From contig JANNXA010000036.1 of assembly GCA_031409275.1 (NCBI GenBank), positions 57,839 through 121,838 of the forward strand: a stretch of DNA of 64,000 bases. Direction: 5' to 3'. Shown here one piece after another: positions 1-64,000 of the stretch. Under the pieces are notes generated by a model. The model worked only from the letters and a program-made list of their open reading frames with translations. It made no database searches and was not told the DNA's origin. This stretch comes from Planctomycetota bacterium (GTDB lineage: Bacteria; Planctomycetota; B15-G4; SIAN01). Position 1 is the stretch's first letter, and each line of letters opens with the position of its first letter. The translations under genes and the position numbers were made by a program.

Positions 1-442
1 GGACGCTCGTGTCGAGCACGAACGTCGCCGGGCCTTCGTTCACCAGTTCGACCCGCATCGACGCGCCGAAGCGGCCGGTTTCGACGGGGACGGCGCGGGC
101 GCGGAGGCGCGCCACGAATTCGTCGAACCAACGGCGGCCCGCCTCGGGCGGCGCCGCGGCGATGAAGTCGGGACGGCGACCGCGCGCGAGACCGGCCAGC
201 AGCGTGAACTGCGAGATGGCGAGCACGCCGCCAGCGATCTCGGGCAGCGCAAGGTTCATCTTCCCGGCGCCATCCTCGAAGACGCGCAACTCGTGGATCC
301 GGCGCGCCAGGTAGTCGGCCTCGCGCTCGCCGTCGCCATGCGCGACTCCGAGCAGGACCACGAAGCCCCGACCGACGCTCCCGACCAGCTCCGCATCGAC
401 ATGCACCGTGCCGCGAGCGACCCGCTGCACCACGGCGATCAT
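1..442 (-). CDS. dtd: D-aminoacyl-tRNA deacylase (3' end runs off the window; missing from ORF track)
   Basis: Hand translation from ATG at 442: MIAVVQRVARGTV...LLGVAHGD...RVFEDGAGKMN...ISQFTL...GRRPDF...TGRFGASMRVELVNEGPATF. Contains the SQFTL and N-x-GP motifs; ATGA overlap with the upstream TPR gene. Confidence 0.95.
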   Translation of the reverse strand, partial: MIAVVQRVARGTVHVDAELVGSVGRGFVVLLGVAHGDGEREADYLARRIHELRVFEDGAGKMNLALPEIAGGVLAISQFTLLAGLARGRRPDFIAAAPPEAGRRWFDEFVARLRARAVPVETGRFGASMRVELVNEGPATFVLDTSV

Positions 443-1599
443 TGCCCGATCTCCGGCGGCGCGTCTTCGAGCGGATCGACCGTTCGCGGCGCCGGCTCGT
501 CGCGTTGCAGCTGCGCCCGCAGTTCGCGCACCTGATTGGGCACGTAGAAGAGCCGGTAGAAGACCTGGTCGGCCGGCAGCGGTCGCGTCATGGTCTGCGC
601 GCGCAGCAGATACTCCTCGAAGGCCGCGAGCGCTTGTTCGGGATGGTTGCGCTGCTTCATCTCGACCACGCCGATGTTGTAGAGCGCGGTGAGGCACTCG
701 CGATCGAGCGCCAGCGAGTGTTCCCACGCCGCGATCGCCTCGCCATCGCGATTGCGGCGGGCGAAAGCGGTCCCGAGGTCGAGCCACGCGTCGCGTGCCA
801 GCTCGAGTGCTTCGGGAGTCGGCGCTTCGCCGACCGTTGCGAGGATCGCGCGCAGCTGCTTCTCGGCGGCCGTCGCGTCGCTGCGATCATCGGCCTCGAG
901 CAGCAGCTGCGCGAGCCGATGGCGCTCGAACGGATCGCCGGCCGTGATCTCGACCAGCAGTTCGCGCGCCTCGATCGCCCGCTCGCGCGTGCCGCCGTCC
1001 TGTTCGAGGTCGGCAAGCATCCGCAACGCCTCGATCAGCGACGGGTCACGCGCCAGCGCCTCGTCGCAGAGCACCCGGGCCCGATCGGCGCGTCCGTCGC
1101 GCTGCTCCAGGAAGGCCAGTCCGTACCTGGCAAAGGCGAAGTCATCGTCCTGATCGATCGCGGCGGTTAGCAGATTGCGCGCCTCGGCCGACCGCTCCGG
1201 CAGGAGAGCGCGCGCGGCGAGCAGCTTCTCCGCGGCGGTCGCGACCGGGCCACTCGCGTAGCGCTCGCGCGCGGCGCGTTCATCGAGCGCGATCTCGAGG
1301 TCCTGCACCAGCAAGGCGGCCCGAATCTCCTCGGGCGCCGCCACTTGCGCGAGCCGCGCCGAGATCAACGCCGATTCGAGCAGCGAACGGCGCTCGACCT
1401 CGCCAACCGTCGCCGCGTGTCGCTGGGCCTCGACCGCTCGCGCCATGGCGGCCGCCACTGCCGGCGCGAACTCGACCGGCTGCGCCCGCAGCCTCGACGC
1501 GCAGCCCCCCGACGCGAGCGCCAGCACCACGAGCAGCGGCAGAATCCGCCACGAACCGTGCGCCGGCGCCGCGAACCTGTCGGCCCCGCCGCGTGTCAC
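439..1599 (-). CDS. TPR-repeat lipoprotein
   Basis: Hydrophobic leader ending LASGGC; multiple TPR-like helices (AWLDLGTAFARRNRDGEAIAAWEHSLALD, ALYNIGVV); GTGA overlap with the trpS stop. Confidence 0.75.
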   Translation of the reverse strand: MTRGGADRFAAPAHGSWRILPLLVVLALASGGCASRLRAQPVEFAPAVAAAMARAVEAQRHAATVGEVERRSLLESALISARLAQVAAPEEIRAALLVQDLEIALDERAARERYASGPVATAAEKLLAARALLPERSAEARNLLTAAIDQDDDFAFARYGLAFLEQRDGRADRARVLCDEALARDPSLIEALRMLADLEQDGGTRERAIEARELLVEITAGDPFERHRLAQLLLEADDRSDATAAEKQLRAILATVGEAPTPEALELARDAWLDLGTAFARRNRDGEAIAAWEHSLALDRECLTALYNIGVVEMKQRNHPEQALAAFEEYLLRAQTMTRPLPADQVFYRLFYVPNQVRELRAQLQRDEPAPRTVDPLEDAPPEIGQ

Positions 1600-2612
1600 T
1601 TCCGCGGTGCGAGGCCGCGCACGCCGATGCGCGTGCGGACCTCCTCCATCGTCGCCTGCGCGATGGCCGCCGCCTTCTTGCGGCCAACTTCGAGCAGATC
1701 GTGCAGGTCATCGGGCCGTGCCCGCCACGCCGCTTGTGCTTCGCGAATCGGCGTCAGCTGCTCGATGACACGATCGGCGAGCTCCTTCTTGCAGTCGACG
1801 CATCCGAGCGCGGCGCTGCGGCAGTCGCGCTCGATCGCCTCGACGCGCGCCGGATCGCGCGGGCCGGTGAAGCAGCCGTGCAACGTAAAGATGTTGCAGA
1901 TCTCCGGATGGCCCGGATCGTTGCGGCGCAGTCGCGCGGGATCGGTGACGGCGACCTTCAGCTTGGCGCGGATCGCGTCGGGCGCTTCGCCGATGGCGAT
2001 GGTGTTGCCCTTCGACTTCGACATCTTCGAGTTGCCGTCGAGCCCCTTCAGTCGCGCCAGCTTCGAGAGCAGCGGCTGCGGTTCGGGAAAGGTCTCGCCG
2101 AAGCGACGGTTGAAGCGGCGCGCGATCTCGCGGGACAGCTCGAGGTGCTGCACCTGGTCCTCACCGACGGGGACGCGGTCGGCCTTGTAGAGCAGGATGT
2201 CGGCGGCCTGCAGCACCGGGTAGGTGAGGATGCCGGCGTTGAGGTTTTCGCTGTGCTGCGCCGCCTTGTCCTTGTACTGCGTCATCCGCTCGAGTTCGCC
2301 GACCATCGTGCAGCAGATGAAGATCCACCCGAGTTCGGTGTGCTCGGGCACAGCCGACTGGCGGAAGAGCGTCACCTTCGCCGGGTCGAGGCCGCACGCG
2401 AGCAGGCTCGCCGCCATGTCGAGCGAGTTCGAGCGCATCTGGTCGGGCGACAGGTCGATCGACAGCGCGTGGTAGTCGACGATGGCGTAGAGCGCGTCGG
2501 CGCGATCGGGCGCGGCCTGCTGCTCCACCCATTGGCGGATCGCGCCGAGGTAGTTGCCGAGATGGGGTTCGCCGGTCGGTTGGATGCCGCTGAAGATGCG
2601 GTGACGTGCCAT
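1596..2612 (-). CDS. trpS: Tryptophanyl-tRNA synthetase
   Basis: Start re-picked at ATG 2612 (MARHRIFSGIQPTG); HLGNYLGA, YPVLQAADILLY, VPVGEDQVQHLE and KMSKS motifs. Confidence 0.97.
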   Translation of the reverse strand: MARHRIFSGIQPTGEPHLGNYLGAIRQWVEQQAAPDRADALYAIVDYHALSIDLSPDQMRSNSLDMAASLLACGLDPAKVTLFRQSAVPEHTELGWIFICCTMVGELERMTQYKDKAAQHSENLNAGILTYPVLQAADILLYKADRVPVGEDQVQHLELSREIARRFNRRFGETFPEPQPLLSKLARLKGLDGNSKMSKSKGNTIAIGEAPDAIRAKLKVAVTDPARLRRNDPGHPEICNIFTLHGCFTGPRDPARVEAIERDCRSAALGCVDCKKELADRVIEQLTPIREAQAAWRARPDDLHDLLEVGRKKAAAIAQATMEEVRTRIGVRGLAPRK

Positions 2613-2644
2613 GCGATCCCTTTGGTTGCGCCTTGCGGCGCGCG

Positions 2645-2654
2645 AGCATAACTT
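2645..2654. promoter_or_regulatory. Overlapping divergent -10-like hexamers (trpS / mla operon)
   Basis: TATGCT on - (2650-2645) and TAACTT on + (2649-2654) in a 69-bp divergent gap; GGAGG precedes the + strand start. Confidence 0.4.
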
Positions 2655-2681
2655 CGCCCGCGTCCGCACGCGGAGGGGAGC

Positions 2682-4208
2682 TTGAGCGGTCGATCGCGCG
2701 CGCGCGCCACGAAATCCTCGTCCACCACCATCGCAGCGGCGCTCGTCGCCATGCTGGCGGTATCGGGCTGCGCCGGCTCGGACATCGACGCCAACCCGTT
2801 CCACGTCGGCCGCACCTACGACACTGGCCACGGCGAAGCGGCGCGCGTGCAGGTGCTTGGCCCCCTCTGGGACGATTCGATCGAGCCCGATCGGCGCGAG
2901 ACGGCGCTCCACCCCTTGTGGCGCCGGGTCGAGACGCCGACCGAAGTCCGAACGCAGGTGCTCGCCCCCCTCTTCGCCAACCGGACGACGGCCGACGAGA
3001 GCAGTTCGCGCTTCCTGGCGCTCGCCTTTTCCCGGACCCACCGTTCGAGCAGCACGACCGGCGACTACGACTTCATGTTCTTTCCGCTGCTGTGGTGGGG
3101 AAACGGCGATCGCGCCGCCGAGCGCTACTTCGCCCTGTTCCCGGTCGGTGGCGTCATCGAGAGCTTCGGCGGCTTCGCGCGGGTCGGCTTCGTCCTCTTC
3201 CCGCTCTACTACTGGGCCACCAAGGAGATCACCGAGTCGGAGACGTTCCACAACATCACGCCGTTCTTCGGCTGGGTCGACGGCGGACCGCGCGACGGCT
3301 CTTGGCGCGTGCTGCCACTCGTCGGCCACTGGAAATACGAGGGCAAGTACGACAAGTGGTCGGTCCTGTGGCCCTTCCTCCACTGGCAGAGGAACCGCCT
3401 CGACACGAACGACCCGTCGACCAACTTCGCCTTCTGGCCGCTGTTTGGTCTCGAGCGCAGCAAGCGAATCCACTTCCTCTCCTTCCTCTGGCCCTTCTTC
3501 CGCTTCCGGACCGAGCGCGTCGAGAGTTTCGATGAGGCAAACGTCCGTACCGAGAGCGAGTACTGGCGGCGCGACGTCCTGTGGCCGCTGTGGCGCAGCG
3601 AACACGAGCGCGACTGGGACTACTTGCGCCTCTTCCCCTTCTTCTCGCGCTACCGCAGCGCGGAGCTCGACAGCGACGCCTACGCGATCCCGCTGCTGTG
3701 GCGCCGCACGACGCGCGAGCGCGATTGGACCAAGCAGACGTTCGACTTCGTCCCGCTCGTCCACTGGGAGCGCAAGACCTGGAACACGCCGGCCGCGGGC
3801 GGCCCTCCTCGCGCCGACGACACCGCATTCAAGCTGTGGCCGCTCTTCTCCGTCAGCGACGAGGCGAGCGCGAACGAGGTCAAGGTACCGGCGCTGCTGC
3901 CGCTCGACCTCGAGCGCTACACCGGCGACTTCGAGGCGAGCTTCGGTCCGCTCTTCGAGCTCTGGCACACGCGACGAGCGGCGGACGGCAGCGTCCGCGG
4001 CAACGCACTGCTGCGCCTGGTCGACTGGGAATCGCGCGACGGGCGCGACCGATTCTCGATTCCTCTGCTCTACTCCCTCGACCGCACGCCGACCCGGACC
4101 ACCCATCGCCTGTTGCTGGGCATGCTTCGCTTCGGCAGCGGCGAGGGCGGCGCGGAGTTCAAGCTCCTCGGCATGCCGATCCTGACCCCCGAGGTTGCAT
4201 CCCGGTGA
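2682..4208 (+). CDS. Lipoprotein with ~20 hydrophobic-Pro (LWPF/LFPL-type) repeats, unknown function, first gene of mla/MCE operon
   Basis: Leader ending AVSGC; repeats such as VLGPLW, ALHPLW, MFFPLL, VLWPFL, AFWPLF, FLWPFF, VLWPLW, KLWPLF; GTGA overlap with mlaE. Confidence 0.8.
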   Translation: MSGRSRARATKSSSTTIAAALVAMLAVSGCAGSDIDANPFHVGRTYDTGHGEAARVQVLGPLWDDSIEPDRRETALHPLWRRVETPTEVRTQVLAPLFANRTTADESSSRFLALAFSRTHRSSSTTGDYDFMFFPLLWWGNGDRAAERYFALFPVGGVIESFGGFARVGFVLFPLYYWATKEITESETFHNITPFFGWVDGGPRDGSWRVLPLVGHWKYEGKYDKWSVLWPFLHWQRNRLDTNDPSTNFAFWPLFGLERSKRIHFLSFLWPFFRFRTERVESFDEANVRTESEYWRRDVLWPLWRSEHERDWDYLRLFPFFSRYRSAELDSDAYAIPLLWRRTTRERDWTKQTFDFVPLVHWERKTWNTPAAGGPPRADDTAFKLWPLFSVSDEASANEVKVPALLPLDLERYTGDFEASFGPLFELWHTRRAADGSVRGNALLRLVDWESRDGRDRFSIPLLYSLDRTPTRTTHRLLLGMLRFGSGEGGAEFKLLGMPILTPEVASR

Positions 4209-5002
4209 TCCGCTTCTTCTCGTTCCTCGGCCGCACGATCGAAGAGGCGGTGCAAGGCACCGGCAAAACGGTCGAACTGCTGATCGTGGCGTCGCTCTAC
4301 GTGAGGCACGCCTGGAAGCGCCGCCGCTTCCTGCTCGAGCAGCTCTACACCTGCGGCATTCGTCCTCTGCCGGTCGTCCTTGTCGTCGCCCTCTTCACCG
4401 GGATGATCCTCGCGCTGCAGACGGGCATCGAGCTCGACCGCTTCGGTGCCAAGGACCGGATCGCCTCGATCATCGGGCTCGGGCTGTGTCGCGAGATGGG
4501 CCCGTTCATGACGGCGCTGATCCTGACCGCGAGCGTCGGGTCGGGCATCGCCGCCGAGATCGCCACGATGAAGGTCTCGGAGGAGATCGACGCCCTCGAG
4601 ATCATGTCGATCCGACCCGAGTCGTTCCTGGTGATGCCGCGCCTCATCGCCATGGCGATCGCGACCCCGGTGCTGACGTTCGTCACTGACACGGTCGGCG
4701 TCCTCGGCGGCTGCCTCGTCGGCGCCACGCGGCTACGCATCGCGCCCGAGCTCTTTCTGAAGCACGTGGTCGAATCGCTGTCGCAGGACTTGACGATCTT
4801 CGGCTTGCCCAAGGACCTCTACACGGGGCTCGCCAAGGCCTTCGTCTTCGGGATCATCATCGCGGTGGTCGGCAGCGCGACGGGCCTGCGCGCCACCGGT
4901 GGCGCCATCGGGGTCGGCCGCGCCACTCGTAGCGCCGTCATCCAGAGCTTCGTCCTCATCATCGTGGTCGGGTACTACCTGACTTCGCTCTTCTACTCGT
5001 GA
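4205..5002 (+). CDS. mlaE: MlaE-family ABC permease
   Basis: Start GTG 4205; LFTGMILALQ, REMGPFMTALI, IAAEIATMKVSEEIDALE, PRLIA, GGAIGVGRAT. Confidence 0.92.
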   Translation: MIRFFSFLGRTIEEAVQGTGKTVELLIVASLYVRHAWKRRRFLLEQLYTCGIRPLPVVLVVALFTGMILALQTGIELDRFGAKDRIASIIGLGLCREMGPFMTALILTASVGSGIAAEIATMKVSEEIDALEIMSIRPESFLVMPRLIAMAIATPVLTFVTDTVGVLGGCLVGATRLRIAPELFLKHVVESLSQDLTIFGLPKDLYTGLAKAFVFGIIIAVVGSATGLRATGGAIGVGRATRSAVIQSFVLIIVVGYYLTSLFYS

Positions 5003-5817
5003 GCGCGCGCGTGGAACCTCCGTCCGAAGCTGCTGCTCCCCCTGCCTCGGCTGGCACCGACGAGGTGCTGATCCGCATGGTGGACGTGCACAAGGCGTTC
5101 GGACGCAAGCAGGTGCTGCGCGGGATCAACCTCGATGTGCGGCGCGGCGAGACCTTCGTCATCCTCGGCCCATCGGGCACCGGCAAGTCGTGCCTGCTCA
5201 AGCTGCTGGTCGGGCTGCTCGAGCCGGATGCTGGCGAAGTATGGGTCGGCAAGGAGCGCGTCGACCACGCCACGCACCGCGTCCTCTGGGAGGTGCGCGG
5301 CCGCATCGGCTACCTGTTCCAGTCGAGCGCGCTGATCAACTGGCTCTCGGTCGCCGAGAACGTCGCCCTTCCGCTCGCGGAGCACACGCGACTGCGCCGG
5401 CACGAGATCGATCGGCGCGTGGACGAGTACCTCTCGAAGGTCCACATGCTGCAGTCGAAGTACCAGATGCCAGCCGAACTCTCGGGCGGGCAGAAGCGCC
5501 GCGTCGCGCTGGCGCGCGTGCTGGCGGGGGCGCCGACCATCATCCTTTACGACGAACCCACCGCCGGACTCGATCCGGTGATGACGGCGAACATCGCCGC
5601 CCTGATCCGCAGCGTGCAGCGCGAGTTCGGCGTCACCTCGATCCTCGTCACCCATGACCTGCCATGCGCGTGGGAGGCCGGCGATCGCGTCGCCTTCGTC
5701 GATGGCGGCACGGTCGTCCACTGCGACTCGACGCAACGGTTCCAGCACAGCAGCCATCCGGCGCTGCGCAACTTCCTGAGCGGCGGCCGTACCCCCGCAT
5801 CCGGAGCTCCGCGATGA
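4999..5817 (+). CDS. mlaF: MlaF/Mkl-family ABC ATPase
   Basis: Walker A GPSGTGKS, signature LSGGQKRRVALAR, ILYDEPTAGLDP, VTHD; lies between mlaE and the MCE gene. Confidence 0.9.
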   Translation: MSARVEPPSEAAAPPASAGTDEVLIRMVDVHKAFGRKQVLRGINLDVRRGETFVILGPSGTGKSCLLKLLVGLLEPDAGEVWVGKERVDHATHRVLWEVRGRIGYLFQSSALINWLSVAENVALPLAEHTRLRRHEIDRRVDEYLSKVHMLQSKYQMPAELSGGQKRRVALARVLAGAPTIILYDEPTAGLDPVMTANIAALIRSVQREFGVTSILVTHDLPCAWEAGDRVAFVDGGTVVHCDSTQRFQHSSHPALRNFLSGGRTPASGAPR

Positions 5818-6986
5818 ACGCGATCCGCCACACGATCCTCGGCCTCTTCTTCTTCGTGACGCTCGTCGCGCTCGGCTTCATGACGATCTACCTCGGCGAC
5901 GTCACGACGACCGCGCAGCGCACCACGCTCATCGCCTACTTCGCCAACGTCGAAGGACTTGGCGCCGGCGATCCGGTGATGGTCTACGGCGTGCAGAGCG
6001 GCCGCGTGATCAAGGTCGAGTTCACTCCCGGCAACCCGCCACCGGAACGGCGGCTTCGCGTCACCTTCGTGGTCGACGTCCCGGTCGAGCTCAAAGAGGA
6101 CTACGCCATCGCGATCGGCAGCCCGTCGCTGCTCGGCGGCAAGCAACTCGACCTGATGGCGGGAATCGGCGCACCGCTGCCGGCCGCCGACGCGCTCGAG
6201 CTGAAGGGCGGCGCCGACTCGAACCTGATGCGCCAGTTCGCCGGGCTGCTCGAAGAGAATCGCGCCGACGTCCGGCGCATCGTGACCAGCGTCGCTCACC
6301 TCGTCGAAGACGTCGACGGCGGCAAGCGCTCGATCGTCGAGCTGCTGCTCAACAAGCAGGCGACCGACGACCTCACCGCGGGGCTCGCGAGCGCCCGTAC
6401 GCTGCTTTCGAAGGTCGAGCGCGGCGAAGGGAGCCTCGGGCAGCTGCTGCAATCGACCGAGCTGCACGATCAGGCGAAGGGGTTCTTCGCCAACGGCGGC
6501 CAGCTGCTGGCCGACGCCCGCGAGAAGAACGGACCGCTGCATGCCGCGATCTACGACGAAGCGCTCACCGCATCGTTGAAGCGCGGGATCGACGGCTTCG
6601 CCGCGACCGGCGAGCGCCTCGGCCGCGGAGAAGGCGCGCTCGGCAAGCTCACCACCGGCGCCTCGGATGCGACGTTCGACGCTGTCGCCGAGATCGTGCG
6701 CAAGGTCAACGCCGGTGAAGGCGCGATCGGCAAGCTCTTCTCCGACAAGGAGGTCGAGCAGCAGGTGACGCAGATCGTCGCGCGCTTCGCGGGCATCAGC
6801 AACGATGCGGCGGCGCTGCTCGACGCCGCGCGGCGCGGCCGCGGCGTGCTCGGACTGCTGGTTTCCGACGACGAGGCGCGCCGCAACGTGGAGCGCATCC
6901 TCGATCAGATCGCCCGCGCCGTCGAGGACGCACGCGAGGCGGCTCCCGTCTCCAGCGTGGCATCGTTCCTCTTCGGCCAGCTGTAG
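5814..6986 (+). CDS. mlaD: MCE/MlaD-domain protein with long helical C-terminus
   Basis: Start ATG 5814 (ATGA overlap); N-terminal TM; FANVEGLGAGDPVMVYGVQSGRV and SLLGGKQLDL; repeated GEGxLGxL units. Confidence 0.88.
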   Translation: MNAIRHTILGLFFFVTLVALGFMTIYLGDVTTTAQRTTLIAYFANVEGLGAGDPVMVYGVQSGRVIKVEFTPGNPPPERRLRVTFVVDVPVELKEDYAIAIGSPSLLGGKQLDLMAGIGAPLPAADALELKGGADSNLMRQFAGLLEENRADVRRIVTSVAHLVEDVDGGKRSIVELLLNKQATDDLTAGLASARTLLSKVERGEGSLGQLLQSTELHDQAKGFFANGGQLLADAREKNGPLHAAIYDEALTASLKRGIDGFAATGERLGRGEGALGKLTTGASDATFDAVAEIVRKVNAGEGAIGKLFSDKEVEQQVTQIVARFAGISNDAAALLDAARRGRGVLGLLVSDDEARRNVERILDQIARAVEDAREAAPVSSVASFLFGQL

Positions 6987-7004
6987 GACGTCGAACGGCG
7001 CGCC

Positions 7005-7757
7005 TCAGCGGCGCGCAGCAGCGATCCCAGCCGCGGCGAAGAGCGACACGCCAAACGGCAGATTCACCCAGTCCATGAGGCCGATCTCGGCGCGCATGAC
7101 GCCGTAGAGCAGCGTTTCGAGCGGACGCGGCAGCTTCAGGAAGAAGTCGGACGTCGCTGGCTCCTTGCCCGCGGCGGCACCGCGCAGCTTTCGCAACGCC
7201 CAGACCGGCGGCAGCACGGCGCTCGAGTAGTACGACAGCTTCTGCAGCGCGAGCCCGCCAGCGACGAGCTTGCGCCCGAGTTCTCCGCGCGTGTAGCGGC
7301 GGAAATGGTGGAACGCCACGTCGTGCTGGCTCCACAGGAACTGATAGGCCGGCACCGTGACCAGCAGCAGCGCGTCGTCGCGCGCGACGCGCCGCATCTC
7401 GGCGATCCCGGCCGCGTCGTCCGGCAGATGCTCGAGCGCGTCGAGCGCCATGACGACGTCGAAGCTCCGCTCCTTGAAGGGCAGCTTCATGGCATCGCAC
7501 TGCACGATGCGATCGATGCCGCGCCGCTTGCACAGTCGGATCGTCTCGGCGCTGATGTCGACGCCACGAAGGTTCCCGAAGGCCGTGAAGTGGCGAAACG
7601 ACATGCCTGCGGCGCACGCGATGTCGAGGATCTCGAGCGGCCGCCCCAGCTGCGCGCGACGGCGCTCCAGCCACTTCGCCACGAGGGCGCGGCGCGCTCG
7701 GTACCACCAGTTGGCGTCCTCGACCTCGAGGATCTTGTCGAACTCGGCCGCTTCCAC
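7005..7757 (-). CDS. Class I SAM-dependent methyltransferase (surface-glycan-locus type)
   Basis: Start GTG 7757 after GGAGAGGGG; EDANWWYRARR, ILDIACAAG, DALEHLPDD, TVPAYQFLWSQHD, HFRRY. Confidence 0.85.
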   Translation of the reverse strand: MEAAEFDKILEVEDANWWYRARRALVAKWLERRRAQLGRPLEILDIACAAGMSFRHFTAFGNLRGVDISAETIRLCKRRGIDRIVQCDAMKLPFKERSFDVVMALDALEHLPDDAAGIAEMRRVARDDALLLVTVPAYQFLWSQHDVAFHHFRRYTRGELGRKLVAGGLALQKLSYYSSAVLPPVWALRKLRGAAAGKEPATSDFFLKLPRPLETLLYGVMRAEIGLMDWVNLPFGVSLFAAAGIAAARR

Positions 7758-7783
7758 GTCGCCCCTCTCCGCCCGCTTCGCGC

Positions 7784-8764
7784 CTACGTCTCGCGGCGCA
7801 CGCGCGGGATCAAGAGCATGCCGAGCGCGAGCACGCCGATCACCCCCGCGACCAGCCAAGGAGCCCCCGGCCGCGCCGCGACGAACAAGCGCGGCACCGC
7901 CAACAGCGAGCAGAACAGCTGCACGACAGCCAACAGCAGCACCGCACTCCGCTCGCTCATCCCGAGCGCCTGCAGCCGATGCGTCGAGTGGCGGCGATCG
8001 CCGCGCCACGGGGCAATTCCGGCGCGCATCCGCAGCAGCGCGACGCTCGCAAGATCGGCGAGCGGAACGGCCGCCAGCAGCAGCCACTCGGGGCGTCCGC
8101 TGCTGATCAACACCGTCGCGAAACAGCCGCCGAGCAGCAGGCTCCCGCCGTCGCCCATGAAGACGCGACCCGCGGGATAGTTGAGCAGGAGGAAACCGAG
8201 GCTGCTGCCCGCCACCACGCCGCCGAAGAGCGCCGCCGCGCCGTGGCCGGCCACGATCGCCGCCGCGCAGGCGCAGCCGCCGCCAATCGCCGCGACGAGG
8301 CCGCACAGCCCATTCGCGTGGTCGATCGTGTTGGTGGCGTGGAGCGCCGCGAACGCCGCAGCAACGGCCACGAGCATGCGCGGATCGAGTCCAGCCGGGT
8401 GGATCCGCATCGCCGGCAGGAAGGCGATCAGCGTCGCCGCTGCCTTGACGGCGGGCGTCAAGCCGCGCAACCGCGCGTCGTCGACCACGCCGACGATGAA
8501 GCAAAGCAGCGGCACCATCAGCACGAGCGCGTCGCCGGAAGCGAGCCGCGTTCCGCCGATGCGCGTCCCGGCGACGCCGCCGGCCAGGACGCCCGCCAGC
8601 AAGGCGCCGCCGACCAGCGGCACCGCTTGCCGCTGCAACTTGCGGCCGCCGGGCGGGTCGACGAGTCCAAGATGACGTGCGCCGCGAATCAGCATCAGCG
8701 ACATGCCGAACGAGACGACTGCCGCCGCCAGTGCCGCACCGATCACCTCGGGCAGCAGATTCAC
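7784..8764 (-). CDS. MraY/WecA-family polyprenyl-phosphate HexNAc-1-P transferase
   Basis: Start GTG 8764; VDPPGGRK, GVVDD, NYPAGRVFMGDGGSLLLG, GDRRHSTHRL; multi-TM. Confidence 0.85.
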   Translation of the reverse strand: MNLLPEVIGAALAAAVVSFGMSLMLIRGARHLGLVDPPGGRKLQRQAVPLVGGALLAGVLAGGVAGTRIGGTRLASGDALVLMVPLLCFIVGVVDDARLRGLTPAVKAAATLIAFLPAMRIHPAGLDPRMLVAVAAAFAALHATNTIDHANGLCGLVAAIGGGCACAAAIVAGHGAAALFGGVVAGSSLGFLLLNYPAGRVFMGDGGSLLLGGCFATVLISSGRPEWLLLAAVPLADLASVALLRMRAGIAPWRGDRRHSTHRLQALGMSERSAVLLLAVVQLFCSLLAVPRLFVAARPGAPWLVAGVIGVLALGMLLIPRVRRET

Positions 8765-9909
8765 GCGGCTCGCACCGGACCGGCCAGCGTCCGCTCGTAG
8801 AGCGCAAGCAGGCGTGCCGCGTGCTGATCGGGGGCGAGCCCGCGCAACGGCGGCGGCGTCGAGGCGGGCGCCAGGGGTCGATCGAGCAGTTCGAGGATCG
8901 CCTCGCTCGCGGCGGCGAGCGCGCGCGGCGGCACCAGCCGTCCGTCGATGCCGTCGCGCACGAGGTCGGCCACACCGCCGACGTCGGTCGCCACGACCGG
9001 CACGCCGAGCGCGGTCGCCTCGAGCAGCGACAACGGCAGCCCCTCCTGATCGGAAAGGAGCAGTTCGAGGTCGAGGGCGAGATGCCAGCCACGCACGTCG
9101 GCCTGCCAGCCGACGAAACGAACGCCCTCGGAAAGGCCGCGGCGCGCGACCTCGGCGAGGAAGCGCTCGCGGCCATCCCCGTCCCCGATCCAGACGAAGC
9201 GCGCGTCGGGTCGCTGCGACCGCACGCGCGCCGCGACGTCGAGGAAGAACCCCGGCGCCTTCACCTTGGTCAAGCGCGCCAGCGTTCCGATCCACGGCCC
9301 GACCGCCGGCAGCAACCGCGCGCGCGCCTCGGCCCGCTCCGCCGGCGTCGGCGGCTGCGCCAGCTCGGGAAGCAGCACTCCCGGCAACACCTCGACGCGC
9401 GAGCGCTCCGCCACGTGCCACACATCGCAGAGGTCATCGCGCACGCGCTCGCTCACCGCCAGGACGAGGTCCGTTCGACGCGCGAGGCGGCGCTCGACGT
9501 GAGCGAGCCAATGGCCAAGCGGCGGCATGAACGCGCCACGGAAGAGGTGGCCATGGAACGTGTGCACGCGTCGAATCGTGGTGGCGAGCTTCGCGGTTCG
9601 CGCCAACCACCCGGCCTTGAAGGTGTGGCTGTGGAGCAGGTCGGGACGGAAGCCCGCGACGTGACGCTCGAGCGCCTGGCGCGCGACGCGGTCGGCGAAC
9701 GGGTGAAGGGAACGGCGGAGGCCGGGCAGCCGCTCGACGCGCACGCCGGCGGCGCGGAACGACTCGGTGAGGTCCTCTTCACCCGGCTCGGGCGCGCCGG
9801 TCAGCAACAAGCTCTCGACCCCGCGGGCGCGCAGCTCCGGCAACACTGCCAACAACGTGCGCGCCGGCCCCCCGCGGTTCAGACGGGTGATGACGCGGGC
9901 GACGCGCAA
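8761..9909 (-). CDS. GT4 glycosyltransferase
   Basis: ITRLNRGGPA, HTFKAG, HTFHGH, EGLPLSLLEA, VVATDVGG; TTG start after GAGGAG. Confidence 0.9.
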   Translation of the reverse strand: MRVARVITRLNRGGPARTLLAVLPELRARGVESLLLTGAPEPGEEDLTESFRAAGVRVERLPGLRRSLHPFADRVARQALERHVAGFRPDLLHSHTFKAGWLARTAKLATTIRRVHTFHGHLFRGAFMPPLGHWLAHVERRLARRTDLVLAVSERVRDDLCDVWHVAERSRVEVLPGVLLPELAQPPTPAERAEARARLLPAVGPWIGTLARLTKVKAPGFFLDVAARVRSQRPDARFVWIGDGDGRERFLAEVARRGLSEGVRFVGWQADVRGWHLALDLELLLSDQEGLPLSLLEATALGVPVVATDVGGVADLVRDGIDGRLVPPRALAAASEAILELLDRPLAPASTPPPLRGLAPDQHAARLLALYERTLAGPVRAA

Positions 9910-10060
9910 GGCGACGAGCTCCTCGCAGGGGTGGGTTCAGAGCGACCGGCGTGCCGCCCTCGAACCGAGCGGGGCGCTATGCTACGCCGCCTTCGCGGTC
10001 CGGCGACGCGCCCACCAGAGACGAGCGCCGACCGCCTCAGCTTCCCGAGCGCCTCCATCC

Positions 10061-10192
10061 ATGCTGCTGCTGCTTCTGCCGTCGGGTTCGGACCACCACG
10101 CCGCCGGCAATCCCTTCACCGAGCTGATCCTGGTGTCGCTGTTGCTGACGGTGTTCTGGGGCCTCTACCGGATCACCGCGAAGAAGAGCTGA
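10061..10192 (+). CDS. Putative 43-aa single-TM small protein
   Basis: MLLLLLPSGSDHHAAGNPFTELILVSLLLTVFWGLYRITAKKS; mostly G/C-ending codons, TM followed by a basic tail, TATGCT at 9978-9983. Confidence 0.5.
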   Translation: MLLLLLPSGSDHHAAGNPFTELILVSLLLTVFWGLYRITAKKS

Positions 10193-11240
10193 CGCGCGCG
10201 GCGTCACGGCGGTGCCACAGTTCCTCCAGCAACGGTGCCCCGCCGTCGACGCGATCGACCTCCTGCTCCAGCACGGCGTAGCGCGGCGCGCCATCGACGG
10301 CGAGCTCGTCGAGTTTCACCGCGTCTTTCGCCGTCACCACCACCTGCGCTTCGTGGCGTGCCGCCAACTGCGTCGCAGCCGCGAGATCAGCGGCGACGAA
10401 GCGGTGGTGGTCGGGGTGAAGCTGGTCGGCGACGACGTTCGCGCCGAGCGCCTTCAGGGTGCGGCGCACGCTGCCCGGGTCGCCGACGCCGGTGCACAGC
10501 ACGACCGCGCGTCCCGCCAGCAAGGTCGGCGCGTGGCGGACCCCGCCGACGCGGACTGCCGCGATCGTGAAGTAGAGCGCGGCAAAGCGGGCGCGTGGCG
10601 CTTGACGCAGGATCGCGGAGCGCGCCTCCGCAAGCGTCGACGCCTCGACCTGCTCGCAGCGCGTCGCCACCAGCCAATCGGCGCGCGCGAGCGCCGCCGG
10701 CGACTCGCGCAACGGCCCCGCGGGCAGCAAGCGGCCGTTTCCAAATGGCGAGCCCGCATCGACGAGCACGACGTCGACGTCGCGCTCCAACCGTTCGTGC
10801 TGGAAGCCGTCGTCCAGCAGGACGAAGTCGCACGGCGCGAGGGCGAGCGCCGCTCGCGCCGCGCGGGCTCGATCGGGGTCCTGCACCACGCGCACCTGCG
10901 GCTGCCGCTGCGCAAGCCAGCGTCCCTCGTCATTCAACGCCGCGCCGCGCGCGCGTCGATAGCCGCGACCCAGCACCATCACGGTCGCGCCGCGCGCGGT
11001 CAATTCACTCGCGAGCCACGCCGTGAAAGGCGTCTTGCCGACGCCGCCGACCGCGAGATTGCCGATGCTCACGACGACCGCGGAAAGGCGGACTCGCCGT
11101 CGCAGCCCGGTCCGGTAGAGCGCGCGATGGAGCGCACGGCCACACGCGTAGAGGCCGCTCGCGGCGCCGAGCAGCGGGCGCACGGGCCATCCCGGCTCTG
11201 CACCGTTCCAAAGCGATTCGAAGTAGCGATCCGCCGCCAT
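10173..11240 (-). CDS. lpxK: Tetraacyldisaccharide 4'-kinase
   Basis: VVSIGNLAVGGVGKTP, RGY, LLDDGFQH, LLPAGPLRE, PDHH, TAKDAVK. Confidence 0.95.
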   Translation of the reverse strand: MAADRYFESLWNGAEPGWPVRPLLGAASGLYACGRALHRALYRTGLRRRVRLSAVVVSIGNLAVGGVGKTPFTAWLASELTARGATVMVLGRGYRRARGAALNDEGRWLAQRQPQVRVVQDPDRARAARAALALAPCDFVLLDDGFQHERLERDVDVVLVDAGSPFGNGRLLPAGPLRESPAALARADWLVATRCEQVEASTLAEARSAILRQAPRARFAALYFTIAAVRVGGVRHAPTLLAGRAVVLCTGVGDPGSVRRTLKALGANVVADQLHPDHHRFVAADLAAATQLAARHEAQVVVTAKDAVKLDELAVDGAPRYAVLEQEVDRVDGGAPLLEELWHRRDAARVSSSSR

Positions 11241-11281
11241 TGCGGCGTGACGTTAGCGACGCCCGTTGCGGCCGCGCGCGC

Positions 11282-12166
11282 TCAGCGATCGGTGGCGCCG
11301 TCCTTCGCGCGCTCGCCCTTCGGCTTCGGGTCGACGCCTGCAGGTGGCACGCGCTCTTTCGCTGGAACGGGTTCCGCGGACTTCGGATCGGGCGCGCGAA
11401 CCCGTGGCGCGGCGCTCTTGCCGTCCGCCGCAGCCTGCGCGACGCGGCGCTGCTCTTCGACCGTCCAATCGAGGAAGAGCGGCTCCCACTGGTCGTAGAC
11501 CGCGAGGAACCGCGCTTCGCGTTCGTCGGGGAATGCGCCGACCACCGTGCGTCGCCACTCGATCTGGCGCTTCCGTTCAGGAGTCCATCCGAGCGCGGGA
11601 GCGAATTCGTCGAGGAGCGAAAGCTTGGAGGTGACGAGATCCTTGGCCGGGGCAGCGGGCTCGCCCTCCGCTTCGATCGGGGGCACCGGCGGCGCCACGT
11701 CGCCGAGCGTTGGACCCTCGAGCGCCTCGACACCGCGGCCGCGCACGAGGCGCGCGCTGGCGTACTCGTTCTCCATGACGCGCACCCCGGCGGAGTCGAG
11801 GATGTCGCGCACTTCGAGCTTCTGGACATCGCGCCAACGCAGCGAAATCTCGCCATCGAGCCCGTCGACGAAGCGCAGTTTGAAGCGCTGGTCGAGCGCG
11901 TAGGGCGTCTGCGTGTGGTGCTGGCCCGCATGGACGATCGCGTGGAATGCGTTGTCGCGGCAGACGACGCCCGCGAAACGGCGACCGCTCTTCATGCGCG
12001 CGCTGACTCGGTAGCTCGGGATGTCCGGTGGCCGCGGTCGCGGCGTCGGGATCACCAGCGGCGCACGCGCCGCAACTGCCGCGGGTCCGTTCGGCGGCGC
12101 AAGATCGACCGGGCCCGCCCCACCGGCTTGCGCAAAGAGCAGTACGACAGCAGCGAGTGGGGTCAT
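11282..12166 (-). CDS. Exported hypothetical protein
   Basis: Start re-picked at ATG 12166 (MTPLAAVVLLFAQAG); Pro-rich linkers flank a beta-rich domain and a helical domain. Confidence 0.6.
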   Translation of the reverse strand: MTPLAAVVLLFAQAGGAGPVDLAPPNGPAAVAARAPLVIPTPRPRPPDIPSYRVSARMKSGRRFAGVVCRDNAFHAIVHAGQHHTQTPYALDQRFKLRFVDGLDGEISLRWRDVQKLEVRDILDSAGVRVMENEYASARLVRGRGVEALEGPTLGDVAPPVPPIEAEGEPAAPAKDLVTSKLSLLDEFAPALGWTPERKRQIEWRRTVVGAFPDEREARFLAVYDQWEPLFLDWTVEEQRRVAQAAADGKSAAPRVRAPDPKSAEPVPAKERVPPAGVDPKPKGERAKDGATDR

Positions 12167-12269
12167 CGACGCGTTCCTCGAGGGGGGAGCCTCTCTCCCA
12201 TCGAGTCGCGCCGGGCCCCAGATGAGGGCCGTTTTGCCGCAGGCGATCGGGAACGTTTTTCCGATGCGC

Positions 12270-13121
12270 TCAGTTGGCGGAGGCGGACGGCGGCCGCGGC
12301 GGTGCGCCGGGCGCCGTCGCACCGGCCGGCGCAGCCGTCGGCACCGCCGCGCTCGATTCCCAGTGGGCGGCGATCTCGGCGGCCAACGACGAGTAGTCCT
12401 TCGCCCCGTGCGAAGCGGGGTCGTAGGCGAAGACCGTCTGGCCGTGGCTCGACGCCTCGGCGAGTCGGACGTTCTGTCGGATGGTCGCCTTGAAGACGTG
12501 GGTGCCGAAGTGGCCGCGCGCCTCCTCCTCCACTTCGCGAGCCAGTCGCGTGGTCGCCTGCATGCGGCACAACACGATGCCCAGAAGCTGCGGGCCGCGC
12601 TTCAGTCGCCGACGGAGCTTCTCCATCACGTCGGTGAGCCGGCTGATGCCGTGCAACGCGAAGAACTCCGCCTGCAAAGGAATCAGGACCTCATCGGCGG
12701 CCGTCAGTCCATTCAGCGAGAGCAGTCCCAACGAAGGCGGGCAATCGATCAGCACGAGGTCGAAACGGTCAAGCTGCGCAAGCTCGGCCAACGCGTTGCG
12801 CAAGATCGTCTCGCGACCGATCTCGCCCGCGAGCTCCAGCTCGGCGCTGGCGAGATCGATGTGCGCTGGCAGGAGAGCGAGCCGTTCGGTCGCGGTCGGC
12901 GCAATCGCCTGTTCGAGCGGCAGCCCTTCGACGAGCACTTCGTAGATCGATGGCTTGCCGGAGTTGATGTCGTGATCGAGGTGAAGCGAGAGGTGCGCCT
13001 GCGGGTCGAGGTCGATCACCAGCACGCGTTGGCCGCGCAGCGCGAAAGCTGCGCCCAGGTTGCAGGTGGTCGTCGTCTTGCCGACGCCACCCTTCTGGTT
13101 CATGACCGCCACGACTCGCAT
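12270..13121 (-). CDS. parA: ParA/Soj-family ATPase (no adjacent parB)
   Basis: Start ATG 13121 after GGAGG; NQKGGVGKTTT, IDLDPQA, IDCPPSLG, PLQAEF, IRQNVRLAEA. Confidence 0.9.
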   Translation of the reverse strand: MRVVAVMNQKGGVGKTTTTCNLGAAFALRGQRVLVIDLDPQAHLSLHLDHDINSGKPSIYEVLVEGLPLEQAIAPTATERLALLPAHIDLASAELELAGEIGRETILRNALAELAQLDRFDLVLIDCPPSLGLLSLNGLTAADEVLIPLQAEFFALHGISRLTDVMEKLRRRLKRGPQLLGIVLCRMQATTRLAREVEEEARGHFGTHVFKATIRQNVRLAEASSHGQTVFAYDPASHGAKDYSSLAAEIAAHWESSAAVPTAAPAGATAPGAPPRPPSASAN

Positions 13122-13171
13122 GCATCGCCCTCCGCCACGAAGCGCGGGAGTGTAGCCCGAGTGAGCCAGCA

Positions 13172-13213
13172 AACAGGAGCGGCGAACAGGAGCCGCGAAC
13201 AGGAGCGGCGAAC
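13172..13213. repeat. Three tandem 13-bp direct repeats
   Basis: AACAGGAGCGGCG (13172-13184), AACAGGAGCCGCG (13185-13197), AACAGGAGCGGCG (13198-13210), plus AAC. Confidence 0.9.
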
Positions 13214-13317
13214 GCGATCAGGGTCAGCGATCGGGATCGGGGAGTGGGATCGGCGACCGCGGGAGGACGCAGCGCAAGGAGCCTCGGAGAGGCGGCGCGG
13301 AAGCGCTCTTGGCCCTG

Positions 13318-13348
13318 CTGTAAGTCATTGAATAGAATCGACTTACAG
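13318..13348. repeat. AT-rich inverted repeat just 3' of tRNA-Cys
   Basis: CTGTAAGTC-N13-GACTTACAG with perfect 9-bp arms. Confidence 0.8.
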
Positions 13349-13357
13349 TCGTCGAAC

Positions 13358-13432
13358 TGGAGGGGGCACCCGGATTTGAACCGGGGAATAACGGATTTGC
13401 AATCCGTTGCCTTACCGCTTGGCTATGCCCCC
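13358..13432 (-). tRNA. tRNA-Cys (GCA)
   Basis: GGGGGCATAGCCAAGCGGTAAGGCAACGGATTGCAAATCCGTTATTCCCCGGTTCAAATCCGGGTGCCCCCTCCA: 7-bp acceptor stem, ACGGA/TCCGT anticodon stem with GCA, TTC loop, U73, encoded CCA. Confidence 0.97.
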
Positions 13433-13520
13433 ATCCCGAAGCCGTTTCGCGCCTTCGGAAGGGGGGGCAACTTACGCGCGATCCTCGGCGCACGCAACCG
13501 GCTGTCGGGCGCCAATTGGC

Positions 13521-13678
13521 GCGCTGAACAGAATGGCGGCTGCATTCGACCCGTTGCCGACGCCCATGAATTCGTCGACCTCCATCGACGATTCCTCCGC
13601 GTCGCCTGCAGGGGTCGCGTCGTCCTGCGCCGCCTCGCGCGGTCTCGGGGAGACCCACTCCTTCTGTCAGACGCGCTC
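13521..13678. repeat. Dispersed structured repeat (MITE/REP-like), copy A
   Basis: 13528-13667 aligns without gaps to 63860-63999 (110/140 identical by hand count); ends CTGAACAGAATGG ... CCTTCTGTCAG form imperfect TIRs; internal long hairpin. Confidence 0.8.
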
Positions 13679-14630
13679 AGCCGTGGGCGTGAGCTTCGAG
13701 CCAGCGTTCGGCGTCGATCGCCGCCATGCAGCCGGTGCCCGCGGCGGTGACGGCCTGTCGGTAGACCGAATCCTGCACGTCCCCGCACGCGAAGACGCCC
13801 GGCACGTTGGTGTAGGTCGTCTTCGCCGCCGTCACCAGGTAGCCCTTCGAGTCGAGGTCGAGCTTGCCGACGAAGAGGTCGGTGTTGGGCTTGTGTCCGA
13901 TCGCGATGAAGAGGCCACCGCACGCGAACTCGGTGCGCGCCTTCGTCTTGTAGTTCTCGAGCACGACCGCGCGGATGCGCTTGTTGCCGTTGGTGTCGAG
14001 GACGTCGACCACCTCGCTGTCCCATACGAAGGCGATCTTCGGGTTCGCCTGCGCGCGGTCCGCCATGATCTTCGACGCGCGCAACTTGTCGCGACGATGC
14101 ACGACCGTCACCTTGGAGGCGTAGCGCGTGAGGAAGTTGGCCTCCTCCATCGCCGTGTCGCCACCACCGACGACGACGAGTTCCTTGTTCTTGAAGAAGG
14201 CGCCATCACACGTCGCGCAGGCCGAGACGCCGCCACCGGCATCGCGGATGCGCACTTCGTTGGGGAGGTTCAGCCAACGCGCTTCGGCGCCGGTGGCCAC
14301 GATGAGCGTGTCGCAGGTGAGGTCCCCATCGGTCAACGTCTTCACCGTAAAGGGACGCTTGCTGAGATCGACTTCGCTCGCCCAGCTCTGCACGACCTTG
14401 GTCCCGAAGCGCACTGCCTGCGCCTCGAACACTTCCATCATCTTGGGTCCCATGACCCCGTGCTCGAATCCGGGGTAGTTCTCGACCTCGGTGGTCAGCA
14501 TGAGCTGGCCGCCGCGCGCCGGACCGTGCAGCACGGTGGGCTCGAGATTGGCGCGCGCAGCGTAGATGGCCGCGGTCCAGCCCGCCGGCCCGGAACCGAG
14601 GATCAGCACTTTCGCGTGGTTCGCAGCCAT
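13677..14630 (-). CDS. trxB: Thioredoxin-disulfide reductase
   Basis: ILGSGPAG, GGQL, VENYPG, SACATCDG, VGGGDTAMEEA, HRRDKLRAS, GDVQD, RQAVTAAGTGC; alternative GTG start at 14651 overlaps the pepA stop. Confidence 0.97.
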   Translation of the reverse strand: MAANHAKVLILGSGPAGWTAAIYAARANLEPTVLHGPARGGQLMLTTEVENYPGFEHGVMGPKMMEVFEAQAVRFGTKVVQSWASEVDLSKRPFTVKTLTDGDLTCDTLIVATGAEARWLNLPNEVRIRDAGGGVSACATCDGAFFKNKELVVVGGGDTAMEEANFLTRYASKVTVVHRRDKLRASKIMADRAQANPKIAFVWDSEVVDVLDTNGNKRIRAVVLENYKTKARTEFACGGLFIAIGHKPNTDLFVGKLDLDSKGYLVTAAKTTYTNVPGVFACGDVQDSVYRQAVTAAGTGCMAAIDAERWLEAHAHG

Positions 14631-14647
14631 GTTCTCGTGGTTCTCCG

Positions 14648-16111
14648 TCACTCGAGGCTCTCGATGAGGCGGACCAGCAGGCGCACGCCGACGCCGCTTG
14701 CCCCGCCTTCGTAGGTTTCGTTGCGCGGCGTGTCCCAAGCCGTCCCGGCGATGTCGAGGTGCGCCCAGTTCAGGTCGCCGGCGAACTTGCGCAGGAACGC
14801 CGCCGCCGTCACGGCACCGCCGAAGCGCGTGCCGGAGTTCTTCAGATCGGCGACCGTCGAGCGCATCTCGTCGAGGTACTCCTCCCACAGCGGCAGCGGC
14901 CACACTCGCTCACCGCTCGCCTCGCCGGCGTTCTTCAGCTTCTGCGCCAGGTCGTCATGGTTGCAGAAGAGTCCGCTCGCGCGATGGCCGAGCGCGACGA
15001 CGCACGCGCCGGTGAGCGTCGCGAGGTCGACCGTGTGATCGGGCGCCAGCTCCTGCGCGCGACCGAGCGCGTCGGCCAGCACCAGGCGTCCCTCGGCATC
15101 CGTGTTGGTCACTTCGACGGTGAGGCCACCGTAGGTGGTCAGCACGTCGCCGGGCTTGATGGCGCGGCCGCCCGGCATGTTCTCGGTGCATGGAACGAGG
15201 CCGTAGACGCGCACCTTGGGCGCCACCTTCGGCAGCACCGAGAACGTGGCGAGCACGGCCGCGCCGCCGCACATGTCGAACTTCATCTCCTCCATTCCGG
15301 GCGCCGGCTTGAGCGAGATGCCGCCCGTGTCGAACGTGAGCCCCTTGCCGATGAGGCAGAGCGTGCGGCGGAAGCGACGCGGACGGTATTCGAGTTCGAG
15401 GAAGAAGGGCGGCTGCGCGGAGCCCTTCGCCACCGCGAGCAGGCCGCCGAAGCCGCGCCGTTCGAGTTCGGCGCGAGCGATCACCTTCAGCCGCAGCTTG
15501 CCGGTGCGCGCGAGCTTGCGAGCCTGATCGGCGAGATAACGCGGCGTCGCGATGTTGGACGGCTGGTTGCCGAGGTCGCGCGCAAAGCACTGCGCCTGAC
15601 CGATCGCGCTGCCGATCGCGAGCGCGTCGCCGAAACGGCGCCGTTCGCTGGCGCTGCCGGCGTAGTGGACGGCCATCGAAGGGAGCCGATGCGGCGCGGC
15701 GTCGGTACGGACGCCGTGGAAGGAGTAGTTGCCGAGTTCGAGCCCTTCGCCGATGGCGCGGCCCGACTCCTCGACGGCGAGCGGGACCGGAGCGAGCGTG
15801 AGCGCCGCGCCGCTGAGCTTGTGCTGGCGCGCCCGCTTGACGACGGCCGCCGCCGCGCGACGCAGCGTGTCAGCACTGACTTTCTTCGGGTCGCCAAGTC
15901 CGACCAGCAGGATGCGCTGCTTGCCGGAATAGACCATCGCCGTCTCGAGCTCGCGGCCGGTGAAGTCCTTGGCGTCGATCGGCGCTCGCGCGACGTCGAC
16001 GACCGCGAGCGGCAGCCCGCGCGCACGCAGCTGATCGGTCGCCAGCAACACGCCGACGAGTGGCGCGCGCTCGACCTCGATCTCCCCATCCCGACCGAAC
16101 GCAACCTTCAT
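14648..16111 (-). CDS. pepA: Leucyl aminopeptidase (M17)
   Basis: Start ATG 16111; GKGLTFDTGGISLK, MKFDMCG, NTDAEGRLVLAD, ATLTGAC, HLDIAG. Confidence 0.95.
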   Translation of the reverse strand: MKVAFGRDGEIEVERAPLVGVLLATDQLRARGLPLAVVDVARAPIDAKDFTGRELETAMVYSGKQRILLVGLGDPKKVSADTLRRAAAAVVKRARQHKLSGAALTLAPVPLAVEESGRAIGEGLELGNYSFHGVRTDAAPHRLPSMAVHYAGSASERRRFGDALAIGSAIGQAQCFARDLGNQPSNIATPRYLADQARKLARTGKLRLKVIARAELERRGFGGLLAVAKGSAQPPFFLELEYRPRRFRRTLCLIGKGLTFDTGGISLKPAPGMEEMKFDMCGGAAVLATFSVLPKVAPKVRVYGLVPCTENMPGGRAIKPGDVLTTYGGLTVEVTNTDAEGRLVLADALGRAQELAPDHTVDLATLTGACVVALGHRASGLFCNHDDLAQKLKNAGEASGERVWPLPLWEEYLDEMRSTVADLKNSGTRFGGAVTAAAFLRKFAGDLNWAHLDIAGTAWDTPRNETYEGGASGVGVRLLVRLIESLE

Positions 16112-16136
16112 CGTGGTCCCCGCTTCCCGCCTCGAT

Positions 16137-17321
16137 TCAACGATGGTCCGGCGCCGCCCGCGCGAGCTCGCGCAAGGCCCCCACCGCGCGCGCGACCTCG
16201 CCCGAGCCTGACGCATGGCCGAACGAAAAGCGCAGCGTACCGTCCGCCGCCGTTCCCAGAACCTGGTGCGTGCCGGGGTTGCAATGCAAGCCGGCTCGTT
16301 GCGTGATGGCGAACTCGCTCTCGAGGAGCGCGGCGGCTTCGGCGACCGAGTAGCCGCGGATCCGCATCGGGAAGACCGGCTCGCGCGCCGACATTCGCGG
16401 CGGACCGAACGACACGATGCCGTCGATCGCTGCGATGCTCGCGGCGAACTCGGCCCCGATCTCGGCGCGCGCAGCCGCGATCGCCGCGACGCCGCCAGCG
16501 CTCTGCCGCTCTTCGATCGCCACCGCAAGCCCGACGATGCCGGGCACGTTCGGCGAACCCGCTTCGAGCGCGCCTGGAAACTCCTCCGGCTGCAGCGGCG
16601 CCTCGCTGCGGTGACCGGTTCCACCCTCGCGCAACGGCCGCAGCTCGACCCCTTCGCGCGTCCACAGGAAGCCCGTTCCAAGCGGGCCTCCCGGCCCTTT
16701 GTGCCCGGCACCCGCAAGCAGGTCGGCCACCTCTGCAACGTCCTCGAGCGGCCGGTAGCCGGCGCTTTGCGCCACGTCGACGAGCAGCCACGGACGCCGA
16801 TCGGAAGCATGCACCCGCAGCGCCGCGCCCACCGCCGTGACGGGCTGCAACGCACCGGTGACATTCGATGCGTGCGCCAGCACGACGAGGCGTGTGCGAC
16901 GGTTCACCGCCGCGAGCAGCCGATCCGCCGCGACGACGCCGAACGCGTCGCCCGCGATGCGATGGACGACGACGCCATGGTCGCGCTCCAGTCGCGCAAG
17001 CGGACGCGCCACCGAGTTGTGCTCGATCGTCGTCGTGACCACCTCATCGCCCGGCGACAGCGCCCCTTTGATCGCGAGGTTCAACGCATCGGTGGCGTTG
17101 AGGGTGAAGGTCACTCGCTCCGGCGTGGGGACGCCGAGGAGCTGCGCCACGAGTGCGCGCGCTTGCGCGATCGCGCGCGCGGCGGCGCGGCCTTGGGCAC
17201 CGCCACCGCGATCGGGCGCCACGCCGGGATCGAACAGAGCGTGCGCGACGGCGGCGATGACGCGCGGCGACTTCGGCCACGACGTCGCAGCGTGATCGAG
17301 GTAGAGGAGCGGCGTGGTCAC
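16137..17321 (-). CDS. Cysteine desulfurase-family PLP enzyme (aminotransferase class V)
   Basis: Start GTG 17321; YLDHAATSWPK, EHNSV, HASNVTG, DVAQSAG, GHKG (PLP Lys), RAGLHC (catalytic Cys). Confidence 0.9.
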   Translation of the reverse strand: MTTPLLYLDHAATSWPKSPRVIAAVAHALFDPGVAPDRGGGAQGRAAARAIAQARALVAQLLGVPTPERVTFTLNATDALNLAIKGALSPGDEVVTTTIEHNSVARPLARLERDHGVVVHRIAGDAFGVVAADRLLAAVNRRTRLVVLAHASNVTGALQPVTAVGAALRVHASDRRPWLLVDVAQSAGYRPLEDVAEVADLLAGAGHKGPGGPLGTGFLWTREGVELRPLREGGTGHRSEAPLQPEEFPGALEAGSPNVPGIVGLAVAIEERQSAGGVAAIAAARAEIGAEFAASIAAIDGIVSFGPPRMSAREPVFPMRIRGYSVAEAAALLESEFAITQRAGLHCNPGTHQVLGTAADGTLRFSFGHASGSGEVARAVGALRELARAAPDHR

Positions 17322-19972
17322 TTGCTGTGAAGCGACTGGAACTGGTCGCGGAAGCGGCCTTGCGGATAGAGGCGCAAGTACTCGTCGACCGCGCGATCGA
17401 TCTTCTTCTGTTCCGTCGCTTGCGCCGCCAGCGCCTTGAAGAGCAGCGGCCACGCCTCCTCCAGCTCGATCTTCTTCGCTGCCGCGATCGCGAGCGCGGT
17501 GCGCAGCGCGCCTTCGGCCTCCTTCGGATGGCCGCGCTCGAGTTCGATCCGGCCGAGGTTCATGTGCGCGAGCGGATTGAGCGGCAGCAACTCGATCGAG
17601 CGGCGCAGCCCCGCGACCGCGCCGTCGACGTCGCCGGCGGCGTGCAGCCGCAGCGCCTCCTCGAACGCCGTCCGCGCTTCCGCTACGACCGGATCTTCGG
17701 CAGCGCGTTCTTCCGAGCGGAACTGCGCTACGACGGCCTGCATCCCGGCGCGATCGAAGTCGGCCGGGGCGATCGCGATCGCGCGCTCGAAGTGGACGAT
17801 CGCCGCCGGACGGTCGTGCTGGAGCAGGCGACCGTAGCCCGCATCGCGACGCGCTTCGGCGAGTTCGCGGAACAAGGCCTCGTCCGTCATCCCAGACTCG
17901 ACGACCTCTTCGAGCAGCACCACCGCCGCCTCGAACGCCCGCTGCTGCCGCGCGACGCCGGCCAAGGCACGCACCATCGGCGGCCGCCGACCGACGGCGG
18001 CGATGGCGCGATTCAATGCATCGCGCGCCGCGTCGACCCGGCCCTGGGCCACGAGGTGCGACGCCGCCGCGACCGTCCCCCCCTCGATCTCCTCGCGAAC
18101 ACCCGGCAAGCCTGGATTCTTTTCGCGCGCCTCCAACATGCGGTCGATGCCGCGCTCGGCAAGATCGGCGTTGCTGCAGAAGAGGCGGCCTTCGAGCAGG
18201 ATCGCTGCGGGATCTTCACGATCGAGCTGGCGCGCGCGGGCGACTTCCCGCAACCCGGCGTCCCATTCGTCGCGACCAAGGTAGATCCGCGCCAGCACCA
18301 GATGCGGACGCGCCTGATCGGGCGCGCGCTGCACCGCTTTCTCGGCCAGCGTGACTGCCTCGACCAGCCGTTCCTGACCGACGCGCAGCAACGCCAGGCA
18401 CTGCAGCTCGGCTGAGCTCGCGTCATCGGGGCGAGCGGCGGCGGCGCCGAGCAGTTGCTCGACGAGCGGCACGACCGCCTTCACGAACGCGGGGTCGCGC
18501 GCGCTGCGATGGAGCGCCTCGACCATCACGGCGGCGACGGCGGAAACGTAGGCGCGATCGCTCCCGCGCGTCGCGGCCGCTTCAGCGAGCGCCTCCGCCA
18601 CCGCCTCGGGACCGCGGCAGGGCAGCAGCAACTCGATGCGTCGCGCCTCGAGTTCTGGCAGCGGTGGCGCCGTCACCGGGCGACGCGCCAGCCATCGCTC
18701 GACCCAATCGAGCGCGCGCGCCTCATCACCGGCGCGCTCGCGATCCTGGAGCAATCGCCAGCCGAGTTCACGTTCGACGGCCGCAGCGAGCGGGCGTCGC
18801 TGCGCTGCAGCCGCCGCAAAGACGGATTCCTCGAGCGGTGCAGGATCACCATCGAGTTCGGCGAGTCGCGCCGCAGCGGACGGATGCGTCACGCCCACCA
18901 GTTTCGAGCGCAGGTCTCGCGCAGAGGCGGCGCCTGCCACCTGCAAACCCACCAGGAGAATGGCGGCCGCGCCGCCGACCTTCGGTTGGAGCGCTGCGAG
19001 CGCCGCGCTGACCAGCGCGATTCCCGGCAGCGCGACGGCGAGCGGAATCAGGCGCAGCGGGCGACCGATCGCGGTCAACACGATCGGGACGGCGATCACC
19101 AGCCCACCGACCAGCATCGCACGCGCGGCGCGTCGATGGACGGCGCTCACCAGCACCGAGAGACCGGCGAGGACGAACAGAGGTGACCAGATGGCGCTAC
19201 CGAGCGCCGGGCGCCAGTTCGAGACGAACGGTTGCGAGGACACCACGCCGATGCCGCCTTCGATCAGGCCGCGCATCGCGTCGCGCATCGCCGCGATCGC
19301 GTCCGGGAGGATCGTCGTGTCGTTGAGTCCCGTCCACGCGCCCGTCGCCACACCGATCGGCCACCGCAGCAGCAGTTCGAGGGCGACCGGAACGATCAGC
19401 ACGCCAAGTCCAACGACGATGCGGGACCGCGAACCGCTCTCGGGCGCCAGCAGCACCCACGCAGCGATCAATGGAAACAGCAACGCGCCCGCCGAAGCCC
19501 ACGTGGCCAGCAGCAGCAGGAGCAGGGAAGCGACGGGTGGTCGGGAAGCGACAAGACCTCGCTCGACGAACGCGATCGCGGCGAGCATGGCCACGAGCAG
19601 GAGCAGGCCGCCTGGATCCCACAAGGCGCTCGAGGCGGCCGATGCAGCGACGAAGAGGCTCCCCGAAGCCAACGCGCCACGCCCCTTCGCGCCGAGCGCG
19701 ACCGCGCAACGGCCCGTCAGCCATCCGCCCAGCGCCAGCGCGATCACCAGCGCCGCGCGCCAAAGGACCAGTTTGACTCCGCTGTCCGGCGCGGCGACGA
19801 GGAAGCGCAATCCTGGCCACGCGCTCGCCATCGTCACCGAGCCGTCGAACAGCAGGCGCGGCTGAAGCAGCGCCGGCATGGCCGCGAGCATCGCCACCGC
19901 GAGCAGCAGCAATCCCTCGACGATTCCGCGACGACGCCCTGTCGGCTCGACGATCTCGACCCGCTGTTCCAA
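17318..19972 (-). CDS. Multi-TM membrane protein with C-terminal TPR array (TMTC-like architecture)
   Basis: About 350 aa of hydrophobic helices followed by many TPR-like motifs (PLNPLAHMNLGRIELERG); start uncertain. Confidence 0.65.
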   Translation of the reverse strand: MEQRVEIVEPTGRRRGIVEGLLLLAVAMLAAMPALLQPRLLFDGSVTMASAWPGLRFLVAAPDSGVKLVLWRAALVIALALGGWLTGRCAVALGAKGRGALASGSLFVAASAASSALWDPGGLLLLVAMLAAIAFVERGLVASRPPVASLLLLLLATWASAGALLFPLIAAWVLLAPESGSRSRIVVGLGVLIVPVALELLLRWPIGVATGAWTGLNDTTILPDAIAAMRDAMRGLIEGGIGVVSSQPFVSNWRPALGSAIWSPLFVLAGLSVLVSAVHRRAARAMLVGGLVIAVPIVLTAIGRPLRLIPLAVALPGIALVSAALAALQPKVGGAAAILLVGLQVAGAASARDLRSKLVGVTHPSAAARLAELDGDPAPLEESVFAAAAAQRRPLAAAVERELGWRLLQDRERAGDEARALDWVERWLARRPVTAPPLPELEARRIELLLPCRGPEAVAEALAEAAATRGSDRAYVSAVAAVMVEALHRSARDPAFVKAVVPLVEQLLGAAAARPDDASSAELQCLALLRVGQERLVEAVTLAEKAVQRAPDQARPHLVLARIYLGRDEWDAGLREVARARQLDREDPAAILLEGRLFCSNADLAERGIDRMLEAREKNPGLPGVREEIEGGTVAAASHLVAQGRVDAARDALNRAIAAVGRRPPMVRALAGVARQQRAFEAAVVLLEEVVESGMTDEALFRELAEARRDAGYGRLLQHDRPAAIVHFERAIAIAPADFDRAGMQAVVAQFRSEERAAEDPVVAEARTAFEEALRLHAAGDVDGAVAGLRRSIELLPLNPLAHMNLGRIELERGHPKEAEGALRTALAIAAAKKIELEEAWPLLFKALAAQATEQKKIDRAVDEYLRLYPQGRFRDQFQSLHSK

Positions 19973-20165
19973 ACCGGCCTCCGACCGCAGTCGCTCGCGG
20001 CACCCGGTGCCCTCGTTGGGTGCTCGCTCCCATGCGACGCGCGGGCGAGCAGTATGACGCGCCGCCGCGCTGCGGGATGCATCGCTACGATCCGACGCAC
20101 CGCTGCGTCAGGCATGAGCGCACCGCGCGGAACTCTCGCAAGGCGTCGGACGAGACGGCATCGCA

Positions 20166-20993
20166 ATGGACCAGCGTCACGAGCGACTGACTTTCGAGTT
20201 GCGCGTCCACGGTCGCGCCGGAATGCAGCGTTGGCTGCGGCCGCCCGCATCGCAAGTCGGGGGCATCACGGCTCAGGCGCGCGTCCCAGCGACCGCCACC
20301 CCAAAGGCTTCCGCGCCCGTCCTCCCCGTGACGGCGTTGACCTCTTTCAATCGATCGCCGCCGCCATCCGGACCGACCGCCCCGGTGGGGATTGGATCGG
20401 TTTCAGATCTAACCACTGCGGAGCGTCATGAGCGCCTCGCCCAGTTGTCCGACGAAGTTCGTGCTTGCACGAAATGCAAATTGTGCGAATACCGAACTAA
20501 CGCCGTCCCAGGCGAGGGGGCAATCGACCCGCCGATCCTCTTCATCGGCGAGGGCCCGGGAGAGGACGAGGACGCGAGCGGTCGTCCCTTCGTCGGACGC
20601 GCTGGCCAGCTCCTCGACAAGATGATCGGCGCCATCCGCTTCCGGCGCGACGAACTCTTCATCGCAAACTTGGTGAAGTGCCGACCGCCGCAGAATCGCA
20701 ATCCAGAGCCAGACGAAGCCAGCGCTTGCCTGCCGTATCTCGTGCGTCAGATCGAGCTGCTTCGTCCACGACTGATCTGCACGCTCGGGTTGCCGGCCAC
20801 GCGGGCGCTCCTGCCGGACGTGCGCTCGATCAGCGCGGTTCGCGGTCGCCTTCAACAATGGAATGGGCTGCCGCTGATTCCGACGTTCCATCCGGCCTAC
20901 CTGCTGCGTACTCCGGAAGCGAAGCACGACGCTTGGAACGACCTCAAGTTGGTGGCACGCACCGTGGGTCGCCCGGTCGACGGCGCGTCGTAA
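20166..20993 (+). CDS. udg: Family 4 uracil-DNA glycosylase (Fe-S)
   Basis: CTKCKLC, IGEGPG, PFVGRAG, KCRPPQNR, FHPAYLLR. Confidence 0.92.
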   Translation: MDQRHERLTFELRVHGRAGMQRWLRPPASQVGGITAQARVPATATPKASAPVLPVTALTSFNRSPPPSGPTAPVGIGSVSDLTTAERHERLAQLSDEVRACTKCKLCEYRTNAVPGEGAIDPPILFIGEGPGEDEDASGRPFVGRAGQLLDKMIGAIRFRRDELFIANLVKCRPPQNRNPEPDEASACLPYLVRQIELLRPRLICTLGLPATRALLPDVRSISAVRGRLQQWNGLPLIPTFHPAYLLRTPEAKHDAWNDLKLVARTVGRPVDGAS

Positions 20994-21077
20994 CCGCATG
21001 CGTCGGCGGGCCACGGCTTCGCTAGAAACGAGGCAGCGGCGCAGAGCGCGGGGGCGCAACGAGGCGGAGGATCTGCC

Positions 21078-22595
21078 GTGCTGATGCGACCGTCCGCATG
21101 GGGAGTCGAGCTCACGGGTGGCGCCGTGCGTGCCGTCAGGGTGCAGCGACGCGGCCAGAAATTCGCGATCGTCGACGTCGTCGATCAACCCGTGAGCCCG
21201 CCCGGCGAGGGCGCCGAGGAGCTCTCCGCCCATCTGCCAGACGCCGTCGGGCGCGCCCTCACCGACTTGCTTCAAGCGCGCCGCGGCACGCTCGGGGATG
21301 CGATCTTCGTCGCGCTGCCGGTCTTCGGGGCGAAACACGGTCGGGTCGACGTGCCGGTCACCGATCCAGCGCGGGCGCCGGGCCTGCTCGAATTCGAACT
21401 GCATCAGGCGATCGCGGTCGACCTCGACGGCTGGATCGTTCGCACCACGCCGCCGCGGCGACGCGAATCGCAGACGACCTCGTGCGACTACTTCGCCCAG
21501 CGCCGCACGCTCGTGTCGAGTTTCGTCGCGGACTTGCGTCGATTCGGGCTGCCGCTCGATGGACTGATGCCGGGCCCACTCGCGCTTGCCCGCTACGTCG
21601 ACGCCGAGTGGCCGCATCCGGGGCGACGGTTGGCGATCGAGTGTCAGCGCACGCGAACGGATCTGCTCGTCCTCGACGGGGAACGGGACCGCCACTGGCG
21701 CTCGCTTCCGTTCGGCTGCGGGACGCTGGCCGATCTACCGGTGGGAGCCGCGAGTCGCGAGCGCGACGCGACGCGCACTGCGACGCAACTCGTCCGTGAA
21801 CTGCGCGAGGCCCATGCAACGTGGTTCGGGCCGCACGACGGCAGAACCCTCGATCGCGTCATCTTGCTGGGCGAAGGCACGCGACACGAAGAGCTGCGCC
21901 GCGCGCTCGAGCGCGAGCTCGGGCAACCGATCGTCACTCCTCACTTGCCGCGCCGCTTCAGCGTGAGTTCCCGCGCCGCGCCGCATCACCCGCTGCAATT
22001 CGGAACCGCGCTCGGTCTCGCGATGGCGGCGCTGTCGACCGCGCCCGAACCGTGGTCGCTGCTCCCAGCGTCGCGAACGCGAAGTGTCGCACGCACGCTG
22101 CCGGCCTGGAGCGCGGCGCTATTCGTGATCGCGATCGGATTGCTGGCCACCGGAACGCTGGCGCAGCGCGAGCGGACGACGCTGCGCACGCAACTCGCCG
22201 AAATCCAGAAGAAGACCGACTTCGGTGCGCACACGGACTGGGCCGCCGCACTCGCGACGGCGGAGCGCGCCACCGAGGAGACACGCGCGTTGATCGCTGA
22301 GGCGGCGCTCGTCCGCCGCCGCTTGCCGTTCCCTGGCGCGCTGTTGAAGGCGATGTCCGACCCGGCGATCTTCTTCCGGCTCATCGACTGCGAGCTGGTG
22401 CCAGGCGACTCCGCCGACAGCGCGCGGCTGGTTTTCGAAGTCGACGAGGGTCTCGTCGGAGCGATCGCCTCGATCCGAGCGTTCCTGGCGGAAAAGGCCG
22501 CCCTCTCCGTGACCTCGGTCGAGGAGCAGCGCAGCGATGACCGCGTCCTGCGCTTGACGATCGTTGCCGCGATGACGCACGGGAGCTCGTCATGA
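21078..22595 (+). CDS. PilM-like actin-fold domain fused to PilN-like TM/periplasmic domain
   Basis: WGVELTGGAVRAV, TDLLV...RSLPFG, RVILLGEG, FGTALGLA, then WSLLP (resembling PilN INLLP), a TM helix and a coiled coil; first gene ahead of a secretin. Confidence 0.65.
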   Translation: MLMRPSAWGVELTGGAVRAVRVQRRGQKFAIVDVVDQPVSPPGEGAEELSAHLPDAVGRALTDLLQARRGTLGDAIFVALPVFGAKHGRVDVPVTDPARAPGLLEFELHQAIAVDLDGWIVRTTPPRRRESQTTSCDYFAQRRTLVSSFVADLRRFGLPLDGLMPGPLALARYVDAEWPHPGRRLAIECQRTRTDLLVLDGERDRHWRSLPFGCGTLADLPVGAASRERDATRTATQLVRELREAHATWFGPHDGRTLDRVILLGEGTRHEELRRALERELGQPIVTPHLPRRFSVSSRAAPHHPLQFGTALGLAMAALSTAPEPWSLLPASRTRSVARTLPAWSAALFVIAIGLLATGTLAQRERTTLRTQLAEIQKKTDFGAHTDWAAALATAERATEETRALIAEAALVRRRLPFPGALLKAMSDPAIFFRLIDCELVPGDSADSARLVFEVDEGLVGAIASIRAFLAEKAALSVTSVEEQRSDDRVLRLTIVAAMTHGSSS

Positions 22596-23395
22596 GAGCG
22601 CTCCTGTTCGTCATCGCGCTCGCGACGCTCGGCTGGGCGGGCGCCGATTTCTGGCACAAGACGCGACCGATGCTGGCGGAACTGCCCGACCTGCGCGACC
22701 GAGTCAGCGCGCAGCTCACGGACGGCATCGGGCGCGCGCGCGCACTCGGGACGTCGCCGCCACGCGCAAGCGAGGTCGAGGCGGCGCGACGTGCGGCTGC
22801 GGACTGCCTCGCCGAGACCGCCGCGCTGGCGAATCGCTGGTACTCGGGCGCACGGAGCGGCTCCGACTACCTCCAGCCGCGAGCGATGCGGCCGAATGGC
22901 GAAACCGGCGCCGCACTGCGTCGGCGGCTCGAAGAGCTGCTGCTCTCGCTGCCGGTCGACTTGAAGAAGCTCCCCGCCTCGACGCCGATTCGACTCGGCC
23001 TGCTGACGCCGTCGTTGACTCGATCGCTCGACCTTGCCGCACCGGAGTTCGAGGATCAGGTCGAGCGCGCCGTCGTCGCCAGCTTCCTTGCGGACACCTT
23101 GCGCAGCGCGACCGCGATCGCAATCGACGACGTCAGCGCGATTCGCAACGGCGACGGTCAACTCGAACTGCGGTTGCGCGCGACGGGATCGCTCGACGAC
23201 GTGGTCGCGCTTGGAGACGCGCTCGTGGCCGCGACCGACGCCGTCCCGCCTCGTCGCCTCATGCAGTACCACCTGCGCTGCCTGGAGCAGGCGGAATGGA
23301 GTTCGAAGAGCGCCGACCTCGCTTCGCCCCCGCTGCAACTCGAGATGGCCATCGCCTTCTGCTTTCCTTCGACAGTCGGGGAGGGCGCGCGATGA
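22592..23395 (+). CDS. Putative PilO-like protein
   Basis: N-terminal TM, helical region, C-terminal alpha/beta domain; ATGA-coupled; call is mainly positional. Confidence 0.45.
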   Translation: MRALLFVIALATLGWAGADFWHKTRPMLAELPDLRDRVSAQLTDGIGRARALGTSPPRASEVEAARRAAADCLAETAALANRWYSGARSGSDYLQPRAMRPNGETGAALRRRLEELLLSLPVDLKKLPASTPIRLGLLTPSLTRSLDLAAPEFEDQVERAVVASFLADTLRSATAIAIDDVSAIRNGDGQLELRLRATGSLDDVVALGDALVAATDAVPPRRLMQYHLRCLEQAEWSSKSADLASPPLQLEMAIAFCFPSTVGEGAR

Positions 23396-24489
23396 AGCTC
23401 GGTGACACGAACGGAACCGGAACGAGTCGGTCGCAGGCGGCGCAGGCACGCTTCGTCGGGCCGCTGTTGTTGACAGCGTTTCTGGGCGCAGGTACGGTTC
23501 CCGCCCTGCTTTTCTGGTTCCAGCAGGCGAGGGAGCGGGAGTTTCGCGGCCTCCAAGGGGAGCTCGACCTGCAGCTTCGGAGCGGAACGACGGAACGCCG
23601 CGAAACGCTGCCGACCCGAGTGTTGGACGAGCGCGAAGCGCCGACTCAGTTCCAGCTTCCGGAGCGCAGTTCACTCCACTTCCGCAGCGAGCTCGCCTTT
23701 TCTGCCGCGCAGATCGAGTCGTTCCGCGCCAAGCGTTCACGCGAAGGAGAATTCGAGCGCGCGCTGAATCCTCCGACTTCGCTGGCGGCGACCGTTCGTT
23801 CGGGGGCGATCGAGCTTTCGTGGGAGCCGCCAGTCGATCTCGACCAGGTTCGGGATCGGCTGCAGGGCCAGCCGTTACTGCGTTTGGGGTTCCGGGTATA
23901 CCGCTGGCGCGAGGGTGATGAGCCGAAGCTGCTCACCACGTTCGAAGGCGGCAAGACAGCATTTCAGGACCGCGACCTGCCTCTTTGGCGGGAGCGGTTC
24001 TTCTACTGTGTGGCGACGGTGCTCGAAGGCACGATCGGCGAACTGCCGACCCTCATCGAAAGCAAGCGCTCCTCGGTGATCACGGCTGACACTCTCGAGC
24101 AGTTCACCCTGCGGGTCCTCGATGGCGAGGCGGACCATGTCCGCTGCGCGCTCGAGGCCTCGCTTGACGGACGGCGCCACGAACTGACCTTTGACGTAGC
24201 GGTCGGCCATCCGATCGTTCCGCCGCCCGCGGCCGACCTCGACGCCGAGGAGGCCGTCCGCCTCGACACCGGACTCACCGTGGAGTCGGCGCGGTGGATC
24301 GACGGTACGCTGTCCGTCTTGCGACAACGCCCTGAGTTCTTGCCGGACGGACGGCGCAAGCTCGATCCGGCCAGCGGTGCTCCAACGTTTCGGTCCGAGT
24401 CGGGCAGTGTGCCGACGCGAACTCTCGAAGTGACCTGCCGCGATCGTTCCGGTGCAACCCGGACCTTCACATCGGCTGCCCCGAACTGA
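23392..24489 (+). CDS. Membrane-anchored protein with fibronectin type III-like domain (PilP position)
   Basis: Start ATG 23392; TM; NPPTSLAATVRSGAIELSWEPP...GFRVYRW...FQD...YCVATV. Confidence 0.6.
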   Translation: MKLGDTNGTGTSRSQAAQARFVGPLLLTAFLGAGTVPALLFWFQQAREREFRGLQGELDLQLRSGTTERRETLPTRVLDEREAPTQFQLPERSSLHFRSELAFSAAQIESFRAKRSREGEFERALNPPTSLAATVRSGAIELSWEPPVDLDQVRDRLQGQPLLRLGFRVYRWREGDEPKLLTTFEGGKTAFQDRDLPLWRERFFYCVATVLEGTIGELPTLIESKRSSVITADTLEQFTLRVLDGEADHVRCALEASLDGRRHELTFDVAVGHPIVPPPAADLDAEEAVRLDTGLTVESARWIDGTLSVLRQRPEFLPDGRRKLDPASGAPTFRSESGSVPTRTLEVTCRDRSGATRTFTSAAPN

Positions 24490-24544
24490 TAGACCTATAG
24501 GGATTCGGCCGTTCCTCGGTGCGAGGAACCTGGAGATCCAGAAG

Positions 24545-27130
24545 ATGCGAACGAGCCCACCTCTCCTCGGCGCGCTGACGGCGGCTTCGCTGTCCGTGAT
24601 CGGCGGTTGCTCCACGCACCCCGACGGAGCGACGTCGTCACCTGCCGGTGGCAACGACGCCACCGCTCCGGTTGCCACGAACGTCGCGCCGAATGTGGCC
24701 GCGGCCACACAAGACGCCGGCAGCCTGCGCGCGCAGAAAGTCGCGACGCTCGTCCAGGGCTATCTCGACAGCGCGAAGACGGCGCTTGCTCGCGGCGACG
24801 CCGAGGCGGCGCACGCGGCGCTGCTCGACGCGTATGAGATCGACCCCGGAAACCTCGAGGTCAAGAACCTCCTCGACTCGGTCGGCGTGCAGCTTGGCAA
24901 GCGGCCGAGCACCGTGGGCGATGTGGCTCGCGCGGCGGCCGACCAGGATCGCGTGCGACGCGCCCAGGCTCGACTCGAAGTCGAGAACAAGCTCGTCGAA
25001 TCGGATCAGCGCCGAGTGCAGGGCGACTTCGATGCCGCCATCCGCTCGCTGCAAGACGCCGAACTGATCCTCCGCTGGAATCCCTACCTCGGTGGCACCA
25101 CCGACATGGGAGTGACCGAAGAGTCGCTGCGCCAGCGCATCGCGGAACTGACGGCCGCGCGCGCCACGCAGGAGCGTGATGCGACGGCCGAGCGCGAGCA
25201 GCGTGCGCTCGCCGAAAAGGCGGCTCGCGAGGCCGAAGAGCGCGAACGCGCGCAGAACCTCGTCAACCGCTTCTTGCGCCAGGCCAACGACGCCTTCTAT
25301 GCCGAGCGCTACAAGGAAGCCGCCGCCTTCTGCGACCAGGTTCTCGACCTCCAGCCGCAGCACGTCGAGGCGACCGAGCTCAAGCTCACCGCGCAGCAAG
25401 CGTGGCACTCCGCCGAGCAGGATCAGTATCGAACCGCCTACAAGGACCACTGGCGCGAGATCTTCGACCAGATCGATCTCATGAACACGCCGGTCACCGA
25501 GGACATCTCGTTCCCGGCCAAGGCCGACTGGGAGAAGATCCGCAAGCAGGGCCCGATCCACTTCCGCCTTCAGGGTGAGCAGATCAAGCCCGAAGATCAG
25601 CGGATCTGGGACATCCTCAACAACACGCGCGTCGAGCTGAACTTCAACGAGACCAAGCTGCCGGACGCTGTCGAGTGGCTCCACGTCAACACCGGCATCA
25701 ACTTCATCATCGATCAGCCGGTCCTTGACGCTGGCACCGACACCGGCGCCGCCTTGACCGTCGCCTCGATCACCGCCAAGGGCGCGCTCGAGCTGATCTC
25801 GACGGTCTATGGCGTGCTCTACGTCGTGCGCGACGGGGTGATCACGATCATCACCAAAGAGACGGCGAAGGGTGGCGAGTACATCGAGATCTACGACGTG
25901 CGCGACCTCATCAACAAGGTCGCCTCGTTCCCCTCCACCGACTTCAACCTCTCTCCGTCGGGTGCGGTCGACGAGGAACCGCCGGAAGCGCCCGAGCCCA
26001 CTCCGTTCGTCATCGAGGGCGATGCGCTGCGCGACCTGATCACGAACAACATCGACCCGTCGACGTGGGAAGGCAACACCAACGTCACGATGAACCTGCA
26101 GCAGTCGGGCGCTCTCGTCGTGCGCCAGACGGCCGACGTCCACGCCAAGATCGATCAGCTGCTCTCCGACCTTCGCGCCAACGCCCGCACGATGGTCAAC
26201 ATCCAGACGCGCTTCCTCTCGCTCGAAGATCGCTTCCTCGAGGACATCGGCGTCGACTTCCGCGGGCTGAATGGGCAGAACGGCTCGTCCTCGACCGCCT
26301 CGGTGCCGAACATCGTCCTCGACGATCAGGGCACGCCGGGATCGGGCGGCGTCGGCTCGCCCGGCGCTCCGAGTGGCATCGGCACCGGCAACGATGCAGG
26401 TGCCTTCTTCACCGAGAACGGCGGCGACTTCAATGCACGCGGCCGGCTCGAGAATCTCTACGACCTGTCGCTCGGCGATGAGAGCTTCCGCGCCTCGGGT
26501 GGCGCCTCTATCGAGTTCACCTACTTCGACGACACCATCGCCGAAGCGATCCTGCGAGCGGTCACCAAGACGACCCAGTCGGAAGTGGTCCATGCTCCGA
26601 ACCTGACCGTGTTCAACGGCCAGCGCGCCCACATCAACGTCCTGAACCACATCAGCTACGTGCAGGATTTCGAGGCAGAGATCGCGCAGGGCGCCGTGAT
26701 CGCCGACCCGATCGTGAAGGTCCTCCGCGATGGCCCGACGCTCGACGTGCGTCCGGTCGTCTCCTCTGACAAGCGCTTCGTGACCATGGAAGTTCGGCCG
26801 ACGCTGCTCGACCTCGTCGAGCCGATCGCGACCTTCCGTACCTCGCTCGCAGTCGGCAACGAAGTCGAGCTGCAGCTGCCGATCCTCAAGATCCAGCGCC
26901 TGCGCACGACGGTGACGATCCCCGACGGTGCGACGCTCATGCTCGGCGGCATGAAGTCGCTGGTCGACAAGCGGCTCGACTCGGGGATCCCGTTCCTGAA
27001 GGACATTCCGCTGGTCTCGTTCTTCGCTAGCCGCAAGGGCACCGAGAAGAGCAAGACGAAGGTCATGATCTTGGTGCGTGCCAAGATCATCATCCCGGAG
27101 GAGTACGAGCCTTCGACCTCGCGCAACTGA
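24545..27130 (+). CDS. Lipoprotein secretin 1 (PilQ/GspD superfamily) with helical TPR-like N-terminus
   Basis: Start ATG 24545, leader ending VIGGC; STN/N-domain-like FNETKLPDAVEWL and YDVRDL; VNIQTRFL, APNLTVFNGQRA, LDVRPVVS, TVTIPDGATLMLGG, GIPFLKDIP. Confidence 0.9.
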   Translation: MRTSPPLLGALTAASLSVIGGCSTHPDGATSSPAGGNDATAPVATNVAPNVAAATQDAGSLRAQKVATLVQGYLDSAKTALARGDAEAAHAALLDAYEIDPGNLEVKNLLDSVGVQLGKRPSTVGDVARAAADQDRVRRAQARLEVENKLVESDQRRVQGDFDAAIRSLQDAELILRWNPYLGGTTDMGVTEESLRQRIAELTAARATQERDATAEREQRALAEKAAREAEERERAQNLVNRFLRQANDAFYAERYKEAAAFCDQVLDLQPQHVEATELKLTAQQAWHSAEQDQYRTAYKDHWREIFDQIDLMNTPVTEDISFPAKADWEKIRKQGPIHFRLQGEQIKPEDQRIWDILNNTRVELNFNETKLPDAVEWLHVNTGINFIIDQPVLDAGTDTGAALTVASITAKGALELISTVYGVLYVVRDGVITIITKETAKGGEYIEIYDVRDLINKVASFPSTDFNLSPSGAVDEEPPEAPEPTPFVIEGDALRDLITNNIDPSTWEGNTNVTMNLQQSGALVVRQTADVHAKIDQLLSDLRANARTMVNIQTRFLSLEDRFLEDIGVDFRGLNGQNGSSSTASVPNIVLDDQGTPGSGGVGSPGAPSGIGTGNDAGAFFTENGGDFNARGRLENLYDLSLGDESFRASGGASIEFTYFDDTIAEAILRAVTKTTQSEVVHAPNLTVFNGQRAHINVLNHISYVQDFEAEIAQGAVIADPIVKVLRDGPTLDVRPVVSSDKRFVTMEVRPTLLDLVEPIATFRTSLAVGNEVELQLPILKIQRLRTTVTIPDGATLMLGGMKSLVDKRLDSGIPFLKDIPLVSFFASRKGTEKSKTKVMILVRAKIIIPEEYEPSTSRN

Positions 27131-27240
27131 GACCCTGACGCCTCCTGCGCAAGGCGGGCCGAACCTGCCTCCCCCACCCGCGTTCTGAAGGAGCGTGGGT
27201 CCTTCTCCGGTCCAAGGCTGGAATTGGCAGAAGCTGCCGG

Positions 27241-27283
27241 CCGCCCGGGAGAGACAGACCCTCTCCCGGGCGGTCTCGTTCAT
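27241..27283 (+). terminator. Perfect 13-bp hairpin with weak U-tract (partial terminator or mRNA stabiliser)
   Basis: CCGCCCGGGAGAG-ACAGACC-CTCTCCCGGGCGG followed by TCTCGTTCATT. Confidence 0.5.
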
Positions 27284-27296
27284 TGGAGCCTCTCAC

Positions 27297-30191
27297 ATGT
27301 CGAATCGACTCTGGAAGTCGTGGTGGGCGTTCGGCTTGCTGGCACTTGCGACGCCCGCTCGCGCGCAATCCTGGGAACTCCAGGATGAGATCGGGTTCGC
27401 CAAGAACATGGCGCGCTATCGCCTGTTCGACCTCGCAACCGAGCACATCCAGAACATCGAGAAGGGCAACCTCACGGCAGAGGACCGCAACGCGTGCCTC
27501 TACGCACGCGCCTTCATCGAGAAGCTCGGCGGCGACTTCGACACGACGCCTGAGGGACGTCTGTCACTGCTCAAGTCCGCGATCGGCCACTACAACGAGT
27601 TCCTCGGCAAGATCGGCGCCGACAACAAGAACGGCGATGACGCGCGCTCCGAAGCGGCCGCCTGCCAGCGCAAACTCGGTGCGCTCTATGCAGAGCTCGC
27701 CGCAGCCGGCACGGATGCCGAAGCGAACAAGAAGGAAGCGGAGACCGCGTTCCGGGCCGCCGTTCAACAGCTGAACGCGTTGCACAACGCTCGCCTGAAG
27801 AAGTACGAGGCGATGCCGGAGGAAGAGGAAGACCCCAACGCCGATCCGAACGAGCCGACCCCTCGCTCTGCGAAGGATGAGGCGAAGATCGACGCCTTCG
27901 AGCCGGTCTACGAGCTCGCCGCCACCTACTACGACTGGGCGCAGCTCTATCCCGAGAACGACCTCAATCGGCAGGACTACCTGAAGAAGTCGCTCGAGCA
28001 GACCACAACCTACACGTGGGAACTCGGCGCCGAGACCATCCGCAGCTACGACGTGAACTTCTACGCCGGGCTCGCGAACATCGGATTGAACCAGCTCGAT
28101 GACGGACTCGCGATGCTCGAGTACGTCGTCAGCGCCGAGACCGGCGTGCCCGCGGTCATCGAGAACAACCCCGACCTGCCTCCCGACGTCGTCGGAGAGC
28201 TCACGCGGATGGTCGAGAAGACCTACCGCGAACTCGCGCAGATCTACAACAAGCAGACCAAGTACGCTGAAACCGACAAGCTGCAGGCGCGCGTCGAGGA
28301 GTACTACAAGAAGTTCTCCGCGCGCGGCGCCCAGCGGACCAACGTAGGCGAACTGTTCCTGCTCGAGGTCGGAGTCGCGCGCTTCAAGGCGGGCAACCCC
28401 AACGGCATGAAGCTGCTGGAGGAGATCGCCAAGCGCAACCCCGGCAACGAGGTCGGCCAGAAGGCCGGCGAGCTCATGGCCGACGCAATCCGGAGCAACG
28501 CGGGGGTCGGCGGAGCGGTCGGCAAAGTCCCGCCGAGTACCTGGATCACGACGGCCGATGCCGCCCGCAACCAGAACAAGATGTTGGACGCGATCGACAG
28601 CTACCACAACGCGATCGGCTCGCTCGAACTCGTCACCGATGCCAAGGAGCGCACCAACCTCGAGATCGCCTGCTGGTCCGACATCGGGACCTGCTACCGC
28701 AGCATGTCGCGCCACGTCGAGGCTTCCTTCGCGTTCCAGGAGGGCCTCACGCGCTGCGCCGGAGCGACCGGAATCGATGAGGAGACGGTCCAGCAGGTTG
28801 GCATCGCCTGGTACAACACGCTCGTCTCGCGCTTCAAGGAGACGAAGGACGATGCCGACAAGCGCGCGAAGGACAGCGCGCTCCGCAAGCTCGCCAGCGA
28901 CTTCAAGGTCAAGAACACCGAGTACCTGGTCGCCAAGGATGAGTTCGAACAGGCCCGCGTGCTCCCCGCCGAGAAGAAGGACGAACGGCTGAAGGCGTTC
29001 GCCGAATGCGCGCAGAAGCTCGGCGCGATCAAGGACAGCGACTCGAACTACGATCGCGCGCGCATCCTGCTCGCGCGCTGCCACGGGGAACAGGGCGAAG
29101 TCGACCCCAAGAAGTGGGAGACGGCTCTCACGACGCTCGACTCGTTCGACAAGTACGCGAAGGAGAACGAGACTCCGGCCGACAAGGCGCGCATCGTCAA
29201 TCGCGAAGTCAGCCGCACCGAGTCGACCTACTACCGCTCGGAGTACCTCCTCGACCTGAAGCGCCACGCCGAGGTGCTCGACGTCCTGAAGAGCTTCGAG
29301 AAGGACTTCCCTGCGCAGAAGGACTTCTACGCGGAGGTCAACTACCGCCGCCTGATGTCGCTGCTGGCGCTGAATCGTTTCCCCGAGGCCGAGTCGCTCT
29401 TCATCGACGTGACCAAGCAGATCGAGTCAGGCGCCCTCAAGCCCTGGCGCGACTCGGCCGGCTACTGGCTGGCGCGCGGCTACCTTGACGCTGGCGAGAA
29501 GGAAGCCGACGCGGCCAAGCAAGGCGCGCTGCTCGCCAAGGGTGCCGAGCTGATGACGGCCTACTGCCGCGCCACGGCGTACCAGAGCTACAACAACCTG
29601 CTCTCCGCCGCTGAGACGTGGGCCCGCATCAAGAACTGGGCGAAGGCGGAGGAGACCTATCGCAAGCTGATCGACGTCTTCGGCAAGGAAGCGCAGTACA
29701 AGGAGAACATCGATCTCCGCGTCCGGCGCACGCTCGCCGACGTGCTGATGAATCAGCGCAAGTTCTCCGACGCCGCGCCGCTGTTCCGGGAGCTCGAGGT
29801 TCGCTTCGCCAAGGACCCGGCGCTGCTCGGACAGGCCGCGCGCTGCTATGGCGGCTGGGTCGAGATCGTCGACCGCAAGGCGGTCGAGGTGCCGGGCGCG
29901 GGCGACTACAAGCGCGCCGTCGACCTCTGGAAGATCCTGATGGAGAAGGGCTTCAAGAAAGAGGACGAGAAGGTCACCCCTGCCTGGTTCGACGCGAAGT
30001 ACCTCTCGATCTATGCGCGCTACCGCGCGAAGGAACTCGACCCTGCGTACCTCCAGGAGGCGCAGGCGCTGATCGGCAACTTCAAGAACAACGTCTGGGA
30101 CTTCCTGAAGGACGAGCCTGACTTCTTGACCCGCATCGGCGGCGAAGAGGGCAAGCGCCGCTGGGAGTACCTGTTCGAGCGCCTCCAGTAG
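27297..30191 (+). CDS. Large exported TPR/alpha-solenoid protein (964 aa)
   Basis: Start ATG 27297 after GGAG; signal peptide ending ATPARA; all-helical TPR-like repeats; Lys-rich. Confidence 0.8.
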   Translation: MSNRLWKSWWAFGLLALATPARAQSWELQDEIGFAKNMARYRLFDLATEHIQNIEKGNLTAEDRNACLYARAFIEKLGGDFDTTPEGRLSLLKSAIGHYNEFLGKIGADNKNGDDARSEAAACQRKLGALYAELAAAGTDAEANKKEAETAFRAAVQQLNALHNARLKKYEAMPEEEEDPNADPNEPTPRSAKDEAKIDAFEPVYELAATYYDWAQLYPENDLNRQDYLKKSLEQTTTYTWELGAETIRSYDVNFYAGLANIGLNQLDDGLAMLEYVVSAETGVPAVIENNPDLPPDVVGELTRMVEKTYRELAQIYNKQTKYAETDKLQARVEEYYKKFSARGAQRTNVGELFLLEVGVARFKAGNPNGMKLLEEIAKRNPGNEVGQKAGELMADAIRSNAGVGGAVGKVPPSTWITTADAARNQNKMLDAIDSYHNAIGSLELVTDAKERTNLEIACWSDIGTCYRSMSRHVEASFAFQEGLTRCAGATGIDEETVQQVGIAWYNTLVSRFKETKDDADKRAKDSALRKLASDFKVKNTEYLVAKDEFEQARVLPAEKKDERLKAFAECAQKLGAIKDSDSNYDRARILLARCHGEQGEVDPKKWETALTTLDSFDKYAKENETPADKARIVNREVSRTESTYYRSEYLLDLKRHAEVLDVLKSFEKDFPAQKDFYAEVNYRRLMSLLALNRFPEAESLFIDVTKQIESGALKPWRDSAGYWLARGYLDAGEKEADAAKQGALLAKGAELMTAYCRATAYQSYNNLLSAAETWARIKNWAKAEETYRKLIDVFGKEAQYKENIDLRVRRTLADVLMNQRKFSDAAPLFRELEVRFAKDPALLGQAARCYGGWVEIVDRKAVEVPGAGDYKRAVDLWKILMEKGFKKEDEKVTPAWFDAKYLSIYARYRAKELDPAYLQEAQALIGNFKNNVWDFLKDEPDFLTRIGGEEGKRRWEYLFERLQ

Positions 30192-30232
30192 AGACCTTTC
30201 GCCTTCCGGCTCGGCGGTGCGCCGAACCGGGA

Positions 30233-30260
30233 TTGACCGACCCCTCGACCGACCTAAGAT
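30233..30260 (+). promoter_or_regulatory. Sigma70-like promoter
   Basis: TTGACC-N16-TAAGAT upstream of TPR2-exbB-exbD-exbD. Confidence 0.5.
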
Positions 30261-30339
30261 CCCGCGCTTCGAATCCGCCAGTTGCGACCTAGCCCGCGCA
30301 GCCCCGGCGTGTCCATCGAAGCGCTCGCGAGGTGCATTC

Positions 30340-31446
30340 GTGAGGAACAGCTCTCTCTTCTTGGCGCTCGTGGCCGCGGTGGCGGCCCCGTCGGCACGTG
30401 CGGATGAAATCCTCCAGAAGAGCGCCAAGAACCCGTTCAAGGGAACGGTGCAGTCGGAAGACATCAACAAGGTCAAGTACAAGCTTGACGGCGTCGCGCA
30501 GGTGCAGGAGATCGACTCCGCGCTGGTCGCCGACATCACCTACGACGACGCGCCGGAGGCCTTCACGAAGGGCAAAGAGTTGCTGAAGAAAGGCGACGCG
30601 GAGAACGCGGCCAACAGCTTCCGCCTCGCGCTGAAGTCGAAGACGAAGAACAACTGGATCAACGTCTACGGCAACTACCAGCTCGGCGTCGCGCTGCAGA
30701 TGTGGGGCGCGAAAGACGCCACCAAGCTCAAGGAAGCAGCGACAGTCTTCGCTCAGCTGTTGAAGGACTCGCCCGAGTGCCGCTTCATGCCGGACGCACT
30801 GAAGCGCGGCGCCGATGCGCTCGCCGCGAGCAAGGATGCCGCCGGTGCCGCCGCTCTCTACGATCGCCTCGCGGAGGTCGCGCAGCAGAAGAAGCTCGGC
30901 ATCCTCTGGGAAGCTGAGGCGCGAATCCGCAAGGCGGACGCCTACGTGACCGCCGGGATGACCAAGGAGGCGGAAGCCGCCTACGCCGCGGCCGGAAGCT
31001 TCGCCGACTCGAACGCCGCGACGCAAAAGGACGAGCCGACGAAGCGCTTGCTGCTGGCGATCGTCGGACGCGCCCAGCTCTCCCAGGGTGGCGCGCTGCT
31101 GCGAAACAAGAAGTTCGCCGAAGCGCGCCAGTTCTTCGAGAAGGTGGCGATGGGCGCCAACGCTCAGTCTGACGTCATCGCCGCGGCGCTCAACGGCGTC
31201 GGCGAAGTCCTGCTCGAAGAGGGCAAGCCCAAAGAGGCGCTGGAGCGGTTCGCTCGGGTTCGCGTCCAGTACTACCTCGCCCGGGAAGAGGCGGCCCGCG
31301 CGACGTACTTCCTCGGTAAGACCTGCCTCGCCCTCAAAGATGCCGAGCCGAACGGCAAGAAGAAGGCGGCCGATTACTTCGCGGAAGTGGTCGAACGCTA
31401 CGGCGACACCCCGTGGGCCGATCGCGCCCGCGCGGAGATCAAGTGA
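30340..31446 (+). CDS. Exported TPR protein with N-terminal small beta domain
   Basis: Start GTG 30340; signal peptide ending APSARA; TPRs ending YFAEVVERYGDTPWADRA (CpoB/BamD-like tail). Confidence 0.8.
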   Translation: MRNSSLFLALVAAVAAPSARADEILQKSAKNPFKGTVQSEDINKVKYKLDGVAQVQEIDSALVADITYDDAPEAFTKGKELLKKGDAENAANSFRLALKSKTKNNWINVYGNYQLGVALQMWGAKDATKLKEAATVFAQLLKDSPECRFMPDALKRGADALAASKDAAGAAALYDRLAEVAQQKKLGILWEAEARIRKADAYVTAGMTKEAEAAYAAAGSFADSNAATQKDEPTKRLLLAIVGRAQLSQGGALLRNKKFAEARQFFEKVAMGANAQSDVIAAALNGVGEVLLEEGKPKEALERFARVRVQYYLAREEAARATYFLGKTCLALKDAEPNGKKKAADYFAEVVERYGDTPWADRARAEIK

Positions 31447-31549
31447 CCGCCGCCACTCGCGGCGCTATTCCACCACACGGTTCCACGCCGTCCCGTTGAC
31501 GGCGCCTTCCAGGTCGGTTCGCGAACAGCAAGCTCAGGAGCACTTGTCC

Positions 31550-32275
31550 ATGACCCTCAAGAAGCTCGGTTTCACGATGCTCACGCTCGCTGCGGCATTC
31601 GCAGTCTCGGGCGTCGCCTTCGCTCAGGATGCTGCCAAGCCGCCTGACGTCTCCTTCTCCATCTCCGAGATCCTGCGTGACGGTGGCTCGATCGGCCACT
31701 TCATCCTCGTCGTCTCGGTGATCGCACTTGGCGTGTCGATCGACTTCGCAGTCAACATCCGGCGCGTGAAGATGTGCCCGCCCGAAATCGTTGAGGAGAT
31801 CGAGGCGCTCTTCGAGGCCGGCGACTATCAGGAAGCGGTCGACCTCTGCGAGGCCGAGCCGACCATGTTCACCAATGTCGTCGCCGCAGGGCTCTCGAAG
31901 GTCAATCACGACTTTGCGACCATCGAGTCGGCACTCGGCCAAGCGATCGAAGAGGAGTCGGTCAAGCTGCACACGAAGGTCGGCTGGCTCTCCTTCATCT
32001 GCTCGGCCTCGACCCTGCTTGGCCTGCTCGGCACCATCCAAGGCATGATCGTCGCGTTCAAGACGATTGCCGCCACGAAGGGCCAGGCCGACCCGTCGAT
32101 GCTCTCGGGCGGTATCTCCGCCGCGCTCATCACGACGCTGTACGGTCTCTGCATCGCGATCCCGGTCTCGTTCTCGTTCGTCATCTTCCGCAACCGCGTG
32201 ATCGCGACGACGATGGAGATCGGCACGATCATCGAAGAGCTCTTCGAGCGCTTCCGAACCAAGGCCGCTGCTTGA
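31550..32275 (+). CDS. MotA/TolQ/ExbB proton-channel family protein
   Basis: Start ATG 31550 after AGGAG; cleavable-looking leader (VAFA-Q); LLGLLGTIQGMIVAF, GISAALITTLYGL. Confidence 0.92.
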   Translation: MTLKKLGFTMLTLAAAFAVSGVAFAQDAAKPPDVSFSISEILRDGGSIGHFILVVSVIALGVSIDFAVNIRRVKMCPPEIVEEIEALFEAGDYQEAVDLCEAEPTMFTNVVAAGLSKVNHDFATIESALGQAIEEESVKLHTKVGWLSFICSASTLLGLLGTIQGMIVAFKTIAATKGQADPSMLSGGISAALITTLYGLCIAIPVSFSFVIFRNRVIATTMEIGTIIEELFERFRTKAAA

Positions 32276-32344
32276 CGTTCCGCACGTCGGCCGGAAACAA
32301 GTTCGGGGTCCTCGATCGGTCCTTGCTGAATCGGAGCTAGCGCC

Positions 32345-32827
32345 ATGAAGAAAGGCAGCATGCCGTCGATGTCGTTCGAACTCGACATGACGCCGATGAT
32401 CGACTGCACGTTCAACTTGCTGATCTTCTTCATCCTGGTGGTCGACCTCGGCCAGCAGGAGCTCGAAAAGGTCACCCTGCCGCGTGCTTCTCAGTTCCAG
32501 AAGGACGACAAGAACGAGAAGGGGCGCAAGGTCGTCAATCTTGACATTGAAGGGACCATCAAGGTCAAGCGCCGTCCCTTCGCGCTCGAGCAGCTGCGCA
32601 CCGATTTGAAGATCTGGTCGGACATGTACCCGCGTGAAGAGAACGGCCTCTGCAGCAAGTCGATCCTCATCCGGACCGACCGCGGTACCGAGATGAAGCA
32701 CGTCCAGAAAATCATGCAACTGTGCGGCGAGAAGGGGTTGCAGATCTACAAGATCGAACTCGCTTGCTCAGAGGACGCCACCGGCTTCCACGCCGTGGAG
32801 ACGCCAGGCAAGAAAGGGCTGGAGTAA
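32345..32827 (+). CDS. ExbD/TolR family protein 1
   Basis: DMTPMIDCTFNLLIFF TM with conserved Asp; ILIRTDR...VQKIM periplasmic fold. Confidence 0.9.
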   Translation: MKKGSMPSMSFELDMTPMIDCTFNLLIFFILVVDLGQQELEKVTLPRASQFQKDDKNEKGRKVVNLDIEGTIKVKRRPFALEQLRTDLKIWSDMYPREENGLCSKSILIRTDRGTEMKHVQKIMQLCGEKGLQIYKIELACSEDATGFHAVETPGKKGLE

Positions 32828-32830
32828 GCC

Positions 32831-33307
32831 ATGGGCAGCAAGAACAAGGAAATGGCGGAGTCGATCTTCACGCTCGACATGACCCCGATGATCGATTGCA
32901 CGTTCAACCTGCTGATCTTTTTCCTCTGCAACATCAACTTCAAGCTGCTCGAAGGGAAGATCCCGGCGTACCTGCCGAAGGACGTCGGCGTGAACAACTC
33001 GCCGATCACCAAGGAGCTCGAGAAGATCGAGATCCGGATCACGCGCAGCGCGTCGCCGAACGTCAAGGACAAGAACTGGTCCTGGCACGAGAACCAGATC
33101 TCGATCAACGTGCAGGGCAAGCGGATGGCGGGTCTCCAGGATTTCTACACCACGATCAAGCGGGTGCATGAAGCCAACAAGGAGGCGAAGGCCACGCTCT
33201 ATCCGGGCAAGCAGACGCTCTACATCGACAGCGTGAAGGTGATCAACGAGTGCCTGCGGGCGAACTTCGTGGACATCACGTTCGCCGGCACGCCGATGGA
33301 CAGCTGA
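32831..33307 (+). CDS. ExbD/TolR family protein 2
   Basis: Same DMTPMIDCTFNLLIFF TM; YLPKD; VKVINECLRANFVDITF. Confidence 0.88.
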   Translation: MGSKNKEMAESIFTLDMTPMIDCTFNLLIFFLCNINFKLLEGKIPAYLPKDVGVNNSPITKELEKIEIRITRSASPNVKDKNWSWHENQISINVQGKRMAGLQDFYTTIKRVHEANKEAKATLYPGKQTLYIDSVKVINECLRANFVDITFAGTPMDS

Positions 33308-33608
33308 ACCGACGCCGATGAACCGGCGCTCATGAGTGGAGCTGCGCGACCGCGCGAAGGCTCTTCGAACCACGGGACGCAGCGAACGAACTGAACTGGA
33401 TACCGACCGAGGGGCTGGTGCTCGATGCGCCAGCCCCTCGTGTTTTCGCCCGCAGGCGGCGCGACCCCCGGCGAAACGAACCTCTCGAACGCGGCCCGAG
33501 GCTAGGCTCAGCCTCGAGGGCAGACCCCATCGGACGTTGGAGCGAGCGATCAAACGGATCGAACTCGTACTGGAGCGGCGCCCCGCCTCGAAGGCGCCGG
33601 CCAATGCC

Positions 33609-35624
33609 GTGCGGGAAGGCGTCGAGTCGACCCTTCGTTCATGCGCATCGCTCCTCCTGGTCGGCACCGTCCTCTTCGGTTGCGACGCGCGCAGCAACGC
33701 CGACCGCCCACGCCACCTGCTGCTCGTCTCGATCGACACGATGCGCGCCGATGCCATCGTCCCGGACTCGCCGTGCCGCGCGAGCACGCCGACGCTCGAC
33801 GAACTCGCCACCCGCGGTCGGCGCTTCGAGAACGTCTGGTCGCATGTCCCGCTCACGCTGCCTTCGCACGCAACGCTCTTCACCGGCCGGCTGCCGCAAG
33901 AACTCGGGCTTCACGACAACGCCCCGTTCCCGCTCCGCGGCGACGTCGACACGTTGGCGACGCTGCTCCACGACGCTGGATTCGCGACGGACGCCGTGAT
34001 CGGCGGACAACCGCTCGGGAACGGCTGCGGTCTGGAACGCGGATTCGAGCAGTACGACGTCCCAGCGCGTGGCAACGCTGGCGCGACGCTGTTTGTGGAG
34101 CGCAATGCGGTGAAAGTCACCGACCGCGCTCTCGCCGCGTGGCAGCGGCCGGCAACGTCCGCTCGCGGTCGCTTCCTCTTCGTCCACTACTTCGACGCGC
34201 ACCACCCCTACCTGCCGCCGGCGAACTGCCTGCGCGGCGACCCAGACGACCCCGCCGCCCGCTACCGCGGCGAGATCACCTTTGTCGACCGTGAATTCTC
34301 CCGACTGCTCGCGCGCATCCGCGCCAGTGGCGAGCGCTGCCTCGTGGTCGTCACCTCCGACCACGGAGAGGGGTTGGGCGACGGGGGCGAGTCGACCCAC
34401 GGCTTCCAGCTACTGCCATCGACGCTGCGCGTGCCCCTGATCGTCGCCGAGATCGAGGGGGCGCGCACGAGCGCCCCGGCGCCGCTCGCCACCGCGCAAG
34501 CCACTCGATTGATCGGACTCGTCGATCTGCTCCCGACGATGTTGCGACTGCTTGAAGTCGCCGCTCCCGCAACCCTCGATGCGATCGCGGGTCGTGCGCT
34601 GCAGGAGCCCGAAGTCGAGCCGCGCGCTCAGTACGTCGAGTCGCTCTCCGCGGCGCTCCAGTTCGGCTGGGCGCAGCAGTCGGGGGTCAGGGGTAGCGGC
34701 GCGTTCCTGCTCCATCTCGGCGCCGATCCGCCCCCCACCGTCGGCGACTTGCGCGTGCTTTCATTCGACGAGAGCGACGAGCGTTGCCTGGTGGATGCCA
34801 GCCGCGGCGATCCGAGCGTGGCCGAGCTCGCGGCGTGGCGCGAGCGCTTCGATGAGACGCGGACGCGCAAACTGCCGCGCTCGAGCGAGCGCGCGAGTCA
34901 GCGCGCGCTCCAGTCGCTCGGCTACCTCCCCGGTTCGAGCGACCGCAGTCGACACGATCTACTGCCGCTGACCGAGAATGCCCTTCGTCCGTCGCCGCTG
35001 GCACGCCGCGACGAGATCGAGCAGTTGCTGCATGCTGTCGCGCGACTGGAGGCGGGCGAAGCACTCGGAGCCGCTTCGAGCCTCTCGAAGCTCCTCAAAG
35101 CCGATCCCGAGCAGCTCGCCGCACGTTTTTTTCGCGCACGTGCGCGCCTCGCGCTCGAAGAGCTCGATCAAGGTCGGTCCGGCGCCTTCGCACGCGAGGC
35201 GGTCGCCGACCTCGCGCGCGTCGTCGCTACCGCACCGGACTATCCAGGCGCGGCTCTCCTTCACGCCAAAGCGCTCGCTCTCGCGGGCGACTTCGATGCC
35301 GCACGCGCCGCGCTCACCGACCGGTCGGCCGTCGCGGCGGAACTCGATTCGGAGGCCGCCGATCGGGAGGAACTCCTTGGAAGCCTGCTGCTCGAGCGAG
35401 CACGCGGCGGGCGCGCGAATCCGTGGTTCGATGCCGAGCAGGGGTTCGAACACCTGCTCCGCGCCATCGAGCTCGATCCCGAGCGCCTGGCGCTCGCGCG
35501 AAAGCTCGATTCCCAGCTCGCGGCTTTGGCGCGAACGCCCGACGCTCCGCCATGGGTCGCTGTCGCGCGTGAACGGTTCCGCCGCCGCCGCGGTCGCCGT
35601 TACCGCGCCCGTCCCGCCCGCTAG
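33609..35624 (+). CDS. Sulfatase-like (alkaline phosphatase superfamily) lipoprotein with C-terminal TPRs
   Basis: Probable GTG start 33609 (uncertain), leader ending LFGC; LLVSIDTMRAD, VPLTLPSHATLFTG, HYFDAHHPY, TSDHGE, LQSLGYL. Confidence 0.8.
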   Translation: MREGVESTLRSCASLLLVGTVLFGCDARSNADRPRHLLLVSIDTMRADAIVPDSPCRASTPTLDELATRGRRFENVWSHVPLTLPSHATLFTGRLPQELGLHDNAPFPLRGDVDTLATLLHDAGFATDAVIGGQPLGNGCGLERGFEQYDVPARGNAGATLFVERNAVKVTDRALAAWQRPATSARGRFLFVHYFDAHHPYLPPANCLRGDPDDPAARYRGEITFVDREFSRLLARIRASGERCLVVVTSDHGEGLGDGGESTHGFQLLPSTLRVPLIVAEIEGARTSAPAPLATAQATRLIGLVDLLPTMLRLLEVAAPATLDAIAGRALQEPEVEPRAQYVESLSAALQFGWAQQSGVRGSGAFLLHLGADPPPTVGDLRVLSFDESDERCLVDASRGDPSVAELAAWRERFDETRTRKLPRSSERASQRALQSLGYLPGSSDRSRHDLLPLTENALRPSPLARRDEIEQLLHAVARLEAGEALGAASSLSKLLKADPEQLAARFFRARARLALEELDQGRSGAFAREAVADLARVVATAPDYPGAALLHAKALALAGDFDAARAALTDRSAVAAELDSEAADREELLGSLLLERARGGRANPWFDAEQGFEHLLRAIELDPERLALARKLDSQLAALARTPDAPPWVAVARERFRRRRGRRYRARPAR

Positions 35625-35747
35625 TGCATCCCCGTTCCGCTCTCCACGTCCACCGCCGGATGCACGGCTAGGCAGCATTGCCGCCAGCAGCTTTGGGCGC
35701 ACTGCTAAACCCGTACACGAGAACGAGTTAGGTCCAGGTTTTTGGCG

Positions 35748-35776
35748 TTGACCACTCACAAGGGTCGGCCTAACCT
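35748..35776 (+). promoter_or_regulatory. Sigma70-like promoter for secretin 2
   Basis: TTGACC-N17-TAACCT in a 400-bp intergenic region. Confidence 0.55.
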
Positions 35777-36032
35777 ACCGCGCTCTTTCCCGGGCGCCGG
35801 CAGGGCGTTTTGCTCGGGACCGCGAGGGACCACCGCGAGGGATTTCAGGGAATTGGCCGACGGCTGGGAGCGCGCACTGCTTCGCGCGCGCTCACGATTC
35901 ACACCAGCGTGGCTTGCTCCTTGGGTCTTTCGCCTGCGACCTTCGCGGGCGCTCTTCACGAGCGCTTCTGCCGCCAGGGAAACCACGAACGCCTCGGACG
36001 GGATGGCCTCCGCCAGTCGGGAGACGAACAGA

Positions 36033-38639
36033 ATGTTGAGCTCCGCTCGCACGACGCAGCGCTTGCTGTACGCAACCCTAGCCGCCACGGCGCTTGGCGC
36101 TTGCTCTTCGTCGGATGAGTCCACCGTTTCACCGACGGCTGCGACGTCGAGCACCGCGATGCCCGACGCCAGCGTCGGCGCGGCGTCGACGGCCGCAGCG
36201 CCTCAAGCCGGTGCGCAGTCGCTCGCTCAGCAGAAGCAGCAGTTGATGCTGACTTCGGCGATGGACAACGCTCGCGCCCTGCGCGAGAGCGGCGACCTCG
36301 CCGGCGCACGCCGTCAACTCGAACAGGCTCTCTCGATCGAGCCGGGCAACGCCGAAGCGACCGCTCAGTACTTCGAAGTCCTCGAGCTGCTCGGTGAGCG
36401 GCCGGGTGACATCGGCACGGCACGCCAGCAAGCCGAGGATCGCTCCGCAGTCTCCAAGCAGCAGTTGAAGCTCGAGGCGGAGGAGTACCACCGGGTCGGT
36501 CAGGATGCTCGCAGCCGGCGCGAGTTCGACAGCGCGATCCGCTGGTTCGAACGCGTCCAGCAGTCGATCCGCTGGTCGACGCTCGACGTCGAATGGGGCG
36601 ACCTCGCCACTCGCAACGACGAGGCGCTCGCTGCGGCTCGTCGTGAACGTGACGAGGCGATCCAGAGCGACCGTGAAACGAAGCTGAAGGAAGCGGTCCA
36701 GCAGATCCGCGGCGATGAAGAGGCTGAGCGCGCGCGCCACATGAACCGCGTCGCGGGCCTCCTCGAGAGCGCGAACTACAAGTTCGAAGCCGCGGACTAC
36801 GTCGGCGCGATGGAACTGTGCGATCAGGTCCTCACCATCGAGCCGAGCAACACGACGGCTCATGAGCTCAAGCGTGAAGCGAACTCCGGCCGACGCTCCA
36901 AGCGCAGCGCCGAGTTCGCCAAGCACCGCAGCGAAGCATTCCGCAAGTTCAAGTCGGACATCGAAGAGCTGCGCATCCCGTTTTCCGACGGGCTGACCGC
37001 GGCCGATCCTGACTACTGGGCTCGTGTCACGGCGCGCACGGCCACTGGGGCCGGTGGCGCCGACGCCGCCGCGGTCGAAGATCAGCGAATCAAGGAACAG
37101 CTCAAGTCGGTGCGAGTGCCGATCGTCGATTTCACCGACGCGGACCTCGACGCCGTCTGCACGCAGCTCTCCAACTGGTCGGGTCTCACGATTCGGGCGA
37201 CCGAGACGGTTCGCTCGGAGGTCGAGTCGAACTCGACCCTGATCCAGCTCACCAACCTCACCAACCTCTCGCTCGACTCGCTGCTGACCATCGTCACCAA
37301 GCGCCTCGGCGAGAAGTTCGCGTGGACGGTGACCAACGGCATCGTCCAGATCACGACGCTCGAGGACGCGTTCGGCGCGACCAAGATCCGGACCCACGCG
37401 ATCCAGGACCTCACCTTCGGCCGGACCGACTTCAAGGGGCCGGAGATCAACAAGATCGCGTTGCCCGGCGAATACGGTGACGACGCCGAGACCTCGGTCT
37501 TCGCGGCCGACCTCGACAAGGTCATCCAGATCACGCCAGAAGACATCGTCACGTTGGTGAAGGAGAACGTGGCGCGCGAGACCTGGGAGCTCGGCGACAA
37601 GAAGTTCTCGATCGAACCCGCCGCCAGCAATCAGATCCTCGTGATCCACACCGCCGAGGTGCAGGACGAGATCGAAGCGTTCCTGAACGACCTGCGTCGC
37701 TTCACGACCACCGTCGTCCAGATCGAGAGCCGCTTCGTCGAGGTCACCGACGCCTTCATCCAGGAAATGGGTGCGGACTTCCGCGGCCTCGGTGGCGTCT
37801 TCGGCTCGAGCGTCACCCTCGATGACACGACGTCGGCGGGCGAGGACATCGCCAGCCGCGGCCTCGACAACCTCGGCACCGGGTCGACCGGCAGCTCGGC
37901 GCCCAGCGCCGGCATCTTCTTCAATGACAACTCGGACGGCGACATCCGCGGCCGCACCGAGAACTACTTCGACTCGCCGCTCGGCTCGATCCTCTCCACC
38001 ACCGGTGGCGGCTCGTTCCAGTTCGGCCTGCTCGATGACACGCAGTTCAACCTCGTCGTGACCGCCGTCGACAAGTCGGTGAACGCCGTCGAGGTGATGG
38101 CCCCCGAACTCACCGTCTTCAACACCGAGCGCGCCTACGTCACGGTGCTGAACGAGGTCTCCTTCCTCCAGGACTTCGACGTCGACGTCGCGAACACCGC
38201 GTTCATCGCCAACCCCGAGATCGGCATCCTCCAGGAAGGCGTGGTCCTCGACGTGCGCCCGACGATCTCCTACGACCGCAAGTACGTCACCCTCGACGTG
38301 CGCACGACGGTCGCCACGATCCAGCGCCCGATCGACACCTTCGAAACGACGCTGGGCGGCTTCTCGGACGCAGTCACGTTCCAGCTCCCGCGACTTGAAG
38401 TGCAGAACGCCAACACGACGGTCATCGTGCCCGACGGCGGCGCCGTGATCCTAGGCGGGCTCAAGACCTTGAACTACGTGAACCGCCGCGCGGAAGTGCC
38501 GTGGGTCTCGCGGATTCCTCTGCTCGGCTTCTTCTTCCGCCAGAAGGGCGTGGCGGACGAGTCGAAGAGCCTGGTCATCTTGGTCAAGGCGAACATCAAG
38601 GACCTGAGCCGCTTCCGCGAGGACGCTCCAGTCCGCTGA
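36033..38639 (+). CDS. Lipoprotein secretin 2, full-length paralog of secretin 1
   Basis: Start ATG 36033 after GGAG; lipobox LGAC; VQIESRFV, APELTVFNTERA, LDVRPTIS, TVIVPDGGAVILGG, VPWVSRIPLLGFFF. Confidence 0.9.
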   Translation: MLSSARTTQRLLYATLAATALGACSSSDESTVSPTAATSSTAMPDASVGAASTAAAPQAGAQSLAQQKQQLMLTSAMDNARALRESGDLAGARRQLEQALSIEPGNAEATAQYFEVLELLGERPGDIGTARQQAEDRSAVSKQQLKLEAEEYHRVGQDARSRREFDSAIRWFERVQQSIRWSTLDVEWGDLATRNDEALAAARRERDEAIQSDRETKLKEAVQQIRGDEEAERARHMNRVAGLLESANYKFEAADYVGAMELCDQVLTIEPSNTTAHELKREANSGRRSKRSAEFAKHRSEAFRKFKSDIEELRIPFSDGLTAADPDYWARVTARTATGAGGADAAAVEDQRIKEQLKSVRVPIVDFTDADLDAVCTQLSNWSGLTIRATETVRSEVESNSTLIQLTNLTNLSLDSLLTIVTKRLGEKFAWTVTNGIVQITTLEDAFGATKIRTHAIQDLTFGRTDFKGPEINKIALPGEYGDDAETSVFAADLDKVIQITPEDIVTLVKENVARETWELGDKKFSIEPAASNQILVIHTAEVQDEIEAFLNDLRRFTTTVVQIESRFVEVTDAFIQEMGADFRGLGGVFGSSVTLDDTTSAGEDIASRGLDNLGTGSTGSSAPSAGIFFNDNSDGDIRGRTENYFDSPLGSILSTTGGGSFQFGLLDDTQFNLVVTAVDKSVNAVEVMAPELTVFNTERAYVTVLNEVSFLQDFDVDVANTAFIANPEIGILQEGVVLDVRPTISYDRKYVTLDVRTTVATIQRPIDTFETTLGGFSDAVTFQLPRLEVQNANTTVIVPDGGAVILGGLKTLNYVNRRAEVPWVSRIPLLGFFFRQKGVADESKSLVILVKANIKDLSRFREDAPVR

Positions 38640-38680
38640 TCGCAGTCGCGAGCTGACCGCTCGCACCAGACGCAGTATCC

Positions 38681-38720
38681 TCGGGCCCGCGACGTTCGAC
38701 GTCGCGGGCCCGATTTGTTT
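38681..38720 (+). terminator. Intrinsic terminator after secretin 2
   Basis: TCGGGCCCGCGACGT-TCG-ACGTCGCGGGCCCGA followed by TTTGTTT. Confidence 0.85.
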
Positions 38721-38764
38721 CGGCCCGCCTCTCTCCTCGCCAAAACGCCTTGAGGAGCCGCCGC

Positions 38765-39505
38765 ATGGCGATGCAGCTCCAAGCCATCCTCTTCGATCTC
38801 GACGACACGCTCTTTTCGACCTCGGACTTCGCGCAGCGCGCGCGCCGCAACGCCATCCGCACGATGATTGCGCACGGACTGCGCATGGACGAAGAGGCGG
38901 CCTACCGCGAGCTCGGCGAGGTGATCGCCGAGTTCAGCTCCAACTACTCGAACCACTTCGACAAGCTGCTCTCGCGTCTGCCGCGCGAACGCTGCTGGCC
39001 CGATCTCAATCCGGCGATCCTGGTCGCCGCGGGCGTCATCGGCTACCACGAGACCAAGTCGCTCGAGCTGCGTCCGTTCGAGGACGTCCTGCGCGTGCTG
39101 CGCAGCCTGTCGCGCACGCCGCTGATCCTCGGCGTTGTCTCCGCCGGCCTGCAGATCAAGCAATGCGAGAAGCTGATCCGACTCGGCCTCTACCGCTACT
39201 TCCGAACCGACGCGATCTTCATCTCCGACCAGATCGGCATCGGCAAGCCGAACCCGAAGCTCTGGACGACGGCCTGCGCCGCGTTGAAGGTCGACCCGCA
39301 ACACGTCATGTACGTCGGCGACAACCCGCAACAAGACATCGATCCGTGCAACTCGCTCGGCATGGTGACGGTGCGAAGCCGCCGCATCACGCGCCACAAG
39401 GACGCCGCGGGCGCCACGACTCCGCGTTACGAGATCCAATCCTTCGACGAGCTGCGGCCGATCCTCGAACGCGACTTCGGCATCACGCTGCCGGAGATCG
39501 CCTGA
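38765..39505 (+). CDS. HAD-IA hydrolase (resembles the TIGR02253 subfamily)
   Basis: FDLDDTL, ARRNAI, SNYSNHFD, QIKQCEKLIRLGL, GKPNP, VGDN...D; GAGGAG RBS. Confidence 0.85.
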   Translation: MAMQLQAILFDLDDTLFSTSDFAQRARRNAIRTMIAHGLRMDEEAAYRELGEVIAEFSSNYSNHFDKLLSRLPRERCWPDLNPAILVAAGVIGYHETKSLELRPFEDVLRVLRSLSRTPLILGVVSAGLQIKQCEKLIRLGLYRYFRTDAIFISDQIGIGKPNPKLWTTACAALKVDPQHVMYVGDNPQQDIDPCNSLGMVTVRSRRITRHKDAAGATTPRYEIQSFDELRPILERDFGITLPEIA

Positions 39506-39592
39506 CCGCGCGGGCGCGGCGCGCCGAGGAGAGACGGCGCCGTCCTGGATCAGGCGACCGAAGCGGACGACGATGAAGCGCCGCCGATCGGC

Positions 39593-39994
39593 TCACTCGC
39601 CGCGCGTCTCGCACGGCAGCTCGCTGATCGAGCGACGTCCCGCGGCCCCCGACTCGATCGGGTGCCACCACTCGACCTTGCTCTCGCCTTTGCGCCAGCA
39701 AAGGTAGATCGCTCGGTCACCGGAGCGGGCCGGGAAGTCGATCAACCCGGTCATCGGGTCCTTCACCTCGATGCCCAAGGACGTCAGTTCCTGGGCGTAT
39801 CGTTCGAGCTCGCGCTCCGTCTCGAGCAACTCGCGCTCGATCGTCTCGAGTTCCTCGTGGCGAGCCGTCTTCTTGGCAAGTGCCAGCCGCCGCAACTCCT
39901 GCGCGCGGGCCACGACGTCGTCCACGATGCGCGCGACCAGAGGCAGTGCCTTGTTCGCGCGCGCGACGGTGTAGAGACGGCAAGGCTCGTTCAT
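39593..39994 (-). CDS. DUF2203-family protein
   Basis: Start ATG 39994; YTVARANKALPLV, KDPMTGLIDFP, YLCWRKGE, WWHPIESGAAGRR. Confidence 0.85.
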   Translation of the reverse strand: MNEPCRLYTVARANKALPLVARIVDDVVARAQELRRLALAKKTARHEELETIERELLETERELERYAQELTSLGIEVKDPMTGLIDFPARSGDRAIYLCWRKGESKVEWWHPIESGAAGRRSISELPCETRGE

Positions 39995-40073
39995 CGTGGG
40001 GGGATCCTGACGAGGTCGGCGAACAGTAGCACCGACCGGCGCAACTCCTGCCAGGGGGTGGTCCTTCGCGGGA

Positions 40074-41033
40074 TCACTCGACGCAGCGATAGCGGTGATC
40101 CGCCCCCGCTTCGCGCTCCGGTGGCGGGTCGCGTCGGCACTCGACACGCGCCACCGGGCAGCGGGGATGGAACGCGCAGCCGGTCGGCCGCGCGAAGGGC
40201 GACGGCGGTTCGCCTCGCAGCGCGATCCCGAGCGCCGCGCGCTCGCCGCTGGCGGGCCATTCCGCGGCGGCGAACAGCGCTTGCGTGAACGGGTGACGCG
40301 GCCGCGCGAGCAGAGCGTCCGTCGGCCCGATCTCGACGATCTGGCCAAGGTGCATCACGGCGAGCCGATCGCTCACCGCGGCGACGAGCGCCACGTCATG
40401 CGAGATGAACAGGGTGCTCATCCGGCGACGCTCGCGCAGGTCGAGCAGCAGGTTGACGACCTGCGCCTGCACCGATCGGTCGAGTGCCGCGACCGGCTCG
40501 TCGAGCAGCAGCAGCTTCGGCTCGACCGCCAGCGCCCGCGCGAGGCCGATCCGTTGGCGCTGCCCGCCGGAGAACTCATGCGGCCAGCGATCCGCCGCCG
40601 CGGCCGGCAATCCGACCTGCTCGAGCAACTTCGCCACCCGCTCGGCGCGCTCTCTTCCATGCGCGAGTCCGTGGATGTCGATTCCCTCCGCCACCGCGTC
40701 GCCGACGCGTTGACGCGGATCGAGGCTCGCCTGCGCATCCTGGAAGACGAGCTGCATTCCGCGACACGCGCGGTCCCGCGCCGCGCCGCACGCGCCGATC
40801 CGATCGACCCCTTCGAACTCGACGACCCCGCGCACCACCGGCACGAGTCCGACGAGCGCACGCGCCAGCGTCGACTTGCCGCAACCCGACTCCCCCACCA
40901 GCCCGAGCGTCTCGCCGGCCCCCACCTCGAATCCGATCCCATCGAGTGCGCGCATGCGCTTGCGCGCGAAGAGGCCTCCCGGCTCCCCGTATTCGACGAC
41001 CAGATCACGCACCGACAGGAGCGGCGCGTTCAT
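40074..41033 (-). CDS. oppF: Oligopeptide/dipeptide ABC ATPase
   Basis: GESGCGKST, FSGGQRQRIG, LLDEP, HPFT, GCAFHPRCP. Confidence 0.88.
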   Translation of the reverse strand: MNAPLLSVRDLVVEYGEPGGLFARKRMRALDGIGFEVGAGETLGLVGESGCGKSTLARALVGLVPVVRGVVEFEGVDRIGACGAARDRACRGMQLVFQDAQASLDPRQRVGDAVAEGIDIHGLAHGRERAERVAKLLEQVGLPAAAADRWPHEFSGGQRQRIGLARALAVEPKLLLLDEPVAALDRSVQAQVVNLLLDLRERRRMSTLFISHDVALVAAVSDRLAVMHLGQIVEIGPTDALLARPRHPFTQALFAAAEWPASGERAALGIALRGEPPSPFARPTGCAFHPRCPVARVECRRDPPPEREAGADHRYRCVE

Positions 41034-42028
41034 GACGGCCGCCCCGCTTGCGATTTCGAAGCGACGACCGGGCACGCCAGAGCGAACCCATCACCCATCT
41101 CGACCAGTGGCGGCTCGACGCGGCCGCACGCGCTCTCCGCCACGGCGCAGCGCGGATGGAACGGGCAGCCGGGCGGAACGTCGCCGAGGCTGACCGGCGC
41201 ACCGCCGATCGCGGCCAGCCGCTCCCCGCGCGCCAGCCGAATCCCGCGCGGCCGCGCCGCGAGCAACGCCTTCGAGTACGGGTGACGCGGTGCCTCGAGC
41301 AGCGGTGCCGCCGGCCCGCGCTCGATCAGGCGCCCGGCGTACATCACGGCCACCTCATCGCAGCGCTGCGCCACCATGGCCAGGTCATGCGAAATGAGGA
41401 GGACCGCCATTCCCGACTCTTGCCGCAGGTCGTCGATGAGGTCGAGCACCTGTCCTTGCAGCGTGGAGTCGAGCGCCGAGGTCGGCTCGTCGGCGATCAG
41501 CAGCGCCGGCGCCAACGCCACCGCCATCGCGACACCGACCCGCTGCCGCATCCCGAGCGACAGCTGGTGCGGCCGCGCTCGCGCCCGCAGCTGCGGCTCG
41601 GAAAGGCCGACTTTCGCCAGCAGCTCGACGGCGCGCGCATGCGCCGCGCTGCGCGAAAGCCCGGCATGGACGATCAACCCTTCCGCGATCTGGTCGCCCA
41701 CCGCGAACAGCGGATCAAGAGCGGCCGATGGTTCCTGCTCGATCCACGCCACCTCGCGACCACGCCATCGGCGCAGCTCCGATGGCGACCAGGTCGCCAT
41801 GTCGCGTCCGCACCAACGCACTCCGCCGCTCGCCACGCGTGCGGCGAGCGGCAGCGACTGCATCAACGCCGCCGCCAACGTCGACTTGCCGCAACCCGAT
41901 TCGCCGACCAGTCCGAGCGCGCGGCCCGCGGTCAACGTGAACGAGACCTCCGTGACCGCCGGATGGAAGCGGCCCCCCCTCGGGAACTCGACGCGCAATC
42001 GGTCGACCTCGAGCAGCGGCTCGTTCAT
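41030..42028 (-). CDS. oppD: Oligopeptide/dipeptide ABC ATPase
   Basis: GESGCGKST, PHQLSLGMRQRV, IADEPT, HPYS, GCPFHPRC. Confidence 0.88.
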   Translation of the reverse strand: MNEPLLEVDRLRVEFPRGGRFHPAVTEVSFTLTAGRALGLVGESGCGKSTLAAALMQSLPLAARVASGGVRWCGRDMATWSPSELRRWRGREVAWIEQEPSAALDPLFAVGDQIAEGLIVHAGLSRSAAHARAVELLAKVGLSEPQLRARARPHQLSLGMRQRVGVAMAVALAPALLIADEPTSALDSTLQGQVLDLIDDLRQESGMAVLLISHDLAMVAQRCDEVAVMYAGRLIERGPAAPLLEAPRHPYSKALLAARPRGIRLARGERLAAIGGAPVSLGDVPPGCPFHPRCAVAESACGRVEPPLVEMGDGFALACPVVASKSQAGRPS

Positions 42029-43122
42029 CGTGCGCGCTCCGCTGCCGCCAACGCCGCCGCTTCGGGCGCCACCGCCTCGCGCAGCCGCTCGCCCCACGCA
42101 TGGAAGGCGAGCACGATCGCCACCATCGCCAGCGATGGCACCAAGGCCAGCCAGGCGCTGCCGCGCGCGAGTTGCCGCTGCCCATCGGCCAGCAACGTCC
42201 CGAGCGACGCGGCCGGCTCGGGAATCCCGTAACCGAGCCACGACAGCGCGAACTCGGCAAGCAGCGCGCTCGCCACTGCGAACGTGGTGGCCGGCCAGAC
42301 GGGTGCCAGCGCGTTGGGCAACAGGTGGCGCCAGGCGATCCGCCAACGCGAAGCGCCGAGCGCGCGCGACGAGAGCACGAACTCCTCCTCCGAGAGGCGC
42401 AGGAACTCGCCCCGAACGAGGCGCGCGATCGCGGTCCACCCCACCAGTCCCAGCAGGCCGATCAGCGTCGCGCGTCCGCGCGGCAGGAAGGTGAAGACGA
42501 CCAGCACGAGGAACAAGTACGGAAAGCAGAGCACCACTTCGACGACGCGCATGAGGAGGAAGTCGACCGGGCCACGCAGCGTGCCGCAGGCGACTCCGAC
42601 GAGAAGACCGATGAGCACGGCGATCGCGGCCGCGGCCGCACCAATCTCGAGCGACGACCGCATTCCATGCAGCAGACGAGCGAGGAGGTCGCGGCCGGCC
42701 GAGTCGGTGCCAAGCCAGTGGCGCATCGATGGCGGCGCGGGGAGGCTCACCTCGGGCCGCGCCAGCAACTCCCAGTCGGAGCGGTCGGGGTCGTGGGGAA
42801 CGGGCGCTGCCAGCGTGAAGCGAGCCGAAGTCGGCAGCGGCAACGCGGCATCGTCGGCTGCGATCAGCGCGCCGAGGCACGCCAACGCGCCGACCACCGC
42901 GACGCGCGACGCGCGGCCGCGTGCGTGCAAGAGCGCGTCGCCCGCAACCACGGCGAGCCAGAAGAGCGCTTGACCGGTCGCCGCCCCGGTCGCCGGCGAA
43001 GAGAGGCGGCCGTCCGCAAGCTGCAGCAACGGAAGCGCGCTGCAGAGCCACGGCGTCAGCGCCGCCACCCACACCAACGCGCGCACCGGCCACGCGCCGC
43101 GCATCAGCTGGCGCGCACTCAT
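42025..43122 (-). CDS. oppC: Peptide ABC permease
   Basis: HWLGTDSAGRD, ARLVRGEFL, EFVLSSRALGA, HLLPN, LSWLGYG. Confidence 0.88.
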   Translation of the reverse strand: MSARQLMRGAWPVRALVWVAALTPWLCSALPLLQLADGRLSSPATGAATGQALFWLAVVAGDALLHARGRASRVAVVGALACLGALIAADDAALPLPTSARFTLAAPVPHDPDRSDWELLARPEVSLPAPPSMRHWLGTDSAGRDLLARLLHGMRSSLEIGAAAAAIAVLIGLLVGVACGTLRGPVDFLLMRVVEVVLCFPYLFLVLVVFTFLPRGRATLIGLLGLVGWTAIARLVRGEFLRLSEEEFVLSSRALGASRWRIAWRHLLPNALAPVWPATTFAVASALLAEFALSWLGYGIPEPAASLGTLLADGQRQLARGSAWLALVPSLAMVAIVLAFHAWGERLREAVAPEAAALAAAERAR

Positions 43123-44102
43123 TCGAGGACCTCGCCGCGGCGAAGCCAGGCGTGGAGCACATCGGCCACCACGAACCCGATCAACGTCGCCGTCGCCACC
43201 AGCACCGACAGCGCCATCACCGTCGGATAGTCGCGCGCCGCAATCGATTCCAAGGCCAGGCGGCCGAGTCCCGGCAACGAGAAGAGCGTCTCCACGGCGA
43301 CGCTGCCCCCGACCAGCCACGGAAAGAGACCGCCGAGCAGCGCCACCAGCGGCAGGATGCCGCTCTTCAGGGCGTGCAGGTAGAGGACGCGCCATTCGGG
43401 CAGTCCGCGCGCTCGCGCGGCGCGGATCCACGGCCGCTGCAGCGTCTCGAGCACGCCGGCACGCGTGTAGCGGGCGATGCCGGTGACGCCGGCCAACGTC
43501 AGGCAGGCGATCGGCAGCGCGAGGTGGCGCGCCCGATCGAGAGCCCGCGCGAAGAACGCAGTCGCCTCCGCTCCCGGCGTCTCCAGGCCGCTGAGCGGCA
43601 GGATCGCCAGCGGACCGCGCGCGAACAGGACGATCAGCAGCGCCCCGATCACGACCGTTGGCATCGCTTGCAGCACGAAGAGCGCACCGGCCACGAACCG
43701 CTCGCGCCGCGTCCCGGCACGCACCGCCGCCCATACGCCAAGCGGGATGCCGACGAGGTAGAGCAGCAGCGCCGCGCTTCCTTGCAGGAGCAACGACACC
43801 TGTGCGGCAGCGCCGATCTTCGCCGCCACCGGCTGCCGATCGGTGCTGAGCGACACCCCGAAGTCGAAACGCAGCGATCGCCCGAGCCACTCGACGTACT
43901 GCTCGTGCAATGGGCGATCGAATCCGAGCAGCTTCGCGGTCGCCTCGATCTGCTCGCGCGTGGCCGCGCGCCCTTCTTGCGGATCGAGCAGGTCGGAGAG
44001 CGGCCCGCCCGGGGCGAGTCGCGACAGCGCGAACGTCACCAAGGTGATCCCGAACAGGGTCGGGAGGCACCACAGCAGCCGGCGCAGGAGGAAGCGGGTC
44101 AC
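43119..44102 (-). CDS. oppB: Peptide ABC permease
   Basis: FLLRRLL, APGGP, DFGVS, HLALP, ARARGL, VETLFSLPGLG, RDYP. Confidence 0.92.
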   Translation of the reverse strand: MTRFLLRRLLWCLPTLFGITLVTFALSRLAPGGPLSDLLDPQEGRAATREQIEATAKLLGFDRPLHEQYVEWLGRSLRFDFGVSLSTDRQPVAAKIGAAAQVSLLLQGSAALLLYLVGIPLGVWAAVRAGTRRERFVAGALFVLQAMPTVVIGALLIVLFARGPLAILPLSGLETPGAEATAFFARALDRARHLALPIACLTLAGVTGIARYTRAGVLETLQRPWIRAARARGLPEWRVLYLHALKSGILPLVALLGGLFPWLVGGSVAVETLFSLPGLGRLALESIAARDYPTVMALSVLVATATLIGFVVADVLHAWLRRGEVLE

Positions 44103-44115
44103 CGCAAGGCGCCGT

Positions 44116-45837
44116 TCACGGCGCCTGCCACCAGTCGAACCAGCGCGCGCCGAGGCGGCGAACCTTCACGTGGCGCAGCTTGGTCGACACCAGCACCAGC
44201 GATTGCGGGTTGTAGAGCGGCGTGACCGGCTGCAGTTCGGCGATGCGGCGATGGAGCTCATGGGCCAGATCGATCCGCTCCTCGCGCTCGAACGTGGCGC
44301 GGTACTGCTCGAGCAGCTCGTCGCAGCGCGCGTCGTCCAGGCCGCCGTAGTTGGCCCCTTCGACGATGGCGCTCGAATGGAAGCGGTCGTACAGGTCATC
44401 GTCGCGCGGATCGCCGACCCAGCTCAGCTGTCCGGCGTCGAAGGCGCGGTCATGCAGGTCCTTGAACAGCTGCCGAGGATCAACGGGGAGCAGCTCCACC
44501 TCGATCCCGGCCAGCTTCAGCTGCTCCTGGAACCAGACGTTGCCGGTGGCGATCGCCGGGACCGGCGTGCGCGGATGCTTCAGCGCGAAGTGGAACTTCT
44601 GGCCGTCGCGATCGCGCCAGCCGTCGCCGTCATGGTCGATCCACCCCGCGTCGTCGAGCAGCGCCTTGGCCGCGATCGGATCGAACGGGAGCGGCGCGAC
44701 GGTCGCGTCATATTCCGGCGCAGCGACCGAGCCCAACGTGGAGAGCACAGCGGCATGGCCGAGGTAGACCTTCTCCTTCACCAGCTCGCGCGGATAGAGC
44801 AGCGTCATCGCCCGCCGAACGCGCGCATCCTGAAAGGCCGGGTGCGCCTGGTTCCAGACGATGTAGAGCCACTGCGCGAGGTAGTACTCGTGGAACGTCG
44901 CTCGTTCCGCGAGAGCCGGATCGCGCTTCATCTCCTCCCACTTCTGGCAATCGTTGACCGGGCAGATCGACAGCTCGCCGCGCTCGAACAGGAGCGGCGT
45001 CTGCGAGGTGTCGGCGATGAAGCGCATGCGCAGGCGATCGAAGTGGTAGGGCAACGTCTCCTTCGCGAACCAGTCGGGATTCTTCTCGAGCTCGAGGTAC
45101 TCGCCGCTCTTCCAGCTCGCGAAACGGTAGGGCCCGTAGCCGACCGGCGCGCGCCCCAACGGATCCTCGTTGAAGGCGGCGGCGTCTTGAGCGCCGAGAT
45201 GCGCGGGCATCAGCCGAAAGTTGTAGCCGAACTCGAGTTCGACGCGGAAGTAGGGCGCCTTGGCGACCACTTCGAAGGTGTAGCGATCGAGCGCGCGCAC
45301 CGCCTCGATCGGTCCGAGCGAAGCGCGCACGCGCTCGGCGCGGACGGCGGGATCGGCGATCATCTTCCACGAGTAGAGGACATCGGCGGTCGTCACTTCG
45401 ACCGGCCCCGCCGCATCGCCTCGATGCCAGTAGATCCCGGGCCGCAGCTTCCAGGTGTAGGTGCGCCGATCTGCGGCGAGCGTCGGTCGCTGCGCGGCGA
45501 CGAGCGGCACCAGTTCGAGCGTGTCCGCGTCGATGTCGAGCAGCGGCGGGAAGAGGTAGAGGCGGCAGAGCACCTCTTCCGAGTTCATCGTGCGCAAGAC
45601 GTTGTTCAGCGTGCCGTACTCGGCCGTGATCCACTGCACGATGGTGCCGCCGGGCTGCGGCTTCCCCTCCTGCGACAGACTCGCGCGACCCGCGTCGGAA
45701 AGCGCCAACGAGACCGGCAGAGCCTCCCCGGGCGCGGTCGCGACTCCGGCGACGCGCTCGCCCGCTTCGTCGCCGCAGCCGGCAAGGGTGAACGCGAGCA
45801 AGCCGGCAACCGCACGACGCCCCGCGCGGGTGGTCAT
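44116..45837 (-). CDS. oppA: Peptide ABC substrate-binding lipoprotein (family 5)
   Basis: Start ATG 45837; lipobox LAGC; YTWKLRPGIYW, PVGYGPY, DARVRRAM, AKALLDDAGW. Confidence 0.88.
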   Translation of the reverse strand: MTTRAGRRAVAGLLAFTLAGCGDEAGERVAGVATAPGEALPVSLALSDAGRASLSQEGKPQPGGTIVQWITAEYGTLNNVLRTMNSEEVLCRLYLFPPLLDIDADTLELVPLVAAQRPTLAADRRTYTWKLRPGIYWHRGDAAGPVEVTTADVLYSWKMIADPAVRAERVRASLGPIEAVRALDRYTFEVVAKAPYFRVELEFGYNFRLMPAHLGAQDAAAFNEDPLGRAPVGYGPYRFASWKSGEYLELEKNPDWFAKETLPYHFDRLRMRFIADTSQTPLLFERGELSICPVNDCQKWEEMKRDPALAERATFHEYYLAQWLYIVWNQAHPAFQDARVRRAMTLLYPRELVKEKVYLGHAAVLSTLGSVAAPEYDATVAPLPFDPIAAKALLDDAGWIDHDGDGWRDRDGQKFHFALKHPRTPVPAIATGNVWFQEQLKLAGIEVELLPVDPRQLFKDLHDRAFDAGQLSWVGDPRDDDLYDRFHSSAIVEGANYGGLDDARCDELLEQYRATFEREERIDLAHELHRRIAELQPVTPLYNPQSLVLVSTKLRHVKVRRLGARWFDWWQAP

Positions 45838-47036
45838 TTGGAGTCCGCCGTTGCGACGATGACGTCGACCTGCGCTTGCGGACGCAGCAATTCGCGCAAT
45901 GCGGCCTGCGCTTGCGCCCGGCCCCATTGCCGCCAACGATCGACCCGTTGCTCCGCCGCGAGCGGCGCCGAATGGAGCACCCCCGCGAGCGCGAGCGCGC
46001 GTGCCTGCGCCGCCGCGCTGTCGATCGAGTTCGCCGCTTCCATCCGCGCAAGCAGCGCCCGGAAACGGCTGTCGTCGAGGCCGGCGCTCCCGTGCAGCTC
46101 GGCCACCGCCTGCGCAAGGCGCGTCGAGAGAGCGGCTCCTTCAGGGGCCTCCGCGAAGGCGATCAGTCCGCCTTGCCGATCGTGCTCGACCAGCAGCGGT
46201 GTCGATGCAGCAGCCTCCGCGAGGAACGCGGCAGCCAGCGCGAGGCGATCGCCGCGCGGATCCTCGCTCCAAGCCACCCGGAAGCCGACGACGTCCATGG
46301 TCGCGCCCGTCGGTGCTTCGACGCGCCGTGCTCGCGCGGCCGGCAGCTCTCGAATCCACGGCGCGGCGACCCCTTTGGCGCGCGGCAGCCGTTCGAGCAC
46401 GCGGCCCGCTGCCAGCGCGAGCGGAGCCGGATCCGTCGCCGTGACCAACGCGAGCATCGCTCCCTCGCAGCCACAACGCGCGGCGAAGAACTGCAGCAAC
46501 TCCTCCTTGGTGGGCGGCTTGCGCGAGGAGCGCCGCGCCGCACCGAAACCCTCCGGGCTCTGCGGCGCCGCGGCTTCGCGGAAGCGCTGCACGGCACCGA
46601 CCGGCGGAGTCGACTGCAGCGCAAGGAGCTCGGTGAAGCGCGCGTCGTCGCAGGTCGCGGCCGTCAGCGTGTCGAGCAACGAAGTGAGCACGCCTTCCAG
46701 TTCGGCGAGCTTCGAGTTCCCGTGCAGCAACAACGCCGTCGGCAGCAGTTCCGCAGTGAGCCGCGCCTCGCCGCTGCTGACGTGAGTCAACGCATCCGCA
46801 GCGAGGCGCGCCATCCCGCTGCCGGGCGGACTCTGGTCATCGGCCCAGCCGAACGGGAGCGCGAGGTTGAACGCGACCTCATCCGCGGGCAGCTCGGTTG
46901 CGAGTCCGGCCGCCGGCGCGATCACGACGATGCGCGCGCCCGATTCGAGCAGCACCTCATGCGCGCGCCCAGGAGCGGCGAACGGCGCGATTCCAACTGC
47001 GGACGCAACAACCAGCAGGGCTTCAACGCACCGCAA
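45834..47036 (-). CDS. Exported M16 (insulinase)-like protein lacking HxxEH
   Basis: Probable TTG start 47036; HEVLLESGARIVV...LPFGWADD...GMARLAADAL aligns by eye to the M16 N-terminus; EELLQFF; ATGA-coupled to oppA. Confidence 0.45.
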   Translation of the reverse strand: MRCVEALLVVASAVGIAPFAAPGRAHEVLLESGARIVVIAPAAGLATELPADEVAFNLALPFGWADDQSPPGSGMARLAADALTHVSSGEARLTAELLPTALLLHGNSKLAELEGVLTSLLDTLTAATCDDARFTELLALQSTPPVGAVQRFREAAAPQSPEGFGAARRSSRKPPTKEELLQFFAARCGCEGAMLALVTATDPAPLALAAGRVLERLPRAKGVAAPWIRELPAARARRVEAPTGATMDVVGFRVAWSEDPRGDRLALAAAFLAEAAASTPLLVEHDRQGGLIAFAEAPEGAALSTRLAQAVAELHGSAGLDDSRFRALLARMEAANSIDSAAAQARALALAGVLHSAPLAAEQRVDRWRQWGRAQAQAALRELLRPQAQVDVIVATADSK

Positions 47037-47409
47037 TGGCTTCGATCTCCACCAACGCTCCCTTGGGCAGACCGGCGACCGCAACGGTCGCGCGCGCCGG
47101 GCGATGGTCACCGAAACGCTCGGCATAGACCTGATTCATCGCGGCGAAGTGGCCCATGTCGGTCAGGTAGACCGTCGTCTTCACGACGTGCCCGAGCGTC
47201 GCCCCTGCCGCAGCCAGCACCGCCGTGAGGTTGTCGAACACCCGCCGCGTCTGCGCCGCGACATCACTGCCCCCCATCAACTTGCCGCCGCTGCCCGCCT
47301 CGAGTGCGACCTGCCCGGAGCAGAAGATGAGGCCGTTGGCGACGATGGCCTGCGAGTAGGGGCCGATGGCGTCGGGTGCGTTGGGCGAAGTGACGTGCTC
47401 AATGATCAC
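47023..47409 (-). CDS. ridA: RidA/YjgF enamine deaminase
   Basis: APDAIGPYSQA, SGQV, VKTTVYL, MNQVY, PARATV, LPKGALVEIEAIA. Confidence 0.93.
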   Translation of the reverse strand: MIIEHVTSPNAPDAIGPYSQAIVANGLIFCSGQVALEAGSGGKLMGGSDVAAQTRRVFDNLTAVLAAAGATLGHVVKTTVYLTDMGHFAAMNQVYAERFGDHRPARATVAVAGLPKGALVEIEAIAVR

Positions 47410-47896
47410 GCGAGGGATCCTCCGCCAGCCGCTGCTCGACGCGCGGCCGAATGCACTCGGGAACAAGACCGCGCAGATCCGCTCCGAAGCGTCCTGCGTC
47501 GCGCACGAGCCGCGCCGAAACGAAGGCGTGTTCCGGCGCCGACATCACGAACAGCGTTTCGATCGACGGCGCGAGCTTCCGGTTCATCTGCGCCATGGTC
47601 AGCTCGTAGTCGAAATCGGCGGCGCTCCGAACGCCGCGCAGCAGGCAGGAGATCCCCTGGGCGCGGGCGAACTCGACCACGAGCCCATCGAACGCGACCA
47701 CACGGGCCTTGATCCCTTCCGCGTCGAGCACCGTGCGCAGCAGCTCGAGGCGCTCTTCCACCGAGAAGCGCGACTGCTTCGCGGGGTTGCGGCCGACTGC
47801 CACCCAAAGCGCTTCGCACACAGCAGCGCCACGCCGGATCACGTCGAGGTGTCCGAGCGTCGGCGGATCGAAGCTGCCGGGGTAGAGAGCGCGCAC
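47399..47896 (-). CDS. coaD: Phosphopantetheine adenylyltransferase
   Basis: Start GTG 47896; YPGSFDPPTLGHLDVI, RGVRSAADFDYE, MNRKL. Confidence 0.95.
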   Translation of the reverse strand: MRALYPGSFDPPTLGHLDVIRRGAAVCEALWVAVGRNPAKQSRFSVEERLELLRTVLDAEGIKARVVAFDGLVVEFARAQGISCLLRGVRSAADFDYELTMAQMNRKLAPSIETLFVMSAPEHAFVSARLVRDAGRFGADLRGLVPECIRPRVEQRLAEDPSRDH

Positions 47897-47953
47897 GATG
47901 GCGGCATTGTATCGGCGAAGGTCACTGCACCCGGCGGACGACGTCTTGCGTTC

Positions 47954-50203
47954 ATGCCCGCCGCACACCGACCCGCCTCGCTGCCACCGCTCCTCGAGGG
48001 GGCTTTGTGGCTGATCCTTGCGGCGCTGCTGTGCTTGCCGATCGAGTGGAGCCTCGCGATCGGCGGCCTGCTCGCGCTCGATCCCCGCGGCGGCATCGCG
48101 CGCGGCGGGTTCTGGCTCGCGGGCGCCACGCTCGGGATCGCGGCGGGCAGCCTCCCGGTGAGCCTCGAGTCGCGATTCGACGGCTGGGTCCGTGCGCGCT
48201 CCGACCGGCAAGCGACCCGTGGCAGCGGCACCATCGCGTGGATCGAGCCGGTCGCAACGGCGTCGCCTGCCGTGACCACGCCGCTGCTGTGGCTCGACCC
48301 GAGTGCAGCGACCCTTGCCGCCGGCGACTGGTTCTGCGTCTCCGGAGTCGTGCGGTACGGCGACTCACCGCGCAATCCGGGCGGCCGACCAGGGCTCGCG
48401 ACGATGCGCGCCACGACCGCCGTCGCTCCCGACCTGGCGCGAGGCGTGCTTCCCCCGCCGCTGCGCTGGCCGCAGTGGTTGGGCGACTCGCTCGCGAGCT
48501 TGATCGATCGGCGCCTTGCGACGCTCTTCGATCCGCGCGCCGCGGCGCTCGCCCGTGCGCTGGCGCTTGGGCGGGCCGACCGACTCGACGGGCAACTACG
48601 CCAGGCGCTGCGTGATTGCGGCGCGTGGCACCTCATCGCCGTGAGCGGAAGCCACGTCGTCCTGCTCGTCGCCATGCTGCGCCCGTTGCTGCCGCGTCGT
48701 CGCCCGCGGCTCGCGCTGACGCTGGCGCTTGCCGCGGTCGGACTCTTCGTGCTGTTGTGCGGCGCGCAACCGCCGGTGCTGCGCGCAGCGATCGGATTCG
48801 CGGCGTATCAGCTGGCGCGCCGCTTCGGATTCGCGAACGGCGGCGTGCGCATCCTCGCGGCGGCGTTCCTGCTGCTGATCGCCGCCTCGCCGACCTTGCT
48901 GATGGACGCCGGAGTGCAGCTCTCCTTCGCGGCCGTCTTCGCGCTCGAAGTGGCGGGTCGCTACGGTCCGTCGCGCTCCCCCCGCGGCACCGGCCACGGC
49001 ATCGATTGGCGCGTTCCGCTCGGGCGCGCCTGCCGGGCGGCGCTCTTCGCCAGCACCGCAACGGCGCCGCTGACCGCGCTCCACTTCGGAAGCGTCGCGT
49101 GGCTGGCGCCACTCGCGACGGTGCTGCTGACTCCGCTGGTGACCGTTGGCCTGGCCACCAGCCTGATCGCAACGCTCCTCATCTGGTGGCCACCGTTCGT
49201 CACCGCGCCGTGCAACGCGCTGCTTTCAGCGCTCGATTCGATGATTGGCTCGCTCGCCGCCGCGCTCGCGGCGCTGCCGGCCACGCCGCTCGAAGTCGTT
49301 CCTCCCTCCCTCTTCGCGCGCCTCGCACTGCTCGGGTTCTGGGTCGCGCTTTTCCTGCGGCGCACGGGCGTCGCGCTGCTGGTGGCGGCGGCGCTGCTCG
49401 TGCGGTCGCTCCTCCCTGCGACCGTGGCGTCCGTGATGCCTCGTTCCACCACCCCTTCCACGAAGCAGCGCGCCACGCTCGATCTGCTCGATGTCGGACA
49501 TGGACAAGCGATCCTGCTGCGCGATGCCGAAACGGCGTGGCTCTTCGACAGCGGCAGCAGCCAGTGGGACGATGCGGCGCCGCTGGTCAACGCGCTGCGC
49601 GCGCTCGAAGTGCCGGCGCTCGACGGCTTGATTCTCTCCCACCTCGATGCGGATCACTGCAACCTCGCCGCCTCCCTGATGGATCGATGGCCGATCGCGG
49701 CGCTCTACGTTTCGCCGCAGGCCGACGCCGAACTGAGGAGCGTGTCCCACGGCCCGCTCGCCGATCTGGCCGCGCGAGCGCGGGCTCGTGGCATACCGCG
49801 ACGCGTCGTCACCGCCGGCCAGAACGTGGGCGTCCACCGCGTGGTCTGGCCACCCTCCGAACGCCGTTTCAGCGCCCGCAACGACGCCTCTCTCGCCGTC
49901 GTCGCGAAACTCGCCGAACAGCAGGTGCTGTTGCCCGGCGACCTCGAGGGCTATCCGCTGCTCGATCTGGCGCACCGCATCGACGACGCAATCGACCTTC
50001 TGGTGCTGCCGCATCACGGCAACCGCGACGCCGGACTCGCCACCCTCCTCGAGCGAACGCGAGCGCGCCTTGCCTTCGCGAGTCGCTCTGAAACGGAGCT
50101 GCCGCCGGAAACCGTGCGCGCGCTCGCCGAGCGCTGGGTTCCGTGGCGATCGAGCGCACGGAGCGGGTGGCTCCACTACGACGCTTCGGAGCGGTTCCGA
50201 TGA
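47954..50203 (+). CDS. comEC: ComEC/Rec2 DNA uptake channel with metallo-beta-lactamase domain
   Basis: HLIAVSGSHV, PVLRA, QLSFAA, LDVGHGQA, SHLDADH, PGD, PHHG; start uncertain. Confidence 0.9.
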   Translation: MPAAHRPASLPPLLEGALWLILAALLCLPIEWSLAIGGLLALDPRGGIARGGFWLAGATLGIAAGSLPVSLESRFDGWVRARSDRQATRGSGTIAWIEPVATASPAVTTPLLWLDPSAATLAAGDWFCVSGVVRYGDSPRNPGGRPGLATMRATTAVAPDLARGVLPPPLRWPQWLGDSLASLIDRRLATLFDPRAAALARALALGRADRLDGQLRQALRDCGAWHLIAVSGSHVVLLVAMLRPLLPRRRPRLALTLALAAVGLFVLLCGAQPPVLRAAIGFAAYQLARRFGFANGGVRILAAAFLLLIAASPTLLMDAGVQLSFAAVFALEVAGRYGPSRSPRGTGHGIDWRVPLGRACRAALFASTATAPLTALHFGSVAWLAPLATVLLTPLVTVGLATSLIATLLIWWPPFVTAPCNALLSALDSMIGSLAAALAALPATPLEVVPPSLFARLALLGFWVALFLRRTGVALLVAAALLVRSLLPATVASVMPRSTTPSTKQRATLDLLDVGHGQAILLRDAETAWLFDSGSSQWDDAAPLVNALRALEVPALDGLILSHLDADHCNLAASLMDRWPIAALYVSPQADAELRSVSHGPLADLAARARARGIPRRVVTAGQNVGVHRVVWPPSERRFSARNDASLAVVAKLAEQQVLLPGDLEGYPLLDLAHRIDDAIDLLVLPHHGNRDAGLATLLERTRARLAFASRSETELPPETVRALAERWVPWRSSARSGWLHYDASERFR

Positions 50204-50305
50204 GCGCGAGCGATCACGCCGCGCGCGCGGCCCCGGCAGGCCTGCGCCTTGCTAGCCTTCCCTCCCTGCCGCCCGCACGGCGGCGGACCGCGATGGAGCA
50301 CTGCG

Positions 50306-51502
50306 ATGGTCTGGACGTGGTTCTTTCCGATCGTCGCGTCGGCCCTGTCGCCCGCGCTGACTCCGGGTCCAACTCCGGAGCCGACCCCGGATGTCGTCGA
50401 GCTGCACGATGGCTCGCGACTCGTGGGCGAGATCCACTCGACCGCGGACGGGATCACACTCGAAAGCGCGCTCGGCTGCCTCCATTTCGCGAGCCGCGAG
50501 ATCGCTCGCCTCGAACGGCGCAACGACCTGCTGCCACGTGTCCGCAACGCGCTCCGCGCCGCCGGAGAACAAGGTCACGCGCTGCTGGCCGTTGCCACCT
50601 TCGCGCTCGATCGCGGCCTCTATCCGGAAGCCTTCGACGCGCTCGATGCGGCCGCGGCCGCGTCGGCGCCCCCGCAAGCGATGGGCGAGTTCGCTGCCGA
50701 GCTCGACGCGGCGGCGCTCCTCGAGGGGTGTGGGCGCGGCCGACCGCCGCAATCGGAAGCCAACCGCTGCGCCCTGCTCGCCCGCGTCGGCGGTCGGAGC
50801 CTCTCGCGCGCGGCCTTCGCAAGACAGCGGCTCCTCGAGATCGAGCCGCAGTCGCGCACCGACTTCCTGCTCGATCGGCTTGCCCGTGGCAGCGCCGTCG
50901 AGCGACGGGCGGCGGTCACGCTCCTCGCGGCCGAGCCGAACGCACGCGCTTTGGGCAAGCTTGTGCGCGCGTCGCTGCTCGACTCCGACGCCGCCGTGCG
51001 CGACGGAGCGCGCACCGCCGCCCTCGCGTCGCACCACCCGCAACTCGTGACGGCCTACCTTCCGGCGCTTGCCACCGATTCCGCGACGCTGCGGCAACGG
51101 GCCTATCCGGCGCTGGCCGAACTCAAGGATCCGCGCGCCGTCGATGGCTTGATCGGCATGCTCGAACCGCGGCCGGCGCCGGCTGGCAGCGGCGGCGGCT
51201 CGACCCCTCCCCGCGCCAACGTCTTCTTCGGTGAGCAGCGCGCCTTCGTCCAGGACTTCGACGTCGAGATCGCGAATGGGGCCGTGATCGCCAAGCCGGT
51301 GATCGGCGTGCTGCAGTCGGGCGTCGCGCTGGATGTCGCCGTGGCGGGCGTCCTCGTCATCCGGACCGAGGAGCGGCGGGTCGTGGTCGATGCGCTGCAG
51401 CGTCTGACCGGCCAGTCGTTCGGCAGCGATGCGGCGGCCTGGCGCAACTGGTGGAGCGCGCAACACGGCGAGCTGCCCGCGGACACCGCTTCGCGCCGCT
51501 GA
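50306..51502 (+). CDS. Exported HEAT-repeat protein containing a secretin-like beta-hairpin segment
   Basis: Start ATG 50306 after GGAG; DVVELHDGSRLVGEI; HEAT-like helices; insert RANVFFGEQRAFVQDFDVEIANGAVIAKPVIGVLQSGVALDV; ALQRLTGQSFGSDAAAWRNWW. Confidence 0.8.
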   Translation: MVWTWFFPIVASALSPALTPGPTPEPTPDVVELHDGSRLVGEIHSTADGITLESALGCLHFASREIARLERRNDLLPRVRNALRAAGEQGHALLAVATFALDRGLYPEAFDALDAAAAASAPPQAMGEFAAELDAAALLEGCGRGRPPQSEANRCALLARVGGRSLSRAAFARQRLLEIEPQSRTDFLLDRLARGSAVERRAAVTLLAAEPNARALGKLVRASLLDSDAAVRDGARTAALASHHPQLVTAYLPALATDSATLRQRAYPALAELKDPRAVDGLIGMLEPRPAPAGSGGGSTPPRANVFFGEQRAFVQDFDVEIANGAVIAKPVIGVLQSGVALDVAVAGVLVIRTEERRVVVDALQRLTGQSFGSDAAAWRNWWSAQHGELPADTASRR

Positions 51503-51565
51503 GATTCGGCGCCTCGGGCGCGCACGCAACCGTCACCGCTCGGCGCGAATGTCGTCCTGACGTGC

Positions 51566-53137
51566 ATGCAGGACGAACCGATCGATCCCGACCTCGTGGA
51601 GTCGCTGGCACGCGCGCGCGGAGCGACGTTGGCGGATCTCGCGGCCGTGCCAGTCGAGGTCGAAGTTCGGCTGCTGCGCGGGCTGCTCGGCCTCGTGAAG
51701 ATCATCGGGCTGCCCGATTCTGCGCTGCGCGAGAGTCGCGAACGGGTGAGCGCCGCCACCGAGGCCAGCGGCCTTTCGTTCCCCGACCGCTCGATCTTGG
51801 TCAACCTCGCTCCGGCCGAGACCCGCAAGGTCGGACCTGGCCTCGACCTGCCGATCGCCTGCGCGATCCTGGCGGCGAGCGGCCAACTCCCGCTCGAATC
51901 GCTCGAGGCGCCCTTGCTCTTTGGCGAGCTCGCGCTCGACGGACGCCTGCGCGCAGTGCGAGGGGTGGTGGCGGTCGGCCTGCATGCGCGACGCGAGGGG
52001 CGCCGTCTGGTGGTGCCGCGGGCCGCGCTCGCCGACCTCGCGCTGGTGCGCGGGCTCGACGTGGTCGGAGTCGACTCGTTGCGCGACGTCGTGAAGCGGC
52101 TGCGCGGCGAGGTGGAGTTCGCCCCGTCGCCGCTGCCCGAAGTCGCCGCGTCCGGAGGTGAGAGCGACGCCGATGCCACGCTGTTCGATTCGATCGTCGG
52201 ACAGGATGAGGCGAAGGCGGTCGTGCTCGCGGCGGCTGCGGGCGGCCACCACTTGCTGCTGTCTGGTCCGCCCGGCAGCGGCAAGAGCATGCTGGCGCGA
52301 GCACTCGCGACGCTGCTGCCGAATCTCGACGAGTCGGCAGCACTCGAGGTCTCCTGCATCCATTCCGCGGCCGGACTCGCCGCCCGTGAGTCGCCGCTGC
52401 GCCCGCCCCTGCGGGCACCGCACGGCTCAGTGACCGTCGCGGGGCTCGCCGGCGGTGGAACTCCGCCGCGACCGGGGGAGCTCACCCTGGCTCACCACGG
52501 AGTGCTCTTCCTCGACGAGTTGCCCCACTTTCGCCGCGAGGCGATCGACTTGCTGCGCGCGCCGCTCGAGGAGGGAGTCATCGCGCTCGCTCGCGGCGGA
52601 CGGACGCACCGCTACCCGACGCGCTTCCAGCTCGTCGCGGCGATGAACCCCTGTCCGTGCGGCAACGCAGGCGAGCCGAACAGCGCCTGTTCCTGCTCGC
52701 CGGCCATGATCGAGCGCCATCGCGCGCGTGTCAGCGCTGCGATCCTCGATCGCATCGACCTCTCCGTTCGCGTCCCCTTCGTGCCGTCCGATCGGCGCCG
52801 CGCCTCACCCGCCTCACTGGGACGCGACGCCGCGCGCGCACGCATCGCGGCCGCGCAACGACGGGCACGCGCACGCAACGGCGGCGTGCTGAATGCCGCG
52901 CTGCCCGCCGCGGCGCTGACCGCCGGGATCACGCTCGACCGCACTTCACGCGACTGGCTGGCGACGACCGTCGATCGTCTGCGCCTGTCGCTTCGAGCCC
53001 ACCACCGGCTGCTGCGGGTGGCGCGGACGCTCGCCGATCTCGACGAGGTCGACGCAATCGAGCAGCGCCATCTCGTGCGCGCCCTCACCTGGCGCGAACC
53101 GGAGCGCAGCGATGGCGGCCGCGAGATCCGATCGTGA
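51566..53137 (+). CDS. comM: ComM/YifB Mg-chelatase-like AAA+ ATPase
   Basis: IIGLPD..ESRERV, NLAPA, DLPIA, GELALDG, GPPGSGKSM, RPGELTLAHHGVLFLDE, AAMNPCPCG, RVARTLADL. Confidence 0.93.
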   Translation: MQDEPIDPDLVESLARARGATLADLAAVPVEVEVRLLRGLLGLVKIIGLPDSALRESRERVSAATEASGLSFPDRSILVNLAPAETRKVGPGLDLPIACAILAASGQLPLESLEAPLLFGELALDGRLRAVRGVVAVGLHARREGRRLVVPRAALADLALVRGLDVVGVDSLRDVVKRLRGEVEFAPSPLPEVAASGGESDADATLFDSIVGQDEAKAVVLAAAAGGHHLLLSGPPGSGKSMLARALATLLPNLDESAALEVSCIHSAAGLAARESPLRPPLRAPHGSVTVAGLAGGGTPPRPGELTLAHHGVLFLDELPHFRREAIDLLRAPLEEGVIALARGGRTHRYPTRFQLVAAMNPCPCGNAGEPNSACSCSPAMIERHRARVSAAILDRIDLSVRVPFVPSDRRRASPASLGRDAARARIAAAQRRARARNGGVLNAALPAAALTAGITLDRTSRDWLATTVDRLRLSLRAHHRLLRVARTLADLDEVDAIEQRHLVRALTWREPERSDGGREIRS

Positions 53138-53154
53138 ACCATCGACGCAGCCGC

Positions 53155-54696
53155 TCAGCGCGCCAGCGGCAGTCCGAGGTGTGGTGCAACCCAGAGGATC
53201 CACACGGTGACCAGCAGTGCGCTCAGCAAGTCGAGCACGAGGCCGACGCGCACCATCTCGCCGATGCGCAGCTTGCGCGTCGCGAAGACGATCGCGTTGG
53301 GGGCGGTGCCAGCCGGCATCATGAAACCACAGCTCGCGGCGAGCGTCGCCGGCACCAGCAACAGCGCCGGTGGCAGGTCGAGCAAGGGTGCCACCGCCGA
53401 CAGGATCGGCAGGAGGACCTGCGCGCAGGCCGTGTTGTTCATGAACTCCGAAACGAGGATCACGAACAGGCAGGTCACCAGCACGATGACGAAGGTCGGC
53501 GCGCCGGCGAGGGAATGGGCGAGTGCGGTCCCGAGGATCTTGCTCAATCCGCTCGATTGGAAAGCGTCGCCGATCGCGAAGCCTCCCCCGAACAGCAGAA
53601 GGATGCCCCACGGCATCTTGCTCTCCGCCTCGCTCCATTCGAGCAGCGGCACTCGACCGCCGCCGCGCGGCGGCACCATTCCGACCGTGGGTCGGACCCG
53701 TACCGCGAAGCACAGCAGCGTGAGGGCCATGGCCACGGTGCCGTCGCTGATCCAACCCTTCGGCCAGGCGAAGCGACCCCATCCGAACCACGAGCTCCCT
53801 CCCACCTCGAAGGGCTCGCGCGTGATCCAGAGCAGCGCCGCGGACACGAAGATCAAGGTGACCAGCAGCTCGCCGAGCGACCAGCGCGGCAACGCCGCCG
53901 CTTCCGCGCGAACGGCGGTGCGCGTCGTCGATCCGTCCAGGCGCGGCAGTCGATACGCGAGGACCAGACCGACGGCGAGCGCCAGCAGCAGCGCCAGAGG
54001 CGCGAACGCGATCAGCCATTGCAGGAAGCTGATCTCGGGCGGGCCACCCGGCGTGCCGGCCCCGAAATCGCGCACGTAGCGCTCGCGGAAGACCAGATTC
54101 GGGGGTGTTCCGACGTAGGTACCGAGCCCTCCTGCGGTCGCGCCGTACGCGATGGCGAGCAGGAGCGATCGCTCGACGCGCGCGCCGTCGGCGGGCGGCA
54201 GCTCGTGCGCGAGGCGCCGGCCGACTGCCAACGCGATCGGCAGGAGGACCAGCGCCGTGCCGCTGTTGCTGATCCACATCGAGACGAGCGCCGCGGCCAG
54301 CGCGCAGCCGACCACCAAGCGCCGTGGCGCGCCACCGATGGCGCCGAGGACGGCGAGTGCGAGGCGGCGATGGAGCCCCCACCGCTCGAGCGCGAGCGCG
54401 AGCAGGAATCCTCCCAGCAGGAGGATCAGGAGATCGTCCATGTAGAGGCGCGCGGTCTCGCCGGCGCTCTTCAATCCGAACAGCGGCAGCAAGACGAGCG
54501 GCAACAGCGAGGTCACCGCGATCGGCAGCGCTTCGAGGATCCACCAGAGTGCGACCCAGGCCGTGATCGCGAGCGTCTGGAGCGGCGGACCGTCGAGGCC
54601 GCCCGGTTTCCACCAGAGCAGGGCGAGGCAGGCGAGCGGCCCCGCGACGATGGCGAGCGGCCGCGCGTTGCCGTCACCATGCGGCGCTTCGTTCAC
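53155..54696 (-). CDS. DASS/SLC13 sodium:dicarboxylate/sulfate symporter
   Basis: Start GTG 54696 (GTGA overlap with cutA); EALPIAVTSLLP, SMWISNSGT, GTPPN, WGILLLFGGG, SEFMNNTA, FMMPAGTAPNAIV. Confidence 0.9.
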   Translation of the reverse strand: MNEAPHGDGNARPLAIVAGPLACLALLWWKPGGLDGPPLQTLAITAWVALWWILEALPIAVTSLLPLVLLPLFGLKSAGETARLYMDDLLILLLGGFLLALALERWGLHRRLALAVLGAIGGAPRRLVVGCALAAALVSMWISNSGTALVLLPIALAVGRRLAHELPPADGARVERSLLLAIAYGATAGGLGTYVGTPPNLVFRERYVRDFGAGTPGGPPEISFLQWLIAFAPLALLLALAVGLVLAYRLPRLDGSTTRTAVRAEAAALPRWSLGELLVTLIFVSAALLWITREPFEVGGSSWFGWGRFAWPKGWISDGTVAMALTLLCFAVRVRPTVGMVPPRGGGRVPLLEWSEAESKMPWGILLLFGGGFAIGDAFQSSGLSKILGTALAHSLAGAPTFVIVLVTCLFVILVSEFMNNTACAQVLLPILSAVAPLLDLPPALLLVPATLAASCGFMMPAGTAPNAIVFATRKLRIGEMVRVGLVLDLLSALLVTVWILWVAPHLGLPLAR

Positions 54697-55031
54697 GACT
54701 GCGTCTCGCGAGCGACCCATTCGAGGTAGGGAGCGAAGCCCGCCACGATCGGCAGCGCGATGATCTCGGGCAATTCGTAGGGATGGAGCGCGCGAACCCG
54801 CGCGACGAGCGCGTCGAAGCGGCTGCGAGAACTCTTCGCGATCAGCAACAGCTCATCGGCGCGATCGAGCGCCCCGTTCCAGCGGAACAACGACTGCAAC
54901 GGGCCAAGGCGACCGACGCATGCCGCGAGCCGCTCTTCGACGAGCGCCGTCGCCACGCGCTCGGCGCAGACGACGTCGGGCACGGTGATGAGGACGACGA
55001 GGAGCGCATCGCCAGTTGCCAGGTCCGCCAT
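54693..55031 (-). CDS. cutA: Divalent-cation tolerance protein CutA
   Basis: LVEERLAACV, SLFRWNG, E.LLIAKS, HPYELPEIIALP, YLEWV. Confidence 0.93.
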   Translation of the reverse strand: MADLATGDALLVVLITVPDVVCAERVATALVEERLAACVGRLGPLQSLFRWNGALDRADELLLIAKSSRSRFDALVARVRALHPYELPEIIALPIVAGFAPYLEWVARETQS

Positions 55032-55040
55032 GGGCGCGGG

Positions 55041-55048
55041 ACTATACT
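55041..55048. promoter_or_regulatory. Overlapping divergent -10 hexamers (cutA / GT-C gene)
   Basis: TATACT (+, 55043-55048) 7 nt before ATG 55056; TATAGT (-, 55046-55041) 9 nt before ATG 55031. Confidence 0.55.
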
Positions 55049-55055
55049 CCGCACC

Positions 55056-56633
55056 ATGCAGCGCCTGCCGCTCGCCACTCTGCTCGTGTTCGTGCTGGCG
55101 CTCCTGGCGCGGGCGTGGGTGCGGCCCGTCTACGTCGGCGCGCCGGATGCCGCGGCGATGGAGCGCACGTTCGGCTTCGCGCAGCCGTTCGGTGATGACC
55201 TCAAGGGCGCCAGCGACGCGTTCCACACGATGCTGGCCGACAGCGTGCGGCGCGAAGGGCTCGCTGCCACCGGCGGCTGGCCACTGATGAATCGGACCCA
55301 CGTTCCGACCGACCGCTTCTTCTACTACGACCACCACCCGCCCGGCGTGACGCTGTTGACTGCGCTCGCATTCGAATGGTGCGGCATGTCGGAAGCCGTC
55401 GCGCGCGCGGTCGCGCTGATCTGCTCGACCCTCACGCTGCTCGTGTTGGCGGCGCTGGCGTGGCGAGTCGGCGGCGAGCGTGCGGCGCTCTTCACGATGG
55501 TGGTGGTCGCGGCCACGCCGGCCGGCCTCTACTGGGCGAGCCACCTCGACTACCCGGTGCCGACGATGGCGGCGTGCGCGCTCTTCCTTGCGCTCGCCGG
55601 ACGCGACGACCTGCGCGGCGCGGGGCGCTGCGTGGCCGGTCTCGCGCTGCTGGCGGCCCTCAGCTTCGACTTCCTCGCCGTGCTCGCGCCGGCCGCGCTC
55701 TTCCTCGATCGACTGGTGGCCGGACCTCGCGGCGCCAAGCGACTGCTCGGGTGGCCGTTGCTCGGCGCGGCCTGGACGGTCCTGCTGCTGACGTGGAAGC
55801 ACCTGCAGCTGTCGCGCTACGGAATCAGCGACACGGTCGCACCGCTCGGCCAGGTGGAGCAGATCTGGAATCTGCCCATCGGCATGTCGGTGGCGGAGTA
55901 CCTGAGGCGGGTGGAAGGCCACTTGCGCGCGCTCGTGACGCCGCTCGGCGAGGGGCTGTTGTGCTTTGGAATCGTGCGCTCGCTGCTGCCAGGCAGCGAC
56001 CCGCAACTGCGTCGGTTCGTGCGAACGACCACGCTGCTGGCGCTCGCTGCCGGGCTGCTGCCGCGGATGCGCGCTCAGGACCATCCCTACTTCCAGCTCT
56101 ATTGGTTGCTGCCACTCGGCGGATCGGCGGCGCTGCTCGCGCTCTCCCTGCTCGGCGCGCGACGTTCGCAGCGCGGGAGCCTCGACGCCGCCGCCGCACT
56201 GCCACCATCGGGTCCGCCAAGTCAGGCGCGTTTGGCGATGGCCGGCGTCGCCGCGCTCTTTGCCGCCATGGTCGCGGGCGCCTTCCTGCTCGCGGGCGGC
56301 GCCGCGCACCCGCGCTCGACGATCGCTCCGGACCGGCCTTCGTCCCACCTCCTCGGTCGAGAGCTCGCGACGAAAGTGCCGCCCGAGTGCACGCTCGTGC
56401 TCGTTCCGGCGACCACCCCGCTCGAGGGAATTCAGCTCACCTGGTACGCGGGACGAATGGTCGCGAAGGCGCTCGACGATCCGCCGGATCGATCGCGCAC
56501 GATCCCGTTCCTGGGCATGTTCACCCTCGATCAGGCGCCAGCGTGGTGGGCGCCCGGCGTGAAGTGGCCGGGACGCGACGGCGTCACGCGACTTCCCGAT
56601 CCCGCGCCGTCAGCGCCCCCGCCGCCGAGGTGA
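55056..56633 (+). CDS. GT-C (ArnT/PMT-like) membrane glycosyltransferase
   Basis: Multi-TM; YYDHHPPG motif followed by G.SEAVAR. Confidence 0.7.
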   Translation: MQRLPLATLLVFVLALLARAWVRPVYVGAPDAAAMERTFGFAQPFGDDLKGASDAFHTMLADSVRREGLAATGGWPLMNRTHVPTDRFFYYDHHPPGVTLLTALAFEWCGMSEAVARAVALICSTLTLLVLAALAWRVGGERAALFTMVVVAATPAGLYWASHLDYPVPTMAACALFLALAGRDDLRGAGRCVAGLALLAALSFDFLAVLAPAALFLDRLVAGPRGAKRLLGWPLLGAAWTVLLLTWKHLQLSRYGISDTVAPLGQVEQIWNLPIGMSVAEYLRRVEGHLRALVTPLGEGLLCFGIVRSLLPGSDPQLRRFVRTTTLLALAAGLLPRMRAQDHPYFQLYWLLPLGGSAALLALSLLGARRSQRGSLDAAAALPPSGPPSQARLAMAGVAALFAAMVAGAFLLAGGAAHPRSTIAPDRPSSHLLGRELATKVPPECTLVLVPATTPLEGIQLTWYAGRMVAKALDDPPDRSRTIPFLGMFTLDQAPAWWAPGVKWPGRDGVTRLPDPAPSAPPPPR

Positions 56634-56664
56634 TCGCGCGGCCGATGGCGCGCGATCGAGCGCG

Positions 56665-57429
56665 TCAGCGCCCGAGCGACAGGCGCTCGGCGCAGAGGTC
56701 GTCGATCCCCTTGATCCTTCGGATCTTCGCCTGCACGGCCGAGATGTCGTACGGGACACGCCACCACTCGACACGGTCGGAATGGAGCACGGCGTAGCAC
56801 GCGGCGGTGTTTCCGTCGCGCGGCTGACCGACCGATCCGATGTTGAGGAACGCCTTCTCGGCACCGAAGACGTAGCGACCCGCGAGCTCCTCCGGCGTCC
56901 GGTGGCCGACTCCGTCGATGAAGACGCCCGGTTGATGCGTGTGACCGAAGAAGCCGAGCCGAGGGATCCGCTGGAAGATCTCTTCCATCTTCTGGGGCGC
57001 GAACACGACGTCGGTTTTCATCACGTACTCGCGGACCGGATCGCGCGGCGAACCGTGCACGAACAGCAGGTCGCCGCGCTGCTCGCTGCTCTTCAGTCCG
57101 TGCAGGAAGCTCCAACGCGCGCGCTTCGCGGCGGGCTTGAAGAGCCCGGGCCGGATCATCTCGCGGTTGGTTTCGAGCGCCTGGCGGGCGATCGGGTTGA
57201 AGTCCTCCGCGCCGCTGAAGATCGCATCGTCGTGATTGCCGCGCAGAACGAGGCTGCAGCGGGTGCGGACGAGGTCGATGACGGGCTCCGGCTCGGGACC
57301 GTAGCCGACGATGTCGCCAAGGCAGTAGACCTCGGCGACCCCGCGCGCGTCGATGTCCCGTAGGACAGCGGTGAGCGCCTCGAGATTCGAATGGATGTCG
57401 GAGATCAGCGCGATCGGCGCGGCCACCAC
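56665..57429 (-). CDS. Calcineurin-like metallophosphoesterase
   Basis: SDIHSN, GDIVGYG, GNHD, HGSP, GHTH, GSVGQPRDG. Confidence 0.92.
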   Translation of the reverse strand: MVAAPIALISDIHSNLEALTAVLRDIDARGVAEVYCLGDIVGYGPEPEPVIDLVRTRCSLVLRGNHDDAIFSGAEDFNPIARQALETNREMIRPGLFKPAAKRARWSFLHGLKSSEQRGDLLFVHGSPRDPVREYVMKTDVVFAPQKMEEIFQRIPRLGFFGHTHQPGVFIDGVGHRTPEELAGRYVFGAEKAFLNIGSVGQPRDGNTAACYAVLHSDRVEWWRVPYDISAVQAKIRRIKGIDDLCAERLSLGR

Positions 57430-57540
57430 TCCCTCGTCGGTCCTTCTGCGATTCGCCGCGCCTCTCGCGGGCGAGGCGCAAGTTCGAGGCGATGATAGCC
57501 ACGCCGGCGGGCCCCGCTCGCCCCCGTGCCGACGCCGGCG

Positions 57541-58794
57541 TCACTCGCTCGGACGGGCGATGACCCCGCGCTCCGCCGACCAGGCGAGCTCTCCGCGGAT
57601 GAACACCGCCTCGGTCACCAGGTCGCCGCGCACCGCCGCCGCCTCCAATCGCCGCGAGTCCATCGGCGCCCCGTCGCGCGCGGAGACCAGCTGGAACGTG
57701 GCGGGGTCGCCCTCCATCAACTCGGCACGCGGCAGCCCAAGTGCGACCCGGCCGTTGGCCGTAGCCGCGGCGAAGAGCTCCGCGTCGGAGAGCGCCGCGT
57801 CTGCGGATCGCCATGCCGCGAGCTCCGCGTGGAGGTCGAGCCCGAGGTTGCTCGCGCGCGAGTCGGTGCCGAGCGCAACGATGGCTCCCGCGTCGAACAG
57901 CTCGCGTGACGGGTGACGCTCGTATCGAAAGTAGGCGTGGCTGCGCGGACAGAACACGACCGGCCACCCGCTCGTGGCGCATGTCGCGATCTCGGCAGCG
58001 CGCAGTCGATTGCCGTGGATGACGACAAACCCGCGCGGTGGCGCCAGCGCAGCGACCGCCGTCAAAGCGCCCTCGCTCGCACGCGGCCAGCGCGGCGGCG
58101 CGAATCGCAGACGGGTGAAGAGCTCACGCAACGGACCGCGATCAGCGGCGAGCAGGTCGAGTTCGTCCTGCGACTCGGCGACGTGACTTGCCAGCGGAAC
58201 TTGATGGCGGCGCGACCATTCGAACGCACGCTCGTAGAGCTCCGCCGACGTCGAGTAGGGCGCGTGCGGCGAAAGGCCGAGCCGTCGCCGCGGACGCTCC
58301 GCTCCGCTCGCCGCCACTCGTTCGAGACGCGCCGCCTGCTCTCCGAAACGGCGGTCGAGCTCGGCTGCCAGCGCGGCGGACGGCGATCCGAGCCACTCTC
58401 GATAGATCACGCCTTCGAGCGGCGAGTTCGCCAGCGCGGCGAACGTCTCCCCTTGTGCATCGATGTCGCCGATCGCGACGCAACCGTTGGCCAGCAACTG
58501 CGCCGCCCCGTCGCGCGCCGCTGCTGCTCGTTCGCCGGGGCCGAAGTTCCGTTGACGCTCGATCAGCGCCGCGACCCACGCCGCGAACGTCGGATGCGCA
58601 ATCTCCTCGCCGCGGACTCGCGACAGTTCGAGATGGACGTGCGCGTCGACGAAACCGGGCAGCGCGTACTGCCCGGTGCGTGCGCCATCACGGCGAGGCG
58701 CCAGATGGAGCGGCCCGTCCGCCGAAAACGTGAGTCGCTGCGGACCGCCGATGCCGCAGCCGCTCAGCGATCCGTCGACCGCGATCTCGACCAT
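57541..58794 (-). CDS. Amidohydrolase, aminodeoxyfutalosine deaminase-like
   Basis: PGFVDAHVHLELS, SPHAPYS, HVAES, IHGN, CPRSHAYF, LGTDSRASN; superfamily is secure, substrate is not. Confidence 0.8.
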   Translation of the reverse strand: MVEIAVDGSLSGCGIGGPQRLTFSADGPLHLAPRRDGARTGQYALPGFVDAHVHLELSRVRGEEIAHPTFAAWVAALIERQRNFGPGERAAAARDGAAQLLANGCVAIGDIDAQGETFAALANSPLEGVIYREWLGSPSAALAAELDRRFGEQAARLERVAASGAERPRRRLGLSPHAPYSTSAELYERAFEWSRRHQVPLASHVAESQDELDLLAADRGPLRELFTRLRFAPPRWPRASEGALTAVAALAPPRGFVVIHGNRLRAAEIATCATSGWPVVFCPRSHAYFRYERHPSRELFDAGAIVALGTDSRASNLGLDLHAELAAWRSADAALSDAELFAAATANGRVALGLPRAELMEGDPATFQLVSARDGAPMDSRRLEAAAVRGDLVTEAVFIRGELAWSAERGVIARPSE

Positions 58795-58816
58795 GGAGAA
58801 CTCTTGCGCGGCCTCG

Positions 58817-58861
58817 AAAATGAAACGGGGCGCGCGAGATCGGTCGATCCCGCGCGCCCCG
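58817..58861 (-). terminator. Intrinsic terminator after the large lipoprotein
   Basis: Minus strand: CGGGGCGCGCGGGATCG-AC-CGATCTCGCGCGCCCCG followed by TTTCATTTT. Confidence 0.85.
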
Positions 58862-58876
58862 CATGCGATCAGGAGG

Positions 58877-61800
58877 TCAGGGCTTGACGCTGTTGACGTC
58901 GATCTCGATCGAGTCGATCCGCACGTCGGTGTACGAATCGCCCAACAGGATCACCGGCGTCACCGCGTCGCCGAGGATGAACTTGAAGCGCGTGAACTGG
59001 CGTCCCGCATAGCTCGCCAACGTCGTCGTGGTCGGATCGGCGAACGCCGTCGCCGTCGCCACATCGACGAGACCGGTCGCGGGGTCAGGATCGGCAACGC
59101 TCAACAGCAGGTCGAACGGCGCGGCGTCCGGACTGGACGTTGCCGTGTCGATGGAACCGTCGGCGTTCACGGCGTAGACGGCGCTGATGGTCGAGCCGTT
59201 CTGCTTCACCGAGTAGCGCACGATGATCTTCTGGTATTCGGGGCTGAGCGCGCCGCTCGGAAGGAAGATCGACTGCGCGACGCTCGACCCGCCGCCCGGG
59301 AAGCGTCCGAGATTCTCGGCGGCGATCGTCGGCGTGCCCACGCCGATGAAGTTCGTCGAGCTCAACGTGCCGGCTGCGTTCTCGAGGCGAATGCGGCCGT
59401 TGCCGCCATCGCCGCCCTCGATTCCGAAGCCCGCCGCGCCGCCGGCGCCGCCGATCGCCGAGATCTTGGCGCCAAGCGCGGCGGCCAAGGTGCCGCCGGC
59501 GCCGAGCACGATCGTGCCGCCCGCGCCACCACCACCGCCGGAGGCAGAGTTCGAACCAGCGAAGTCCGAACGGCCGCCTTCGCCACCATCCGACAGCACC
59601 TGGCCCGCGGCCGCGATATCGATGTTGCCGGCCGCGACGATCGTCACCGACCCGCCACCCGCGCCACCACCACCGCCGGGAACCCAGCGCGGCAGCGCGA
59701 AGATCGACTCGCTGCCGTCTTCCAGTCCGTTCTGAACCTGGTTCGGCGGCGCGATGCCGCCGTCGTCGTCATAGAAGTCGGTCGTCGTCGAGGCGCCGTT
59801 CTGGTTGCGCGCATCGGTCAGGTCGGGGTGACCCGTGTGATTGAACGGCGTCTTGCTGCTGCCCGCGCAATGGACACCAGCACCGCCACCGCCCATGCCG
59901 CCCGCCGTGTAGGGAGCGGTCACACGCACCGTCGCACCCGGCGCCATCGTCGTGGTCGACAGGTCGATCGTCGCACCCGTGGAGGTCGTGATCGGCAGGA
60001 TCGTCACCTGGTCCACGTCGTCCACCGAGAGGATGACGAAGGTGTTGCCCTGGCTGATGTTCGGGTTGATGAGGTGACCGGCGAAGGTCGGGTCGGGCGA
60101 ACCGGTTCCGTCGTCGAAAAGATCCGTCGTCAGCCGCAGCGTGTCGGCATCGACACGCGAGAGCAGCGTGGCCGTCGGATAGGCGCTGCCACCGGCTCCG
60201 CCGGAAGTACCGGTGCCGCCAAAGAGACCCGCGCCGTTGGCCACGGTCGGATCGTCGGAGCCCGCGGCGCCCGCGGTCACGCCGCCGGCACCACCACCAC
60301 CGCCGGAACGAGCGAGCGTCAGGAAGCTCTGCATCACCGACTGCGGATCGGATCCGGTTCCGGAGGTCGCCACGGCGACGGCGTCATCGACGCTGCCGTC
60401 GAGGTCGAGATCGAACAGCAAACCACCGGTGAGACCGGCGAGATCGCCGATGAGATAGGCGTCGTAGATCTCCGACAACAGCGGCGCACGGAAGCCGCCG
60501 GAACCATCCGACTCGAGCCACGGGTTGTCGGTTTCCTGCGACAGATCTCCGCGGAAGTTCGCGTCGGCCGGGTCAGAAACCACCGTCACCACGCCGCCGC
60601 TGATCGACTCGACCTTGAAGACCGGGTGGAAACGCTCGAAGCGATAGTCGTCCGCTCCGACGTTCGGCTGGATCCAGAGGTCAGTCAGCGTCAGGGCATC
60701 GAGCAGCGCCGAAAACGCCGTGTCGGTCAGAGTGAAGGTCGTGGAGTCGAGCGCCGTGCTGCGGCCCGTGACTCCCTGATTCGCAGCTCCGCTCGGATCG
60801 AACGCAAGCTGCGGATAGGTCGGCTTGCCGACGAGGCCGCGGCCCGCAAAGAAGTTGCTGGTGCCCGCCGAGTCGGAGGGCGAGCCGCCGCGGCCGCCCG
60901 CGGCGCCGCCGCCGGCCGCCGTGCCACCGGCGCCACCGGCCACCACCGCTCCGGTCATCACTGCGCCTGCAGCACCGGAGACGTTCAAGGTACCGATGAT
61001 GTTGACGTTGCCGGACACCTGCACGGCCAGCGGGAAGACGCCGGTGTGAACCACCGTCCAGCCAGCCGGGACCCGGAAGCTCGTGAACTCGTAGACACGC
61101 TGCGTTCCAGGATTCGCGAGCGACTCGGTGTTCATCGTCACGCGCTTGCTGGGCACGTTCAAAGAGATGCCGGAGGGCGGCGATGCCTGGAAGCCAGCGT
61201 TGTTCGGGTCGAACGCGCCGTCCGCACCCGTGCCACCGCCGATGCCCGGCGAGAGGAATCCGTTGAAGGTCGTGCCCCACTTCGCGGACGTCACCGTGAG
61301 ATCGTTCTGAGCCTGCAGATCGAACAGCTCTTCGATCGGGTCGATCGCGACCGTCGCCGGCCCAGGCGCGGTGGTGAACGTGAAGACGTCGTTCGCGCCG
61401 GGATTGCTCGTCACCGAGACCTTGCTGTTGCCAGAAAGGTCCTGCACGGTCCCGTCGACCGTGACTACGTAGACGCAGCCCGCGCTCGGATCGGTTGGCA
61501 GCTCCTTCAGGAGGCTCTCGAAGAGGACCACGGCGTCGCTGCCGCTGGGAATCAGCGTGTACGTGCCCGGGACCACGACGCGATCGCCGGTCGTGTTGAC
61601 GTTGCCATCCGAGTCGAGTTCGACGTGAATGTTGGAACTCGAGCCGATGCCGCCGGGATCCACGGCGGTCGACGGAATCACGGGCTCATCGAACGTGAGC
61701 TCGATGTTGGGGACCGGGCTCGTCGCGACGTTGGTGGTCGCGATCGGGTTGCCCGTGGTCGGATCGAGGAGCCGCATCGTCGGGACCGGCGCGCCGGCCT

Positions 61801-62356
61801 TCTGATCGAAGATCTGCGTGCTGGTACGGAAGAGGTACGGCCCGCGATCCTTGGCGACGAGCGTCCGTCCACCCTGCGAGACCAGCGTCGGCGAAGAGGG
61901 CGGGATCTGGAACAAGACCTGATAGGTCTTCACTGCGGACGAATCACCCCATCCGTAGACGGCGGTCGTGTCGGTGAAGGTGATCAGCGGGCAGATGGTC
62001 AGTCGATTGCCCGACACCTGGAACTCCGCCGCGGCGAGCGGTCCTGGCGCCGGCGGGATGACGGACGTGTCGAGTTCCTGGATGACGATCGACTGCGAGG
62101 TCGCGGTCGCGGCGCGAATCGGCTCGCTGAAGTCGAAGACGACGCACATGTTCAGCGGTATCAACGGAGCCTCGCCTTGCTGGCCCGAGGCGTCGAAGCT
62201 GCCGCTGAAAGGGTCGTAGCCGAAGATGGTCGACTGGACCGTCAGCGCACCACCGCCGCCACCGCCGGGGCCGCAGGCCGCCAACAGGGCGAGCGAAGCG
62301 CCCGCGAATCCAGCCATCCAACGAGCCCGGGGACGAGTGGAAAGAGAGAGATTCAT
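58877..62356 (-). CDS. Large (1159 aa) lipoprotein with Ig-like domains and Gly-rich domain, probable surface protein
   Basis: Lipobox LAAC; FDFSEPI and LTFDEPV...VQDLSGN...FTFTT Ig-like signatures; many GGGGGAGG runs; DxDxDG-like motifs. Confidence 0.8.
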   Translation of the reverse strand: MNLSLSTRPRARWMAGFAGASLALLAACGPGGGGGGALTVQSTIFGYDPFSGSFDASGQQGEAPLIPLNMCVVFDFSEPIRAATATSQSIVIQELDTSVIPPAPGPLAAAEFQVSGNRLTICPLITFTDTTAVYGWGDSSAVKTYQVLFQIPPSSPTLVSQGGRTLVAKDRGPYLFRTSTQIFDQKAGAPVPTMRLLDPTTGNPIATTNVATSPVPNIELTFDEPVIPSTAVDPGGIGSSSNIHVELDSDGNVNTTGDRVVVPGTYTLIPSGSDAVVLFESLLKELPTDPSAGCVYVVTVDGTVQDLSGNSKVSVTSNPGANDVFTFTTAPGPATVAIDPIEELFDLQAQNDLTVTSAKWGTTFNGFLSPGIGGGTGADGAFDPNNAGFQASPPSGISLNVPSKRVTMNTESLANPGTQRVYEFTSFRVPAGWTVVHTGVFPLAVQVSGNVNIIGTLNVSGAAGAVMTGAVVAGGAGGTAAGGGAAGGRGGSPSDSAGTSNFFAGRGLVGKPTYPQLAFDPSGAANQGVTGRSTALDSTTFTLTDTAFSALLDALTLTDLWIQPNVGADDYRFERFHPVFKVESISGGVVTVVSDPADANFRGDLSQETDNPWLESDGSGGFRAPLLSEIYDAYLIGDLAGLTGGLLFDLDLDGSVDDAVAVATSGTGSDPQSVMQSFLTLARSGGGGGAGGVTAGAAGSDDPTVANGAGLFGGTGTSGGAGGSAYPTATLLSRVDADTLRLTTDLFDDGTGSPDPTFAGHLINPNISQGNTFVILSVDDVDQVTILPITTSTGATIDLSTTTMAPGATVRVTAPYTAGGMGGGGAGVHCAGSSKTPFNHTGHPDLTDARNQNGASTTTDFYDDDGGIAPPNQVQNGLEDGSESIFALPRWVPGGGGGAGGGSVTIVAAGNIDIAAAGQVLSDGGEGGRSDFAGSNSASGGGGGAGGTIVLGAGGTLAAALGAKISAIGGAGGAAGFGIEGGDGGNGRIRLENAAGTLSSTNFIGVGTPTIAAENLGRFPGGGSSVAQSIFLPSGALSPEYQKIIVRYSVKQNGSTISAVYAVNADGSIDTATSSPDAAPFDLLLSVADPDPATGLVDVATATAFADPTTTTLASYAGRQFTRFKFILGDAVTPVILLGDSYTDVRIDSIEIDVNSVKP

Positions 62357-62424
62357 CCTCGCGTTGCTCCTGACCTGCGATCGTCGGGCGCCCCGGGATC
62401 TCCGGGGATGGCACGAAGCGGGGC

Positions 62425-62453
62425 ATGGTATCGGTGCGCGGAAATGCTGTCAA
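62425..62453 (-). promoter_or_regulatory. Near-consensus sigma70 promoter for the large lipoprotein
   Basis: Minus strand: TTGACA-N17-TACCAT. Confidence 0.7.
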
Positions 62454-62686
62454 AACGCACGCCCGATCCGAGACGCTGGATCGAGCCGTGACTTGGAACG
62501 CCGTTAGCCATGACCGCAATGGATGTGCCCGACCGTTCGCGCGTGTCCTGAGGGAGCGCGGCTAGCATCCGCCCCCCCTTCGACCACTCGCGAACGCTCG
62601 CACGGGCCCTCCACCGTGGGCGCGACCGCTCACGGAGCCGCTTCGAGCGGCCGTCTTGGAACTGGCACGTGGAGTTCGGGATCACC

Positions 62687-63850
62687 ATGAAGTCACCGTT
62701 TGCGGCCGCGTTGCTCGCCTTGCAGCTCGCCACGCTCGGCGTTGTAGTCGGGCTCCTAGTGCGGAGAAACGACTCGAGCGCCGAAGCGCTCGCCCCGATC
62801 GCTCAGCGGATCGAAAGATTGACGGTCGGACTCGACGGTGCGCTGCACCGCCAGGCCGAGATCGCGATCTTTCTGGATCAGCTGCGAAAGCAGGGGCAAT
62901 CGCAGCTCGCCGCCGGAGCGGCCGGGGGCTCCGAGGCCGCAGGAGCGAACGCAGCGGAGCCCAACGCAGCGGGGTCCACCTCCGCGGGGGCGACCGCCCC
63001 GACCGTCGCCAGACTCGGCGCCGTGCCGCCCACGCCATTTCCGCTGGCGATGGAGGCGCTGCAGGCGCTGAAGCACGCCGAGCGTGCACTCCGCCTGGAG
63101 ATCAAGAACAGCTCGAACAACGTGTCGCCGCTCGAAACCGAGCTGCGGCAGACGCGCGACAGCCTGATCGCGCGCGGCCACGAAGCGGTCTACGTCGTGC
63201 GCCGCGAAGTCGACCTGCAGCCCTTCGAACCCGAGCGCGAGATCGAGTTCGTGGAGTACCTGTTGAAAAAAGTGGTGCCGTCGCTGTCGAGCGCCGCCAA
63301 AGCGGACGCTTTCGACATCGCACGGAGCGCGCTCGTCCGCGCCACCAACGAGCCGGTCCTGAAGTACGCCGCCGCCGTCGCGCTGCAGGAGATCGACTCG
63401 GAGCGCTGGAGCAAGGACGTCATCGACGTGATCAAGTTGGGCGGCGCCCAGGAAGTGACGCTGCGCGGTCAGCTGCTCGGGTTGTTCGAGACCCATCCGC
63501 GCCCCGAAGCCGTCGACCTGTGCCGCTCGTTCCTCGATGAGGCGCGCTACCCGCCGGAGTTGCGAACCAAGGCCGTGTTCGTCATCGCCCAGCAGGACTC
63601 GAGCGCCGTCAATCCCGTCCTGCGCCGAGCTCTGTTCGAGGAACCGTCCCAGCTGATCAAGAACCACGCGTTCGACTCGCTGTGGACGCGGCTCGCCAAC
63701 TCCCCCGCGGAGCGGCGCAAGCTGCTGGAAGACGTCCTCGCGACCAACCCGGCGCAAATGCCGGAAGCGGTCCAGGTGAAGGCGCAGCGACTGCTCGATG
63801 AGCTCGATGGCAAGAGCAGCGCGGAGAAGCCGGCGGGCGCAGGCAAGTAA
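62687..63850 (+). CDS. Membrane-anchored HEAT-repeat hypothetical protein
   Basis: Start ATG 62687 after GGAG; N-terminal TM, coiled coil, Ala/Gly linker, HEAT-like helices. Confidence 0.7.
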   Translation: MKSPFAAALLALQLATLGVVVGLLVRRNDSSAEALAPIAQRIERLTVGLDGALHRQAEIAIFLDQLRKQGQSQLAAGAAGGSEAAGANAAEPNAAGSTSAGATAPTVARLGAVPPTPFPLAMEALQALKHAERALRLEIKNSSNNVSPLETELRQTRDSLIARGHEAVYVVRREVDLQPFEPEREIEFVEYLLKKVVPSLSSAAKADAFDIARSALVRATNEPVLKYAAAVALQEIDSERWSKDVIDVIKLGGAQEVTLRGQLLGLFETHPRPEAVDLCRSFLDEARYPPELRTKAVFVIAQQDSSAVNPVLRRALFEEPSQLIKNHAFDSLWTRLANSPAERRKLLEDVLATNPAQMPEAVQVKAQRLLDELDGKSSAEKPAGAGK

Positions 63851-64000
63851 GAGCGCCTGACAGAATGTCCGCTGCGTTCGACCGGCTGCGGCCACCCATG
63901 ACTTCGTCGACCTCCATCGGCGACTCTTCAGAGTCGCCTGCTTCGGTCTCCTCGCCCTGGGCGGCCTCGCTCGGTCTCGGCGCGACGCGTCCATTCTGTT
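63851..64000. repeat. Dispersed structured repeat (MITE/REP-like), copy B, cut by the window end
   Basis: Begins right after the TAA with GAGCGCCTGACAGAATG, ends CCATTCTGTT; 79% ungapped identity to copy A. Confidence 0.8.

What the first reader, a model, noticed from the sequence alone, without database searches (positions are those of the whole stretch)
21078..38720. Candidate ion-motive-force-powered secretin machine: PilMN/O-like + two secretins + TPR scaffolds + ExbB/ExbD/ExbD
Seen: eleven co-oriented genes - PilM-PilN-like fusion, PilO-like, FN3 protein, secretin 1, 964-aa TPR, 368-aa TPR, ExbB/TolQ, two ExbD/TolR, sulfatase-like TPR and secretin 2 - closed by a strong terminator. No pilin, prepilin peptidase, PilB/PilT/GspE, PilC/GspF, TonB or TonB-dependent receptor occurs in the window. 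Known: secretins normally serve ATP-driven T2SS/T4P or T3SS; ExbBD/TolQR normally drive TonB/TolA; one TolQ-like plus two TolR-like subunits with TPR partners is the layout of the Myxococcus Agl-Glt gliding motor. Inference: a hybrid trans-envelope system in which a proton motor acts through TPR solenoids on a secretin pore, for macromolecule uptake, secretion or surface motility. Caveat: pilMNOPQ operons are often distant from pilB/C/T, and internal promoter-like sites suggest several transcription units.
Basis: partly seen in the sequence, partly recalled or inferred. Interest (0 to 1): 0.8.

Follow-up and report, generated by a model that had tools for sequence, protein, structure and literature searches.

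The report
Proton motor nested between secretin genes
A gene cluster shared by many Planctomycetota puts the genes of an ExbB/ExbD ion-channel motor and two scaffold proteins between two outer-membrane secretin pore genes, with no ATPase or TonB gene beside them; it likely encodes a membrane-potential-powered pore that would pull large polymers into the cell.

Summary
The eleven genes are real and mostly as labelled. Corrections: a terminator-like hairpin follows exbD2, the promoter matches are at chance level, and the 'sulfatase' lacks the sulfatase nucleophile motif. The genome has its own type IV pilus and two type II secretion loci elsewhere, so these two TPR-bearing lipoprotein secretins are surplus. 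The linkage is phylum-wide: secretin and ExbB lie within 7 kb in 34 of 52 Planctomycetota genomes that have both. Fifteen genomes, including cultured Engelhardtia and Rohdeia, keep secretin-TPR-TPR-exbB-exbD-exbD-secretin with no locus-type PilM found. Against obligate coupling: ten genomes keep both secretins without the motor, some lineages scatter the modules, housekeeping neighbours are also conserved, and an ATPase/PilC set without a secretin exists elsewhere. No physical interaction was tested. Best reading (0.5): one ion-driven secretin machine, likely importing macromolecules. It resembles Akkermansia MUL2 plus MUL1 but is not shown to be a member: Amuc_1101 and Amuc_1100 resemble it, while Amuc_1099, Amuc_1102 and Mul1B were not found. 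Gliding is unlikely (no GltG). This scan noted the same cluster in two other genomes (e1-4400791, e1-4946799). Nine literature searches found no description.

The parts
21078..22595 (+). PilM-like actin-fold protein with one TM helix (343-361) and a C-terminal tail (PilM-PilN-like fusion; nearest family Amuc_1101)
22592..23395 (+). Single-TM PilO/Amuc_1100-like protein, 267 aa
   Evidence: Atlas: 15 of 30 hits in clusters with PF28028 on 30% of members, score 0.91; one distant same-slot protein hits Amuc_1100_fam at 7.6e-6
23392..24489 (+). Single-TM protein with an FN3 domain (about 129-233) and a second beta domain, 365 aa
   Evidence: AlphaFold pLDDT 85.9; Foldseek FN3 hits E 1e-6; no match to Amuc_1099_fam
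24545..27130 (+). Secretin 1, 861 aa: lipobox (Cys22), TPR-like helices, long helices, two N domains, secretin core 550-849
27297..30191 (+). TPR1, 964 aa, predicted exported solenoid
   Evidence: signal peptide read by eye
30340..31446 (+). TPR2, 368 aa, predicted exported; nearest families CpoB/YbgF and BamD, below cut-off
31550..32275 (+). ExbB/TolQ-family subunit with N-terminal signal and three TM helices
32345..32827 (+). ExbD1; TM Asp20 invariant
   Evidence: 78 of 78 aligned sequences
32831..33307 (+). ExbD2; TM Asp22 invariant
   Evidence: 78 of 78 aligned sequences
33408..33440 (+). Terminator-like hairpin after exbD2
33609..35624 (+). Alkaline-phosphatase/sulfatase-fold TPR lipoprotein with Thr nucleophile; accessory (absent from the locus in many lineages)
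36033..38639 (+). Secretin 2, 868 aa, lipobox (Cys24); full-length paralog of secretin 1 (30% identity)
38681..38713 (+). Terminator-like hairpin closing the cluster

Best explanation
The cluster likely encodes one envelope-spanning machine in which an ExbB-ExbD1-ExbD2 ion channel would use the membrane gradient to act, through two predicted periplasmic TPR proteins, on two lipoprotein secretins, most likely to import large polymers. Shown: gene content, conserved order, intact ExbD aspartates, secretin fold with an unusual TPR/helical N-terminal arm, no ATPase, pilin or TonB gene at the locus. Inferred: TPR1/TPR2 replace the TonB/TolA transducer and grip the secretin arm; the two old paralogous secretins form a mixed or paired pore; PilM/O/FN3 are an optional inner-membrane scaffold; the cargo is glycan or glycoprotein, by analogy with Akkermansia mul genes.
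For: Motor at the locus in 28 of 37 order-level genomes, four of the misses at contig ends. Secretin family in 183 of 201 phylum genomes. Secretin and ExbB within 7 kb in 34 of 52 genomes with both among handles G041-G100, and in 15 of 22 not used to build the profiles. In 35 of 71 hand-picked phylum genomes the motor lies between two secretins; in 33 loci a secretin directly follows the last exbD. Fifteen genomes keep secretin-TPR-TPR-exbBDD-secretin, and their best PilM-like hit scores 126-228 bits, against 306-479 for 17 locus-type hits and 214 for this genome's canonical PilM. The canonical pilus (C49) and T2SS loci (C52, C55) have their own secretins. Upstream and downstream secretins form parallel clades, 18+18 rows with support 99 and 100. 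Akkermansia: mul genes are needed for periplasmic glycan uptake, MUL2 includes a PilM protein, and ExbD/B are expected MUL1 components (PMC13174399, whole text and supplement passages); Amuc_1098 is the adjacent secretin-type gene (PMC5332112 passages). Planctomycetes have an uncharacterised macromolecule uptake route (PMC5394234 passages).
Against: No interaction or phenotype data. Ten genomes keep both secretins without exbBDD at the locus (G005, G007, G008, G009, G015, G042, G044, G130, G206, G211); five of them that I examined hold a paralogous TPR-TPR-exbBDD cassette elsewhere, with no secretin in the fetched DNA. 18 of 52 genomes show no linkage, partly through fragmentation but also in single-contig genomes G041, G048, G081. 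In G127, G205, G041 and G104 the pil triple, the secretin and the motor cassette lie apart. UDG and HAD neighbours are conserved too (30 and 38 of 71 against 49 for the motor), so slow rearrangement explains part of the synteny. The hairpin after exbD2 may split the unit. The import function rests on analogy: Mul1B matched 1 of 78 TPR2 and 0 of 34 TPR1.
Confidence: 0.5

Rival explanations
1. Two co-regulated but mechanically separate systems: the secretins and PilM/O/FN3 serve an ATP-driven pilus or T2SS-like system built from distant genes, and TPR-TPR-ExbBDD does another job.
For: The genome has a pilB-pilT-pilB-pilC set on C29 and a PilM/O-like plus pseudopilin set on C51, neither with a secretin. 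A TonB on C55 has no ExbBD beside it. Secretins persist without the motor in ten genomes and a motor cassette exists without secretins.
Against: Secretins stay with the motor where the locus-type PilM is not found, in 15 genomes. No ATPase lies near the locus in 5 of 5 genomes checked. Linkage persists in 15 genomes with neither UDG nor HAD in the fetched DNA, some cut by contig ends.
Confidence: 0.2
2. One coupled machine, but for export: the ion motor drives secretion or surface display of proteins through the secretins.
For: Same linkage evidence as the best reading; secretins usually export (established knowledge); TPR2 weakly resembles chaperone-type TPRs such as BamD and PorW.
Against: ExbBD-type motors are best known for import (established knowledge); the nearest studied cluster is tied to glycan uptake (PMC13174399); no substrate genes recur at the locus.
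Confidence: 0.17
3. A structural, Tol-Pal-like role: the motor tightens or remodels inner-to-outer membrane tethers formed by the long secretins.
For: TPR2 matches YbgF/CpoB in 73 of 78 members, the window's copy below cut-off; crateriform structures link both membranes (PMC5394234).
Against: No TolA, TolB or Pal family match among the eleven proteins; a gated pore is not needed for tethering.
Confidence: 0.08
4. An Agl-Glt-like surface motility motor.
For: One ExbB, two ExbD, one large and one small exported TPR mirror AglRQS, GltD and GltE (PMC3169522 passages).
Against: No GltG over cut-off in the genome, only weak N-terminal matches; no Glt/Agl family match for window proteins, GltC in 1 of 78 TPR2; that paper states the core alone does not drive motility.
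Confidence: 0.05

Closest known systems
Akkermansia muciniphila MUL2 (amuc_1099-1102, with secretin-type amuc_1098) and MUL1 (amuc_0543/0544 with ExbD/B)
   Same: PilM-like gene nearest to Amuc_1101, PilO slot resembling Amuc_1100, a secretin next to them; ExbB/D with exported partner proteins.
   Different: All in one cluster; two TPR-armed lipoprotein secretins; Amuc_1099, Amuc_1102 and Mul1B families not found; secretin match to Amuc_1098_fam is C-terminal and far below cut-off; the pil block can be lost.
Type IVa pilus pilMNOPQ / type II secretion
   Same: PilM fold, secretin fold with N domains.
   Different: No ATPase, platform or pilin at the locus; canonical sets with their own secretins elsewhere; motor genes inserted.
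TonB-ExbBD and Tol-Pal
   Same: ExbB/ExbD with the essential Asp; CpoB-like TPR.
   Different: No TonB/TolA, TolB, Pal or TonB-dependent receptor at the locus; two different ExbD.
Myxococcus Agl-Glt core (AglRQS, GltC/D/E/G)
   Same: One ExbB, two ExbD, large and small exported TPR proteins.
   Different: No GltG transducer; secretins in place of OmpA-like outer-membrane Glt proteins; no specific sequence match.

Membership tests
Type IV pilus / T2SS | Secretin | tested here: met
Type IV pilus / T2SS | PilM-type alignment protein | tested here: met
   not found in 15 carriers
Type IV pilus / T2SS | ATPase, platform protein, pilins and peptidase with the secretin | tested here: not met
   none on the window's contig; present elsewhere, so use in trans is not excluded
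Akkermansia MUL2 | Amuc_1101 (PilM-like) | tested here: inconclusive
   best family for 24 of 29 orthologs; distant members 184-205 bits against a 650 cut-off
Akkermansia MUL2 | Amuc_1100 | tested here: inconclusive
   Atlas 0.91; 1 of 8 distant PilO-slot proteins at 7.6e-6
Akkermansia MUL2 | Amuc_1099 | tested here: not met
   0 of 13 genomes over cut-off, no hit at the locus; no positive control genome
Akkermansia MUL2 | Amuc_1102 (MUL2A pilin-like) | tested here: inconclusive
   0 of 13 genomes, but nothing rang in controls; no such gene at the locus
Akkermansia MUL1 | ExbB/ExbD | tested here: met
   MUL1 content from PMC13174399 supplement
Akkermansia MUL1 | Mul1B/Mul1A orthologs | tested here: inconclusive
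   Mul1B: 1 of 78 TPR2 at 1.1e-6, 0 of 34 TPR1, 0 of 5 genomes without a positive control; Mul1A not tested
Akkermansia MUL | Required for glycan import | not testable with these tools
   needs mutants
TonB / Tol-Pal | TonB or TolA transducer with receptor or TolB/Pal at the locus | tested here: not met
ExbBD/TolQR-type motor | Conserved TM aspartate in ExbD | tested here: met
Agl-Glt | GltG (FHA-TM-TonB_C transducer) | tested here: not met
Type I sulfatase | Cys/Ser-x-Pro-x-Arg formylglycine motif (motif recalled) | tested here: not met
   Thr-x-Pro-Ser/Ala-His in 38 of 38

The most novel reading that the evidence does not exclude
This is a secretin channel powered by ion flow rather than ATP: a hetero-ExbD stator drives gating and polymer translocation through TPR solenoids that bind a TPR/helical arm on the secretin itself, with no pilus and no TonB. 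It is the missing macromolecule-uptake machine of many Planctomycetota and a candidate for their membrane-bridging crateriform structures.
Probability: 0.35. Interest if true: 0.92.

Novelty: new variant of a known kind. Interest (0 to 1): 0.72.

Why it matters
Known secretins work with ATPases or injectisomes, and ExbBD-type motors work through TonB/TolA/GltG (established knowledge). A conserved unit with secretins and motor but neither partner would join two machine classes. It names genes for an open question, how Planctomycetota take up macromolecules (PMC5394234), and two cultured strains carry the minimal seven-to-eight-gene form, so it can be tested. It would count as categorically new once coupling is shown.

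Tried and rejected
Complex prediction (secretin N-terminus, both ExbD periplasmic domains, TPR2) was not available; nothing was folded. The VIA wide fold search was busy and not repeated. No RNA holder was listed for 27000-36900, so co-transcription is untested. Davey 2023 and Hughes 2025 are not held; what I say of MUL comes from PMC13174399, PMC5332112 and PMC12570417 passages; details only in those two papers or their supplements may bear on the MUL1 comparison. Literature searches found no description of this cluster; most subscription journals are not covered. PMC11131199 and PMC13119276 passages added only background. The widest secretin alignment was too diverse for the named-genome scan; a narrower one worked (best 80 of 575 kept; no Planctopirus or Gemmata record among the 76 listed, which does not show absence). 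A second PilM-like gene near the locus in some genomes is a paralog, followed by pseudopilin-like genes in G071, not the missing ortholog. One family accession that I recalled was the wrong family. Atlas found only unnamed Planctomycetota clusters for the FN3 protein. The ExbB tree is a quick tree with many open nodes; I use only its well-supported paralog clade. Rejected: recent chance fusion (conserved order), canonical pilMNOPQ (separate set on C49), true sulfatase.
Full report
Observation. The ORF list and translations give eleven co-oriented genes from 21078 to 38639; I reset starts from the sequence. Pfam and NCBIfam identify both secretins, ExbB, two ExbD, the TPR proteins and a sulfatase fold. 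The first three genes needed profiles. The PilM-like family matches Amuc_1101_fam in 24 of 29 members and pilM in 14, and PDB PilM at 1.3e-21; it has one TM helix and a tail, consistent with a PilM-PilN-like fusion. The 267-aa gene has Atlas neighbours carrying Amuc_1100 and T2SSM_b domains. The 365-aa gene folds with an FN3 domain. Secretin 1 models (pLDDT 74.5, pTM 0.48) as a lipoprotein with TPR-like helices, two long helices, two N domains and a secretin core; 125 of 196 family ORFs show a loose Met-lipobox pattern. The ExbD aspartate is invariant in 78 of 78 sequences for both subunits. The promoter scan is at chance level; the two strongest terminator-like hairpins follow secretin 2 and exbD2, the latter echoed in 5 of 7 relatives. 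So two transcription units are plausible. The 'sulfatase' has Thr at the nucleophile position in 38 of 38 orthologs and is absent from the locus in many lineages.

The genome. It is 5.59 Mb, 92.9% complete, and its relatives are labelled Planctomycetota. It has six secretins. C49 holds pilMNO, a 622-aa secretin, pilT/B/C and the peptidase; C52 and C55 hold secretin-ATPase-platform-pseudopilin sets. The window's two are full-length paralogs of each other (30%) and share only the core with the others. Three TonB-dependent receptors and two TonB lie on other contigs. Loose ends that favour the rival: an ATPase/PilC set on C29 and a PilM/O-like plus pseudopilin set on C51 have no secretin beside them.

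Conservation. TPR1 was found in 39 of 41 related genomes. Around it the order UDG-pilM-pilO slot-FN3-secretin-TPR1-TPR2-exbB-exbD-exbD-(sulfatase fold)-secretin-HAD recurs; 28 of 37 have the motor, four misses are contig ends and five are losses at the locus, where the best ExbB elsewhere is 31-33% identical against 44-88% for orthologs. The secretin family occurs in 183 of 201 phylum genomes. In 71 genomes that I picked for score and contig length, 49 have the motor within 9 kb and 35 have it between two secretins. A less biased count over handles G041-G100 gives 34 of 52 genomes with both genes linked within 7 kb, and 15 of 22 among genomes not used for the profiles; the profiles were built from linked members, kin are not independent, and fragmented assemblies inflate the unlinked class. 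UDG and HAD travel with the cluster in 30 and 38 of 71, so some conservation is positional; 15 motor-linked genomes show neither in the fetched DNA. Upstream and downstream secretins form parallel supported clades (FastTree, 66 rows from 32 picked loci plus the window).

Natural deletions. In 15 genomes, including Engelhardtia mirabilis Pla133 (L186) and Rohdeia mirabilis Pla163 (L211), the locus keeps secretin-TPR1-TPR2-exbB-exbD-exbD-secretin without a PilM-like gene; in those two UDG abuts the first secretin. A wide profile finds no locus-type PilM in these genomes (126-228 bits, against 306-479 for 17 locus-type hits); a very diverged copy cannot be excluded. This is the strongest argument that the secretins belong with the motor more than with pilus parts. 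The converse also occurs: ten genomes keep both secretins without exbBDD. Five examined carry a paralogous TPR-TPR-exbBDD cassette elsewhere, a separate ExbB clade, which may substitute or may show that the motor module has secretin-independent work. In families f8, f80, f6 and f44 the pil triple, a longer secretin and the motor cassette are scattered. I did not name these families, so I cannot say whether the model species used for dextran uptake have the joined form.

Mechanism. Shown: parts, order, loss patterns. Inferred: ion flow through ExbB with two different ExbD; no TonB/TolA-like gene at the locus and the single-TM pil proteins are dispensable in some genomes, which leaves the exported TPR proteins as transducers and the secretin's own helical arm as the handle. 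Import is favoured by analogy: Akkermansia needs mul genes for periplasmic glycan uptake, MUL2 has a PilM protein, and ExbD/B are expected MUL1 parts (PMC13174399, whole text and supplement passages); mul1A is called a mucin transport gene (PMC12570417 passages). That Mul1A/B are TPR proteins is recalled, not read. Membership is not shown: Amuc_1099, Amuc_1102 and Mul1B models find no ortholog, without positive controls. Agl-Glt has the same motor-plus-TPR layout but its core includes GltG (PMC3169522 passages), which is not found. Physical coupling and expression remain untested.

Verdict. A real, conserved cluster that fits no tested family fully, and for which nine searches found no description. 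The scan's earlier notes on two other genomes reach a similar reading; I formed mine before that look-up and do not count them as support. Interest 0.72.

Noticed in passing
window 50249-51502 (+): A protein with a weak HEAT match carries a ~40-residue copy of the family-specific secretin hairpin (secretin 1 residues ~694-735, 50-57% identity). The segment is recognisable in 12 of 12 aligned loci including the window's own; 34 of 53 genomes have some match, a few only through the secretin itself. Candidate plug, chaperone or accessory subunit.
   Followed up: partly
G000:C51:221000-234500: Secretin-less cluster of a PilM/N-like gene, a PilO-like gene, a 903-aa gene and pseudopilin-like genes; a similar PilM-like paralog lies within about 15 kb of the locus in several genomes such as G071 and G110.
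   Followed up: partly
G000:C29:20700-25800: pilB-pilT-pilB-pilC set with no secretin nearby.
   Followed up: no
G000:C27:165308-165784 and C51:147476-148675: Lone paralogs of ExbD2 (50% identity) and TPR2 (226 bits); the ExbD2 copy is 6.4 kb from the 468-aa secretin. Extra ExbD copies are common at the locus in relatives.
   Followed up: no
L234-L238: A second cassette type: ~600-aa gene, TPR1, TPR2, exbB, exbD, exbD and a ~300-340-aa membrane protein, with no secretin in the fetched DNA.
   Followed up: partly
window 20166-20993 and 38750-39505: Uracil-DNA glycosylase and a CTE7-type HAD hydrolase flank the cluster across many families; reason unexplained.
   Followed up: partly
L132, L136, L138, L194: Three family secretins in tandem.
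   Followed up: no
G000:C55:171480-174304: TonB-dependent receptor and TonB with no ExbBD beside them.
   Followed up: no

Follow-up and report, generated by a model that had tools for sequence, protein, structure and literature searches.

A HEAT-repeat protein encoded in the window (the whole stretch of 64,000 nucleotides of planctomycete DNA analysed here; coordinates in Table 1) carries a copy of the central gate hairpin, Gate 1, of secretins. Our data show that this is a real, phylum-wide feature of Planctomycetota, apparently undescribed so far, and sequence comparison points to a strong evolutionary link with secretins. In protein alignments across many genomes the copy demonstrably co-varies with the cognate secretin. 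We suggest that the protein may be a periplasmic partner that pairs with the gate of its own secretin, as a plug or as a keeper during assembly, a reading to which we give an even chance of being right.

Table 1. Features of the window discussed in the text, with positions counted from its first nucleotide
Feature	Position	Strand	Details
Gate-copy HEAT protein gene	50306..51502	+	398 aa from ATG 50306; frame open from TTG 50249
Hydrophobic N-terminus, likely signal peptide (residues 1-25)	50306..50380	+	Hydropathy peak in 20/21 homologues
Small all-beta domain (residues 26-70)	50381..50515	+	AF2 strands 28-70
TPR-like helical hairpins (71-137), then HEAT repeats (about 145-290)	50516..51175	+	AF2 pLDDT about 90 or more
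Pro/Gly linker ahead of insert	51161..51211	+	Sequence; low pLDDT
Secretin-derived insert: inner-barrel strand, Gate 1 hairpin, inner-barrel strand	51212..51337	+	Residues 303-344
Helices closing the interrupted last repeat, conserved W-x-x-W end	51365..51460	+	Alignment, AF2
Secretin 1, TPR-containing, lipobox-like Cys	24545..27130	+	PF00263 over cut-off; Gate 1 segment 26624-26749
Secretin 2 ORF, true start probably later	35742..38639	+	Pfam Secretin over cut-off; Gate 1 segment 38130-38255
Two TPR proteins, ExbB-like, two ExbD/TolR-like genes between the secretins	27195..33307	+	Context
comEC/Rec2 ORF directly upstream of HEAT gene	47366..50203	+	PF03772 and PF00753; TIGR00360 over cut-off; true start probably later
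YifB/ComM-family Mg-chelatase-like ATPase directly downstream of HEAT gene	51566..53137	+	TIGR00368 over cut-off

The first-pass annotation of this DNA had quoted a 42-residue translation of the insert and its ungapped alignment to both secretins of the window. Translation returned the same residues, and the identities were reproduced at 21/42 with secretin 1, 24/42 with secretin 2 and 19/42 between the two secretins. A phmmer search of the genome (5.6 Mb, 63,810 six-frame ORFs) with the 42-mer found, besides itself, only these two secretins (E-values 6.9e-8 and 3.1e-6; next match 0.33), so the similarity is beyond chance. The annotation's placement of the segment at the central gate, with one inner-barrel strand on each side, agrees with alignment to the f1 phage secretin pIV, with hinge spacing and with an AlphaFold2 (AF2) model of secretin 1. 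The alignment of secretin 1 with pIV spans the gate region (E 2.9e-12); the hinges of pIV Gate 1 are G267 and G297 according to the available text of PMC8563730, and G309 and G339 of the HEAT protein stand at the matching places with the same 30-residue spacing. G339 is kept in 58 of 59 HEAT copies and the first-hinge glycine, G309, in 32 of the 59. In the AF2 model of the secretin-1 domain, which resembles PilQ, GspD and InvG in fold (E 1e-14 to 1e-10, TM about 0.5), the gate stretch forms a long hairpin (strands 154-167 and 170-192); the same hairpin has pLDDT under 50 in the monomer model of the carrier. In secretins the Gate 1 hairpin is the physical barrier, and on pore opening it unkinks and packs on the outer barrel, as the accessible part of PMC6155069 describes. 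It should be noted that the first hinge position is Ile, Leu or Val in 84 of 107 planctomycete secretin segments (53 genomes) instead of the Gly of pIV and GspD; InvG likewise has no Gly there, yet closes (PMC6155069, in the part available).

The carrier is not a full secretin. Secretin profile A4 matches it only over profile positions 149-191 of 307, it does not combine an outer with an inner barrel, and Pfam finds no Secretin (PF00263) match in it. An insert placed after a Gly/Pro linker between HEAT helices of a non-secretin protein had been the original description, and it holds by sequence, AF2 and Pfam alike. The AF2 monomer model, built on 21 homologues, has a mean pLDDT of 81 and is called confident. 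It places the insert between predicted helices 277-284 and 354-368, with the closing helices at 354-385, and leaves residues 294-350 with no resolved fold (pLDDT under 50). Within the insert the Gate 1 hairpin corresponds to G309-G339 (51230-51322), and beta-type sequence runs on to about residue 350. Over 91-96% of the carrier length 20 homologues align, and the insert is the best-conserved 42-residue stretch of the protein, with a mean identity of 0.58 to 29 orthologues versus at most 0.40 in non-overlapping stretches. Of the three refuting conditions named in the first-pass annotation, two, a place outside the gate and a lack of conservation in orthologues, thus do not apply. High conservation together with the absence of a monomer fold suggests a segment that folds on a partner, as is usually seen.

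Stacked two-helix repeats, as expected of a HEAT-repeat protein, are evident in the AF2 model and from Foldseek, which matches the helical part to HEAT-like alphaRep proteins; VIA-align gives TPR and HEAT matches, and the structure searches of the monomer otherwise returned generic helical-repeat matches. In Pfam the HEAT_2 match is only sub-threshold: PF13646 stays below the cut-off in the carrier itself, but is among the precomputed annotations of 12 of 21 close homologues. No NCBIfam model covers the carrier, and databases name its family only ‘HEAT repeat’ or ‘hypothetical’, with the insert unannotated. The small beta domain resembles residues 192-237 of biotin protein ligase 2ej9 in VIA-align (Z 7.7, rmsd 1.2, 45 aligned), which is to be taken as a lead only. 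The hydrophobic N-terminus, found in nearly all homologues, suggests that the protein is exported. Pilotins are by definition outer-membrane lipoproteins, and the N-termini of the 21 homologues have no invariant or near-invariant Cys that would place the family among them. At the hairpin tip (51275-51277) Asn is found in the window protein and Gln in 19 of 20 close homologues; the rest of the tip is like that of secretin 1 and the stem resembles secretin 2, which gives the copy the look of a mosaic of the two.

Of 19 genomes of the class with a completeness of at least 90%, 17 have the family, mostly in single copy. Counted among the matches listed, 102 of 301 Planctomycetota genomes, about a third, have a match at E 6.6e-27 or better; the weaker matches, of which a part was opened, are mostly generic HEAT repeats or secretins. 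The hairpin is present in all 40 further loci opened. A profile of the hairpin alone finds 115 proteins, nearly all of them HEAT proteins of about 400 aa or secretins, and the remaining few are shortened secretin-like proteins. Named homologues come from Planctomycetes MAGs, a DNA-pattern scan of named genomes gave 5 close loci, all in planctomycete MAGs, and Atlas matches are Planctomycetota clusters only. A profile search of 1.84 billion representatives was dominated by long generic HEAT proteins, with the hairpin covered in none of the 150 best stretches listed, and is uninformative on the range outside the phylum. In families f8 and f33, with five genomes each, the searched gate sequence occurs only in the secretin, and these ten genomes indicate that the copy is not needed by all planctomycete secretins. 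Two HEAT orthologues of family f8 (L137 and L138, in G158 and G078) have a longer, unrelated insert at the same place; the scaffold thus presents different inserts in different lineages. Tandem HEAT paralogs occur in several genomes. G150 (90% complete) has two HEAT copies, and no full secretin was found in it.

The copy co-varies with the secretin of the same genome, which supports the idea of a gate mimic. Here 65 HEAT copies of 59 genomes were set against 118 secretin segments; TGA-split fragments, one truncated copy and four loci without a profile-found segment (L057, L079, L085, L193) were left out. In the gate core, between the hinges, identity to the best own-genome secretin is 0.68 versus a mean of 0.51 to secretins of other genomes, and 61 of the 65 copies lie above their own non-cognate mean; on the flanking strands the values are 0.51 and 0.49. 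Since kin are not independent, we turned to a cross-match statistic; a single capture of the hairpin, followed by evolution separate from that of the secretins, would give it an expected value of zero. For 58 genomes of 27 families (G110 was dropped, its second gate being missing), 1512 of 1584 between-family genome pairs were positive and 43 negative, and among disjoint pairs on average 12.3 of 13 were positive, with a minimum of 10. The flanks gave 820 positive versus 455 negative pairs, and 7.0 of 13 disjoint ones. Pairs from the same family give a weaker signal (28 positive, 15 negative, 26 tied). The hairpin tree points the same way: built from 75 hairpins of 24 of the compared genomes over 29 columns, hence with rough support, it unites the HEAT copies as one clade in 0 of 200 bootstraps, and its starred branches force at least 8 label changes.

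Shared length changes are the clearest individual cases. A 4-residue insertion is common to the HEAT copy and one secretin in seven genomes (G294, G105, G137, G189, G177, G065, G062), and a 4-residue deletion is common to both in G094, with 19/19 identical residues. G094 and G062 (26/27 identical) were looked at only once the statistics were complete, and act as held-out checks. G093 and G181 have two HEAT genes each, one matching each secretin paralog, with identical stretches of 23/23, 23/24 and 28/28 residues. For the window protein itself tracking is weak (0.55 to its own secretins, 0.51 to others), and the genomes of its family, G001-G003, stand at percentiles 0.22-0.39, though the secretin-1 tip motif of the family is shared. 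One secretin gate assigned to G002 (L231, contig C172) is of f9 type rather than f1; the contig is possibly misbinned and lowers the cognate score of that genome. Tracking of this kind speaks for a shared constraint and is not evidence of what binds what.

Selection maintains the match, since silent sites have mostly diverged while the amino acids are equal. Where HEAT copy and secretin have the same residue, they also use the same codon in 1106 of 1697 cases (65%); for secretin paralogs within a genome the figure is 898 of 1320 (68%). In G294 only 12 codons are the same over 25 matching residues. G221 and G155, with 96-97% DNA identity over the matched stretch, look like recent conversions, and the longest identical DNA runs are longer between HEAT copy and secretin (median 17) than between secretins (median 12). 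The copy has probably been renewed by occasional sequence transfer and then kept equal to the gate by purifying selection. We rejected recent gene conversion as the only cause, given the silent-site divergence of most lineages.

In the window, secretin 1 lies downstream of pilM-like genes (the pilM match is weak), and its hairpin tip matches the HEAT copy. The two secretins flank a TPR-TPR-ExbB-ExbD-ExbD block (21078-38639 with the pilM-like genes), and the whole can be read as a secretin locus of pilus type combined with a motor driven by the proton-motive force. Most genomes searched likewise have a pair of such secretins, spaced by about 10 kb. Ten genomes of the order, including that of the window, have the HEAT gene and a secretin on one contig, about 11-30 kb apart; in G035 the HEAT gene is unlinked. 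A scan for promoters and terminators between comEC and comM found none on the + strand. Among 30 near loci (1.5-kb flanks), 22 have comEC upstream and 13 have comM downstream; among 40 further loci, 3 have comEC next to the gene and none has comM there. The comEC-comM neighbourhood is thus confined to some lineages, and these counts led us to reject a universal competence role; a DNA-uptake role in this lineage is plausible, though not the defining feature of the family. At 58877-62356 (minus strand) the window encodes a Gly-rich protein of 1159 aa, perhaps a surface protein, which has a lipobox-like Cys as well as an Ig-like domain (PF13205).

The reading we favour starts from a copy of the cell's own Gate 1 hairpin that has been kept matched across lineages. 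The protein would be likely to reach the periplasm with its hairpin, as predicted for the free monomer, unfolded, and the hairpin would fold on binding, either replacing a resident gate hairpin or packing beside it through like-with-like beta contacts. Such contacts would explain why the copy must equal the resident gate, and they are the simplest reason for a match confined to the gate between the hinges and not extended to the barrel strands. One or few copies per ring could be accommodated, because many HEAT bodies would not fit an N3 ring of roughly 74 Å, the size given for pIV. The bound protein might seal the channel until the pilus or secretion machine docks, and we count the known lumen-binding secretin plugs, SlkA and SlkB, as support. 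In this lineage the client would most likely be secretin 1, which is PilQ-like and lies behind the pilM-like genes. The gate mimic envisaged in the first-pass annotation is supported in part: the mimicry gains from co-variation with the own-genome secretin, and physical binding and its mode (plugging, opening or chaperoning) are conjectural; a plug and an opener would be indistinguishable in these data.

Other explanations have to be weighed against a partner that pairs with the gate. We think it unlikely, though worth keeping in mind, that the copy is a decoy or hand-over device which binds a third party of the real gate (pilus tip, substrate, or a factor of assembly or quality control) and holds or titrates it in the periplasm without any gate pairing. 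Cognate matching limited to the gate proper is explained equally well in this way, and shortened secretin-like proteins with similar hairpins are as expected of a tag used by several proteins; however, one HEAT paralog per secretin paralog would demand two paralog-specific ligands, and no conserved ligand gene stands beside the HEAT gene in 40 distant loci. Distinctly improbable, in our opinion, is an oligomer formed through the roughly 48-residue hairpin, that is, a narrow barrel stacked on the secretin or co-assembled with the shortened secretin-like proteins. Retention of the two flanking inner-barrel strands, beta-type sequence as far as residue 350, a segment that AF2 leaves unfolded as a monomer and tandem paralogs in several genomes would all suit such a ring. 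A self-contained ring, however, has no need to follow secretin indels, and a ring docking on the gate would be a form of the pairing we propose. Since the gate proper tracks and the flanks barely do, the data argue against the secretin-independent beta-ring suggested at first pass and also against replacement of a full protomer.

It is improbable, too, that the copy is a gate opener for DNA uptake, wedging between or displacing the gate hairpins so that DNA or a retracting pilus could pass, with ComEC and ComM. The neighbours in the near loci, the position of secretin 1 behind pilM-like genes and the many PilB/PilT-family ATPases of the genome would favour it, but in the further loci, where comEC is rare and comM absent, the gate match is equal or stronger. 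A recombination by-product, i.e. a captured secretin fragment periodically overwritten by gene conversion and with no gate-related function, is already disfavoured and in our view scarcely credible: shared indels do require sequence transfer at some time, and the near-identical DNA of G221 and G155 and the longer identical runs would fit, but silent sites are at the genome baseline in most lineages with the amino acids still identical, the match stops at the hinges, and no part of the protein is better conserved than the segment.

A literature search on planctomycete secretins, gates, HEAT repeats, pili and competence found no paper on this family, with subscription journals thinly covered and supplements outside the search; a gate-copy protein is a kind of channel partner absent from the literature found. 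Gate 1 of known secretins (PF00263; f1 pIV 7OFH, InvG, GspD, PilQ) is the same hairpin, with hinge positions 30 apart and flanking inner-barrel strands, but here it sits in a helical-repeat protein with no outer barrel, Gate 2 or N3 domain. The scaffold fold is shared with bacterial PBS-lyase-type HEAT repeat proteins (PF13646, PF03130; alphaRep). Helical repeats are also the fold of PilF/TadD-type secretin partners. The tip is disordered and variable in pIV, in the available text of PMC8563730, whereas the planctomycete tip is conserved. The role proposed for the HEAT protein is that of SlkA and SlkB, periplasmic plugs of Pseudomonas aeruginosa PilQ that occupy the lumen at gate level and keep it sealed up to the docking of the pilus machine; the likeness is by description only, and the accessible part of that account describes no gate-derived sequence in them (PMC13392014). 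Pilotins and accessory proteins (AspS, PulS, MxiM, InvH, PilF/TadD, TsaP, BfpG) are likewise dedicated partners of a cognate secretin, but they bind the outside of the channel or of the N3 ring, and none is described with a gate copy in the available portion of PMC12531336. InvG has in N3 a beta-INSERTION, a beta-hairpin on which both Gate 1 and Gate 2 are propped and by which opening is controlled; it belongs to the secretin itself, and the text available does not present it as a gate copy (PMC6155069).

How secretins are sealed during assembly and how pilus-type secretins open are still open questions in the field, and data on the open state are lacking for T2SS and T4P secretins according to the accessible part of PMC12531336. 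If true, a natural gate copy encoded separately from its channel would be a new principle of channel control. The copy would also be a ready probe for trapping gate states, and cognate pairs with shared indels make the idea directly testable by swaps. Finally, a large unannotated family of Planctomycetota gains a testable role in a poorly understood envelope.

A wider reading is possible, but we hold it as tentative. In many planctomycetes each secretin might have a dedicated exported HEAT protein whose copy is re-matched at every change of the gate. Inserted among the resident hairpins, the copy would provide the seal in trans or lock it. Such self-mimicry, combined with the shortened secretin-like proteins and the paralogs that have an in-frame UGA at the tip, would amount to modular, possibly redox-tunable gating. 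The hinge contrast, with secretins mostly Ile, Leu or Val (84/107) and copies often Gly (32/59), is cited for this reading. Tandem HEAT paralogs at L034, L037 and L049 (G110, G093 and G178) have an in-frame TGA at the hairpin tip, at the position of N324; the hairpin continues behind the TGA, and these make up 3 of the 14 hairpin motifs listed. A selA gene was over the cut-off in 5/5 genomes searched, including these three and the genome of the window, and in-frame TGA together with selA would fit selenocysteine at the tip. The shortened secretin-like proteins (L116, L117, L122, L131, L304, L306; P0271, P0273-P0275) carry one or two units of inner-barrel strands with a Gate 1-like hairpin, and their match to secretin 1 ends before the C-terminal outer-barrel strands. 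Two of this kind, both strongly diverged, are encoded in the genome of the window (C34:131664-133436 and C55:351731-353617).
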